Part shown: piece by piece, positions 1 to 64,000 of the stretch | How the letters are laid out: every line of letters starts with the position of its first letter | Position numbering within the stretch: the first letter of the stretch is position 1 | Assembly: GCA_964247055.1 (NCBI GenBank) | Contig: OZ176050.1 | Location: 13,640,001-13,704,000, forward strand | DNA: 64,000 nt | Reading direction: 5' to 3' | From: Paragordius varius | Lineage: Eukaryota; Animalia; Nematomorpha | The notes under the pieces: generated by a model | What the model was told of the DNA's origin: nothing | Seen by the model: the letters and a program-made list of their open reading frames with translations, nothing else | Database searches by the model: none | Program-made: the position numbers and the translations under genes

Positions 1-229
1 ATTTTTACGTTTTGTCCGTATAATTTCCATTTTTACTGCAAAACATAAGGTAGGAAGAAATATATATAAAATGGACGTCCATCCCCAACCAACCTTACAT
101 ATGACCTTTTTTTTCGGATAAGCTTTTTAAACCAAACACTACTTGTAAATTAATGATATTAAAAAAAATAGTTTTGATTTTTAGAGAAAGGTTCAAGATA
201 ATGAGACATGACTTTTATAATTTAGGTTA

Positions 230-900
230 TTTTTGAGGGAGTCTGCTGTGTATGATACCAAATAAATTAGCGAAAATATCTAATTCAGTACTTTTGGTGG
301 TCCTGCTCCTTAGGCGCAAAAATTGTATTTTAAAGGACAGAGTAATTATATTCAAAAAACAAATGCGACTGACGAGTTTTGTGGTTGCCATTTGACATAT
401 CAGTATTTCTATTACACTGCTCAACAAGGTTTTGCACCACCCCATTATTTTTGCATTTTCTAATACCTAATGGCATGGAAAAGCCAAAACAAAAAAGAAA
501 ATTGAGGCCACCAATAGGATTTTTCCAAAATTTAATTTTTAAATTTGTATTTAATTCAAAAATAACAATCATTCCTCGTGCACATATGTTTAAATATTCA
601 AACAAGCAAGTCGATACAAGTAATATTCCATGCATGGATAACAAATTCTAGGCATTAAATAAGATACTAAACAAGCTAAGAGCCAAATTATTAAAAATCT
701 AAATGGGGCTTATTTATAGTGTGATGGATCCGGGCGGCTGCACAAGCTCTGCATATCCCCCAAGCGATCTTATAATTATGCCAGATGTGGCAAAGATAAC
801 AATAAGTAATCGTAAAGTCCGATAAGAGAGACTTGCAAGCAAAATCCAGGCAAATTGACATGTCAAATTAACAATTTACTGAATAAAGTTAGATAAATTC
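230..900 (+). pseudogene. Possible heavily decayed Ty3/gypsy-like pol (RT-RNaseH junction) remnant
   Basis: The stop-interrupted frame KPKQKRKLRPPIGFFQ..FKFVFNSKITIIP...*ALNKILNKL loosely resembles P.xKKxLRSFLG..RKFIPNFSKITAP...AFNKLK. The match is by eye and weak. Confidence 0.3.
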
Positions 901-3647
901 TACAATTAAATTGAATATAAATTAGGTAAATACAAATGGTCCAATCCCATAACAGTAAATTCTACTAAAAGTGGCTACACAACATCCATCTGAAATTCAA
1001 AATACAAAACAACCAATAATTTTTAAAAAAATAAGGTATATCCACCAGGTATAAATAAAGGATTTTTTATAAGAACCAACTCAAGAGAAAAAGTCTAATA
1101 AGTACTCAAAAGAACTAAAACTAACAAAAAAATATAGCCTATCTGAAAGCCGAAGGTTTAAACCATAAAATGCCTTTTTTAGTATTTTTTTGAAAAAATT
1201 TTATATGTGTTAAAAATTCACTTGAAAAAAAGACTAAATTTTGACATTTAAGTCCGTACTATTTTTTTCTCTCTGATATTTAAATAACATATTTATATTC
1301 AAAAGATAGAGTTTAAAACGCTTTATTAAATGATATTAAGTTTATAATATAATAACATTTTATTATAAGGTTATATTTAATTTTCTCTCGATTTTCTCTT
1401 GTTTTTGAAAAATTAAAAAACCTATAAAATTTCAAAATTCTGATTGGCGGGATCAAAAATTTTTTTAAATTCGGTTTTAAAACACTGAAATTAGTCATAA
1501 TTTAAAAAGTTTGAGTGGTGGTGCTTAAAAATGTCCAAATTTGTCGACTAGTGTTATCTTCGGAATGGTAAAAATAGTTTTTAATGGTAAAAGAATAAAA
1601 AGTGTGCATTATTGGGTTATGAATTTCAAAATTTACAAGAAAATAACTTGTTCGAATTTTTTAATTACGCTAAAAAAATAAGGTGTATTTTTAGGTTTCA
1701 CGTTGCGGTATTAATTATTCTACAAGCTTTTTAACAAAGCTTACATCCAACCAAATTTGGCAAAAGTTTTGGTATAATTAAACTTAATATACAAATTTAA
1801 TTAAATCGTTTTTTAAATTATAATCTCAAAATTAGGTAATCCCAACTTCAAATTTTTTGTTGTATTTTTTATGTAATAATTTTTAACCATATCCTCTGAA
1901 CATATTTGAGGCATTTCAATTTATATTTAATTGTAAAATTCAATAATCAGCTGTTTTTGGGGGCTATGAAATATCCAATAATTTATCCTGTTTTCGAAAT
2001 CTTTTACTTAATTATGCATACTGGACCCCAAAATTTGACAGAGTATGATATGTACATCCATCTAATAATAAGTTTTATTATTTAAATAAATGCTTAACAA
2101 TATATATAAAAGCAATCATAATGACAAACAATAAAAATCAATAATGTGGAACTAAAAACAATATAATAATACTTTTAAATGGATTTATTAATACCACAAT
2201 CACACTATAACAAATATGTAGGATGCTGTGATATATCAGAATTTTGCTCTGAATACGGGAAAAAGATATTGTGATATAAAAGCAAATATTTAATATTTTT
2301 TGCATTCGGGGTGAAATTGGATCATTAAAAACTATGAAATAAATTTTACTGGATCTAACTAAAAATTTGGTTCGATCTTAGTGTGATAAAATATTAATTC
2401 TCGTTTAGTTAGTTGTCGTTAATTTTTGCGGTAAATTTTTTTATATGTGAAAATATGCATCAAAATAGATATTTATTAGTGTCACCATCCATATAAATCT
2501 GGGATTACTCCCATTTTATTAATATTGATCCTGAATTATTACATAGTATATATATATTATTATATTTACATATGGAGTCAAAATATCATTTGTTAGTTAT
2601 TCCCAACATACATACTAATTCTGTAACGAAATTTCTTATAAATTCCTTGCAGATCCTTTATACATTATATATAAATATGTATATTATTACATTATTAATT
2701 TCTCCCGTAATAATGTGCATATTATAATATACATAGATTTATATTTTGTTAAAATCCTTTTTTGTCATTAAACTACTGACTATATTGTATATATTCTTAT
2801 TTTTATTTATCATTCATTATTATTCAATATAAATGCATATTGCTGGATAAATTTTTTCGGAGCTGGAAAATTAATCTATACTTACAGATTGTAAGAAAAT
2901 GCTGTTTTGAATAAAGAAATGTCCAGCTTTTTTGCCTGCCATGATACTATGAATGCGTGCAATGCACATGCTGTTGCTATAAACACTGGTCATTTTATCA
3001 TTTTTTCCCAATATTAAACTATATTTATACATATAGTTTTCTTCCCCAATATTTCGCGGCCTTTTACTAAAAAATTACTTTTTATATGTTATAATCTCAT
3101 CCGTATTAAATCGTGTCATTTATAATTATTTTTTTAATGATTTTGCGGTCTGTGTGTGAGTCTATGGCTAGATAAAGCATTTACCTATCATGCATAGATA
3201 TAAAGGGACATCTACCACCACAAATTCAAAGAAAATCCAATTAATTGTTGAGCGCAATAATAGTAAAATATACATGCATAAGAAAAATTATTTTATCATG
3301 GGAAAAAAGGCCATAAAATATGATAATCCTATATTTTATTGCTTGTTTTTGCGACAAAAGAACTTATACCTCCCTTCTATTGATGTCGCCAACCAATTTA
3401 TAATGTGACAGTTAATTTCATATTTGTCTAAAAAATACCATAGCTGATCTTTTAATTTTTCCGCATACAACTTTTTTTCAATCTTTCACCGCGATAATAT
3501 AAGCAGAGTTTCGTATAACAAAATCTGTAATTCAATCTGATCTTAACATAAAGGGTGATTTTATTATCATTATTCCCTCCCAATACCAATATTATTTGAA
3601 CTCTCCTGTATATTGATTTTTTGGACAATTAAAACAAAAAATATTCT

Positions 3648-6600
3648 ATGGATTTGTATGGCGCTTTATACCCAAAGAAATGCATTAATCAGCTTATACT
3701 CTATCGACGAATTCAAACGAAAATTGCATTTTTATTGATACTTATTTTCTTTACTAAACTACTACCCTTAGTCAATAGCATAGAAATTTATAGGGACTCT
3801 TCTGTCGTTTTAAGTAATCTCCTCAATATATATATATATATATATAAATATATATATAATATTGGTTTTTTAATTAATTCATCTATCCATAATATATTAC
3901 ATATTATCAAAAAGTATGATTGTCCAGTGTTTTTAACCTTTACTTTGTGAATGAATATTTTTCATATGGTTGGTATATATATCATTTTAAATTTATGGGT
4001 AATTTAGGGTATTTCAAGTAATTTTATTATAAAATGATTTTTTCATTTTCTATATTTAGGGTATTTTAATTTTTTTCCCGCAAATATATTCTTAACAAAA
4101 TTTTACCTGTACAAAAAAAGTATATTGATGGTTATATTAATGTAATTTATTGTAAGCGTTAACCTCGCCCTATTTATTTTAACAATATCTAGGGCACTTT
4201 TTCTGTGGGAGATATATATTTATAGGTTAAATGTTGCTTGCGACAATAATCTATTATATATAAATTTTGTTTTGTTCATGTATTTCTTTGGAACTCCCCT
4301 CTTTTATACTATATATAAAAAAATTCTAATTAATGATCTCAAGCAAAATTTTGCTACAGAATTAAAAAGGATTTGTGCGGCTTCGTGTGACCTATAAATA
4401 ACAAAAAACAATTTTTTGTTCTAAAAAACTGTTGTGAGAAATTTGTAAGGATAAATTTTTGTAATAAACCCATATATTAAAATTCCTTTAGAACAGTAAC
4501 TTATACAGGTATCCAGTGATATTAAAATAAAAATATCACTTTAATTATTATCTATTCTTTTTTTTTCAAAATATGAAATACATTTTTTAAGCTTATTCGA
4601 AGTTTGAGAAAACCACACCGGTATTTAAAGTTTTGATCAAATTGTTAATTAATCCTTGTTGTTTTATAAAATTTATATTTTTGCCTAAACAAAATTTCTG
4701 TATTTAATTTGTAAACGAATTTGCTGATAAATTTAAATTTCAAGAAAGCGAAAATTGTTAAAGAGCATATGACTTAAAAATAAATGTTGTTAAATGATAA
4801 GAGAGTTATCATTTGCAGACAAGCTATAATATTAGGTTAGAATGAACAAATCTTTGTTCGCAACCCAATAAAAAATAAACCTAAGAATAATTAATTGAAA
4901 ATTGTTAAAATTATAAAAAATATACATTTACAATCCAAATTTACCCTTGAACAATTTAAATTCACCCTAAAATAAATTATATGTGTTTTGGGGGCTAATA
5001 AAACTCATTAATAATATGAAATATATCTTTATGGATTAGTTTATTATTTTTATTTTAAACAAAATTATAATTTTTCAAAATGTAGAAAAAAAGGTAATTT
5101 TTTAAATATAATTTATTTCAGGGTGAATTTTGTTCAAGGGCGAAATTAAATTATTCTCGGGTAATTTTAAGTTATTCGAGGGGGGTTTGAATTGTTTAGG
5201 GTGAAATTTTATTAATCAAGGGTATATTTTGCTTTACAGACGAAAAAAAAATGGAGTAACATTATTCATTTTTTAAAATTAAAAAAATATAAGTATTTTT
5301 ATATCTTAAAAAACACATTTATTTCGGGGTGAATTTAAATTGTTCAAGGGTAATTTTAATGATTCGAGGTGGTTTAAATTGTTTTAGGGTGTGTTTGAAT
5401 TGTTTGAGGGTGAATTTGAACTGGTCAAGGGTTAATTTGCAGTGTAAATGGTATATTATGTTTTACAGACGAAAAAAATGAGGTAACCTTCCATGGTCAT
5501 GATTACGTTCAAATAACGTTTCCAGAAGAGATTGGAACCGAAGCCGAAGAAATTTCATTTTGGTTTCAAACTAACAACACTTTGGACAAAGATGGCACTT
5601 TACTTACAGCTTTGAATCTAAGATCGGAACGGATTAGTTTACAATTGGCATTGATGGATTCAACGCTTAAAATTTATTTGAACTTTGGCCCGGGAGCTAT
5701 TGTAATTCTTTTTTATGTTGTTTTTTGCAAATATTGATTTGTCTTCAATATAGTGTAAGTAAGAAACTCTGGTTTAGTTTTACTAAGAAAATTATTATGA
5801 CACTGAAAGAGTTGACAAATAAAAATTGGTTCTGAACTTGTAGTGTAAAAGTCAATATACAATTGACAATTTATGACCGTTAAATATTTACTGGGGCGCT
5901 TAACGTAGTTATCAATAATTTATCACATTTTACCTATTTTTAAAATAAAAGTAATATCATTCAATAATATTTTCAACGAAAATGAATATTTTTTTATTTT
6001 GTAAGTTGTAATCTCTATATTTCTTTGTCATTCATTGAAAAAATAAAGTAGTTCAAATAATTTTGGGTCAGCCCTATAATACATATTCATTGATCTCAGC
6101 TTATATTGTAAAATCTCAGTCGACTTATTTTAAGTATTAATAAATGGCCAAAACTTAAAAATATTTGTATAATTAAAATTTAAGGTAATAAAATCAGAAC
6201 CGTTAATCGAGTCAAACTTATTTTTTAGAGTTGGGTGGTTCCGAATTAACTTTTTTTAGAAGCGAATCTAAATATGGTATTTAAAGATTTTTCTCATAAA
6301 AAATATTTTCCATTGTTTTGGGTCAAATGGTTTTTTTTAAATTTTAATCAATTTTTTTCTATTTATCAACGCAAATAAATCACATTAATATAAATCTAAA
6401 GATTCATTGTGTGCTATTTTTGTCAAAAATCTAATATATTTCATTTTAATTTCAGGGTTGTTTAATACAGGTTTTGTGGGTCGTATCTTAAACTCAATAA
6501 AGGCGGCGGGCGGCATTCAAAATTTATGATTCCCAAATAATTTATCAGATTTTAAACATTGCAAAAAGAAAACGCATATAACAATATTTTATTAGATGAA

Positions 6601-9600
6601 CCAATTTATAAAAATTGTCTAGGACATATCAATTTTACTAAATTTTGTAGGCATGTTTTTGCAAATTGTGGTTTTTTTGTGCATTAGGTTTCGTATCTAG
6701 GCACCGCGTATTAACACCCCGGATTAAGTATATTAAGCATCTTACAATTAGCGACCTTAAAATTCACCTAAATTTTAAATTTAATAAAACTCTAAATATA
6801 TTTCAACATTCCTACCCCTTTTCTTATTATTCAATGTGTACCACAATTTGGTTATAAATATAAGTAGTTATACGATTGTCGGACATGAGTTATTAGTCAA
6901 TTTAATTACAATAACCAATAATGTACAAATATGATTAAAGGTTTTTTAAGTAAATACATTAGGATATTTATATCATTATTGACTATTTACTATATACATT
7001 TTGTTTTATTCGATAGAAATTTTTTTGACACTTTATATACACACATGTCTCTGCCTACCTCATAATAAATCACGGTACTAAAACAATGTATGGAAATGTA
7101 ATAGAAAATGATTGATAAATACCATATTATAATAATAGGTCTTTCGCCAAGGCAGCAATTTAACTGATGGTGAATGGCACCGTGTTTATTACAAGAGATT
7201 TGGGGAAGAATTGCATTTGCAAATCGATGATGGGGGACGGGAATCATGTAATTCTTTCTATTTTTAGTTTTACTAATAATTATTTTTCCCGGATATTTAT
7301 AAAAGTTAGGCATGTATATATACAATCAAAATGGACTGTTTTTTAGTAGTTTTATGTTAAAATTTGAATAGTTTTTAAAGCAATTTTTTAAGCTAACATT
7401 ACTCTATAATAACACCAAAAACTATAACTGAATATAAGGTGGTCATTTCTTCCTATCAAATGAATATTTTGGCCTAGACTTTTACTAATTAACCTTAATG
7501 ATATTCTATCTTATAAATATGTGTTAAGATACGATCCCTGGGTTAGGAAATCGTTTTCGAGATTCCGTCTATGGGGAAGATGATAATATTCAGGGCTTTC
7601 AAACTAATTCGCCCCATACTCCATATGGGGCCACAACTGCTGCAAATTATTTTCAATCAAACTTTTCCGACACTGACCATCTAAAAAATACAAAGACCGT
7701 GAGACATTCTCGTGTCAAACAACAATCACATCGAAAATTGGCAAATATGTATCGAACGCCTACACTTTATTTCAGAAGTATTGATATTGGTTACGTAACG
7801 CCGCCATCTTTATCAGGTGATCTTCTACTTCTTGACAAAAATGTCCATAGTAGCTATAAAAGTAATTTTTCCACATATACGTATGATGGATTTAAAGGCC
7901 GTATGAAAGGACTCGTATTTAACCATTTACACATTTTTGAAACGCTTGCTGATGGTATTGTTGTTAGTAAAAAAGACTTTTCATCAAGTCCGCGCCCACA
8001 TAATCGATATATGACACTTAAAACGGAAATCCATAAGGAAGCTAATGGTATAAATGGTATGACCATTGCGCAGGGGACAAGATCACTCGTGTTAAATGCT
8101 GAGAGAAATTCTCAATTTGAAATGGGAAAAAATAAAGTTAGTATATAACTTTTTTTTTTCGTTTAAAAGATTCCAAGGTTATTCTTTTTTCCACTATTCA
8201 ATAGTTGTGAATGATAAATGTAATCTTGTATGAATACAATAAGTTAGCACTTTTAAATTGAATATTATAGTTTATTCCAAAGAAAATTTTAACTTGTCGT
8301 TTTTTTTCATTGCATATGAAAATTTGTGGTGAAAAACCGTGGATTAGGATTATCTGAGCCACATAGTAAATGGCATTAACTTTAAAGCATTTATACAATT
8401 TAATTTTATAAAACCACCAACCAAACTAGTAATAACATGACCATTTTTCTTGTAACATAAAATAAAATTACTCATCAATTTTTTTGGAAAAATTAATTTA
8501 TATAATATTTCATTTAACCATCAAATGAAAAAGACATTGACAAACAGAGATTCTGACAATCTCATAGCGTGATAAAATTATAAGCAATGTAAAAAAATTA
8601 TGAATCCACAAAGCAGAGACCAATTTAATAGTAAAAATTTAATGTATACTTCCTACCTGATTAATTTAACATTTAAGATGCACCATTTATATATGAATTA
8701 TATAATTCATTCCTTTTGCATGTTGATTGTAAATGAATATAAGCCAAAATATTTTTAGACATGTTTCGGAACGCATAAAAAATGATTATAACTAATAAAA
8801 AAAGTCAAATCGTATTAAAAAATTTACACAAAAGAGTGTATGCGTAATCCAAAATAATAACCACACTCTCTTGATTACAAGTATTCAGATGTATTAAAAT
8901 CAAGTGTAATGCGGTATAAGGAATTCTTAAGCCAAGGCTCTTTAACACTTCGATTCAAATTGGGGTATCTAAATACCCCAGACTATATTTAATTTGATAT
9001 TTATAAAAAATTACCGAAAGAAACGGTCCCAGTTTAAATTTATGCTTCTATCGTAGTAAAAATTATATAAATAAGCCAAAATATCTTATTAAAATTTAGT
9101 TTTAATATAAAATTCTATATCACTACTTCGACGCCTTTTTATTTTACAGCATTTTTGCAAAATATTGTGTTTATTTATTAAAGCTAATTTACTTTCCATT
9201 TAAATCCCATCTAACATTGATAGAAACATAAAAAGTGATTTATTTTGTATTATTTATTAATTTAGATAATGCACATATGTCATGTTGACTAATTTTTACC
9301 TTGAGGTTTTACCTCAAAATAAGTATTATCAAGTATTTTTGAAAGAACTTTTTTATATATTTCGATTCATTAATGTTATATACGTGCAAATTTTTGCCAT
9401 AGTTTCAATTTATTACATATTTCTTGAATTATTTAATTTTAAACGGGCCTGGGGTATCCAATTACCCCAATTTGAATCGAAGGACTGAAATGAATGTGTT
9501 GTATTCAAGTGTAAATTAGTAATTTCAATATTTGTTCAAGTTTGGTCAACATGTCTAACATTCACAATTTGTATCCATTTTATAGTTTACTAGATGAAAA

Positions 9601-12600
9601 ACCAGTCTCTTCATTTTAAACTCAAATAAAACTTTTGATATTTAATTAGTGTAAAATAATATCTGCATATGATAAGGAAAGAAATTTACACGGTCTCTAT
9701 AAATTTTATTTTTTTAGCTCGATTAATTTATGTCCCCTTCAATCCCTTATATAAAAATGATAAAATTATGAATTTTTGCTTATTTTATTTCTTATACACA
9801 TTAGATCTAAGTTTTTTACAAAATGATTATTACATAGATTTTATCGTGGACTGAGAGGCTGAGTAATTTACAACAAATGTTTTATGGGTGATTACGCAGT
9901 TACTCATTTTATTTTTTTACATGTGGATTACCCTTATACTGCCCATTTATAAATTATCAAACTTATATCGATAACGCAACTTTGATTTGAGTTCCGAAAC
10001 ATTCTTTGATATTAAATCTTTTTTTTGCCTTAAACAAATCATTTAATTATAAAAATAAAAAACCATGATAAGCATTTTTGATTGCCTAAATAGTTGTGTT
10101 TCAGAATTTTCATTTTTATTTATGTTTTTTTGTCTATATCTAACCTTTGCGTAAAAAATTGTCTTAGTTTAAAATGATAGAAGTTTTACCAAACTACATT
10201 TTCAAAATAATTCTAAATTTTATCCTTTGAAGTAAACTAAAGTGGATGGCTCTCATAAATTTTAATTAGGTTTCATTGTATTTCCAATATTAAATTAATC
10301 GATCGATATTATTGCCATTATTATTTATATTGTGATCCTTAATGACCACATATATATATATATATATATCTTTTTAAATTTTTAAACAATTTTTTTTTAA
10401 CATGGAAATGGGAAAATGTCAAAAGGAAATTTATGATATTTGAAAAATTTGGTCAAACTTATGTTTAAGTGGTTTAAATTCTTATAATTATATTGTAAGC
10501 ACCAGAAAAAATTATAAATATCTTAAATTTTAATCTTTATTATTTATAGGTATCAAGATAGTTTTTTCCGCAATAATTTTTGTTAAATGATTGATTTTTA
10601 AATTATACTCAATTTTAATACGATTCAAGTGGGTATAATACAAGTCAATAATTCGCAACATTGATCCGCATTCAAATGTGCCAATTATTAATAAAATAGC
10701 CATAATTTCAAATATCTTATATCTTTTAAATGAATGAAACAATTAGGGGTGTTAACGGATATATAACTTTAACCTAAGCATAGCGAATGTATGGTTGATT
10801 TTATAAATGGTTCCTTTTTTAAAAAAAATGCATTATTTTGTTCAAAATGAAGGCTAACTAAAATATTTCGCTATCGAATTAAAAAAAAACAAATAAAATA
10901 TAATAAAATTGTATAACAAAGTCTCATAGATGAATAAAAGGATTAAACGTTGTCACAACATCCCTTAAATAAAAAATGATCAAAAAAATGATTTTTAAAA
11001 CTTACTTAACTAAAAAATATAGATTGAATCATTAGCACACTTGGCTACAGCCTCGTCTTCTGCCTATTATAATGGATATTCCGGTTCTTTGAAGAATGGA
11101 AAATCACTGACAAATACCAATCACGATGGGACAACCAAAATTAGAAAGAACGATCTATTAATATCATCAAACTCCAATCAAAATCACAATGATATTAATA
11201 GCAACCAAAATAATTTTTTATTAATTCTCCAACCCGTAACTTTCAATACACCAGATGCATTTTTAACGTTGCCCAAACCGCTGACGGATACAAAAATGAA
11301 TATTTACGTGAGATTTCGAACTATTACGCCTTACGGCATAATATTGTACTATGAAGGAGTAGATATGGTGCGTAGTATTATAAATTTAAACTTTTATACC
11401 ACTAACGTAAGACGACTTACATTTTTAAAGCCGTAATTTTAAAGTTTTGTTTTCACAGTTTAAACGGTCGTTATAGCCTCTATGAATATTAAATCGCGGA
11501 AATTTATAAAAAAAGGGTTTTGTACTGCAAAAACCCAGTTGTCAGGTCATAAGATTTATGTTATAGCCAATCAACTTTTATATCTGTGTTTTTTACAAAA
11601 TATAAACCAGTTTAAGGAACTCGTTTACAAAAAAAGCTGAAGTTAAATTTATTTCAAAAAATAATCAAGCCACGGAAGAGCGTGTTATACAGTGCGAGTC
11701 AGTATGTCGAATCCCGTATTTTACAATTTATCCGTTATAATTTTCTTAGGGTCATCAAGCTTTCATTAGTAATAAGTTTTATCTTCAGGATGAAAATGAT
11801 AAAAACCATATTATATATATTTTTAATTCTATATATCCTTTTGGATTGCTAGGAATTTATGTGTTTGGAACTAGTGGATGGTCTTGTCAATTACATTTTT
11901 AACTTTGGTTCAGGGCCGCAGTATATTCGTTCAGATCCCTCAAACCGCTTAGATAACAATGAATGGCACGAAGTTACCATATCCAAAACTAATTTGGACG
12001 ATCACGTGCTCATTGTAGATTTCGAAGTTTACAAAACTCTATCAAGAGGTAATTTTTTATTTTTATCAAATTCAGAAAAGATAGTATTTATCTAACCCAA
12101 AAATAAGTATAATAAAATTAATTGACTTTATAATTTTAACCAATTAGCCCTTTTTTATAACATGCAAATAAAATCTTGTCCGATCTGAGTATCAATCATG
12201 TACTCTTTTCTGATGCCCTTTCCTTCTTCTTTACTATCCTTGAAAACGGTTGAAAGTGTCTCAAGTATTTATATAGATATATATTAAAATAATGTAAATA
12301 AAATGACATATCAATTCGGGTGGGACCTTCTGTCGGAGCTATTTTAGGTCGGTAGCAGTATTTTACGGTTAAATATAAATCGCCAACCAATATAATCAAT
12401 CGTGTTTTATATAAAATTGATACACCTTAAAAAGTTATGTTAATATTTAAGTGAAATAACACTAAGTTATATATATTTACAGTTCAAATTTACCCTTAAA
12501 CAATTCAAATTCATCCTCAAATAAATTCTGTTTTTTAAGATTAAAATTACCTTTATTTTATGATATTTTAAAAATATATAATTCTGTTCAAAATTAATAC

Positions 12601-15600
12601 AATGCTGTAAAAATAATAAACGATGTCGTAAAAACATATATCATATAACTGATGAGTTACATTATTTCGAAAACACATAATTTATTTTTAGGGTGAATTT
12701 GAATTGTTCCAGGGTGAATTCGAATTGTAAATGGTATATAACGGGTTAACTTGTATATTATTGATGTTGATATACTTATATTGTGTAATCTTTCCTTCAA
12801 TATCAGTATACTTTTAATTTTTAATTTTTACAAATTAAAACCATGTTTATATTTGAGTTTAAAACATTCATTCTTATAGACACGAAATTTAAGTTCTTTG
12901 AGGGTAATGGTGGGACACTCTATGTGGGCGGTGTCCCTGAACAAATACTAAACTTCCCCCCAGGCCTCATTCAATCGACACAAGGTTATCAGGGGTGCTT
13001 AGCATCCCTCAATATTAATGGCTGGGAACCTGATCTGATGGTCGAAGCCCTGTATAAATTTCAACCCCCTGCCTTAAAAACAGGTTGCACTGGTCCAAAA
13101 GAACAGTGCATTAGAGGTTTTTTTAATCTTTTGCAAAAAAATAAATTTTATCCGGATAATTTGCCTTTCTAATTAACTACAGTCATGTATCCTTTGTTTT
13201 ATCAAAAATTTATTTTATCTCGTTAAATGGATATAAATTTTTTTGGTAAAAAATGAAATAAACACGAGCTCTATGGTAATTATTATATTTTTGATGAATA
13301 TGTTATTGTTAATACCATCAAGCACTTGTTTTTCCATTCTTTAATAAATATTTATACCCATTTAACGAAAAAAAAATAAATTTTGGATAAAATAAAGGAT
13401 ACATGACTGTATATTTTACTGAGAAACCCTTCTGTCAATAGATTTTAATCAACTATGTTTTATTATTTGTCCTCCAGGATCTCAAAGTAATAGCAAACAC
13501 CCGTTGTGCAAGAACAATGGAAAATGTGTTCAACATTGGAATGATTGGACATGTGATTGTCGACTTTCGGGTTATGTTTCGATCGATTGTTCGGATTACA
13601 GTGAAGCCTCATACAAATTTGGTATGAACAACGACCCTTATGATGGCCAAAATAATCAACCACAAGAAAATGCCATATTTAACACTTATAATAGGCCTAA
13701 CAATAATTTGGACATTGTAGAATCACCAACTGTTAATTCTAATGAACATCGTGAAACTGAGTTGCACCCAAGTGGAGGTGGAATAGCTACCTATTATTAC
13801 CCGACTTACGATCAAAGTGACAGTAAATACGAATCACTGGCTATTGGTTTTGCCACGGCTCATCCGTACGGTGAATTAGTTAGCATACGTAGTTCACAAA
13901 GCCATGATTACCTTATAGTATCATTGGTGAATGGACAAATCTCGGTTAAGGTTGATCTGGGAATCGGGGAAATGACACTAAAGACTCGTGTACGCAGTAA
14001 CACTGCTAAGGCAGCCATGGTCAAAATTTATGATCCTAAAACGAATCATACCAAAGTATTGTTTTCACATGAACGCCGACGGATAGATAACTATACAACA
14101 ACAACCTTCAATCGTATTAAACGCAATGACATGGCTAACAAGCAAACTATTGATGATGAAGACAGTGATGACTTGACTGTTTCGAGTATGATTTATTTTT
14201 TTTTCTGGATAAATCATCATCTTTTTTGAAACCAATTTATTGACCATATTTAAGCAAAAACTCTGAGTTTATTTAAACATTTTACCGTTTTTATGGATAG
14301 GCATCAGTTCTAACGAAAGAGATAAACGAGAAAATCGCAAAGGCTCAGGAGGATATCAATTCTCAAACACTTTTGCCAACGGGAAGTATCATGTAATCAA
14401 TTATTTTCGAATCGGTCTCAATCTCATGCTTATGGTGAATGGAAAACTTGTTCAACGCAAAACATTTCGCTATAAATCAGAAGAACCGTTGGAAAATCCA
14501 TGTATTTACAACATTCTTTTTTTTTAAAGTTATCTAAATAATTTTATACAAAATGTTTGTTAGATTTTTTTTATTCCATGGAATTAATATATTAAATTTA
14601 GACAAAAACCATCTCTCAAAAATCAATTATACATATTCGAACATTAAAATACAGTAAAAATTTAAATATATATATAGAAACGAAATTTAATGCCAACTTT
14701 TTTTTTCAAACGACAACCATATTTTTTTAAAACTTAATTTTTCCTATATAAATTATTTAATTACAAATATATTACTAATTATACATCACTATTTCATACT
14801 TTCCAATTTAAAACAATGAGTTATACTTAAATAAATCAAGATTGATAAAATATTTCAATCTTTTGAAAAAATATTGATCTTTATATTTTTACGCTTTGTC
14901 CATATAATTTTAATTTCTACTGTATTTATCTTTTAGTTTTTACGTTTTATCCGTACAATATCAATTTTTTAGTACTATTCAACAGTGTTGCTGAAATATA
15001 TTTGGGTGGAAATTCATTTGACTTTTCAACAACTACATCATCGTCCCGTATAAAACGTAGGCAAGGGATTCGTCAAACGTTATCAACAGCAAATGCCAAA
15101 GATTTAGATCAAACCATTCCAAACACCCATTTTCAAGGCATCTTATCAGGTGTTTCCTTTAATGGACTCATGATTTTGGAGGAAATGTTAGCTGGTAGTT
15201 CTAACACATTCATTGAAGGCGATGTCGCCAAAGTTGTCAACATGACGGAAGAATTGAAAAAATTGAGCAGATTAGCGCGTAGAAAAAATCGAAACAAGAC
15301 AAACACAAAATCAACGTCGTTGTTAAATCCAAACATGGATTATATGGGCACCGAAGTAATTATAAAATTTTTAATAAACAGAAAATAAAAAGGTGAATTA
15401 CGATAATTTTAAGTTTAGGTATAAATTTGATTTGTTTTACTTTTTAAATAAAGTTTATAAAGAATTTCATAACTCAACCTTTAAAGTAGGCGATAAATTT
15501 TTCATTACTACTCATAATAAGTTCAAAGCTTTTAACAGTATTGCCGCATTATTTTTAAAGAGCATTTGTAAACAAAAGCATGATAAAATAATGGGAAAAG

Positions 15601-18600
15601 CAATAAATACATGTAAAATATACAATGTTGCACATTTTTTCATTCAGTTCTCTTAGCTCTAACCAAGGATCTTACTAATATTTTTTGGTCATTATAATCT
15701 AATTAGAGAAGGGTGGTACCCATTTTATCTTGATAAAATTTCAATAAACTCTCTAACAAAAATATTACATAGGGTATAAAAAAGTTAGCAAAATATGGAT
15801 ATTTTCATATGTTTTTTTGTAAAAAAATCAAATCAAGAGGACAGAACAGGCTTAAAAACGAAATTGCTAAATATAAAATGTTTTGCTTATGCTATGTTAA
15901 TTTTATTCTTAGACAACAAGTGACATGACCAGTTCTACTCTTATAAAAGCAATTGTTACATGCTCCCCCAATGATGTATCTGATTGCAGTAACTCCCAAG
16001 AAATTAAAAGTATTGATTACTATAAATTTTTCAGCAAAAACTAAAATTATACGGACAAAACAAAAAAATATAAAGACATATTTTCTTCCAAAAGACAACC
16101 ATACTTTTTATTACCTCATTGTATGTCTATTGGTAAAACAATCAATTATATATTTTACGATTGTAAATATATTATATGAAAAAAATTAAAGTTTACAAAA
16201 GTATGGTTCTCTTTTGAAAAAAAATTGATTGTCTTTATATTTTTACGTTTTGTCCGTATAATTTAAATTCCTGCTGTAATATTAATATTATCTAAAATTT
16301 TGGTCTTAATGAATATTCTGCATTGTAAAAATATCCATTGATTATATAGACGTGATAGATGATCGATTAGTAACCCCGATTTTGATTACAGTTGCGACAC
16401 AAAGAACTGAACAAAATACAAGTAACCCAAATGTTATTGTAAATTAACATTGACATAATTTTTTTTCATTTAACCAATTTTAAACCGTGAAAATATAAAA
16501 TCAATTTTTTTTTCAAAAGACAACCATATTTTATAAACCTTAATTTATCCTATAAAAATCATTTAATTACAATCGTAAAATATATAATTGATTGTTGTTA
16601 CCAATATACATGTTTATTATATAATTTGCAGTTTAAAAGAATAAATTATAGCTAAAATAATCAGAATCTAAAAAGTATCGTTGTCTTTTAGAAAAATTTG
16701 GCTCTATATTTTTACCGTTTAATTTCAATATATACTGTATATACAGTATGCATTTTAATATGCTAGCTCGTTAACACTATAGTATAGTTGGTCTGACAAA
16801 TATATATATATCATTTACAGTTCGATTTCACCCTTGAACAATTCAAATTACCCACCCTCAAATAAAATATATGTTTTTTAAGAATAAAAATTACCTATAT
16901 TTTATGTATTTTTCAAAAATAAAAGTTTTGTTATAAATTAAAATAATACTGAAAAAATAATAAACTATACCATAAACATATATTTCATATTAATAATAAT
17001 GAATTATACTACTTCGAAAACACATAATTTATTTTTAGGATGAATTACAATTGTTCGAGGGTGAATTTGAATTGTTCAAGGGTGAATTTGAATTGTTAAA
17101 GGGTGAATTTGAATTGTTCGAGGGTGAATTTGAATTGTTCGAGGGCGAATTTGAATTGTTCAAGGGTGAATTTGAATTGTCCAAAGGTGAATTTGAATTG
17201 TTCAAGGGTGAATTTAAATTGTTCGAGGGTGAATTTGAACTGTAAATGGTATATATATATATATATATATATATAGCAGATGATGAAGATTATGCCTATG
17301 GATATACGGGTTCTGATAAATTCTCCCAATACGATGATAATTTGAATGGGATAACACAAGCCGCCGCCCCTACGTTTATGTTAACATCTAAGGTACCCAA
17401 GAAAGGATCATCATCAGATAAAACACGACGTAAACTAACCTCAGGTCCATATTGGAATGATACCAAAGTTATTGCAAATAATATAGATAATAAACCAGTA
17501 GATTTTACAACAAGACAAATAATAATGCTGTTATCCAAACAAAAAGATGAGTATGATAAAACAAATGTAAATTATTCTACATGGTTGAAATTGAATGAGG
17601 GCTCACGAGACGTAAAGGGACAAAAAATACCATCAAGCAGTAGCAAAAACAGAAAGGGTCGAACTGGACTCCTAATGTTTGATAAAAGGAAAGCCCGAAT
17701 ATTTATTATAACATGTTCGGTGATTGCGGCCATCCTTATCGTTTTATGTTGCATAGCATTGTGTTGTTGTACCATAGCTTTGTTAAGGAAAAAACGTAAA
17801 AAATCTGCAAATAATTATCTCACTATAGCTCAGCAGGAACAAAAACAACAAGAAGACGACTCCAATTTAGTTGATGTTTCTAAGAAGGCAGCTTATGGAA
17901 AAAAGGGTCGAGATCGAAACTCTAATACAAACACTACGAATTATCATCAAGGGAATAATCGAATACTTAATAATGATCAACTTACAACACCACTTATGCC
18001 AACACTTAATAAAACAGCAAATAATGGCGGAACTTATGAAAGTGAATCAAACAGTTCTCCCAATACTGTTGTGGTCCTTGCAAATAAAGGTGCTATCAAT
18101 CGAACAGATACACCAAACAAACGAAGATCTCTAGTAAATAACTCACTTTACTTAATATTATAAATTTATACATTAAACAAATTTAATGTCTGAGTTTGTT
18201 ATAAGGGCCGTAAGTCAGAAAGTAAAATACTATATAATGATCCCCGTATTTTTTCTTGTAATCTAGATTGCATAGAGGTGACATAGCCCTATCCATTTTT
18301 CATAAATATCATACCATAAAATGGATATATAGTCGGGAAAAATAATTAACTTATTAATAATCAGTCCTTCAGTTTTTAAATCAGGGCTTAAATAATAACT
18401 CTTTCTGCTGGAGACACTTTCTGCCAAATATATATGTTTTTTAAAACTTTAAATTAATATTACCATAAAAGTTTTGTTTTATAAAAAACGTATTTTTACA
18501 AACACATTTGCGCACAGAAAACAATCCATCCATCAGCCAACTCCAATAATAATGATACGCTACACCCTGATGCTAAGCACTTTTCCTATCCCAACATTAA

Positions 18601-19738
18601 GCCGCCCAACGTTTTGGAACAACAGCAGCAGAAATCTCGTGGTATAGCTACTAATTCAAACACGACCACTCTAACCAAAGGTTATTACTTGAAAAAGGCT
18701 GGACTGACAACTCCGAGTGATAAATTAAACATAACTGCTGCCACACCAAATTTAGGAAATGATAGACAATTAATTCGGAATGGTTATGAAATTCAAGAAC
18801 CTACATTCTTGCTTGAAGACATAAGTGGAGGAACAGTAGAAGGAGGAGGTGATACAGATAGCTGTTACAATACCCTTTCACGCACAACTGAACCAATCGC
18901 CGATGAATTCCCGATCAATAATAACAATTATGGTTCTTCTAACATTATTATTCATCCTAGCAATCATGGTTACACCAATACAGACTCAATATATCCTTCA
19001 ATGTTACATGATGCTTCTTACAACAACAATGGTACTCCGGCTTTAAATGGCATAGGCATAGGCATATACAACATGAAAACAATGCGTAGTAATGATGAAA
19101 ATCATTATGGCGATTACTTTGGTAATATCGAATATGCGCAAAACAACATTCCATACCAACACGCCAATGGCAGTACGTATTCGACTCTTAGAAAATCTCA
19201 AAAGCAACAGAATTGTTTAAATGGAACAACAACAGTCATTCCACCTAGTCTACCTCAACGCAATTCCAAAACTAGCCTACATCATCGGTATGAAAACAGA
19301 GGACAAACCCAAGAAGGTGGTTCTTTGGAACCGTCCTGGGAGCAACAAGCGAAAGAATCGTATCAAACTTTACCGACGCATTTTAACACTAACGCAAACA
19401 ATAACAGTAATAAATTACTGCATCATTCTCAAACCCAAAACATTTATAAAGAGCGAGATGGTACGAATAATGTTTTAGGCCAACCTGGGGACAATGTGTT
19501 GAGTAGAACAACCATGGGTGGTGGAATTAAATATGATTATAGTATGGATGATATAATTGCTTATGGTTATCATCAATCCCTCTTGACCGAAAGGGAAAAA
19601 CAACGATCGTCAACCACCGCAAAAAAGCGTGTTAATCCAACATCTAATAAAGCAAAACCGCTTAAACCCTACCCAAATATAATGGAAAATAAAGAGACCA
19701 CCTCAGGTCTTCCAGGAACCAAAGAATGGTACGTTTGA
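3648..19738 (+). CDS. NRXN: Neurexin (three LNS/LamG domains, one EGF, TM, long cytoplasmic tail, PDZ-binding C-terminus), 14 exons, ~1810 aa
   Basis: Exons: 3648-3813, 5469-5701, 7139-7247, 7529-8136, 11023-11367, 11853-12048, 12880-13116, 13478-14185, 14301-14501, 14973-15355, 15913-16009, 16350-16421, 17277(or 17280)-18133, 18518-19738. All junctions GT-AG with matching phases; total 5433 nt. Motifs matching vertebrate alpha-neurexin LNS4-LNS5-EGF3-LNS6: TEAEEISFWF, LTDGEWHRV, TLYFRSIDIG, FKGRMKGLVFN, ELVDGLVNYIFNFGSG, LDNNEWHEV, LYVGGV..GYQGCLASLNING, EGF CKNNGKCVQHWNDWTCDC, LAIGFAT, DYLIV, NGKYHV, LFNSVAEIYLGG, FQGILSGVSFNG. Cys-loop stalk CSPNDVSDC, TM at ~17700-17785, C-terminal KEWYV (neurexin KEYYV-like). 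Exon 1 is the least certain. Confidence 0.9.
13180..13409. mobile_element. MITE family G (TA|CAGTCATGTATCCTTT...AAAGGATACATGACTG|TA)
   Basis: 16-bp perfect TIR with TA flanks. A second copy is at 59321-59527. Confidence 0.8.
16811..17249. mobile_element. MITE family A (TA|CCATTTAC...GTAAATGG|TA, 21-bp subterminal repeats), with an expanded right arm
   Basis: Inverted termini; nine tandem copies of TTGTTCAAGGGTGAATTTGAA at 17051-17239. Other copies: 4925-5451, 12475-12734, 36561-36820, 36837-37042, 39969-40235, 42102-42387, ~42405-42690, and a left end at ~63940-64000. Confidence 0.8.
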
Positions 19739-20131
19739 AAGTATTTGGAATTTTTTTTATTACTTTTTTTTACTATTTATTTATATCGTATAAAGATTGA
19801 TGTATTAGTAGCATATAAAATTTTCCATAACAATCATCGGTGTTTTTTTTTCATAATTTATTTAACTATGTTATAATTTATATTTGTGCAATATTACAAT
19901 TTGCGTGGTCAAGGAGTAGCAATAATCATAACATGATATATGGCATTTATTAAATTTTGTAATATTTAACTATTTTTTGTAATTATATTTATAGATATTA
20001 TATTATATGTGCTAATTGTACTTTTTTATGATGTTATTTTCACATTTAATAAATATATATTTTTATATTTCTCCATCCAAGTATATATAATATATATATT
20101 GGTTTTTAATGTAATATACACTATAAGATAA

Positions 20132-23100
20132 TTAATTGAGCGGTATCCCAAGACCCTTGCATTTAATTACAATCGTTTCATCTTCGGGTTGTTTTGTAAT
20201 TTCAAATTTTATCTAAAACATTAATGAATGTAAAATAAAGATTATAGGTAATACCTAATTGATAAATTGCACTTTAAAATTTATCAAACAGTATGACTAA
20301 AGTATACATTGCTAGAAAGTTATTAATTATTACCAAATAGCATATACAACAAAGGGCATTATTATTGGCTTATAATTATTATTTTCACTTTTTACTATTA
20401 TTAGGCAATAAATTTTTCCTGCATAAGCTATTTCTCGAATCAATAGCTTTCTAGCAATATATACTTACTCATACTGTATTTTCCATAACTATACTATTAC
20501 TTTTTTAAATATGATATTTTTATAATTATATACTAATACTTTTTTAGGCATGATATTTTTATAATTATTGTTAGAAACAAACATTAACATTGAATAATCA
20601 GTCCATTTATCTTTAAAATCAAAATAAAAAAACTCCTTGTGTAATAAAGCGTCAAGTTAAGGAAAAAATAGGCAAATTCAACAAATTTTAAGTCAAACCA
20701 CACACACATTTAAAATACAAGAATTTGAATAAAATATTGCATACTTTTGGTTCGATCGCCTCCATGGTGTAAATGACACTTTCGGAATGAAGTGTTAATG
20801 GACCCGTTTTTATTTGGGACGTGCCCTCAGCTAAAGCCATGAACAATAGTAACTAACGCACATAAAAAAGGAAATTACACAAAATATTTGTAAAAAGCAA
20901 TATTTTCATATGAAAATATAAGAAAGTTAAAAAAAAAGTTGTTTATATTTTAAAGCTAGGTTATCTCAAAAAATAATTTTCTTTACATTTCCTATTTATA
21001 TAATATTTGTGAGGTATTAACTTATATTTACAGTAAAAATGAAATTATACGGACACAACCTAAAATAAAGACAAATAATTTTTTTCAAACCAACCATACT
21101 TTTTAAACCTTAATTTTTCTCATATAAGCTATTTAGTTACAATTGTCAATATAGGAATTGTGTTAGCATTATATATTTCTATCTCACACTTTGCCATTTA
21201 AAACAATGATTTATATAGATATAAATTTAGATTTAAAAAGTATGGTTTTCTTTTACAAAAAATATGTGTCTTATTTCGTTTTGTCGGTATAATTTAAGTT
21301 TTTACTGCATAACGAATCAACCACATTCTCTAATAAAAATATGTCATTTTTAATTATAAAATTATTTATTATTATTTTTATTCTAAAAACAGATTATTTC
21401 TCCTGTTATGACTTAAAATCACTACATATATATAAAATAAAAATACTTGATCCTGTGTATAATTATCAACGCAACCACCATGCCTAAGGTTTGATATAAG
21501 AATTTGAGCGGCCTCTTCCCCAACAGTCGAAGCATTTACTCCTAAAGATAGATGTATGACACAACGTAAAAACTAAAAAAGTAATTATGAAATTAAGGGG
21601 TATTTCTAATATAACCCAGGTAAAAATAGACATAAGAAATCGATAAGACTCTTAGTTTTTTATTGCGTGGACGGATTAAAAAATATGGTTGTCTGACCGT
21701 TTTAAAAAGTAGAGGCATGCCCTCTTTTCAATTTAGAAGTATACATATTACTTAACAATATTTATAATTTTATGAATGCGAATACGGAGTTTCAAAATTA
21801 CCATTGGGACCAAATATTATTTAATAGTAAACCGATAAGAATTAATTAACTCAACCTCGTTTTCCTAACGCATCACCAGATATGATACAACCAGTGTCAG
21901 TTTTTGCAATTAATCTAAGGTATAAAATAATTAACAAAATATATTATGCGGAATATTTTTTGTATAATGTTAATATATTGTAGAAAAAAAAACTTTATAT
22001 TTTTAATCAAATAATAACCCGCATAAATAAAAATAAATTTTTTCTAGTTTTTAAGGTGAGTAACAATGTCAAAAACAGATCAAAATCAAGTCAACAATTA
22101 TAGATTAATGTTATATAAAATGATTGCAATTTAACACAAAATATATTATAGATAGAGTCTCAAAGTTATTTAATCAAATAACTAAGCAATAAACAATAAA
22201 ATGCAAAAAGTAATTAATAATTTTTTTTTGTACATTATACCCCAACCGGTACCGTAGGCCGTTTGTGGCGTTTCAACCCTAATTTCAATGTTAACATTCA
22301 TTTTCAGGTTAAATTCGGGAGGACAACACATCAAATCCGACAATTGATTACACAAATATGTTAGAGCAGAATTTTTCATTGCATGTGCCATCTACACAGA
22401 AAACAGTAAAATTTAAAAGAAAATTTAAGCGTAAAATTGGTCATATATCATTTTTTCGTAAAAATCTTATTTTCACGCTCTTAAATTTATTTGGTTACTA
22501 TAAATTGTTTGTTATAAGAAGGCAGTTGTTAGATCAAATATATTTTTAATTAACCTTTTTACATAAAATATTCTCAATACAAGGCTAAAAAACATTTTCA
22601 TATTTTACAATAATCCAAAAAATTTTGACCAATAAAATACTGTATTGTGCACCATATAATATTATTCCTAAAAAAATAAAAATAAAACAGTATGATCAAT
22701 AATATAAGCCATTTTCCTTATATAGACAACAACTCAAAAGCAAAAAGATTACATAAAAAGCTTAAGATATTTTTGACAATCAATTATAAAAAATGAGATT
22801 TTCGCACAAATATTTTCAATTACCGATATAGGCAAATCTCCCGTAATATATATGTATCCTTCAATTTGAGTTACCATGCCTTTGTTCAATAGGACAATAG
22901 GTTTTAAACATGGTCTACTATGGAGTCCACCGTGATCAGCTGTTTTTTGGTGGCCGTTAAAAGATTTCGTTATCAAAACTTTAACTAATCCTTGACCTTT
23001 GGGGAAAAAACCACGTTTTATCAATTGAACTCGGATGGCAGATATAGGACAATCATTTGGTGTATCGCAAGCTAAACACATAGACTGTAACAAAGGAATT

Positions 23101-25713
23101 AAAACAAGTGTAATATAATCTATGGGTGGAGCCATATCTGCATTGGTGCCCCCTCGAAGGGTTAAAGTTGATGTCACCAAACTTTGATTGCTGGAGTGTT
23201 TCAATTCACGGTCCCGTGAAGCGAAGAGTAAGCAAGGGAAAGCGATTTGAAGTAATAAGCAAACGCTTCTAATCAAGGGGGCAAAAAATTGATAAAAATA
23301 TATACGATCCACGTGAAATAATGTTTTTATATTCAAAAAATTGTGATTGATTAATATAAGTATATTTATATTTGAGTAACTTGTATAATTATTGATAGTA
23401 AAGTGTATTTCTTTTATTCCTTTAAGCCATATTTTATCGTAATAGATAGATATTCAAAGTCTATTAAACATTTTAAATATTGTATTAACATTTCGATTTC
23501 ACTCTTAAAATGAAATGTATCACACATAATTAGAAAGAAAGCTTGTTTTTAGATAATCCTACCAATTTTGTGGTGTTCCTTTTAAATATAGATATTTGAA
23601 TATAGCAGTGGTTTTTTATAATAATAATTACATTATATGATATCATTCTTTCGAGCGGTCATATCCGTAAATTATTTCGCCAGAGAACCCTGTATATGGC
23701 GTCCTCGCGTTTTAGGTTCAATTTTGCCATGTCCCTCTTAATTGTATCTATCCATCGCGTTTTAGGGCACCCTCTTCCCCTCTTATTTTTCACAAGATAA
23801 TCATCAATCTTTTTACCAATGTAATTATTATCAATTCTTTCAACATGTCCGAACCATCTTAAACAATTTATCATCATCTTTTGTGTTACCGGTTTGATTT
23901 CCCTACTTCCTCTTATGTAGACATTCCCACTTTGTCATTCCTCGTTACACCGCACATCAATCTAAGCATTCTCATTTGGATAACCTCAAAAGACCTCTCT
24001 TCTGATTTCTTTATTGTCCATTGTTGGCTGTACAACAGCACTGTAAATCTTACCCTTGACTTTTAGGCAATATTTTTATCGCACAAAACCCATTTTAGAT
24101 CTTTTTTATAATTTGCCCAACTATTTCAAATTTTTAGATTTATATCATGCGTTAAGGAACCATCTGCTGCTAAAATAGCTCCTATTATATATCTGCGCAT
24201 TTTGAAAGTATAACAAAAGAAGAAGTCCAGGCTGGTTTAGAAGACATGTCTATAAATCAGGTTGCAGTCCCAAACGATATTAAAATAAACTGAAAATAAT
24301 GTTAGAGAAAGGTATTTTTTGACGGATATTCTTATGGTTAGTATAGATATGATACCAATTAAATGGAAGGAGAGTACTGTTTCCAGTTTCAAGGTTAAAG
24401 GAGATATTAATGATTGTAATAATTACAAAGAGATAAAGGAGTTATTTGAGAAAGTACTAGAGAAACGAATGAGAAAAATGGTTAGTATAGAGGGTAAACA
24501 ATTTGGTTTTATTCCAGGAAAACCCACCATCGATTCGATTCAGGCAGTAAGAAGGTTGATTGAAAAGCAGATAAAAATGAAAAAAGAGTTGCATGGTATT
24601 TTAATCGATATTGAAAAGGCGTTTGACAGAATACCACGGAGTAGAATATGGTGGAGTTTAAGACAAAAAAACGTTGAAAGTTACAAAAAAATTTCAAAAA
24701 GCATGTACGATTGACACCATACCAAGGTTAAAACACACCAGGGAGTGTCAGATCCTATTCAAATAAACCAGGGCGTCTAACGGGGGTCAGCAATCAGTCC
24801 GTTACTATTTATAATATTCATAGACAAAATTTCAAAGTGAGGCAACATGGGGGCTACTATTTTCTTTATGCAGACGACCTTGCTGTCAGACGAGTTACAT
24901 GAATTGAAAGAATTGGTGGGTAAGTGGATTGATGTGTTACGACGATGCGGTTTAAAAGTTAATAAAAAGAAAACAAACTTATAAATTTCGGTGGTAATGA
25001 GAAAAGGAAATAGGAGAAGGGTGGTTAAAATGTCATGAAGAATGCAAATATTTAGGAGCGATTTTAGCAGCAGATGGTTCTTTAACGCATGATATAAATC
25101 TAAGAATTCGAATACAAGGTTCTTTTATCATCTAATTTATTTAAACAGAATAAAAATTATGAAATTTATGTTTATGGGTGAAATTAAAATTAATTATTAA
25201 TTTTAGGGTACTTTTTATAAAGGGCAATAAAATAATTAGTATGGATAAATTTGTTAAAAGACGCGGTTGTGGAGAAAATGAAGTTTATTTAATGATTTTC
25301 TTTATAAAAATTTAAATTATTTTTATTTTACTCCATATATAAATAAGAACATGTATTAATATTTAATACCCTGCAGTTTTAGCGTCTGCAACATAATCGG
25401 CAAATATCAATTTGTGAGGGGTAAAACTGACACATGTCGAACCCTCTTGTGATCCAACCAAACTTCCTTGAGTAATATTTTGCACCAAAAATATTCCATT
25501 AAGATGTTGCGATCTAAATATAAACGTTAATTCAAAATTTTTAAATACCTTAACCCAGGAATTTTTCTACCAGCTCTTATTTTAACTATCTTTACAGGCT
25601 TACATAATATCGCGGATAATGAAATAGCTGTTCGTAAAATTTGACCGCCCTTTATATTAGAAAATAATTTATACCCCTTCTTTGACAGAACCATCAATAA
25701 CGCACATGGCCAT
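20132..25713 (-). CDS. RTCA: RNA 3'-terminal phosphate cyclase, 9 exons, ~409 aa
   Basis: Exons (minus): 25713-25675, 25649-25549, 25513-25370, 23268-22824, 22391-22234, 21914-21856, 21541-21447, 20852-20745, 20212-20132 (1230 nt). Motifs: IDGSVKEG|[17 protein letters not shown]|SQHL, DAKTAG|[41 protein letters not shown]|LLLFMALA, and GPLTLHSES (adenylated His motif). Confidence 0.95.
21031..21307. mobile_element. MITE family B (TA|CAGTAAAAAT..ATTATACGGACAAAACG TIR), Tc1/mariner-like
   Basis: Inverted termini, mostly TA-flanked. Other copies: 1-38 (right end), 14652-14922, 16032-16276, ~16480-16740, ~35813-36082, ~36170-36385, ~51447-51715, 52009-52253, partial ~63360-63430. Confidence 0.75.
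23650..24215 (-). mobile_element. Decayed RTE-clade non-LTR retrotransposon, 3' fragment
   Basis: [15 protein letters not shown] and LRWFGHVER...[18 protein letters not shown]...LWR, typical of the RTE C-terminus. Confidence 0.85.
24290..25125 (+). mobile_element. Decayed RTE-clade non-LTR retrotransposon, RT core fragment (in RTCA intron 3)
   Basis: RT motifs [38 protein letters not shown] and YLGAIL, interrupted by stops and frameshifts. Confidence 0.85.
25514..25548 (-). other. 35-nt spliceosomal intron (RTCA intron 2)
   Basis: GTATTTAAAAATTTTGAATTAACGTTTATATTTAG. Removal restores PGLR-SQHL; retention hits an in-frame TAA. Confidence 0.9.
25650..25674 (-). other. 25-nt spliceosomal intron (RTCA intron 1)
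   Basis: GTATAAATTATTTTCTAATATAAAG. Removal restores the conserved EGGGQILR; retention gives GTA TAA. Confidence 0.9.
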
Positions 25714-26209
25714 TTGAAAAACCATATGTATAACTTTTATGCAATGCAAGTAAATTAATCGGTATGTCGCTTACCTTTTGTTGTTTATAGATTTTAACTC
25801 ATCGTATTGCTACCTATAAATCATTAATTAATTTGGGCGCCTTATATGGATTATTTACACAGTTGGCTTAACATATATATATATATATATATAGTATTTT
25901 ACGTTCCATTGAATATGTTTTTTAGAAGCCCTAGAGAATGATTCACGTCCTCCTGCCCTGAGGCGCGTAAAAGCGTAGGAAGGCGGTAAGGGTCGTCCTG
26001 TGCGGACAGTGGCGGTAAGCAAGCCTGTCACATCCTTTTCTGGATACCTGGATATTTATAATAACATTGCCTTGATTAAACATGTCCTATATATATATAC
26101 ATTATATATTGTAAAGTAATATGCTTAAAGTCGACAGAAAACCTAATACAAACGGGTGTCACTACATGTCTTCTGCGAACAGTAGCGGCGCGAGTCTGAT
26201 GCATTAGAC

Positions 26210-26456
26210 CAGGAGTGTCCAAAACAAATAATATCGCGGGCCAGATTTTGGATCCGGCAAAGCGGCATTTAAAATATATAGGCATTAACAAATATTTGAT
26301 TAGATTTTAGACCTAGGACTGTAAAAACCACTATTTGTTTAAACAATTTTTGCGTCATTGTTCGGAAATATTCATAAGAAATCCGTAAAATTTTTCATTT
26401 CAAATTTCGCCCGAGCTGCAGAAATATTTTCGATTGCCGCATGTTGGACACCACTG
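26210..26456. mobile_element. hAT-like MITE (family D)
   Basis: TIR CAGGAGTGTCCAA/TTGGACACCACTG with an 8-bp TSD CATTAGAC/CATTAGAT. Copy at 49242-49446 (TSD ATACAAAT/ATCCAAAC). Partial ends near 31660, 39580, 53720 and 61938. Confidence 0.8.
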
Positions 26457-27600
26457 CATTAGATTATTTTAAAGTGTAAAAAGTTATTTATTGCCTACTA
26501 AAGAGTTATTCTATTATACATATATTTAACACTTGGATACAACACATTCATTTTAGTCCCTCGATTCAAATTGAAATATGGAAGGATCGAAATGGCAAAA
26601 TTTTGAACTTATTAATTATTGGAATCCGGTGAAACCGCTAACAACTTTTTTGCCCATAAATGATAAATTTAAACCAGCATTAACTGAAAAACGACCGGGA
26701 TGAGCTTGAAAATATTAAGAACAATATTGTTACATGCGTCTCACACACCAGTAAAAGGCACCTTAATATCGCTTCCATTTTTTTCGGCATCTGAACCTAA
26801 CCCTACTTGGTGCCATCTGATTATTACCACTTCGTATCTATGCGGTACACACTGGTAAACAAGTAAACAACAAGTAAAGGGTGTAGCGTCGGAAGATCGT
26901 CGGCCACCTGCCGTCAAGGCAATCCCTACCCACCCGTAATGCATTGAGCTTCAGAGCGGGGAAACACATCGGAGGTTGGGTTTGACGTTAGTATCTACAT
27001 ACATAAATAAAATGCCTATGTTAGATGTGTTAATGGGAGTTAGTATAGTTAATGAGCTATATATATATATATTATATACATATATTTCAATAAATGTTAG
27101 CCTTGTTAAGTAGGTAAAAGCAATATTTGATTTTAAATAACCGTACAAACAGGGTTTGATTATTCCAGAAAGTAATGTCAAAGGTCTATGTCGGGTCAAA
27201 TGTAGTAATTTTAAGCTCTTATCTTTGGTGTAAAAGAGGATCTTCTTTTGCTTCTAAATGAGTATGGCCTTTTGGTAAACCAATTTTGAAGATATTAGAC
27301 ATTACAAGCGTCAACGTTACCCCTTCGTGCGACCATGTTTCAGTTGTACCTTCAACTGGGACGCTAACCCGGGATAAGTGGTCGTTGAGCTTGCTCTGAG
27401 CTAAGTCTCAAACTCCGACCAACAGAGATGTCGGAGATTGGTAACCAGCCCTGCTCAAATATCAGCGGCTCCAACATTGCTTCCCATGAATTTGTCTCAC
27501 AATAATTGGCTAATAGTCTACTCAGAGTCGCGTCTTGTTTTATACATTCAGTGGTACATTTTGTTCATGGGATATCTGTGGGAAGCAGTCTACATTCTTA

Positions 27601-27857
27601 ACTAACTGTATAGGTGTTTACCATTAACAGAGGTTGTTGTAAATATTGCATCAATACTAACTGACTTTAACAGAGCGTTGTAAAATAAAAATTTATACCT
27701 TAAATACATAAATACTAACTGACATTAACAGAGCGTTGTAAAATAAAAATTTATACCTTAATTACATCAAAACTAACTTACATTAACAGAGCGTTGTAAA
27801 ATAACCTTAATTACATAAATACAGACATTAACGTTGTAAAATAAAATTTATACCTTA
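27601..27857 (+). repeat. 58-bp minisatellite, ~4 degenerate copies
   Basis: Unit AATACTAACTGACATTAACAGAGCGTTGTAAAATAAAAATTTATACCTTAAATACATA starts at 27653, 27711 and 27769. Confidence 0.85.
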
Positions 27858-29889
27858 TCCAGCAGTGGGAATTAACCTTAAAATACTACCGACTTCGCAA
27901 TAGTACCATTCAATCTGGAGGAGCAAAGTATCCGGTTCAAAGAGAGTTGAATATTGGTAATCAGCCCTCAAATCAGCGGTTCCGATGTCATCGTCATATA
28001 GCAGGGAATTTGCGCTGGTTTCCAACGGGATAGGATTAGTAACTCCGGCGCGTTTCCTCGTTGAGCTTAAAAGTGATCGAGGTTTTCGGGGTATAATCGT
28101 AATCGCGTTCATCAGCGCAGCTTCAAAAGCTCAGTTGGCCACAGTTATTGAAGTTTTTTCGGTAAGTTTTAAAGATCGGAGTCATTAATTTACAGTCATT
28201 GTTCGATTCTAGCCTGGAGAGGATGTTGCGTCAGCCGGTGCCATACATCAAAAAAGTCGGTACACACTGGTATGGGTGCACTTCAATAATTTTAAAGACA
28301 TTGGAAAATGGCTAAACAAATGGTTTGCCGCAAAAGGTCATCCGTTTTTCTAGCATGCCATTTATATATTACCTGAGCCATATGCGAAATCTGTAGAAGC
28401 TGACGGACAATTTTAATTGAATATATGATTCCCTCCAAAGTTACGTAAGGAACAACATGAAAGGCTCAAGGACCACTTTCGAAGACCAACTAAAGTTTTT
28501 TGGTCGTACATCGAAGTGTGCATGGGATATATATTATAGATTTATTTTAATTATACAAAATTAAATGCTTTGTTTTAACACAATCGTTCTAAAAATTCAT
28601 TTGTATACAATTATTTTTTAATGCTTAAGAACAAAATTTAGCTGATGTGTTTTCTCCTATTGAATTACCTTTATTCGACCTAATGTTTCCGAAAATTCGA
28701 TAATTTTTGTAAAAAAATTAAATCTATATTATCTTAATCGCTTTTATCATCGCAAATTAAATTTAGAGCTGTGTAGATTTATAAAACTATTTTTTATATT
28801 TTGTAGCACAGAATTATAGGAACTTATTGCATCGTAATATCTAGCCATACATTTTTTTATAAAATAAAGCACATTTATTTTTGACTAAATATTTGGATTC
28901 AATTTTCCGAATTTAATTAAAAATTTGTTAAATTGGAATTAGAGGGAAGGGCTTTTAATTTAAAACTTTATAAATGACTATTTTCATGATAGTTATTATT
29001 AGAGCAAAATATTTTACATAATTGTTGCTTTTAGGTTTTTTTAGTTAAACTTTAGGATTTTTAAAGAGACCATTGAACAAAACGCCGTCTGATAAAAAAT
29101 TTAAATATACATTATATTATAAAGTAAATAATTATTTTGGAATTTAGATAAATTAATAAACCATATCTAATTTAGTTATTGTGTATTGCAATATATTATT
29201 TCCCATGATAAAATTTTTTCCAATTTAATTCAATGAGATTTGGAATATTTGATATTATTCAGCACCTGTTTTTAGTTTTATATATGTATGTTGTAAAAAA
29301 TAACTTTTTTTTGGTTATAAAAAAAATTGCTTAAAATGCTTAATAATAGGAAAAATTTTGCATTTTTATATGTAATTAATTTTTGGAATCGATATCTATC
29401 TATCTATGTTAATACGTAAATACAAACATCTCAAATATAGATTATTTTTTTTTCAAATCGATTTTTATTTTTGTATATCGCAAGCAAAAAATATCGTGTG
29501 TATTTCGTATGCTGTGTTCCATATTACCTAATTTGGTCTTAAATATTCTTTCCTTCGTATTTTTTAAAAAAATATATTTATTTATAATTTTAAGCTCTTT
29601 TGTATATTTTATTCGGATTTATCTCAGTTTTTTATTCAATACGTTAGTTTTTGCGTTAATCTTTGTTGTTTTATAATATATTGTTTTTTTGTAAAATCAA
29701 TAAAAATCCTAATTAATAGCTAATATAAAAAACCGGTTTTATATATCTCTATTTTTGTATCCCAAAATTACACATTTTTTTAATAAAATCTTCGACTTTG
29801 CTGAGCAAATTACTTAAATCCATCTTTTTTCTGAAATCTATATTCATAAATTTCAATTTTATCGGATTATATACATATATTATTAAATC

Positions 29890-32800
29890 ATGTCCAACAA
29901 AAATAAACGCAAAAACACTGTACCTCAAAAAATGGGAGGCTCTTCATTATTACCAATACCCATAGAAAGAGAAGTTTCAGACATGGATTTTATGTCACCA
30001 AATACGGATCTGATAAATTGTCAAAATGTTTACCAAAATAAAAATGAAGTCAAAAAAATTAATAAATTACTATCTAAATTTGAAGGTGAAAATATTAAAT
30101 CTACAATTCCACCACCGATGACTTGTAGCATTATGGAATCGTATTTGAAAATGATTCAAAAAGCTTGTGCCCAGTATAATTATACACTTTTTTTTCAATT
30201 AATTTATGGGGTGGTCTTGGTTGCTTTACTCGATTTCCTATTTTATAATGCGTTTGTTTAATAAAAAATTGTACCTTAGAATCGAAATTTATGTTAAAAT
30301 TAAGAGATATATAACTTTATAGTGAAAACTAACCTACCGCTCTGCATAGAGTACCGCCAATTTTAATTATGTTGATCTTTTGAAAAAGATTACTTATTTT
30401 TAATGGTAGTTTAACACAAAGTAGAATGACTTTTAAGATTTTAACGGAAAGTTACCGTTTAGTATTAAACATATTTTTATATTTTTGAAACTGTTTGATA
30501 AAAGTCGTAAGATATAACATAGTTTTCTGGTTAACAGGTAAAAAGTGAAACAAGTATTTAAAATTTTGTCTTAACGCATTTAATATGGCTTAGGTTCAGT
30601 ATTAAATTATGTATCCCTATCCCGTTTAACAAGCAAAAAAACACATAAATTTTATAGATTAGGGCAAAAATGGCTCTAAGAGTTTTGACAATATAAATGC
30701 GCTTTGCGGATTAACGTTTGTTAAATTTTATGTTTCTATAATATTTTAGATCAGAATTAGCAGAAAGAAACGATCCCAAAAATCATATATCGGATAAATA
30801 TCAAACTGGGAACAATAATGTTGAAGAAAAACAGCCGACTCCAAAGCTCACTTACAGAATTGATTCCGTTAGGAATAACGTTAGATTAAGGTCTCCGAAA
30901 TCCTCTTTTATGTTTTTTGATAACTTGCAGCGTACATGTGAATTCGCTCCAAACTGTCTACCCAGAGCTCATTTTCATTGCATTTGGGTACGTATATTTA
31001 AAATCTTAAACGTATTTTCAAACTTATGTGAATATGCGAAACAATAATTATTGAACATTTTACAGTATGGGCGAGTATACTTTGCTGGAAAGTTATTAAT
31101 TATTGCCAAATAATAAATACAACATAGGCATAATTATTGAGTTATAATAGTAAAAAGTCAAAAAAATATAAGCCAATAATACTGACCTTGTTGTATTTAC
31201 TATTTGCCAATACTAACTTTTTAGCTATGTATACTTACTCATTCTGTAATCTGAATTATTTATAACCATCATTATGTGTAAAACTTTAAATCCTTAATAA
31301 ATTTTTACATTTTTTCGATTATTTGATCTATAAGGTTATTTGGAAGTGAATGCATTGGAAAAAATTAAAAATGTCTGATATATACCATTGTTGTCATCTG
31401 CTAAAGATATCACGCGTCCCTTTAAAATATTTTGCAGCTCGGAAATTTCCATAGATATAAAATATAAAAATTTATAATAAAAATATGCCATTTACGAAAT
31501 TCAAGTGATTATTTCTTAAACGAACTTTTCGAATAAGTTTTTCCAAATTTCGAAGAAATGAACTAGAAATTGTAAAATAAATGCAAAATCTAATAAAAAG
31601 TATTTATTGATTCCTCTATATTTTTCAAATGTGCGGCCTGCAAAGCTATTTAGATAGATACCCCTGATATAAATAATTAGATTTTTATTAAAATGGCAAA
31701 TTTAAATATAGTAAAATTGGTGATTCTTAATATATAACAGAAATCTTCCGTTTATTGAGTTTAAAACATATTTTTTTTGTATACTATTTAGGTGAATTGT
31801 AACAAACCGTTGAGATACGAAGATGAACAAGCCTTGCTACAACATTATCGGCAACATAAAACTCAATTTTACAATTATCAAGAATCTCCGAACAACCTAA
31901 GCAATATAAAAAATTGTAACATATTGGAACCACCTAATATACCCATTAATAATCGGTTAAATAATATTACTTTTACCAATACTCAAATCGAACACCATCA
32001 AAATGAGGTTAATGATGATACTACATTGTCCACGAAGAATAAAATAACGTATGAAAAAATACCAATACATAGAATGTCTCCAGATTCAATGCATACTGAA
32101 CTTAAACGAAAACGTGGTCGACCACCCAAACATCGGTCTGAACTTTCAATTTTAACGGACACGGCGACACCATTGAGCGAAGAAAAAAGACAACCGGCGA
32201 CAGATTATATGATGATAGATGAGGAATTCGTTAATGCTACAATACTACAGAAATACATGCAAAATTTTGAATCACACCACAACACAATGGAAAACAAGGT
32301 TAATAATGGTAATGATGAAAAAGCAAAAATTAATTCAAATTCAGGTTTGGCTACTGGTGAAATGGGCAAGTTTTCTTCTAAATATGACAAAAATCATGCA
32401 TATCCATTTATACAACACACAAACGATGAAATTCAAAATATAAAAACTTGTAATAAAAATGATTCAGTTAAGTCCCCTCCTGTAGAAACGTCCAAAAACT
32501 CGGTTTATCATGACAGAACCGTAAATAATAAAAATCAAAAACCTAGGTATCAATCCGAATTCGAGTATTTGCTTCATCATACAAATAATTACCAAGCTCA
32601 AAAAACGCCTAAGATATCATCAAATCATTCATCCCAATTACATGCATTTAAGAAAAATAATGTTAATATGTCTGAAATTAATTCTATATCCACAAACACT
32701 GGTTATAAAACTATAACCATTGTTCCAGAATACCCTGGTCTAATGTTCTCATCGGATAATACAGTACCGAAATTCCCTGAATTCAAACGTAAAATAGTTT

Positions 32801-32919
32801 ACAATTTGGATAAAACGGCTTCTAAGCGTAAAAATGCCAAAAATCAGGATTACAAAAGTTTGTGTTTAACATTCATCCCAAATAAACGGGTCGGTCGTGC
32901 CAAAAAAGATGAAGAATAA
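29890..32919 (+). CDS. Nuclear protein with one Castor-type zinc finger and an AT-hook, 3 exons, ~549 aa
   Basis: Exons 29890-30173, 30750-30987, 31792-32919, phases consistent (1650 nt). The exon 2/3 junction builds FMFFDNLQRTCEFAPNCLPRAHFHCIW|VNCNKPLRYEDEQALLQHYRQH (C-x5-C-x4-HFHC-x4-C-x14-H-x3-H). AT-hook KRKRGRPPK; basic NLS-like ends. Confidence 0.7.
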
Positions 32920-33466
32920 TAATTAATACGTTATGAAAAAAAATTAATAAACTGAATAAAACATAATATTTTTTAAAAAAATGTTTTATATTTGATATCC
33001 TGAAATTAGTAAAAGATATTAATTGTTACATTGGAAAATCAAAAATTAGAAATTAGCCATAGAATTATTAAAATAACCCTGTGCATCTTAGCAAGCATAA
33101 TTATTACTGATTTACCATTTAATCCTTAAAAGTTAAGTCATAACTTTTTATTTATCATTCCTTTTTAGAGCTATAAGACAGAATAGAATTATCATTTCTT
33201 AAAATCCTTTAAAGCGACTACAAATATGAACAATCATTCCATCAATTGAAATATATTTATTAAATGTTTTGAACCATATACTATAGATAAATTGTTTGTG
33301 GATTAATTTAAACAACATATATTATTAAATTAGTCACGGGGGTAATAAAAAGTTAGACTATATCAAATGCCATTAATTATTATACATGTTTAATGACCAA
33401 TGTAAGAGCACATCAATTTTCTAGTTTTGAGTATATACTCATCACAAATAATTATTACTATTCCAA

Positions 33467-36400
33467 TTAGATTCGAGGAGCAGTATTGCTAATAACATTA
33501 GTTAATCGAGGTTTATCGACGTACAATGGCCCATTAGTGTAGATTATGTATAAGGATATCAAGCATAACAAAAACCAGATTGAATAATATATCAATTGAT
33601 CTTTGTACGTTTCTAAAATTTTTTGAAAAAAGAAGGATTAATAATCAAAAAATGATTAAAATAACATTGAGTTTTACCTGAAGGCATAAGGTATGTAAAG
33701 AGCATCATAGCAAAACTTATGATAAACACAATAGGCATCCCAATATATTTCCAATCTCGATTTTCGGATTTAAAGGGTGAAACATAGGGGAATTCGTCAG
33801 AATTTTGTATGTGATATTTGCCCAAAAACAAATATAACGAATCCTGTAATATAACAAAAAAAGATATCATAATAGACTTGTTAAAAAAGCAAAGTCTGTC
33901 CATATTTTAAAAAATTAATCACACATAACAAATGTTAATTTAAATTTGTTAAATATGTGGTTTCTATATCATTTCTTTATAATCACTCATCCTAATTATA
34001 TTTAAAATCTTAGTGGTATAAAATAATTGGTAATAATAAAGATTTTATTACATATTCTTTGCCGCTTTTTGAATTTAACCGTAAAATTAATTAATTGGCT
34101 AAATTTTATTCGCAAAAAACATTTTTGCTTACTTGAGAAAATCCATCAACAAAATTATTTTTATAATATCTGAGCGCTGAATTTAAGCCATCTTGTATGA
34201 GACCCATGCGAGTGCGTTTTCCAGTTCTGACAAATTATAAGGTTTGTAAATAAATATAAAATTTTTACATTACAAATAAATCAAAATCTAAGTTGTCTCT
34301 TTAATGAACAATTTAAGATGATTGTACTTAACATAAATACCTATTAATCTCTTATTATTTTAATCAATAAAATTGATGCTTAATATTCTATCAGTAACTT
34401 TTAAACAAAGAATAAGCAATTATAATGCTAAAAATAATTGAAATATGTGGAAAACAATAAGCTAAGAAAAACAAATTTTAACATAATTTGCGCTTATTGA
34501 AATTAAAATGATAAGGGAAAACCTTGTAAAATCCGTTTTAAGAGCCGAGGAACCGGCATAATACCAAGAACATACATTAGCATTTTCAGTCCATTCTACA
34601 AAGCAACAATACAATTTATGATCAGAATTTATAAATATATAAAAATATATTTAATTGGAAATGGCCAAAATATATTGGAAAAACCATCAAGCTAAAAATT
34701 TATAATCAATTTTATTTGCAAGACAACAACCGAAGAATGTAAAATTTTTTTTACCATTCTTAAAGACTGTAAAAAGTTCCGTATATTGTGACATTTCACA
34801 TTCAGGTTTATCAGGCATGATCCCAAGATCCTAAAGAGAAAATGTTTAAGATAATTCCAATTAAAAATTTGACTTTTAACTTAAATTTTCTTATTAATTG
34901 ATACAGGATAGAGAATTTTTATATCATTGCCAACCTTTGATTGTGGAAAAATACATAATTTAAAAATAATAAACATTATTATTACATAATTGATTTATTC
35001 ACAGTCATTTTAAAAATTATTTAATAAACCAATAGATAACAAAATAACAATATTAATTATTTATTTTTTGCTTATATAAAGGAGCTAGATAGATTTAAAA
35101 GGAAGAAATTAATAGTATTATAACCAAGTTTAAATTTATGAATTTAACACCTTATTAGCAAATAAGAAAAGTGCATTAGAGTTATAATAAGCTAATAACT
35201 TAGGTACTAATTAAAAAAAGTTGATTAAATGTGATAATCTTCAAATTAATTTTCAAACAAATTTATTTTTTACAAAAAATACTTTGATAAAAAAAATTAA
35301 TATTCCTAAATGGAAAACAAACAAATTATAAACTTTAAGTTGTCTATCCAATACACGACGGCCCAACAAAGATTGTACTACGTTAGTTCGATCAAGGCAA
35401 TCCACGCAATTTATTCGGAACACGCCAGTTTGTAATACAACTTTATTCATAGCTGGGATTCGTAAGAAATATCTGTAATATGTAAATAAAGATATATTAT
35501 AAAACCTTATATGAAAATGTATAAAAAATATGCAGATATATAAAGTTTTCAAGAGTTAATACTTATTTACCATTAATGTAAAATAAAACATTTTGTCCTC
35601 TATTTAGCTTTAACCGTGATCATATTTTATTACTCAAAACTAGTATATTTTGTAATCATGATGTATGTGTGCTTAAATTAAAAAAAAATTAATATTAACA
35701 AAGGGAAAAACTATGGTTTTTTATATTGTGCCATTTTTGATACATTCATTTAACAAATATTCTTTTTTACACACAACTAGTTAATTCTGTGACCACCAAT
35801 ATTAGTTATCTGTGAGTAAAAATTGAAATTATACGGAAAAAAGGTAAAAAATAAAGACAATTTTTTTAAAAAGACAACTATAATTTTTTATACCTCAATC
35901 CTTATAAATTATATAATTACATTCGAAATATATCATTGAATGTGATGCCAATATAAATATCTATTATTTTATACTTTGCAGTTCAAAACAATGAGTTAGA
36001 TTTAAAAAACAAAGATATAAAAGGTAAATTGTCTTTTAGAAAAATATTTTTATGTTTGCCCGTATAATTTCAATTTTTACTTATTAAATTATATTATATT
36101 ATTTTTTAATTATATACCCCAATTCATTTTGGGCTTGTCTATAGTATCCATAAGTTTATCCAATTTACGTAAAAATATAAAGACAAAATTCTTTTAAAAA
36201 CAACCATAGTTTATACCTTACATTGGTATATATATTAATTGTGATACCAATATCCATCTCTATGTTATACTTTGCAGTTTAAAACAATGAGTTTTATTTT
36301 AAAAAAAAGATTCAAAAAAATATGGTTAGGTTTTAAAAAAATCTTTATAATTTTACGTTTGCCGGTATAATTTCAAATTTTCCTTATTAAATTATATTAT

Positions 36401-39400
36401 AAATTTTCTATTAAATTTTAAGTGTATAATACCCCAATTCATTTTGGGCTTGTGCTATAGTATCCATAAGTTTATCCAATTTATCATACTGCATGCCCTG
36501 TAGCTCAGCGTGAAAATCAAATTGGTAATATCTAATAAAATTTAGATATTATACTATAAACCATTTACAATTTAAATTCCCCCTTAAAATAAATTATGTG
36601 TTTTCGGGCTTATATAACTCATTATTGATATATAATAGATCTTTAAGGCATATTTATTATTTTTGCAGTATTATTTTAAGTTTAAAACAAAATTTTTATT
36701 TTTTAAAAATATATAAAAATATAGGTATTTTTAATCTTAAAAAACATTTAATTTATTTGAGGGTGAAATTGAATTGTTCAAGGGTGAATTTGAATCGTTT
36801 AAGGGGGAATTTGAAAATGGTATATTATATTATATACCATTTACGATTAAAATTCCCCTAAAAATAATTGTGTTTTCGGAGAAATTCAGCTTATTATTAA
36901 TATGAAAGATATTTTTATGGCATAGTTTATTATTTTTTCAGTATTTTTAATTTTATTTATTAAAAATATAAAAAATAGATGTAATTATCAGATCTTAAAA
37001 AACACATAATTTATTTAGGGGGTAAATTTGAGGTGTAAATGGTATATTTTCAAAAAGAATAATAAGTAAATATTTGATATTACATAAAATCATTAACCAA
37101 TTAATATCCGGTTGAAATTATAAAAATTTTTTACACCTAATTTATTGAATATGGAATTCACAAAAAACGTAATCGTTTAAAACTATAGCAAAACATATAA
37201 TGTGCTACTTTTAAATAAGTCAAAAATATAAACTATATATAGATAGATAGATATTTAGAATTAAATTGTTTCCGATAATATAAATTTATATTGGGTTTAT
37301 AATTGCAAAACAATTATCAAAAATAAAAATTAAATTCTAAGCGTAAAAAAAGACAAAAATACCAACTTTATTAAATCAGAGGCGTTATCAAGTACAGATT
37401 TTTGAAAGGCTTTGGATAAATCACCTTCGGCCCCGCTGTTATCAAGCTTTATTGGTGAAATAAAAAAATAAAATTTTATATTGGCTAATAATTTAAAGGA
37501 AGAGTCTCATTTATATAAATTGATTATACTAGTATAAAATGAATGATTAATTACAGTAAAAAGAGTTAATATTCCACGTATAAGACGCACATGATTAATA
37601 GATAGTAAACCTAATGATTGATGTGAAAACCGCTTGAAGTTATTTATATTTTGTTAAAAAACCAAACGAAATAAAAGAAACCGTTCGAATCAATTCAATT
37701 ATGTTGACGAATTGCAAAGAATAAATAGCAAAATTAAACTATAATAAATTAATTTTGCTCAGTTAGGTGGAAAATACAAAAAACGAAAAAAATTTATTGT
37801 ATGAAATGCACTTATATCAATAGTTTTTATCACATTAAAAAGCCTATTATTGCATTTATTATAAGTTTTAAAATTTTGACTTGATATTTTTATTACCAAT
37901 CAAACCCAAATCCTAAATAATAATCGAACAAATTTTTAAAATATGTCGCAAAACAGATCTTTATTTATAAAATCAGCCATATTTATAACCCCTATTTTAT
38001 CTCAATAACTAATGCGTCTGAATACGCGGCTTTGTATATAAATTGTATTAGGAAAAAGAAAACAAAATCTAAATTTTTAGGTAGAAAGTTACCTCTTTAA
38101 CATAATTTACGTTTGGTAAATTATTTAACTGTACTTATCAAAAAATCTAGGACCTACCTCTCATAATAATTATAAATTTATTTTTACCAGGTTAAGTATG
38201 ACTTGTTTTCCGTAAGCATGGATTTGTCGATTAATGTGTTTCATAAAACCCGATACCTAAAAATAAGAGGATGCTTAAAATATATGTATATATATATATA
38301 TATATATATCTATAAACCAGAGTATAAATATTAGCAAAAAAATGAGCATATTTTTAGAACATTTTCCGATTCAAACTCTACGCCTTTTTAATCAATTACA
38401 TTTTTTCTCTCAAAGTCAAGATTTATTCTAAACTTTTTTCATTTTTACTATTTTAATATGTTTAATAAGAATCCCTAATATTCTTAAAGTTTTTTTTATA
38501 TGCTAATAAATACATATCATAAAGTTTGTGTTAAAAAAGCGTTGCTTTCAAAACTACATTCCTAAAGCGAATTTAAAAACAACAATACAAATTAATTAAC
38601 AAATTATATTAATTTTAATTACAAAAAAAATTAGGTGGGAAAATGCTGTGTTTGCCTTCTAAAGTGTTGAATGAGGGTTTGGTATAAGAAAAAGTGTTGA
38701 TTATTGAAAAATGAATAAAATTATTTTTAACAAAATCAATAGCATACTTGATCTGCAGTTGTGCTAATAACTGGACACGGTTTATAACGCAAATTCGGTG
38801 CCTGAGTCCAAAACAATGGTACTGAACCACGCGTCTAAAATTGTTTAATTATATTTATTCATTTAGGCATTACTAATCGGTGGAATTAAAATTAATTCTA
38901 GGAAACGCTTTATTTATCGCAGATTTAAAAGCATTTCCAATGTTAAAATTTAATTTAAAATATATTTTATCTAATTCTATTTTCTTAAATGATACAATTT
39001 TAAATTAAAGAAACGCTTTATTCTATAGAAATGTAATTATAATTAATCCAATCATAAATTTATTACCTTAATCTTTTTGTAAATGCGAATTAACTTTCTT
39101 TTGGTTATTCTACAAAATATAATAATTTCTTGTAACTGTCGGTCAAATGCACAACAATCCTAGTTATAACCCTTAATAAAATTTGATACATTTTTAGTAA
39201 ATAGGCTTCCAATACAAATAACCATGTCTTACTATGTTGCATTAACTTAAATTGGATAATAAGAGTGAGTTACGTGTAAAAGATAAGGTTGGCGTATGAT
39301 ATGACTATTAAATCCATTTTTTCATAAAGCGCAAAAAATTTGGATATCCATAATTTGTTAAATTATCCTCTTATAGAATCCTGGTAAAATCAACATTTCT

Positions 39401-42400
39401 TAAATAATATTTCAAATACAAGAAATTAAAAAATGTTATATTAAGTTTGCATTTTGTAGTATATTATATTTGACATCTAAAGGTTTATATATATATGAAT
39501 GCCCATAAATGTATTTGAAATGCGACCCGCCATTTTTTAAGTTAATAATACGGCCAGCAAAGTCATTTTATTTTCCACCCCTGATATAAATTATAAAATA
39601 AAAATTAGAAAATAATCAATTTTGTAAAATTATACACCTATTCAAAAAATCGGTTAAGAAATAAATTTAATTAGATTTGCAATCAAGGGTCTCCTAACTC
39701 TCTATATTAATTTACGATCTAATCGTGTATATGTTATTCATAAACACGATTAGCAGCATTTTTATCACTTAAACGGGCGACCTTATATATATATATGATA
39801 ATCATATTTAATCTTATATAGTTGGGCAATTTGCAAGCATTACAGTAGTGTATGGAAAAAATGAAAGGAAAAGATTGTTTATTCAACACTTTTTTGTTTT
39901 TTCCATACACTGTTTTGCGAATTGTCCTACTATAGTGTGAAAAAAGCAACCATTAAAATGCACATATACCATTTACAGTTCAAATTCACCCTCGAACAAT
40001 TCAAATTCACCCTAAAAAACATATATGTGTTTTCGAACTAATATAACTGATTATTAACATGAAATATATCTTTATGGCATACTTTATTATTATTTCAGCA
40101 TTATTTTAATTTTAAACAAAATTTCATCTTTTAAAAATACATTAAAATATAGGTAATTTTTAATTTAAAAAAAAACACATTATTTTTTTAAGGGTAAATT
40201 TAAATTGTTCAAGGGTGAATTTGAATTGTAAATGGTATAGTATATAAATGTTTAAACAAAACCTCAATGTAAGATCCACAATTTTCCATACTTCGATCAG
40301 GTGTTGTCGGGGCGTTTTTATTAATTTCCAAAGAAGCGTTATTAAGGTTAGTTGGCATAAGTATAAATTGTTCCGTTTCTATATAATTAGCTGGGTGACC
40401 TTCCTCATCAATACCACGTGTGTAATATCTACACAATTATTTAAGCAATATAGTTTTAGAAATAAAAACGTGAATGTAAAACAAAATGTTTGAAAAGATA
40501 ACCATATTTTTTTGGTTTTTCTGGATAAAAACATCGTTGGTGCTTATGAAATGAGGATTGGAGATGGGAATAAACTATACACTTAAATATGGAATTAGGA
40601 GTTTTAATTATATTAAATTTAATTTAAGTGGTAAAATAATTTATATCATTCCTTATTTCACCTATAAACATTACACATTGAGGTTAAAAAATATGGTTTT
40701 TTATTGAATAAAAATTCTTTTGCTATATTATTCCGATTATATAATTAAGATTGGGTTAAAATCAGAGGGTTATGTTATTTCTATAATATGTATTTGTTAA
40801 AAAAGTAATTCAAGATTTATATGATGCTCTTACTTGGTCAAAGGGTATTTACGCAAAAATTAAAAATACGCAAATTTAAATTTGCCTATAATCTAATCAT
40901 ATAACTCAAGTTTTAATTAAATTTAAATTATTGAGAGCCAAAATTTAATTTATGAACGTAAAAAATCGTGATTGCGTTATGAAAAATTTAAAATATGCAT
41001 ATAACATATAAATTTTATACCATTTGCACTTCAAGAAAGTGAACACTTCAAATTAGTCCTTAAAGTTTTAGGTTTGGATTAAACCATAAATTTGTATAAA
41101 TATATTTTTTTTATTTTTGATTTATTATATATTTATTGATATACAAAAAATTTTCATTTGAAAATCACTTTTTTGAACTAATTTTTCCAATTCAACAATA
41201 TTATTCAATTACAATTGTTTTCAGTTAAAAATTGTAATCAATAACCCAGAACACTTGTATAGTTAATATTGTTATAAAAGTGGTTAAATCAAGAGAATAG
41301 GTTAAAAATGATATAAAAAAGAATGATACACGGTTTGATTGATAAATGTTAAAACAAATTAAAAAAAGGTGAAGGATCAACTTGAAATGTTTAAGGACCA
41401 AGTTGAAATGTCAAAGGACCAAGTTGAAATGTTCAAGGAAACTCCTAAAGTGCAAATGGTATATTAAAAGTATATTTGAAAATTTAACCTTAAATTAAAA
41501 AAAACCATTAAAATTCTGCCGCATTTTATTCAAGAAGGTTTATTTATATTTTTCTTAAATATTTTACATTTTTTGTTTAATTCCCATATTATTACTTACA
41601 ATATAAGTAAGTCTCCCATTTATAATTATAAACTCTAAAGCAAAATATTGAAAAAAAAATGTTTTTAGGTTAAAACTAACCTTACACCCGGGTTATGAAT
41701 ACTTCGTCGTGAAATGATTCCCAGCGTTATTTCATGATTTTGTGGAACCGTTGGAGTATTCGTAAGTCTATTTTGTGTGGAATTTTGTTGAGAATTTTCA
41801 TTAGTGGTATTTATGTTAGTATTATTTGTGTTGGGGGTAGACGTCAATTTAAGTGGTACAAATATTTTAGTTAATGATATAAAACCACACATTATAGGAA
41901 CTTTGTATGGATCAAGCTATAAAAATGGATAAAATTAACTTTTATTGCAACTTTTTAGAAACTACAGTGTAAAAATAGTATAAATAAATTAGTTTGAAAA
42001 AAGATTAACTGTAAAGATATCAACTTACTTCAGGATTTCCCAAAAATTCTTGCATTAGGTATTGATTCCAAACAAACCGTTTTTCAGCCTATAAAAATAT
42101 ACCATTTATAGCTCGAATTTATCCTCAATTCCAATTCACCCTAAAATAAATTATGTGATGTTTTCGGACATTAAAAACTACCCATATTATATTTTTATAC
42201 ATGTTTGAAAAACAAAATTTCGCATAATAATAATATAATACTAAAAATAATAATACTATGCCATAATGAACAAATAATTCATATTAATATTAATGATGAT
42301 AAGTTACATTAGCCCGAAAACACACATAATTTATATTTAGGACAAATATGAATTTTTCAAGGGTAACGTTGAGCGTGTAAAGAATGGTATATGTATATCT

Positions 42401-44131
42401 TTATTTACAATTTAAATTCACTTTTTAACAATTCAAATTTAAATTCACCCGAACAATTTAAATTCAAATTCACCCTCGAACAATTCAAATTCACCATTAA
42501 ATAAATTATATGTTTTTTTAGAATAAAATTTACTTATATTTTTATATATTTTTTAAATTATATTGAAAAATAAACTATGCCATAAAGAGATATATTTCAT
42601 ATTAATAATGAACTATATTAGTTCGAAAACACATAAGTTATCTTTTGGGCAAAAATAAATTGTTCAAGGGTGAATTTGAAATGTAAATGGTATATATAAA
42701 AATTGATTTCATATATATTAAAAAACGGAAAAACCCGATCAAAAATGGATTGCTGGACAAAATTAGGCTGTTGCCCAATTTGATGCAGGCTTTGTAAATT
42801 GTGTGTTAAATCATACGAGGTGGCAAAATAAAAACGACCCAAGGTAAGAACATGATTAAGCATGGACACATAAATTTTGTTATCTTGAAGCTAAAAATTC
42901 ATATGAGGGTAAAAATTCATGAGAAGTTGTATATAAAAATATTATAGCTTCAAAATAAAATATTTAGTTCCTTAAGTTTAAGCCTCTCATCAAACCGATC
43001 AATAATTTGGGTTATGATTTGGATAGATATGTAAATTGCTAACATATTCAATTATTGACTTAAAATAGGAAAAAATATGAATTAAAATGATTTTTAGCAA
43101 AAAAATCTTTATTTTTTACATACATAATTCCAATTTTGAAGCTAGAAAACGTGAAAATAAAAGTGCAATCAGATATTACTTTCAAGCGGATTGCCATAAA
43201 GAAGTAGCTTCGAATCCATTGTTTTAAAATGGTTTTGATTTTATTATATATTATATTAATAAACAAAATATTTAAAAATTAATTTTATTGTTGATCTATT
43301 TCGCCGAAAAACTATAATATGCTTATACATGTCGAACACAGGTGACAACAGTATATAATAAGGTTAACATACAAGATAAAAACGGCTATTCGGTTAAAAT
43401 GGTTATGGTTTAATCCCTATTAAAATCATCAACTACGACTCAAAATTGGAAAACAAAAATTAAAATTTTAAAAGTAGAATTTTAAAATGAATTTTAAACG
43501 TAATACATTTAACCAAGGAATTATAATTAATAATATGATATATAAGCTGCATTTTTTTTAGTTGTCAAAAATCGGTTGATATTTGGTTAAAAAACAATAA
43601 CTGCACATTAGCATGGCTTTTACAAAATTTAAAAGCCAAATTTTTGAAGTTATCGAAAAAAAGGTTGAAATTTTCATAAATGTATCCCTCTTAATAATTC
43701 AATATTGGCCCTAATTTATAATAATACTTTTGGTTCCGAAAGATGAAAGTAACTTTTGCAATAGGGTATAATATTGAATGTTTCGGCTTGCCAAATCATG
43801 TGTCCAGAGATTTCACCAATGTATTTTCTTGAAGCAATCACAATCAAATAATTTCCTAATTGTTGTTAAAATTAAATATTAAACCAGCTAAAAGTTTGAT
43901 TGTCCCAATTATTCCATATATCTTTAAGGAGCGCTCAAAAGCAGTAGGGATCTGTTTTGGACCTTAAATTTAATTTTTATAAACCTTTAACCACATTTAT
44001 TTCGTTTGATACTCTATCAATAACCAATGTTTCATGGTTGTTTTCCAAGGGATCAATAATAAATTCTTTATTAGTTATATATCTAAATATTAGAAAAATA
44101 TTTACAAAATTAATTCCTGATATAGCGTCAT
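33467..44131 (-). CDS. SACM1L: Phosphatidylinositol-4-phosphate phosphatase SAC1, 18 exons, ~658 aa
   Basis: Exons (minus): 44131-44106, 44082-43985, 43962-43885, 43855-43728, 42890-42735, 42088-42029, 41916-41681, 40428-40263, 38834-38748, 38256-38188, 37446-37367, 36531-36433, 35472-35334, 34830-34755, 34595-34523, 34226-34133, 33843-33678, 33612-33467 (1977 nt). Motifs: [20 protein letters not shown]|[56 protein letters not shown], catalytic CX5[27 protein letters not shown]|TGKR, and two C-terminal TM helices. Confidence 0.95.
39969..40235. mobile_element. MITE family A, clean copy in SAC1 intron 8
   Basis: TATA CCATTTACAGTTCAAATTCACCCTCGAACAATTCAAATTCACCC ... GGGTGAATTTGAATTGTAAATGG TATA. 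Confidence 0.8.
41020..41459. mobile_element. MITE family F (TA|CCATTTGCAC...GTGCAAATGG|TA, 21-bp AAGGACCAAGTTGAAATGTTC repeats)
   Basis: Inverted termini and subterminal 21-mers. A related copy lacking clear termini lies at ~60270-60790. Confidence 0.7.
43856..43884 (-). other. 29-nt spliceosomal intron (SAC1 intron 3)
   Basis: GTTTAATATTTAATTTTAACAACAATTAG. Removal restores the conserved LLAG-NYLIVI; retention ends in an in-frame TAG. Confidence 0.9.
43963..43984 (-). other. 22-nt spliceosomal intron (SAC1 intron 2)
   Basis: GTTTATAAAAATTAAATTTAAG. Removal restores NVVKG-PKQIP; retention gives GGT TTA TAA. Confidence 0.8.
44083..44105 (-). other. 23-nt spliceosomal intron (SAC1 intron 1)
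   Basis: GTAAATATTTTTCTAATATTTAG. Removal restores ELIL-YITNKEF; retention gives TTG TAA. Confidence 0.85.
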
Positions 44132-44669
44132 AAGGGTTGTATTTAAAATTAATAACGCATATGGTGTATTTATAATTTTTTCATTTGAGAATAACGCAAA
44201 AATTTATTATTTTTATACCATAAATCTAATCTTATAGCTAATTTAAAGTTTATTATTTGGATCATATTATGCATAAATTTAAATATTTTAAATTATTGTT
44301 TATGTCGTCGTATTTGCTTAATTATTTTTTATTTTTTATTTTATTATATATTTGGATTATGTGATCAGGAGCTTAAATTTTTTAAAAAATATTGTTTTAG
44401 TAAAATTTGCCTAGATATATTTTTTATATGGCGAGGTGATTTAAGATATATTTTTAACTTTTGAGGATTTAAAAAATGGCTAAATTTGCGCTCATTTATT
44501 ATATAAATTTTTTATAAAATGCAAGCTTAGATGTGAGATCTATGAATCCCAAATTATTTTGCTCTTCTAATAAAGAATGCCGAGATTTGGCGATAAAAAT
44601 TTTAAATATATGCTAAATTTTGATATCAAATAATTTTTTTTTAAAAAATATACCACTACAAACATATAA

Positions 44670-45823
44670 CCTGATGAAATATATATATATATATATATAT
44701 TCTGATTGAAAAATGTATCAGGATTATAATGGTGCTTTCGGTGATGTCCATACGAGTGATTTAAATTTACGCTTTTGTAACTCCTCCATATCAGAAAATG
44801 AAATTTGCGCAGATTATGTTTAAATAAATTTAAAGAAAGCTAAAGGCCTCATTCCATAGAATATCATTAAAATATATTAAAAAGTGCATAAGCAAAACAA
44901 TATTTTCAAAAAAAGTTAATTTTTAAATGCGGGCCCCAAAAGTCTCAAATTTTGTTCTTCTAAAATCAGCTACTCTAAAAATAATGGGGGGATAGCGTGA
45001 TAAAAATTTTAAATATCCTGATTTTTATATCAACTAATTAAATATTTTTACTTTTTTCAAAAAATTTATTTTTAGCAATTTATTGAAGCGTACTTTATAA
45101 TTTGAGGCATGATGGAAACGGTATAAAAGCGTTAAATATTAAACACTTTTTCTAAATACTTCGATGATGATGAACGTTTCTACCGCTTCAGTTAATTAAA
45201 AGTTCGTATGATTAAAGATTTGGCGTAATGTAAAAATACTCATTACCATAAATTTGAAGTTAAACGAAGAAAGCTTTAATCGGGTAGAAAAGCTGTGATC
45301 GAACTGTTAGGAAGAAGTATTATTATAATAATTAAAGCTATATAAAACCGTTTCCATCTTGATTTAAAATACAATAAAGTTGGCTCAACAGAATTTTCTA
45401 AAAATTAAATTTTAAAATCATACATTTGTTAGATATTTTTAGTTGATGTCGAAAATTAGGAATATTAAAAATTTTTATCGCGAATATCCCCGCATTTTTG
45501 CGTTTATTCTAAGAGTAGCTTATTTTGAAAGAGCAAAAAAAATTAGACTTTTGGAGCCCACATCTCAAAATTAAAATTTTGGAAATATTGTTTTTATGCA
45601 TTTTTTGATATATTTTTTAGATATTTTTTGAAATTAAGTCTTTGCCTTTTACCAGCAAAAAATTTTATTTAAAAAGGCGCAATTTTTGCCATTATCTAAT
45701 ATAAACACTTACCACAAAAATATAAATATCTTGATCACTCGTAAAAGTAAAAATTAAATGCACCATGATAAATATAATTTTCTATCAGAAAAATATATAT
45801 ATATATATATATATTTCATCAGG
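44670..45823. mobile_element. Foldback-like element with ~400-bp inverted arms
   Basis: Termini CCTGATGAAAT(AT)n / (AT)nTTTCATCAGG; 44866-45040 is an inverted match to 45431-45620. Related fragments at ~44430-44650 and ~59690-60240. Confidence 0.7.
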
Positions 45824-46884
45824 ATGTTTTTTAACCCTTGATTCGCAGTGTATATAGTATTCAAAGTAAATACTTTAGATGAATTTTACTATTTCTCAAT
45901 TCAAATAATTCCAATATAAACGGAATACTTTTTTATTCATCATAAGGCCCCAAACAATGCACTATAAGAATCCTGATATATATTTATCTGCCATATATCT
46001 TTTTGGCAGGATATTTCCAGGTTTTAGGACTGTATCTGATACGAACAAAGCGTACGTATTTAAAGTAAGCTTGCTATAAAGGGTCTACTGCACTTATTTT
46101 ACAAATTCGATAAACTTATATTGAACCTCAAAACTTTTAAATATTATTCGTTCATTAATTTAAAAAAATCGTGCTTCTATTAAAAGTAATCTAAAACGAT
46201 ATTTGATAAATATAAAATAGCTAATAAATGTTCGGTAAAATTATGTGTCAAAAGTATTAATTTTTATAAAGCTTAGCATGTTTCGTAAAACATGCTTTCC
46301 TTAACACAATATTTAGGTAAATACCCATTTGGACTCTAAATTATAGCCTGCTCAATGGAGAACAAGTTTGGTACAACACTCTAATCCCGATGGCTTAGCC
46401 AGTCCTATTAGTTATATTTAATTTATAGCATAGTCTCTATTGAAAATAATTTATTTCAATAGCATATCAGGCATTATCTTCTGACCAATCTCAACTAACA
46501 TTTGAATCCCAGCATATACGGGTTTAAAATAGATGTTCAAACTCAAAAAAACGAACTTAATAACTACAATTTGATGTATGTGGAAATTATATCTCCATAT
46601 GGAGAAATTATTATGGAACAATTTTTAAGAATATTTTTCCCAGGCCCGTAGGCTGCGGTTTAAATACCACTGATCTAAAGGGTGGTCAGAGTAATATTTT
46701 AACTAATCCTCACCCTTCCAATGATTTAATCCATTAAAAAAATAATTTATTTTAAAGGCATAGAATATTCTAATTATCATCATTATAAATATGAATCCAA
46801 TAATATAATAATATATGAATTATTCAGCAATATAGAACTTGGTGTAATATTGTAAATATTATTAAATGCAAACATATGCAATAA

Positions 46885-48303
46885 TCACCAATTTAACAAT
46901 TGCTTGGTGAGGGACGCTTTTGTAGTTGTCGCACTAGTTCCACTGAGTTTAGCCTCAAAAACTCGGTTCCACCATTCCTCAAAATCTTTGTTGTACTGAT
47001 CCACTTTCTTCTTGTATTCAGCTTTGTAATCGGCATAAGCTTTCTTAATCGTAGCCTTTTCGGCCTCGATATGTTTCTTGATTTCGGCTTTCTTATCGCT
47101 CCATCGTTTTTTCAAATCATTCTTGGCGTCTTGGAAAGCTTTTTTCTTAGCATCAACCTTAGTTTTTATCTTAGTTTTGATAGCTGTATGCTTTTCACCC
47201 AATTTCTTTTTTATGGCAGCTTTTTTTGCCTTAAGCTTTTTAACGATTTCTTCGTGGTGTTTACTCTTGTACACAAGTTTTTTAGCTTTTTTGTGATTAT
47301 GATGAGAAGAATGTGTAGTACTATAACTTGTTGTGGTTACATGTCGATTCGTAGAATACTCAGACTTTTTGTACACCACGGGAGCCGGATAATTATACTG
47401 AGGACGATAGTTATAATCACTTTTGGGCGCGTATCTTTGACGCTTTTCAATACTGTGTTGTTCAGATGTGGTGTCGTCTTTGAGATCCGTATTATCGGTT
47501 TCATCCAAGTAATTTTCTAAAGCTTTTTCCATATAAATATTATTGTTGTCACTTCTTTTCTTTCTTGATGCATGGCCACGAGCCCCAAGTGGAATTAATC
47601 GACGCCGACCAAAAAAGATGTTATCATCATTAATCTCTTCAGAACTTGTGCCAAAAAGTAAATCATCAGTATCTACATGACTGGTTTCATCCAAATTTTC
47701 TGAAGCGTTTTGTTCAAATTGACCCTCATCGGCTAATGGATTGGATGAGTCTACAATACTCCTTTTCTTAAGGCCGCGACTATCATCACTATTAGTCTGC
47801 AAATTAGTTTGTGATAACCATGGTGTCGCACATTCGCATAACACTAAAATCTAACACAATTTATAGAAATTAATATTTTTTTAATGAATCCATTAACACT
47901 TCGATTTAAATTGGGGTAAATATCCCAGACTAAATGTGAGTTAAGATTTTTAAAAAACTACTGAAGAAAACGGTTTTAATTTAAATTTATGCTTCTATCC
48001 TAATAAAAATTACATAAATATGCCAAAATATCCAAATTAAATTTTGTTTTGAAAAAAAAAGTTCCATGTCAAACTACTTCGACGCCATTTTTATTTTACA
48101 AAGTTTTTGCAAAATAGCGTCTTCCCTGGGGTGTTTAACTACCCCAATTTGAATCGAAAGACTAAAATGAATGTATTGTATCCAAGTGTTAATAGTATAA
48201 AACTTAGTTTGAGAAAAATCAATATATAGAGTTTTATCAACAAATTACGACATTTTACCCAACATAAGGATATGAATAAGTAAATTGATTTTTTAGATCC
48301 CAT
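46885..48303 (-). CDS. Orphan secreted preproprotein (signal peptide, acidic pro-segments with basic cleavage sites, Lys-rich 11-mer amphipathic repeats), 2 exons, ~336 aa
   Basis: Exon 1 48303-48259 (MGSKKSIYLFISLCW, donor GTAAAA) joins in phase 0 to exon 2 47850-46885 (ILVLCECA|TPW...), giving a typical signal peptide. The long open frame contains KKR, GRRR, RKKR and EKR sites. Confidence 0.75.
47897..48188. mobile_element. piggyBac-like MITE (TTAA|CACTT...AAGTG|TTAA)
   Basis: TTAA on both flanks and an internal inverted CGATTCAAATTGGGGTA repeat. A longer copy is at 8946-9511 and an inverted end at 26530-26575. Confidence 0.75.
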
Positions 48304-48980
48304 CTTCCACTCCAACAAGGGATAAATGACTAAATATTTATTATTTTAATAAATTTGAAGATTTTATATAATTTTATCTAAAACAAATTTTTAAAAAAAA
48401 ATTTTTTTAGACATGACCAAAATTATTTAGGCCAAAAACATTTATAAATGATGTCTTCAAGCATAATATAAAAATATTATGCAATATATTATAGTTTTAT
48501 AAAAAAAAGTTTTGTAAATGTACCGTATGCAGGTCAAGATTAAAATCAATGGTATATATTTTAAATATATTATTTTTTTATCATTATTTATGTTTTTATT
48601 TAAAAATATTTTTTCATTAAACATTGGTAACAAAAGTGTTTTTCTTTGTTCCAATATGTATATTATGGCAAAAATTATGATATAGAATGTTTAAAAAAGT
48701 AAAAGTCACTTTTAAATGTAAAAAGGACAAAACCTTTAATATAATAAAAAATATATAATAATGAAAATCAAATGAAATTATGATAGAAAGTTCATGTTTT
48801 TGGCTGATATTTCTCTAGTTATTGAAATCAGAATTTCAATAACCTTGAAATATAATATGCTTTTCTTTTTAACTTTATGGTAAAAATATTAATAAAAAAA
48901 ACTTTTTTTGTATTGAACAACCATTTCTTTATTAATTTAAGACATGTATAGATTTCCAACATTTTTGATATGATCATGCC

Positions 48981-51900
48981 ATGATAAAGCAAAATATTGA
49001 TAGTTTTACCTCTTTATTCCGATTAAATTTGGATTTCCTTAGCACAAAAGAAAGATTTTCAAAGTACTGTAAATTTTTACCTTTTAATCCGATACTACCC
49101 AATTATATTTTATTATTGATGGGTTGTTGCGTATTCAGTGCTCCTTTGTGTGATGCAGATGAACCAAATATTGCGGACAATTTACCTTCAATGGAAATAC
49201 ATGGTAGGTTTTATTCATATATTAAAATATGGCATACAAATTAGGGGTGTCCGACACAAATGGCTTTGTGGTTAGATTTTAAATATAAAACTGTTAAATT
49301 ACTGTTTATTTAAACAATTTTTGCTCGTTTATTGCCAAATGACTGAAAATTTGTTTAAGAAAATCATTTTTCCACCAAGATTTTATGAGAATTATTGCAA
49401 CTTACAGAATTTCAATTTTTTGCGGGCCGCGTGTCGGACACCCATGATCCAAACCACAAAAAATAATGTTTTAACATTTTTGGTAAACCCGTAAATTAAA
49501 CTTGGTATGTTTAAATAATTAGTTTATGAGTTTAGTGTTTTTACAGTTTTATTTTGGCTATTACATGCAATAGATGTTCAATGTCATTCAAATTTCATGC
49601 GCGGTTTATTGGTAACAAATGGACCACTGAAAGACACTCAAATCCTAATTAACGATAACGATTATTTTGGTATAAATGTACCCATCACATTTCAACATGC
49701 ATATACCTCTAAACATAACTATCACGGTGAAGGTATATATTAATATATTATATAATCAGATCTGACACCAAAAACTTTAAACAAAAATTCTGCTGCAACA
49801 GCCACTAATGAAATTGAACATTTTTGTAAAATTGTTGAAATACAACCTGGAGATATGGTATATTTATTAATAATTAATTCACATAATATTATCTTACGAA
49901 ACTATTTATGAGAAAATAGCCATACAAATACTTTTCTAATTTTTATAATCACATATAATTCTTACACGTATAAATTTATAGTATTTTATCATTTATAATT
50001 TAAAATTATAAAACATGTGGATTAACCACTTCATGTTTAGATACACACCATTTAGGATTATCTTTAATGCCAACTATTTCTTAAGATTATTATTGTTTAG
50101 TTTTGCCCGGCTTATACATTAAAATTTAATATGTTAAAATCCAGATATGTTTTAAAAATATATTTTTTCGTTAATATTAAAAAGAAACAGCTTTCTTTAT
50201 ATTAAATGAAAATGGTGATTTGAGCATATATATTACATAATTCATATTGTTATAACAAGATATTTCGTTAACTAATAATTTTTACAACGCCAAATACGGT
50301 TAAATAAATTATTTTATATTACAAAATTCTTTAAACTTTTACAAAATATATGGATTCAAATTAATTATACGGATTAAGGAGAAAGTATTTTTATGATATT
50401 TAAAAGTGTAATACCAGAGATGATAAAAATATATTATATGCATACGTTTTTCTCTACATTCATAAATATATGTAGTGATTATTAGACATTTTAAATTTTT
50501 CGATCTATTAAATTAATTTCGGCCCCTGTGTTTCCAGTTTATATTGGCTTGTTTAAAATGATTTTGTTTTTTTCTAAAAACCAACAAAAAATTAATTATA
50601 TTTATAAACAAAAAAGATGAAATAAAAAATTGCCATATTCAGTTCGTGTATGTCCGACTTTAATGTGTAATCGCCACCGTTAACTATACATTTTATTTAT
50701 ATAATGTTATATATATAGGTAGAAACCGCAGTCTTAAGGGATCGATTTAGGCTCACTCGAATTTTTCTGTTTGAATTGGATTTCTATCATTGCGGTACAA
50801 TGCTAAATTCTGCACTACAATATTTGCGCTCCGTTAATTTTGCGAACAATAGCGATTTCCAACCCGATACATTGATTGTTACCAACATATTTCATCAAAA
50901 ATATTTCAAAGGAGGCATAGAAATCGCCAAAAATTCAATTCAACATGCCCAATGTGAAATCTTTTTAAACCCTACAGTAGAAAACGAAAACGATAAAATG
51001 TAGATTAAATTTTTCTATAAAAATTGACATTAGTTGATTTAAAAGAATTATTTTATATGTCATTAATGTAAATTTTTACATAATTATAGATATTACTGGA
51101 TAGAAGTAGAGCAATCCAAATACATTGGATCAATCGAAAGACTTTTCATGAAAAATGCATTATCACAAGAGTCTGTCTACTTGAACGGTGAAGAAATTAT
51201 ATTCAAAATTAATTCTAACAAAGGTAAATTAGATATCAAATAACAACATCTATTTTTTCAAAAAACGTATTTGAGCTTTTGATTTTAGTTACAGATTTAA
51301 TTTATTGTCGTGTTCCGATTTCTCACAATTTTTATTTTTGCAAAAATACTTTAGGTTCTCCATTATATTGTTGTTAAAAAGTGGTTATTTTATTTAAAAA
51401 TTTTCAGCACCAGTTTATTTTGGAAAACAGTAAGAATTAAAATTATATACTGAAAAAAGGGTAGAAATATAAGGACAAATATTTTTTTTTCAAAAGACAA
51501 CCATATCACTTAATATAAAATTGATTGTTTTTGTAATATATCACTATCTCACACTTTTCCATTTAAAACAATGAATTTATATTTATAAAAAGATGTATAA
51601 GTATGGTTGTTTTTTTTAAAAAATGTCTACGTTTTGTCCGTACAATTTCAATATATATAACATAAGAAAATATCACATAAATTTTTTTTGAATACCGACA
51701 ATATCTTTCATTTGAAATATAGTACGAACAAAGAAAGGCTATCATATGTAGAATTAATTAAAAAACAAAAAATTATAAAATAAACTTTTCAAAAACTTGT
51801 GAAAACCGCCGTAACCACAAAAAGGGTTTTTTTCAATCCCTGCAAGTTAACAATCATTATTTTATATTTGATGTTTTAGCTGAACCTGTGTATACTATCG

Positions 51901-52609
51901 AATACTGTGATTACATCAATCAATTGGGACAAGGTGTTAGATTACTTTACAATAAGTAAAAAAAATATATTTTTATCGAATTTATTAATTTAATTTCATA
52001 TATATATACAGTATAAATTAAAATTATACAGACAAAGGATAAAATATAAGGACAAATAAAAAAGAAAACCATACTTTACAAATCATGTTTTTTTTAATGA
52101 TTGCAAAGTATGAAATAAACATATATAATCGCAAGACAATCATTATATATTTCACAATTATAATTAAATTTGGAAGTCTAAAAAAGTGTAGCCTTGTTTT
52201 GTTTAATATTTTTCCGTATGTTTTACGTTTTGTACGTATAATTTCAATTACTGTATATATATATATATATATTTATATGTATTTATTTTTTAGTAATATA
52301 AACCCAGTATTAAGCACCAATATACCCGAGCTAATGCCAAATGAAAATCAATTTACGTTTCGCTCTTTCCAAATCGGGGAAGACTCTTTAGCTTATATAA
52401 AATGTCAGCTATTGTTATCAAACAAAACTTCCACAAGCCATTTACAATCTTTGCCTACTGTAAGTTTTAACAAATGTAACAGTTGAATCTAAAATATTTT
52501 TTTCAGTTGATGTCAAATATATTAGAAAGTATGAGCTTGTTTTTTGTAACATCAAATAAACAGATACGATTATTAAAGAAATTTTTTTATTAATTCAGTT
52601 TATAATTCG

Positions 52610-52641
<32 letters not shown>

Positions 52642-53134
52642 CCAACTATCCAAAAATTATTACAGATGCGCATGAATCAGCCAGCGATTGACACAAAAAT
52701 TTTACAAAAACGAATTTGGGTTCTTCCACCATGGGTCCAACCTTCACTCTCGAATTTGCAACAAAATGCATCCTTAAAAAATGGGGAATCGTTAAGCCGA
52801 CCCTTGAATATTATGACTCAAGCGCTAAGTATAAAATTATCCCATACATATATATATAAATACTTAAAGATTTCTTTATGCACTCCACCTATTATTTTTG
52901 CTTTTAGAAATGGGCCAAGATATCCATGAAAATGGATTAAACGAGAAATTTTGGTATTTTAAAAAATTTCTTGCAAACGTTTGTGGAAACGGGAAATGGT
53001 TAACTCTCTTTTTTACTGGAATAAATGTTGGGATTCTCCTACTCTGGTTCCTGGCATATTTCATAATCACGCAACTAATGAGCTGTTACAGAAGTGATAA
53101 TCGAAATAACAAATGGCATAAAATTGTAAATTAG
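48981..53134 (+). CDS. ZP-domain (cuticlin/zona pellucida-like) single-pass membrane protein, 9 exons, ~508 aa
   Basis: Exons 48981(or 49119)-49203, 49574-49732, 49760-49857, 50719-50999, 51090-51223, 51880-51955, 52294-52459, 52666-52828, 52908-53134, phases consistent. ZP-N-like cysteines VQCHSNFM, HFC, YHCGT, IVTNIFH...AQCEIF; ZP-C-like FTFRSFQIGEDSLAYIKCQ; C-terminal TM LTLFFTGINVGILLLWFLAYFII. The start codon is uncertain. Confidence 0.65.
49733..49759 (+). other. 27-nt spliceosomal intron (ZP gene intron 2)
   Basis: GTATATATTAATATATTATATAATCAG, with an in-frame TAA. Removal joins two open coding-like segments (HGE-DLTPK). Confidence 0.7.
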
Positions 53135-55289
53135 CTCTCTTTTGATTAATATATTTTACAACTTTATGATCTCTCACATAATTTTCGAGAATTATAATTA
53201 ATATTGTATTACACTTTATAATTTGCATGTTTTAAAATGTAGTATGTGCACTCTTTATTAATAAATTTATTGAACTCAACTGTTTTGTTATGAAATTATT
53301 AAGTGCTAAGTAATCGATGAGCTGCAATTTAACTTATCCCCTACAGCCGGCCCTCTGTGACTTTGTTTCGGCCAGCGATTTCAAAAATTTTAAATTAAAA
53401 TTCGATCATCTAAAAATACTCAATTTCTAAAAGCTTAAAAATTTAAATGAAATTTTTTGCCTTAAATATTATTTGAAGAATATTTATGTCTTAATTTGCT
53501 AAATTTATATCTATTGCTTATTTCTTATATATCATTAATGTGTTATAACGGGTAAATATTACAGAATGTATTTAGTTGTGATATGTATCTAATTTTATGC
53601 CATTAGATTCAAAGTAATATCGGCTTTTTAATAAGGTAAAATTATTTTATGTGTTTAAAAATCCCGTCGTAATTTTTAATCATAAATTCGGCTGGCAAAG
53701 CCATCTGTGTTGAGCACCCCTGTCGACAACAACAAATATAAATATTAATTCCGCGTGCAATATCTTAAGTTTTAATTTTGCTCTTAAATATTAGAAACTA
53801 ATTTTACAAACTAAAAGATGATAAATTGCATCAAAAACAAATCTTATTAAGACAAAAAATTGGGCAATAGTTAGGGTTATCCAGAGTATTATATTTTTTA
53901 AAGGTATCCTTAACTGTAATATACACTATGAGGTTATAATGTATTAAGGAAAGAATATCTGTAATCACAAATTATCGCAAAAATAGGAGAAGTGAATTAC
54001 TAACTTTTTATTTTTGAAATAAATTTATAGTTTTCAGTATAGGTTTTCCGGCGACGAACGCGGTATCTATTTTATAAACCAACCAATCAGACCACTAAAA
54101 ATATAATTTATGTTTATTAACACTTCATGAGCTTTTGAGGGTAGTTTTATAACCTAGGGATAATATTAAAATAATTTTAAAAAGATTGTAGTATAAGGCC
54201 AAATTTAATTTTAGGAGCAAGATATATTTTTAAAAATAATGTAAAATTGTACCTTTTTTCAAACTTTTTCGCAGCCATTTTTATTCATTTTTTCGCTTAT
54301 ACAACAGCTAAATAAATGTATATTATGGTTAAAAAATAATAATAAATCAATTTTTGGAAGGCTTTCAATTTAAAATTTACCAGCATATTATTGATAATTT
54401 TGATGTTAATATCAGCTGTTTGCTTCTATCGTACTTTGTAGCTATCTGAAATTGGAACTATTGAAGCTAAAATTTTATATAATATAGGAGACAAAGCTTT
54501 AATAAATAAATTATAACCAACTTTTAACAGTAATTCGTTTACTACTTTAAGCTTTGGGGTAGCAAACTACCTTATCATCGCGTATAATAAAAATTAACAT
54601 ATAATCAAGTGTTAAAGATTAATAGGTGTGTCATAATAATTGTTAAAGGTTGGCAACAATAAACATTTAATTTGAATAAGTTCATATAACTAAACACATC
54701 TCTATTAGTTCAATTAAAGAAAATGAATTTTAAAATGTTATGTGTAAAAAATAGCCAAACCAAATGCGCCGAACAGATGTTTGATATATAAAATATTAGG
54801 TTCAAAAAAAGTTGAATCACATATAATAAATCAGAATGATTAACCGTTAAGATCAAATTAAAGATCATGAAATTTAAATTACGCTTAAAATTAACCGAAC
54901 TTTCGACACTATTTTTGATCTAAAATGGGAAATATAGAAAGGCCTTAAAAATTAGTATAGCGTATCCAAATATTGCTTTCAGTTTATAAAATTAATTATG
55001 GCTGTAATGGGCATATGTGACTAATCTTTTAAGTTTTTCTAAAGATAGCTTTTATATAGTGGAATTTACGAAAAAATCGCGGTTTAAATCAAAGATATGC
55101 CATTTTTGCATGTGTAATTTAAGAAATGCTTTATCGCTGATTATGTTTATTTGATAAAGTAAAACAAGGGCCCGTGTGCATTTATATATATTTTCTAGAG
55201 GAGCACTAAAAAAATCATATCAACGCAAAAAATTTAGTTTGAAGGCAATGGGAGAATATAGCTTTCAGAAACTAACAGATATATATATA

Positions 55290-57641
55290 CCATTTTTCAT
55301 GCAAAAACATCATTTTTTCAACCAAATGCAACAATTTTTCAACCAAACGCAACATTTTTTCAAGCAAACGCAACATTTTTTCAAGCAAAGACATCATTTT
55401 TTCAAGCAAACGCAACATTTTTTCAAGCAAACGCAACATTTTTTCAAGCAAACGCAACATTTTTTCAAGCAAACGCAACATTTTTTCATCCAAACGCAAC
55501 ATTTTTTCAACCAAAGACAACATTTTTTCAAGCAAAAACAACAATTTTTTAAAAATTAAAAACCATTTTTTTTATTTTAAGACATATTAAATTTAAAGTT
55601 AATGGAAATTAATTTTAGCGTAGAATTATGATTTTTATTATTTTATCATAAATATGTGATGGTATGATTGATTTTCAAACAAAATTTTGCCCATAATTGC
55701 ATTATTTATATTATATTTTTTCTTTTACAACAGTTTCACTAAATCAATAAATACAACTTGCGCTTTAAGAGTGTCTTGTTTAAAGTTTCTTTCATTTTTT
55801 TGCAAACAACCGTTATTTTCGTATGTAATTATCTATTTTTTTTAATTTAAACTAATATCTTTATTTATTAGTATTTGAATCAAAAATAATATTTTTATAG
55901 TAAAAACATCTTTATTTGTTTCGAACTAATTTTCTTTAAATTAATATTATTAACTTATTGATGTTTTAAACTAAATATTACGATTAATAACCCACAAATC
56001 CTAGATGTTTAATAATGTTAAATTTTTTATAAAAAATAATATTGATATACGGTTCTTATGAAAGAAATGGTATTCCCTTAAAAGTTTAGGAAATAAAGAA
56101 AATAGGTTAATGATAGGATAGATGAATATATACCATTTTTCATGCAAAAACATCATTTTTTCAACCAAACGCACCATTTTTTCAAGCAAACGCAACATTT
56201 TTTCAAGCAAAGGCAACAACTTTTCAAGCAAATGCAACATTTTTTCAAGCAAAGACAACATTTTTTCAAGCAAATGCAACATTTTTTCAAGCAAACGCAA
56301 CATTTTTTCAACCAAAGACAACATTTTTTCATCCAAATGCAACATTTTTTCAAGCAAAGACAACATTTTTTCAGGCAAAAACAACACTTTTTTTAATATT
56401 ACAAAAATTACTATTTATTGTATGACAACTTAACTAAAAATTATTTATTAAATTTTAAGTTAATGTAATTTATTTTTAGCGTTGAATTATGATTTTTATC
56501 CTTTTATCAACAATATTTGATGGTAAATTAATTGATTTTCAAACATTTTGATTTTGCCCATAAATTGCCTTATTTATTTATATTAATTATATTTTTCTTT
56601 TACAACTTTAGTTTCGTCTATAATCAATTTATATAATTTGCATTCAAGAGTGTCTTTGAAGGTTTAAAGTTGTCCTTCACTTAAAGTTGGTCCTTAGATT
56701 TTTTGCAGTTTGCATACAACCGTAATATTTGTATGTAATTATCTTTTTTAAATTTAACCTAATATCTTTATTTATTAGTGTTTCATTCAAAATAATATTT
56801 TAATAAAAACAACTTTATTTGTTTCGAGCTTCTTCAAGTTATCAATATTTTATACTAAATGTTTTAAACTAATTACAATCAATAACCTACAAAAATTAGA
56901 TATTTTTAAATATAGTTTAAAAAATTTTATAATAATAAGGATGTACGGTTCTTATGAAAAAAAAGTTGCTCTTCATTTAAAAGTTTAGATTAATAAAGAG
57001 AATAGGTTAAAAATGATAGGATAAATATATTTTATTACCTCATTAATAAAAGGTAGAATCATGATTAAAATATTGAAGGACAAGCTTGAAGTGTTCATCG
57101 ATCAACTTTAAATTTTTAAAGACACTCTTGAAGTGCAAATTATATAAATTGATTATAGACGAAACTAAAGTTGTAAAGGAAAAATATAATTAATATATGT
57201 ATATAAGGCAATTTATGGGCAAAATCAAAATGTTTGAAAATCAATTAATTTAATATCAAATATTGTTGATAAAACGATAAAAATCATAATTCAACGCTAA
57301 AAATAAATTACATTAACTTAAAATTTAATAAATAATTTTTATTTAAATTGTCATACAATAAATAGTAATTTTTGTAATATTAAAAAAAGTGTTATTTTTG
57401 CTTGAAAAAATGTTGCCTTTGGTTGAAAAAATGTTGCGTTTGGATGAAAAAATGTTGTCTTTGGTTGAAAAAATGTTGCGTTTGCTTGGAAAAATGTTGC
57501 GTTTGCTTGAAAAAATGTTGTCTTTGCTTGAATAAATGTTGCATTTGCTTGAAAAGTTGTTGCCTTTGCTTGAAAAAATGTTGCGTTTGCTTGAAAAAAT
57601 GGTGCGTTTGCTTGAAAAAATGATGTTTTTGCATGAAAAAT

Positions 57642-57643
<2 letters not shown>
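55290..57643. repeat. Composite array of family E elements with 21-bp TTTTTTCAAGCAAACGCAACA tandem arrays
   Basis: Direct copies start at CCATTTTTCATGC at 55290 and 56133, with arrays at ~55310-55545 and ~56150-56390. An inverted partial copy ends at 57643 (array ~57395-57640). These arrays explain the QHFFKQT/LLEKMLR pseudo-ORFs. Confidence 0.85.
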
Positions 57644-57678
<35 letters not shown>

Positions 57679-58929
57679 ATATGCTAAATAAATTTACCAA
57701 TTGTCCTCGACAACTTACAACACATTCATATTAATCGAAACTGCTAAATCAATTACGTATATCTGAACAATCTTAGGCAACTAAATTCAACTTTAAAAAA
57801 ATGTTTTCCCTGATTCAACGCCATTGATTAGTATAAAAACTCAGTTTAATTTTTGCATCGAATTGGAGCCATTTAATGTAATAACAACTAAAACCTTTAA
57901 TAAATGTTCCATATATACAATTTTAACTAATTTTGACTAAATCTTTCCAAAGAGTCTTATTAACATGCAAATCGGAAAAGTTATATGGTATTGGCTTCAA
58001 ACTTAAATTGCGTTGCTTACGATTTTTTTGGTGCTTTATCTCATACTAACTAACTGCACAAGTTACAAAAACACCAAATATTTTAACTAATATTACAGTA
58101 TGAATAAGTATACATGCTGGAAAGTTATTAATTATTACCAAATAATACAACAAAGTCAATTATTATTAGCTTATAGTTATTTTTTACACTTTTTACTATT
58201 ATATTAGCCAATAATAATTCTCTTTGCTGCGTATGCTATTTGGCAATAATTGATAACTTCCTAGGCATATATATTTACTCATACTGTATTACAACGATTA
58301 TTGATAATATATATATATATATTTGCAGCGAGTTCAATATTCCTTTAATAGCTCTCATGCACCTTATAACCCCAAATTAGTTTTCAGTACGAATAACTTG
58401 AAACAAAAACACTTATAGAATTTTATTTTTTAGCCCAATTTATTTTTCACAGGTTTGCCAACCGCAAGAGAGGTTGTAATAAAGGTCAACAAACATACTT
58501 AAATATCCATATAAATATTATGAAAATATTATTGTTTGAATCAAAAAAATTAACTAAAAATAACTGTAAATTCCCTAATTATAATCAAAACAATAATATT
58601 TACACATAAATGGTCACGACGTTAAAAATATTTTTTTTATAGATTGTATAATTTATTTTTATAATTTATAATTTTTTATTTTTGTATTATTTAAAACAAA
58701 TTCATACAACAATAACATCAATTATAATAATAATATCGGGAATTCATCATACATACCCTTTGCGTACCTAACTGTGTTTTGCTAATAAATAAATAAATAG
58801 GGTTGGGTTCAAATTAAATAGTACAGGTTAGCAAACAAATCATATACATGCATAATATATTACATTTCATTTTTAAAAAAAACTATTTTAGCTTCTGTTA
58901 TAAATAAAAAGTTAAAAATGTTAAATATT

Positions 58930-59014
58930 ATGATACATTTTTTTACCATATTCTTGTATATTTGCATCGGCAAAGCATCCAGTCAAATGACCAGTGATGT
59001 CCTTCTATTGCCCA
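58930..59014 (+). CDS. Probable first (signal-peptide) exon of a secreted protein; downstream exons unresolved
   Basis: ATG frame MIHFFTIFLYICIGKASS|QMTSDVLLLP ends at a consensus donor A|GTAAGT (59015). I could not confidently assign a downstream exon. Confidence 0.4.
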
Positions 59015-59248
59015 GTAAGTAAAATTATTTGATATTTTTATATACAGTTTGAGTAAAAATGCATATCTAGTTTTGCTTAAATAATTTCTAGTATATAGTA
59101 CCCTATTATGACAGCGATTATGGGTAAAACATGGCTCAATATCATGACCCTCTTTATTAAAAATTTATAAATCTCCATTGGTTAATTATTTAAAAATATT
59201 TAACAGATGATTATTTTTTTATTACTGAAATCGGGGGGTATGAATATC

Positions 59249-59283
<35 letters not shown>

Positions 59284-61071
59284 GCATCGGATAATAATGG
59301 TCTTTTGGTTTTGGCCTTTACAACCATGTATCCTTTATTTTATCAAAAATTTATATTTTTTCGTTAATTGGTTTTAAATATTTAATAAAAAATGGAACAA
59401 AACAAGTTTTTTGATGAATATGATATTGTTATACCATAGAGCTCTTGTTTTTTTCATTCTTTACCAAATATTTATACGCATTTAACTAAAAAAAAGTTAT
59501 TTTGATAATATAAAGGATACATGATTGTATTTAGGTAAGTTTACAATTTTGACGTAAATGCTCCATATCATGAAATCACAAATTTTTGCACACTCTGTCA
59601 AATAAATTTTTTTTTGGTGAAGACTAAATGCTTAATTACAAAAAATGTCAATAAACCATATCTAAATATGAAAAAAACAATATTGATATAAAATTTTAAT
59701 TTTTATATGTGGGCTCGAAAGTCTCCCAATTTTTTCATCTTTTTTAAATAGTGTTTTAAAAAATGCAAAAATATAGATATCACCCTATAAAAATTTTTAT
59801 TATTTATTTTGACAGTTAAAAATGCTTTTTTCCAAAAGATGGATATTTTGCTAAAAAAATAATTTATAGCTAAATTTTATTGAGGCATGATGACGAAAAA
59901 AGCTTTTAGGTATTATAAAAACACTTTTTCTATATATATTGTGTATGCTCCCATCTTATACTTTTGATTTAAGATTCGTCTGCTTTCAAATTTGGGAACA
60001 CAAATCGAACAATTAATTTAATCAAAATTCTGAAGTGATAATATAATCCGCGTTATCAAATTATATAGAAATAGTTTTTTTTATATTATCTGTGAGCGTT
60101 TTATACCGTTTTAATCAGGCCTCAAAATGTGAAATTACCACAATATTTTGCCATAATTTAAACTTTTATCATAATATCCATTTTTTGGATAACATTTTTT
60201 ATGTTAAATTTAGCATATATTTGAAATTTTTATCGCGCCCTTTCAACATTTTTACGTTTATACCCTCAAAAGTGTCCTTGAACACTTCAAGTTCCCGAAC
60301 ATTTCGAATCGGTTCTTGAACACTTCAAGTTGGTACTTGAAATTTTTGATTTTTGATTTAACCATAATATTTGCACTTATTTTTTTATTTTTTCTTTATT
60401 TATTATATAATTCATTTAAAAAGAAAAAATTTTATTCCAAAACCACTTTTTTGTTTCAAACTAATTTTTTTAACAAATATTTTAACTTCTGAATGTTTTC
60501 AATGAAATATTTTGAATGTTAACCCAAAAAGCTTATATATTTTTTAATTACGTGTTAAAATCTTATAAATATCCAAAATAATTTTACAAAATTAATAAAG
60601 ATATACGGTTTCTGAATAATTAAAAGTTCATATTGATTTAAAATTTATGACAAATAATAGAAAATTAAACGATAAAATAGATATATGATATACGATTTGA
60701 TGGATAAAAGTTAAAAACAAAAACAAAAAAGTCAAAGGACCAACTTGAAGTGTTTAAGGGCCAACTTGAAATATTTAAGGACCAAATAAATTTAATTAAC
60801 ATATTGTGCTAAAATTTTGCCATTTGACATGGAGCAGTTCCCCAAAGTGTAAGTTTCTTAAATTACTCATAATGGCCAAAACTAAAAGCATAATAATAAT
60901 CCTGAAACATTTTCCTATCAAAATATAATTTCATAAAAATATTTTTTGTGGACGCTGTGTCGTTCATGAGGTTTATAAACCCGCAAACTAAGGGTTTTTC
61001 AACTTTAAACAATAAAAAAAATATACAGTTTAGAGTCTCTTTGTTCTTTTTTTTATTAAAGGGTAAGAACT

Positions 61072-61212
61072 ACTAAATTGTATCCGGACTGTGAAGGCTT
61101 TAGCACTCGCCTGCCCAGGGCTGACAGTGATGATGGAAAAATTGCGTAGTTTCGGGGTTCAAACTCACATGCAGGGTAAGAGTCCGGCGCCTGCCTAATC
61201 TACCATGAAAAA
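61072..61212 (-). mobile_element. Candidate tRNA(Lys)-derived SINE
   Basis: The minus-strand head GGACTCTTA...GTGAGTTTGAACCCC resembles the tRNA-Lys(CTT) anticodon loop and T-arm/B box. It is followed by a GC-rich body. No complete cloverleaf. Confidence 0.4.
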
Positions 61213-63452
61213 TTAAATTTTATCTTTACTCTTTACTATGCAGCTTTGTACTTTTACCAATTAGTGTATGTTTAAAAATGAATAGTATTAATTATGAATC
61301 TATTCGCAAAAACATATTATGACTATATTTTTTGATTACAAGGTTAAGGCATAAAACAGGTTAAATGAAAAAAATAATGTTAGAAATCTAAATTGAATAA
61401 TTTAATTTTGGAAAATTATTTATGATATAGGAAACGGCCGAGGCCAGTGGAGAGGCATTTGTAAAATAAGGCTTATAGGTTCGTTTATTCATTGCATCTT
61501 TGCTGAAATTTACAAACCGTAGACCAGTTATCGGTTTCGATCTCTCCTGCGTATAGTATAAAATACATTTTTAGATTGCATTAATTGTATATAAAATTAT
61601 AAACTTTTAAAATTGTCACGGATATAGTAGGGGTTTTTAACACAAATGGCTTAGGGTGCATTTTACCACAAAAAACCCGACGGGCTGTTTTCAAAAAATA
61701 GTTATAAAATTATATTATATTAACAAAAGACTGTAAAAAATTACAAATTCGATAAAACTCCTATTTAATTAAATAGAGGTTTGCTACTTCATAGCCAAAA
61801 TTTATTTAGGAAAATATCAATTTTCGTTTGCTTTTGTAAATTAGCATTTTTACCAATTCGAATCGATATATTCGGTATTTTTCAAATTTCTCGCGGGCTG
61901 CCAAAATATTTTGTATGACCACGTGTTGGACACCCCTGTTTTAGCGTTTAAAACAAATTTAAAATATATTGTATTTTTTTCATATTGATTAAGGGTGGGA
62001 ATGGTTATGTCATGCACTTAAATCCAATACCGTAAATTATTCCACCATACCTAGCGAAATGTTTACCGGTGACAATTTCGGTGAAAATATGTATGTTATA
62101 ATATCAAAATTTTTCATATCTTAATTAAATTTGTTTAACTTAATTCAAATGTGTTTAGTAACATATCATTGGAAAGTACCAGAAACAAAAAACAGTTGTG
62201 GCTAGTTTTACGGGCAGCTATTGGTCCACAAAACACCCTGACCAACTTTAAAATTATCCATCAAATAAATCAATTAATCCTCAACAGGGAGTTTCAATTT
62301 GTCAAATATCGCATGGAAACTGATGTATTAGTTTTTTCTTACTCAAAAATTTAAAATATGTTTTAGATATATGTTAAATGTGAAGCCGGTTGTCAATTAA
62401 ATTTAAAGTTACAAATAATTTTTTTATTTTTAATAAGATTAAATTAATTTATGAAAAAAAGTAGGTTAATTTTTGACATTATTTTTAAGTCCATTAATTT
62501 AATGATTATTTATAGCGAAAGAGTTCTTTTATAGCTTTATACATTGGAATCTCGGAACCGTTTTAAATGATTTTATTTTTTTTCAAGATATTTAACAAAT
62601 ACCTGTTTTTAATTTTATTTTGATTTTTTGGGAAAAAATATAAAAAACTTTTATAATTGGCATATAAAGTGGATACCTTCCTCCCAAAATGTTTACGATT
62701 GTGAAAAAATATATGGTACCCGCATCATGACCCATAAAAAATATTTAGAATTCGAATTATTTGATTAAAATTTAATTAGGAAGTCAAATGTATGTTTATA
62801 TATATTACCAGGCTATCCACATATTGTTTTAAGTAGATACCAAAATTAGATACCATTTGATAACAACAGAATCAGAACGAAATGTATTTTGGCGTTTGAA
62901 AAAACCACTTTTTAAAAAATCTAAAGAAAATTGGTTAGAACTTGAACTAGAAATGCACGCAATTACCATTCCATTTGTTGCTTTTATCCATATTTTTTTT
63001 AGTTAAAAATTACAGCTCTCCCAAATGATACAGTTAAAATCATAGGATTGCAAATAAATTCTACCAATGACCTCTTCGCCACAAAAACATTAAATTTTAA
63101 TTCAACTATAGTTCTTGCAAAACCAAAAGGTATAAAATCTACCACCGGAATGAACAACACTTTCACCCTATTCAATCTTATTTCGGGCGGTTCCGTACAA
63201 TACTCAAAACATAATCTAATAGTTAGATTGTATAAATGTAAACCACATCAATCCATACACTATATTACAAAGAATCTTAAAACGCAACACAACTTGCAAG
63301 AGTTAAAGCAGTTTATTCAGAAAAATAATTTGTAATTACTTATTTTATTCCGTAAACCTAAAAATTATGCTAACAAAACGTAGAGACATAAAGACAAATA
63401 TTTTTATTCAAAAGTCAACCATCCTCTTTTTTAATTTTGTTTTTCATATATA

Positions 63453-63636
63453 CAGTATGAGTAGGTATAGCTAGATATGAAATATTGCCAAATAGTTAAT
63501 ACAACAGAGGCAGTATTATTGGCTTATAAATATTTTTTACACTTTTTATTAATATTAGCCAATAATACTGCCCTTTGTTTTATTAACTATTTGGCAATAA
63601 TTAATAACTTTCTAGCAATGTATCTTACTCATACTG
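63453..63636. mobile_element. MITE family C (~185-bp hairpin, TA|CAGTATGAGTAAGTATA...TACTTACTCATACTG|TA)
   Basis: Near-palindromic with TA flanks. Copies at 20289-20476, 31063-31246, 58096-58286 and 63453-63636. Confidence 0.85.
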
Positions 63637-64000
63637 TAAAACCATGAGATATATTAAAAATTTTAAAAAAAGTACAATGGTCTTTCAAAAAAAGTACAAT
63701 GATCTTTATGTTTTTAGGTTTGGTATGTGTGATTTAAACACAATTTTATAACATATAACTTATTTGTAGCACTCAAAATAAAATTGATCCGGAGTTAACC
63801 TATATGAGTACGGATGAAAAAATAATTTCATTTACGATGAATCAATACAATTTTAGTCTGTTAGATAAGGTTTGGCTTCAAACAATGCACAAAGACTCCA
63901 ATTTCCTTACCAAAATTATCAATTCGGTATCTTTTAAATATACTATTTATACCTCAAACTGACCCTTAAATATTTAAAATTTACCCTTGAACATTTCAAA

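Follow-up and report, generated by a model that had tools for sequence, protein, structure and literature searches.

Microintrons that coexist with long introns are known in flatworms, including Opisthorchis felineus, Clonorchis, Schistosoma, Echinococcus, and Macrostomum (PMC6530080). In O. felineus they form a length peak at 37 bp beside 3-kb introns, are clustered, and prefer the 5′ ends of genes, and intron definition at the gene 5′ end has already been suggested for flatworm microintrons (PMC6530080). In a 2026 survey that covered 51 animal genomes, introns of less than 30 nt were confined to myxobolids and a single dicyemid (PMC13644364). The myxobolid introns, with medians of 22–27 nt, are documented with long-read RNA, those of Dicyema are similarly short, and the trait was tied to genome reduction, both groups being tiny parasites with compact genomes (PMC13644364). 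Introns of ∼25 nt in Paramecium and 15–16 nt in Stentor are cited in PMC13644364 and PMC5014332. The first-pass annotation of the DNA analyzed here had assigned tiny introns mainly to uniformly compact genomes, but flatworms show the bimodal 5′ layout, and the myxobolids, which are cnidarians, had been omitted.

We analyzed a window of 64,000 nucleotides from the horsehair worm Paragordius varius, in which six segments of 22, 23, 25, 27, 29, and 35 nt, all starting with GT and ending with AG, interrupt three genes: RTCA (25 and 35 nt), SAC1 (23, 22, and 29 nt), and a third gene (27 nt). The genes and segments are as follows.

20132..25713, minus strand: RTCA gene (RNA 3′-terminal phosphate cyclase), 409 aa in 9 exons with an intact frame, exact model, tblastn matches to RTCA homologues
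25650..25674, minus strand: RTCA intron 1, 25 nt, phase 0, GC 12%, at a sponge intron site
25514..25548, minus strand: RTCA intron 2, 35 nt, phase 2, GC 14%, placed by gapless homologue alignment
33467..44131, minus strand: SAC1/SACM1L gene (phosphoinositide phosphatase), 658 aa in 18 exons, 17 GT-AG introns, exact model
44083..44105, minus strand: SAC1 intron 1, 23 nt, phase 2, GC 13%, at the Gordionus and bat intron 1 site
43963..43984, minus strand: SAC1 intron 2, 22 nt, phase 1, GC 9%, at the Gordionus intron 2 site
43856..43884, minus strand: SAC1 intron 3, 29 nt, phase 1, GC 14%, at the Gordionus and bat intron 3 site
49119..53134, plus strand: third gene, 471 aa in 9 exons, with a C-terminal membrane helix and an intact reading frame
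49733..49759, plus strand: third-gene intron 2 (probable), 27 nt, phase 1, GC 11%, placed by reading-frame continuity only

All six were found where the first-pass annotation had described GT-AG introns with in-frame stops in three genes. Retention of any one of them would place a stop codon in frame (6/6), and their excision leaves unbroken reading frames in all three multi-exon gene models. GC content is 9–14% in the micro-introns (12% overall), compared with 23% in the long introns and 34–39% in exons. Five of the six are shorter than 30 nt (22–29 nt), and one measures 35 nt. We consider it highly probable, on comparative grounds, that all six are real GT-AG introns which the spliceosome removes constitutively, and that they are old introns which are only 22–35 nt long here. 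As judged from homologue alignments, comparative support is strong for five of them, the 27-nt intron of the third gene being the exception. The case for real introns is based on intron positions that are exactly orthologous, and not on the frame scan, since a search for micro-introns by reading frame alone returned 403 candidates, against ∼251 in shuffled sequence, and does not discriminate. That scan also produced an extra pair of candidates, 15356–15392 and 17242–17276, both in the neurexin gene, which were dropped; one was rejected because the downstream sequence looks non-coding, and the other because a MITE tandem array lies upstream. A U12-type identity was rejected for the introns, because the 5′ consensus does not match.

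The SAC1 gene was compared with that of the nematomorph Gordionus, the nearest relative found, whose RefSeq SAC1 (XP_065315026) is 62.7% identical in protein sequence, compared with 46% for bat, and which shares microsynteny with a neighboring gene. The Gordionus genome has ∼27% GC, is rich in DNA transposons, and has a BUSCO completeness of 71.6%. Positions and phases of all 17 SAC1 introns are identical in the two worms; 14 positions are identical in bat, and two more are one alignment column off. The 23-nt intron 1 has the position and phase of a 43-nt intron 1 in Gordionus and a 6511-nt intron 1 in bat. Similarly, the 22-nt intron 2 corresponds in position and phase to a 6808-nt intron in Gordionus, with a 2655-nt bat counterpart of equal phase one alignment column away, and the 29-nt intron 3 corresponds in both respects to introns of 318 nt in Gordionus and 1878 nt in bat. 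In the comparison with SACM1L orthologs that had been proposed earlier, all three micro-introns occupy Gordionus intron sites. The exons between them are conserved with Gordionus at the protein level (e.g., ILYITNKEF and LLAGNYLIVI), and therefore must be translated.

In RTCA, the intron lengths are, in order, 25, 35, 2101, 432, 319, 314, 594, and 532 nt, and six of the eight positions and phases are common to the RTCA gene of the sponge Amphimedon. Gordionus RTCA was found neither in the protein collection, over the length range searched, nor within 10 kb of Gordionus SAC1, and RTCA intron positions were therefore compared with the sponge only. Intron 1 (25 nt) is equal in alignment column and phase to a 54-nt Amphimedon intron. 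Its excision joins “...IDGSVKEG” to “GGQILR...” in a gapless match to sponge RTCA, and if kept it introduces an in-frame TAA. Intron 2 (35 nt) lies at no Amphimedon intron site, the nearest sponge intron being 9 residues downstream, and the homologue alignment across it is gapless (in one homologue, residues 16–48 are followed by 48–97). The ortholog comparison thus places intron 1, but not intron 2, at a sponge site.

The third gene has introns of 343, 27, 861, 90, 656, 338, 206, and 79 nt, in order. A Pfam search gave just one match, a weak one to ZP-C in exon 7 (E = 0.016, below threshold); no homologue was retrieved, and the gene possibly encodes a ZP-domain protein. Without the 27-nt intron, translation would stop at an in-frame TAA and the frame would not continue into exon 3. 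The same donor could also be used with the following AG, which lies 42 nt downstream, and the resulting 69-nt intron keeps the frame at the cost of 14 residues, DLTPKTLNKNSAAT. This gene, for which no homologue decides the matter, speaks for the idea that the introns are real but have other boundaries, so that some of the six belong to longer introns or to alternative ones, or the small exons between them are skipped, and the true minimum length is larger. We regard this as unlikely. In SAC1 and RTCA, homologues align residue for residue over each junction, with none missing or extra, and any shift would delete conserved residues or break the frame. In the third gene, the 42 nt at issue have an exon-like GC content of 33%, compared with 11% in the 27-nt segment, and the segment is probably an intron with the boundaries given above.

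It is less likely still that the segments are never spliced, and are either insertions introduced by assembly or sequencing, or belong to pseudogene copies broken by small insertions. Assemblies of AT-rich DNA from long reads may contain indel errors, but the SAC1 and third-gene segments are reproduced exactly in short-read contigs of other samples. Of the words sampled across the SAC1 micro-introns, 89–100% were present in five runs from three samples, and DNA contigs of one run were identical to the window over 43800–44143 and 49420–49787. Their presence in DNA runs of three samples excludes assembly error for the SAC1 segments. Insertions would also have to account for segments of 22–35 nt that start precisely with GT, end precisely with AG, and match orthologous introns in position and phase, in genes whose remaining exons, and the splice sites of all 27 other introns, are intact and whose proteins are well conserved. 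On the other side, the sequencing runs found to contain this DNA were all DNA-like. Three RNA-labeled runs under the same species label contained nothing of 43800–49790 at 85% likeness or above, but these runs may be from another species, since mislabeled material has been described for a horsehair-worm genus, Chordodes. Transcript-derived proteins of this or a closer species were not found in the protein collection, and the spliced SAC1 exon 2–3 junction was not found in JGI metagenome contigs. Removal at the DNA level, with the segments as short internal eliminated sequences cut from somatic DNA in a ciliate-like manner, is hardly credible. In size (22–35 nt) and high AT content the segments are like the eliminated sequences of Paramecium, and DNA elimination occurs in some nematodes, but the ends are GT...AG and not TA...TA, the sites are ordinary intron positions of other animals, and no contig of one DNA run, among the joints listed, skips the segments.

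Taking the segments as spliceosomal introns, we compared their lengths with those of the other introns in the same genes. The 33 introns of the three genes measure 22, 23, 25, 27, 29, and 35 nt, then 65, 79, 90, 112, 159 nt, and so on up to 2101 nt. The short class contains 6 of the 33, the other 27 span 65–2101 nt, and there are no introns between 35 and 65 nt in this small sample (n = 33). Earlier values of 65, 79, and 90 nt for the next smallest introns were correct, but a fourth, 115 nt, is really 112 nt, and introns of ∼2.9 kb, which had also been claimed, are not present in these three genes, the longest being 2101 nt. The micro-introns rank 1–3 of 17 in SAC1, 1–2 of 8 in RTCA, and 2 of 8 in the third gene, so that each is within the first three introns of its gene, as originally described. 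All six are inside the first 271 nt of coding sequence, and short introns neighbor one another. An exact within-gene rank test of the 5′ bias gave P = 2.6e-5, a value obtained after the bias had been seen and from only 33 introns. The association of micro-introns with repeat-bearing long introns in the same genes was also borne out, since repeats that occur elsewhere in the window are present in 11 of the 27 long introns (65–2101 nt), and RTCA intron 3 contains a LINE reverse-transcriptase remnant. The genome is AT-rich and transposon-rich.

Because the same transcripts carry introns of 22–35 nt and 65–2101 nt, one spliceosome must handle both size classes. For the earlier proposal of a spliceosome that removes tiny as well as long introns, ancestral positions and shared transcripts provide support, while splicing itself is deduced from sequence. 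We suggest that these introns, which measure only 22–35 nt in this lineage, are recognized by intron definition, the unit that is defined being very short and extremely rich in AT, and its signals minimal. The 5′ signal would consist of GT plus A or T, with almost no polypyrimidine tract, and four of the six micro-introns have a candidate branch site resembling CTAAT or TTAAC at 7–13 nt upstream of the AG. The motif is CTAAT in intron 1 of both SAC1 and RTCA, at a distance of 7 nt from the AG, and TTAAC in SAC1 intron 3 (10 nt) and RTCA intron 2 (13 nt). At this AT content, chance alone would produce motifs of either kind in ∼40% of windows, and their occurrence does not differ statistically from that expectation. 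Nearness to the cap or promoter may help micro-intron splicing, and a small target for MITE insertion, as proposed earlier, might keep the length distribution bimodal. No snRNA genes were present in the window, where Rfam found no RNA family.

The extreme shortness of these introns, in a repeat-rich genome that also has long ones, suggests that genome compaction alone does not account for such short lengths, and a single transcript with 22-nt and 2-kb introns requires that one spliceosome process both. We raise, as a tentative possibility, that horsehair worms are a third independent animal lineage with introns below 30 nt, kept only near the cap beside kilobase introns that bear transposons. 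If so, there would be a cap-proximal mode of intron definition convergent with that of flatworm microintrons. Since introns of this kind are beyond what gene finders can model, the low BUSCO scores of Nematomorpha, and the losses of universal genes reported for them, would then in part be artefacts of annotation. Micro-introns defeat the default settings of aligners and gene finders, which bears on the quality of horsehair-worm annotation and on claims of gene loss.

Among known systems, the tiny introns of ciliates and nucleomorphs show that lengths of 15–30 nt are within reach of a U2-type spliceosome; those lineages are unicellular, and almost every intron in them is tiny, so that a long class beside the short one and a concentration at the 5′ end are both lacking. 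Myxobolidae and Dicyema japonicum are animals that also have GT-AG introns of 20–30 nt at conserved positions, with a 5′ signal near GTa, possible branch-site A residues upstream of the AG, and a polypyrimidine tract that is missing or very short. However, the median of all introns in those groups is 22–27 bp, in genomes of ∼20–200 Mb with relatively few transposons, whereas the tiny introns here are a 5′-end minority (6/33) in a repeat-rich genome with introns up to kilobases. Gordionus SAC1 intron 1 (43 nt) is similar in its orthologous position and phase, its location at the 5′ end, and its very high AT content, but it exceeds the 30-nt limit, and Gordionus introns 2 and 3 measure 6808 and 318 nt, compared with 22 and 29 nt. 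The same layout is seen in flatworm microintrons, which likewise form a separate short class, adjacent to one another and 5′-biased, in genes that also have kilobase introns, with a weak or absent polypyrimidine tract, and which default gene-finder settings miss. In contrast to the flatworm peaks at ∼37 bp and 90 bp, five of the six introns here are 22–29 nt; the nearest relative is the ecdysozoan Gordionus and not a platyhelminth; and flatworm microintrons are supported by RNA, while those described here are known from genomic sequence. Together with flatworms, the 5′-clustered layout becomes a recurrent and testable phenomenon. Since that bimodal arrangement is already known from flatworms (PMC6530080), what is new here is the lineage and the shorter variant.

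Six GT-AG segments of 22-35 nt (micro-introns) lie in the genes for RNA 3'-terminal phosphate cyclase (RTCA) and the SACM1L phosphoinositide phosphatase (SAC1), and in a third gene (gene 3), which possibly encodes a ZP-domain protein. The coding strand was read for each, and coordinates were fixed by script:

25650-25674, minus strand, RTCA micro-intron of 25 nt
25514-25548, minus strand, RTCA micro-intron of 35 nt
44083-44105, minus strand, SAC1 micro-intron of 23 nt
43963-43984, minus strand, SAC1 micro-intron of 22 nt
43856-43884, minus strand, SAC1 micro-intron of 29 nt
49733-49759, plus strand, gene 3 micro-intron of 27 nt

All six start with GT, end with AG, introduce an in-frame stop on read-through, and have individual GC contents of 9-14%. 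By class, GC in the three genes is 12% in micro-introns, 23% in long introns and 34-39% in exons. The first-pass annotation had reported these segments with their GT-AG ends and stops, and both the coordinates and the intact frames of the gene models bear it out:

RTCA, 9 exons, 409 aa, intact frame; introns of 25, 35, 2101, 432, 319, 314, 594 and 532 nt
SAC1, 18 exons, 658 aa, intact frame; introns of 23, 22, 29, 837, 646, 112, 1252, 1428, 491, 741, 835, 960, 503, 159, 296, 289 and 65 nt
Gene 3, 9 exons, 471 aa with a C-terminal membrane helix, intact frame; introns of 343, 27, 861, 90, 656, 338, 206 and 79 nt

Its lengths also stood except for two, since the intron given as 115 nt measures 112 nt, and the maximum in the three genes is 2101 nt rather than about 2.9 kb. 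None of the 33 introns falls between 35 and 65 nt. The micro-introns of one gene are neighbors of each other, and all six fall no further than 271 nt into the coding sequence (positions 26, 124 and 202 in SAC1, 39 and 140 in RTCA, and 271 in gene 3), a 5' bias for which an exact within-gene rank test, applied post hoc to the 33 introns, gave P = 2.6e-5.

Because a scan based only on open frames at both sides was unspecific in this AT-rich DNA (403 candidates, compared with about 251 in shuffled sequence), the case for real introns was built on homology. With SAC1 exon 5 as query, a profile-free search returned one clearly closest protein, the SAC1 RefSeq model of the horsehair worm Gordionus sp. 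m RMFG-2023, whose 33-kb locus was fetched and its exons mapped exactly. The window protein is 62.7% identical to that of Gordionus and 46% identical to that of the bat Myotis davidii. All 17 SAC1 introns occupy the same alignment column, in the same phase, in Gordionus, and 14 of the 17 positions are identical in the bat, with two more off by one column. The micro-introns of 23, 22 and 29 nt correspond, respectively, to introns of 43, 6808 and 318 nt in Gordionus, and of 6511, 2655 and 1878 nt in the bat. In RTCA, homologues align free of gaps across both micro-introns, and six of eight intron positions are common to the Amphimedon gene, where the 25-nt intron is matched by one of 54 nt; the 35-nt intron has no counterpart in that gene, the nearest sponge intron being nine residues downstream. 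Protein-level conservation of the small exons that separate the micro-introns means that these exons must be translated, for which the micro-introns have to be removed. The claim that these are real introns is thus upheld by positions common with Gordionus, bat and sponge, and by intact frames.

No homologue of gene 3 was retrieved, and the sole hint of its family was a sub-threshold ZP-C match. Its 27-nt intron is predicted from frame continuity and composition; a 69-nt intron extending to the following AG would preserve the frame as well, at the cost of 14 residues.

The stretch holding the SAC1 micro-introns is represented by 89-100% of sampled 31-mers in five runs (three samples, two studies), and over 43800-44143 and 49420-49787 the window is matched without a difference by contigs from one DNA run (X3); assembly errors therefore do not account for the segments in SAC1 and gene 3. 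Three runs under the same species label, guessed to be RNA, contained nothing of the 6-kb SAC1-gene 3 stretch, the spliced SAC1 exon 2-3 junction was not found in JGI metagenome contigs, and searches of the protein collection found no protein of the sequenced species or of a relative closer than Gordionus.

Short and long introns share the same 5' signal, which is no more than GT followed by A or T. CTAAT or TTAAC lies 7-13 nt before the AG in four of the six micro-introns and contains most of their few C residues, but given the AT-rich composition this motif is only suggestive as a candidate branch-site signal. Judging from the sequence, the micro-introns would be removed by ordinary U2-type splicing, with intron definition acting over a minimal unit. 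Proximity to the cap or promoter, and the size of the target offered to transposon insertion, may also have a role.

The reported coexistence with long, repeat-bearing introns in the same genes also holds, as 11 of 27 long introns contain repeats that recur at other places in the window, repeat coverage reaching 97%. Much of RTCA intron 3 (2.1 kb), directly after the two micro-introns, is a degraded non-LTR (LINE) reverse-transcriptase remnant (23600-24900, minus strand). Further repeats were observed:

42100-42700, 40000-40250, 36560-37060, 17080-17240 and elsewhere, MITE-like family of tandem GGTGAATTTGAATTGTTCGAG units with the end AAATGGTATA, present in numerous long introns, with as many as 21 copies in the window, and giving long spurious open frames
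47800-48200, very high-copy repeat in an intron or the 5' region of an orphan secreted-protein gene, with X3 word depth to about 27,000-fold, compared with 2-7 in unique sequence
55176-57700, long arrays of a ~33-nt repeat, open in several reading frames of each strand ('HFFKQTQ' and 'LEKMLRL' ORFs), which look like a minisatellite and not a gene

Gordionus, the nearest relative found by SAC1, has a genome of 26.9% GC and 64% repeats, with DNA transposons predominant (Gordionus genome paper), and the window is similar, with 22-36% GC and MITE-like repeats. The window does not come from Gordionus itself, and most likely belongs to another nematomorph. The same poorly conserved gene lies tail-to-tail with SAC1 in both (window 29887-32919, plus strand; orthologue at 44820-50550 of L004, Gordionus DNA around SAC1), so the two worms share conserved microsynteny here. 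The gene's product carries KNKRKN near its N terminus, a conserved 'KRKN.KNQ.YKSLCLTFIP' at its C terminus, and an AT-hook-like KRKRGRPPK. Gordionus SAC1 isoform X2 lacks 15 residues that are present in X1 and conserved in the window protein (locus L001; isoforms P0019 and P0076), which suggests that exon 4 ends at an alternative donor or that the annotation varies there. No Gordionus RTCA was retrieved from the protein collection; the gene, intact in the window, may in Gordionus be lost, beyond the reach of the search, or unannotated.

Our literature search found nothing linking Nematomorpha to short introns, and the word "intron" is absent from the Gordionus genome paper. A survey from 2026, covering 51 animal genomes, recorded introns below 30 nt only in Myxobolidae (median 22-27 nt, Iso-Seq-supported) and Dicyema japonicum, both with compact genomes where introns are normally short (PMC13644364). 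Flatworm microintrons, which account for 34% of introns and have their length peak at 37 bp, occur in clusters with a 5'-end preference beside 3-kb introns, and had already led to the suggestion of intron definition (PMC6530080). Their layout is the same as that of the micro-introns described here, a precedent missed when novelty was first claimed; that claim was overstated, although the lineage is new. The window's micro-introns accordingly belong to known kinds, of which they are a shorter variant in a new lineage.

Follow-up and report, generated by a model that had tools for sequence, protein, structure and literature searches.

Introns shorter than about 30 nt were long thought to be absent from animals, and the known cases come from parasites that are extremely reduced and whose introns are nearly all tiny. 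The locus described here, from Paragordius varius, raises the question of whether three consecutive segments of 22 to 29 nt, at the 5' end of a gene that also carries kilobase introns, are spliceosomal introns and, if so, how one spliceosome handles both sizes. The gene lies on the minus strand of a 64-kb window (the whole stretch of DNA analysed), and all coordinates for P. varius are window positions. Sequence comparison makes it very probable that the three segments are ordinary U2-type GT-AG introns that have contracted to roughly the minimum size that still works (22-29 nt), at ancestral positions in the 5' end of a single-copy SAC1 gene.

Structure of the 5' end of the gene

The first four exons and the three segments, called micro-introns below, are arranged as follows.

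44131-44106, minus strand: SAC1 exon 1 from the ATG, 26 nt (start codon plus 23 nt), MTLYQELI plus 2 nt
44105-44083, minus strand: micro-intron 1, 23 nt, GTAAAT...TTTAG (GTAAATATTTTTCTAATATTTAG), after the second codon base
44082-43985, minus strand: SAC1 exon 2, 98 nt
43984-43963, minus strand: micro-intron 2, 22 nt, GTTTAT...TTAAG (GTTTATAAAAATTAAATTTAAG), after the first codon base
43962-43885, minus strand: SAC1 exon 3, 78 nt
43884-43856, minus strand: micro-intron 3, 29 nt, GTTTAA...ATTAG (GTTTAATATTTAATTTTAACAACAATTAG), after the first codon base
43855-43728, minus strand: SAC1 exon 4, 128 nt; the Sac (Syja_N) domain begins here

A sequence-only reading of this DNA had proposed that three consecutive micro-introns separate exons of 98 and 78 nt, that only their joint removal gives a SAC1-like N-terminus, that the list of open reading frames misses the region and that no intron length is a multiple of three. 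These observations hold to the base. All three segments are GT-AG, and their excision reproduces exactly the peptide quoted in that reading (330 nt, 110 codons, phase 0 at the end of exon 4). Their lengths are of the form 3n+2, 3n+1 and 3n+2. The minus-strand list of open reading frames has no entry over exons 1 to 3 and covers exon 4 only with a fragment of 43 aa. The reading itself, that the three segments are removed to give the SAC1 N-terminus, has in our judgement a high chance of being correct. Gene finders and read aligners with a minimum intron length of about 20-40 nt or above may break such genes.

When the minus strand of 43728-44131 is translated unspliced, stops are met immediately. 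Retention of a single intron leads to a stop 2-10 codons past the junction, at codon 10 (intron 1), 44 (intron 2) or 77 (intron 3). Since no length is divisible by three and every micro-intron contains stops, translation of an unspliced transcript would terminate prematurely, and the transcript could be degraded by nonsense-mediated decay.

The micro-introns are markedly poor in G+C (9-14% vs 35% for the SAC1 coding sequence). Candidate branch motifs were picked by eye in five introns, these three and two from the RTCA gene described below. They are CTAAT, TTAAA and TTAAC in SAC1 micro-introns 1 to 3, placing the A at positions -8, -8 and -11 relative to the 3' end. The hallmarks of the U12-type (minor) class, an RTATCCTT 5' motif and a TCCTTAAC branch site, were not found in the three segments, whose 5' ends read GTAAAT, GTTTAT and GTTTAA. 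In the mechanism that we propose, the spliceosome would recognize each micro-intron across its own length (intron definition) at near-minimal size. A YTAAY-like motif would serve as branch site, its A located 8-11 nt upstream of the 3' AG and 15-19 nt downstream of the 5' GT.

Gene model, identity and copy number

The remainder of the gene was modelled by aligning to the window, by local tblastn with positions 43251-43287 inside intron 4 masked, the longer isoform (P0058) of a SAC1-like protein from Gordionus sp. m RMFG-2023, a hairworm and the closest relative found. Junctions were set by GT/AG, frame and alignment score. Those of exons 6 to 18 were fixed by comparison with Gordionus SAC1.

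43727-42891, minus strand: SAC1 intron 4, 837 nt, of ordinary size
42890-42735, minus strand: SAC1 exon 5, 156 nt; Syja_N positions 60-96; 62% identical to residues 114-165 of Gordionus P0058 (99-150 of P0001)
42734-42089, minus strand: SAC1 intron 5, 646 nt
42088-42029, minus strand: SAC1 exon 6, 60 nt
41916-41681, minus strand: SAC1 exon 7
40428-40263, minus strand: SAC1 exon 8
38834-38748, minus strand: SAC1 exon 9
38256-38188, minus strand: SAC1 exon 10
37446-37367, minus strand: SAC1 exon 11
36531-36433, minus strand: SAC1 exon 12
35472-35334, minus strand: SAC1 exon 13, with the catalytic CX5R(T) motif CVDCLDRT
34830-34755, minus strand: SAC1 exon 14
34595-34523, minus strand: SAC1 exon 15
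34226-34133, minus strand: SAC1 exon 16
33843-33678, minus strand: SAC1 exon 17
33612-33467, minus strand: SAC1 exon 18

The model comprises 18 exons on the minus strand (44131 to 33467) and encodes 658 aa without a stop. Introns 1 to 17 measure 23, 22, 29, 837, 646, 112, 1252, 1428, 491, 741, 835, 960, 503, 159, 296, 289 and 65 nt, and all 17 are GT-AG. Two size classes can be distinguished in this gene, 22-29 nt (n=3) and 65-1428 nt, since all of the remaining 14 introns fall in the latter range.

Database searches were run exon by exon, while the joined protein was translated and aligned locally with fetched orthologues. Exons 4 to 9 match the Pfam Syja_N profile colinearly (positions 15-46, 60-96, 104-118, 126-170, 173-208 and 211-236), in agreement with a genome-wide scan, and exons 8 and 9 each pass the Syja_N cut-off alone. 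Among 1.8 billion protein representatives, exon 5 has one strong match, the Gordionus SAC1-like protein (P0001, of which P0058 is the longer isoform), at 62% identity. Exon 4 shares 69% identity with residues 70-114 of Gordionus SAC1. Over its length the model is 62% identical to the Gordionus protein (XP_065315026/XP_065315027; 614 aligned residues) and 42-44% identical to SAC1 of Ptychodera, Lineus and Priapulus. The catalytic signature CX5R(T/S) is present in exon 13 and the translation shows two hydrophobic C-terminal segments. The gene is therefore predicted to encode SAC1 (SACM1L-type) phosphoinositide phosphatase and not another Sac-domain protein.

A search of the 110.6-Mb genome with P0058 found one SAC1 locus and neither a second copy nor an intron-free retrocopy. 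The other three Sac-domain loci in the genome are far weaker matches. Exons 2, 3 and 4, compared singly with solved structures, gave no match to SAC1 because they are too short at yeast-level distance. The protein collection, queried with the full-length protein and with its N-terminal 170 residues, contains no SAC1 protein or transcript fragment from P. varius. Scans of the window for tRNA and Rfam families gave no matches.

Intron positions across animals

The SAC1 loci of Gordionus (L011), the hemichordate Ptychodera flava (L013) and the nemertean Lineus longissimus (L014) were fetched. The annotated Gordionus protein mapped exactly to its locus, and the others were treated likewise. The 5' exons and introns compare as follows.

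P. varius: exons from the start 26, 98, 78, 128, 156 and 60 nt; introns 1-3 of 23, 22 and 29 nt
Gordionus: exons from the start 35, 98, 78, 128, 156 and 60 nt; introns 1-3 of 43, 6808 and 318 nt
Ptychodera flava: coding exons 26, 98, 78 and 128 nt; introns 1-3 of 2249, 2839 and 674 nt
Lineus longissimus: coding exons 26, 98 and 78 nt; introns 1-3 of 659, 167 and 425 nt

Exon 1 of Gordionus is 9 nt longer, while exons 2 to 4 have the same lengths as in P. varius. All 17 intron positions of the gene are common to the two hairworms. Whether the micro-introns occupy ancestral positions, a question already raised by the sequence-only reading, is answered by the ortholog alignment in the affirmative: position and codon phase are common to Gordionus, Ptychodera and Lineus. 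By this comparison the three positions, present in Ecdysozoa, Spiralia and Deuterostomia, are ancestral bilaterian ones. Since the introns at these positions, in the same phase, measure 43-6808 nt elsewhere, the micro-introns probably correspond to shrunken ancestral introns, neither insertions nor chance GT...AG strings. Chance is excluded because the exon lengths equal those in other phyla and GT and AG stand exactly at those points.

These comparisons also bear on the boundaries. The segments could be real introns with at least one boundary elsewhere, at a nearby GT or AG, or splicing could be partial or regulated and leave an intron in much of the message. The AT-rich sequence does offer nearby GT/AG pairs, and very short introns of microsporidia are reported, as cited in PMC13644364, to be inefficiently spliced. 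However, the modelled boundaries alone yield the 98, 78 and 128 nt of the three other animals and a gap-free alignment with Gordionus. We consider a departure of this kind improbable.

The SAC1 gene of Priapulus caudatus (L012; GCA_000485595.2, KQ714894.1) is a single intron-free open frame of 1779 nt, whereas 15-17 introns interrupt those of Gordionus, Ptychodera and Lineus. Being intron-free, it says nothing on intron positions. Here a retrogene may have taken the place of the parent gene.

Selection on the 5' exons

Exons 1 to 6 align with Gordionus codon for codon, with no gaps. In the spliced frame, exons 1 to 3 show 70% amino-acid identity, a dN of 0.22 and a dS of 1.95. Identity at codon positions 1, 2 and 3 is 0.71, 0.88 and 0.52, and the same pattern is observed in exon 4 and beyond. 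As judged from these substitutions, purifying selection acts on exons 1 to 3 when they are read as spliced, which is the signature of a translated frame. A frame translated over these exons needs the three segments to be removed, since it exists in no other way.

This pattern is not that of a decaying 5' remnant. If the segments were kept, the message would start downstream (for example at exon 4), or the locus would be a pseudogene. Such a reading would be consistent with two negative results: exons 1 to 3, which are short, match no Pfam family or solved structure when searched singly, and none of the listed sequencing runs recorded as RNA holds the 5' stretch of SAC1. However, exons 1 to 3 are conserved like exon 4 (dN/dS of about 0.1), the frame is open across all 18 exons, no other SAC1 locus was found in the genome search and the coding part of exon 1 measures 26 nt as in two other phyla. 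The remnant or pseudogene is therefore very unlikely.

A non-spliceosomal nature of the segments (assembly insertions, ciliate-like DNA elimination, translational frameshifting or bypass) is scarcely credible: although AT-rich DNA with introns of 20-30 nt looks ciliate-like, all three segments are GT...AG at conserved intron positions, animals provide the closest relatives, more than 80% of the sampled words of 38500-44400 occur in each of X1 and X2, two genomic runs from the source sample, and the standard genetic code is needed, because beyond exon 4 the frame meets a TAA just inside intron 4 unless its 837 nt are removed, and resumes only at 42890. A ciliate origin of the window, considered in view of its 22-36% G+C and the tiny introns, was likewise rejected: the model needs no in-frame TAA or TAG and is closest to SAC1 proteins of animals. 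The 64-kb window yielded no suppressor tRNA gene.

Relation to known ultra-short introns

Paramecium reportedly has tiny introns (20-30 nt) under nonsense-mediated decay control. The micro-introns of SAC1 resemble introns of this type in length range, in lengths that are not multiples of three and in internal stops that would end translation early on retention. They differ in context, since ciliates have a variant code and uniformly tiny introns whereas P. varius SAC1 is an animal gene read with the standard code.

Among 51 animal genomes, introns shorter than 30 nt were described only in myxobolid myxozoans and in Dicyema japonicum (Hadjez et al., Mol Biol Evol 2026, PMC13644364). The median intron of myxobolids is 22-27 nt, and more animal cases were predicted (PMC13644364). 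As in Henneguya salminicola, Thelohanellus kitauei and Myxobolus (PMC13644364), the P. varius segments are candidate animal GT-AG introns below 30 nt at conserved positions between conserved exons. They share reduced splice motifs (GTa...AG), in which A residues ahead of the 3' AG are the putative branch site, and a tendency of short introns to cluster beside short introns (PMC13644364). However, nearly all introns are tiny in myxobolids, whose genomes are reduced, while only 3 of the 17 introns are tiny in P. varius SAC1, the rest measuring 65-1428 nt. The lineages also differ, a hairworm-like ecdysozoan here and cnidarians in the case of myxobolids. Finally, the myxobolid junctions are backed by long RNA reads whereas those of P. 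varius are drawn from genomic sequence.

Dicyema japonicum (as cited in PMC13644364; genome in PMC6736024) likewise possesses animal spliceosomal introns below 30 nt in a conserved exon-intron structure. This highly reduced parasite has undergone shortening across the whole genome, and no large kilobase class beside the short introns is described for it, unlike what is observed in P. varius SAC1. A literature search for hairworm introns returned no publication. The one-to-one pairs with Gordionus (23 vs 43, 22 vs 6808 and 29 vs 318 nt) indicate how far an ancestral intron can shrink in a working gene.

Expansion of the long introns and the two size classes

The window contains a MITE-like element, about 290 nt long and flanked by terminal inverted repeats of about 59 nt (TATACCATTTACAGTTCAAATTCACCC...); local BLAST retrieved 48 matching segments of its family there. 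Two copies, at 42097-42703 within SAC1 intron 5, account for 603 of the 646 nt of this intron, which would measure about 43 nt without these insertions. The same family occupies 498 of the 835 nt of intron 11 (36550-37047) and 292 of the 1428 nt of intron 8 (39959-40250). The presence of these copies suggests that some long introns are inflated short ones. At least part of the long class could thus have arisen from short introns through inverted-repeat (MITE-like) insertions.

SAC1 intron 12 carries another type of addition. On the minus strand, the final 51 nt of exon 12, the donor and roughly the first 190 nt of intron 12 are duplicated in tandem with 92% identity (35941-36167 versus 36240-36483). 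In the copied exon segment, 1 nt is deleted.

A cursory survey of chaperonin (Cpn60_TCP1) exons in the genome revealed mostly long gaps, a view too coarse for a frequency of micro-introns. Because these genes show mostly long introns, the micro-introns probably constitute a minority class. On balance we favor a genome that holds a discrete class of 22-29-nt introns, shrunk from long ones to the limit of the major spliceosome, beside more numerous long introns that MITE-like insertions and duplications of exon edges have in part expanded again. It would represent the third independent animal origin of introns below 30 nt, the first among Ecdysozoa and the first to be reported with two size classes instead of genome-wide shortening.

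Other features of the window and of SAC1

The RTCA gene (RNA 3'-phosphate cyclase) lies on the minus strand of the window with its ATG at 25713. Its first introns are also predicted to be micro-introns, of 25 nt (25650-25674, GTATAAATTATTTTCTAATATAAAG) and 35 nt (25514-25548). A 99-nt stretch of the exon between them (25551-25649) matches PF01137 with an E-value of 2.4e-11. Their candidate branch motifs, picked by eye, are CTAAT (-8) and TTAAC (-14). The micro-introns are the first introns in both SAC1 and RTCA.

Exon 7 of P. varius SAC1 includes a 32-residue low-complexity insertion rich in N, T and Q within the Sac domain (41725-41830, minus strand). It is absent from Gordionus and from the other orthologues.

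Isoform X2 of Gordionus SAC1 (P0001) lacks 15 residues at the end of exon 4 (L011, 9381-9508) relative to isoform X1, while P. varius exhibits the full-length version. This suggests that exon 4 of Gordionus SAC1 holds an alternative donor.
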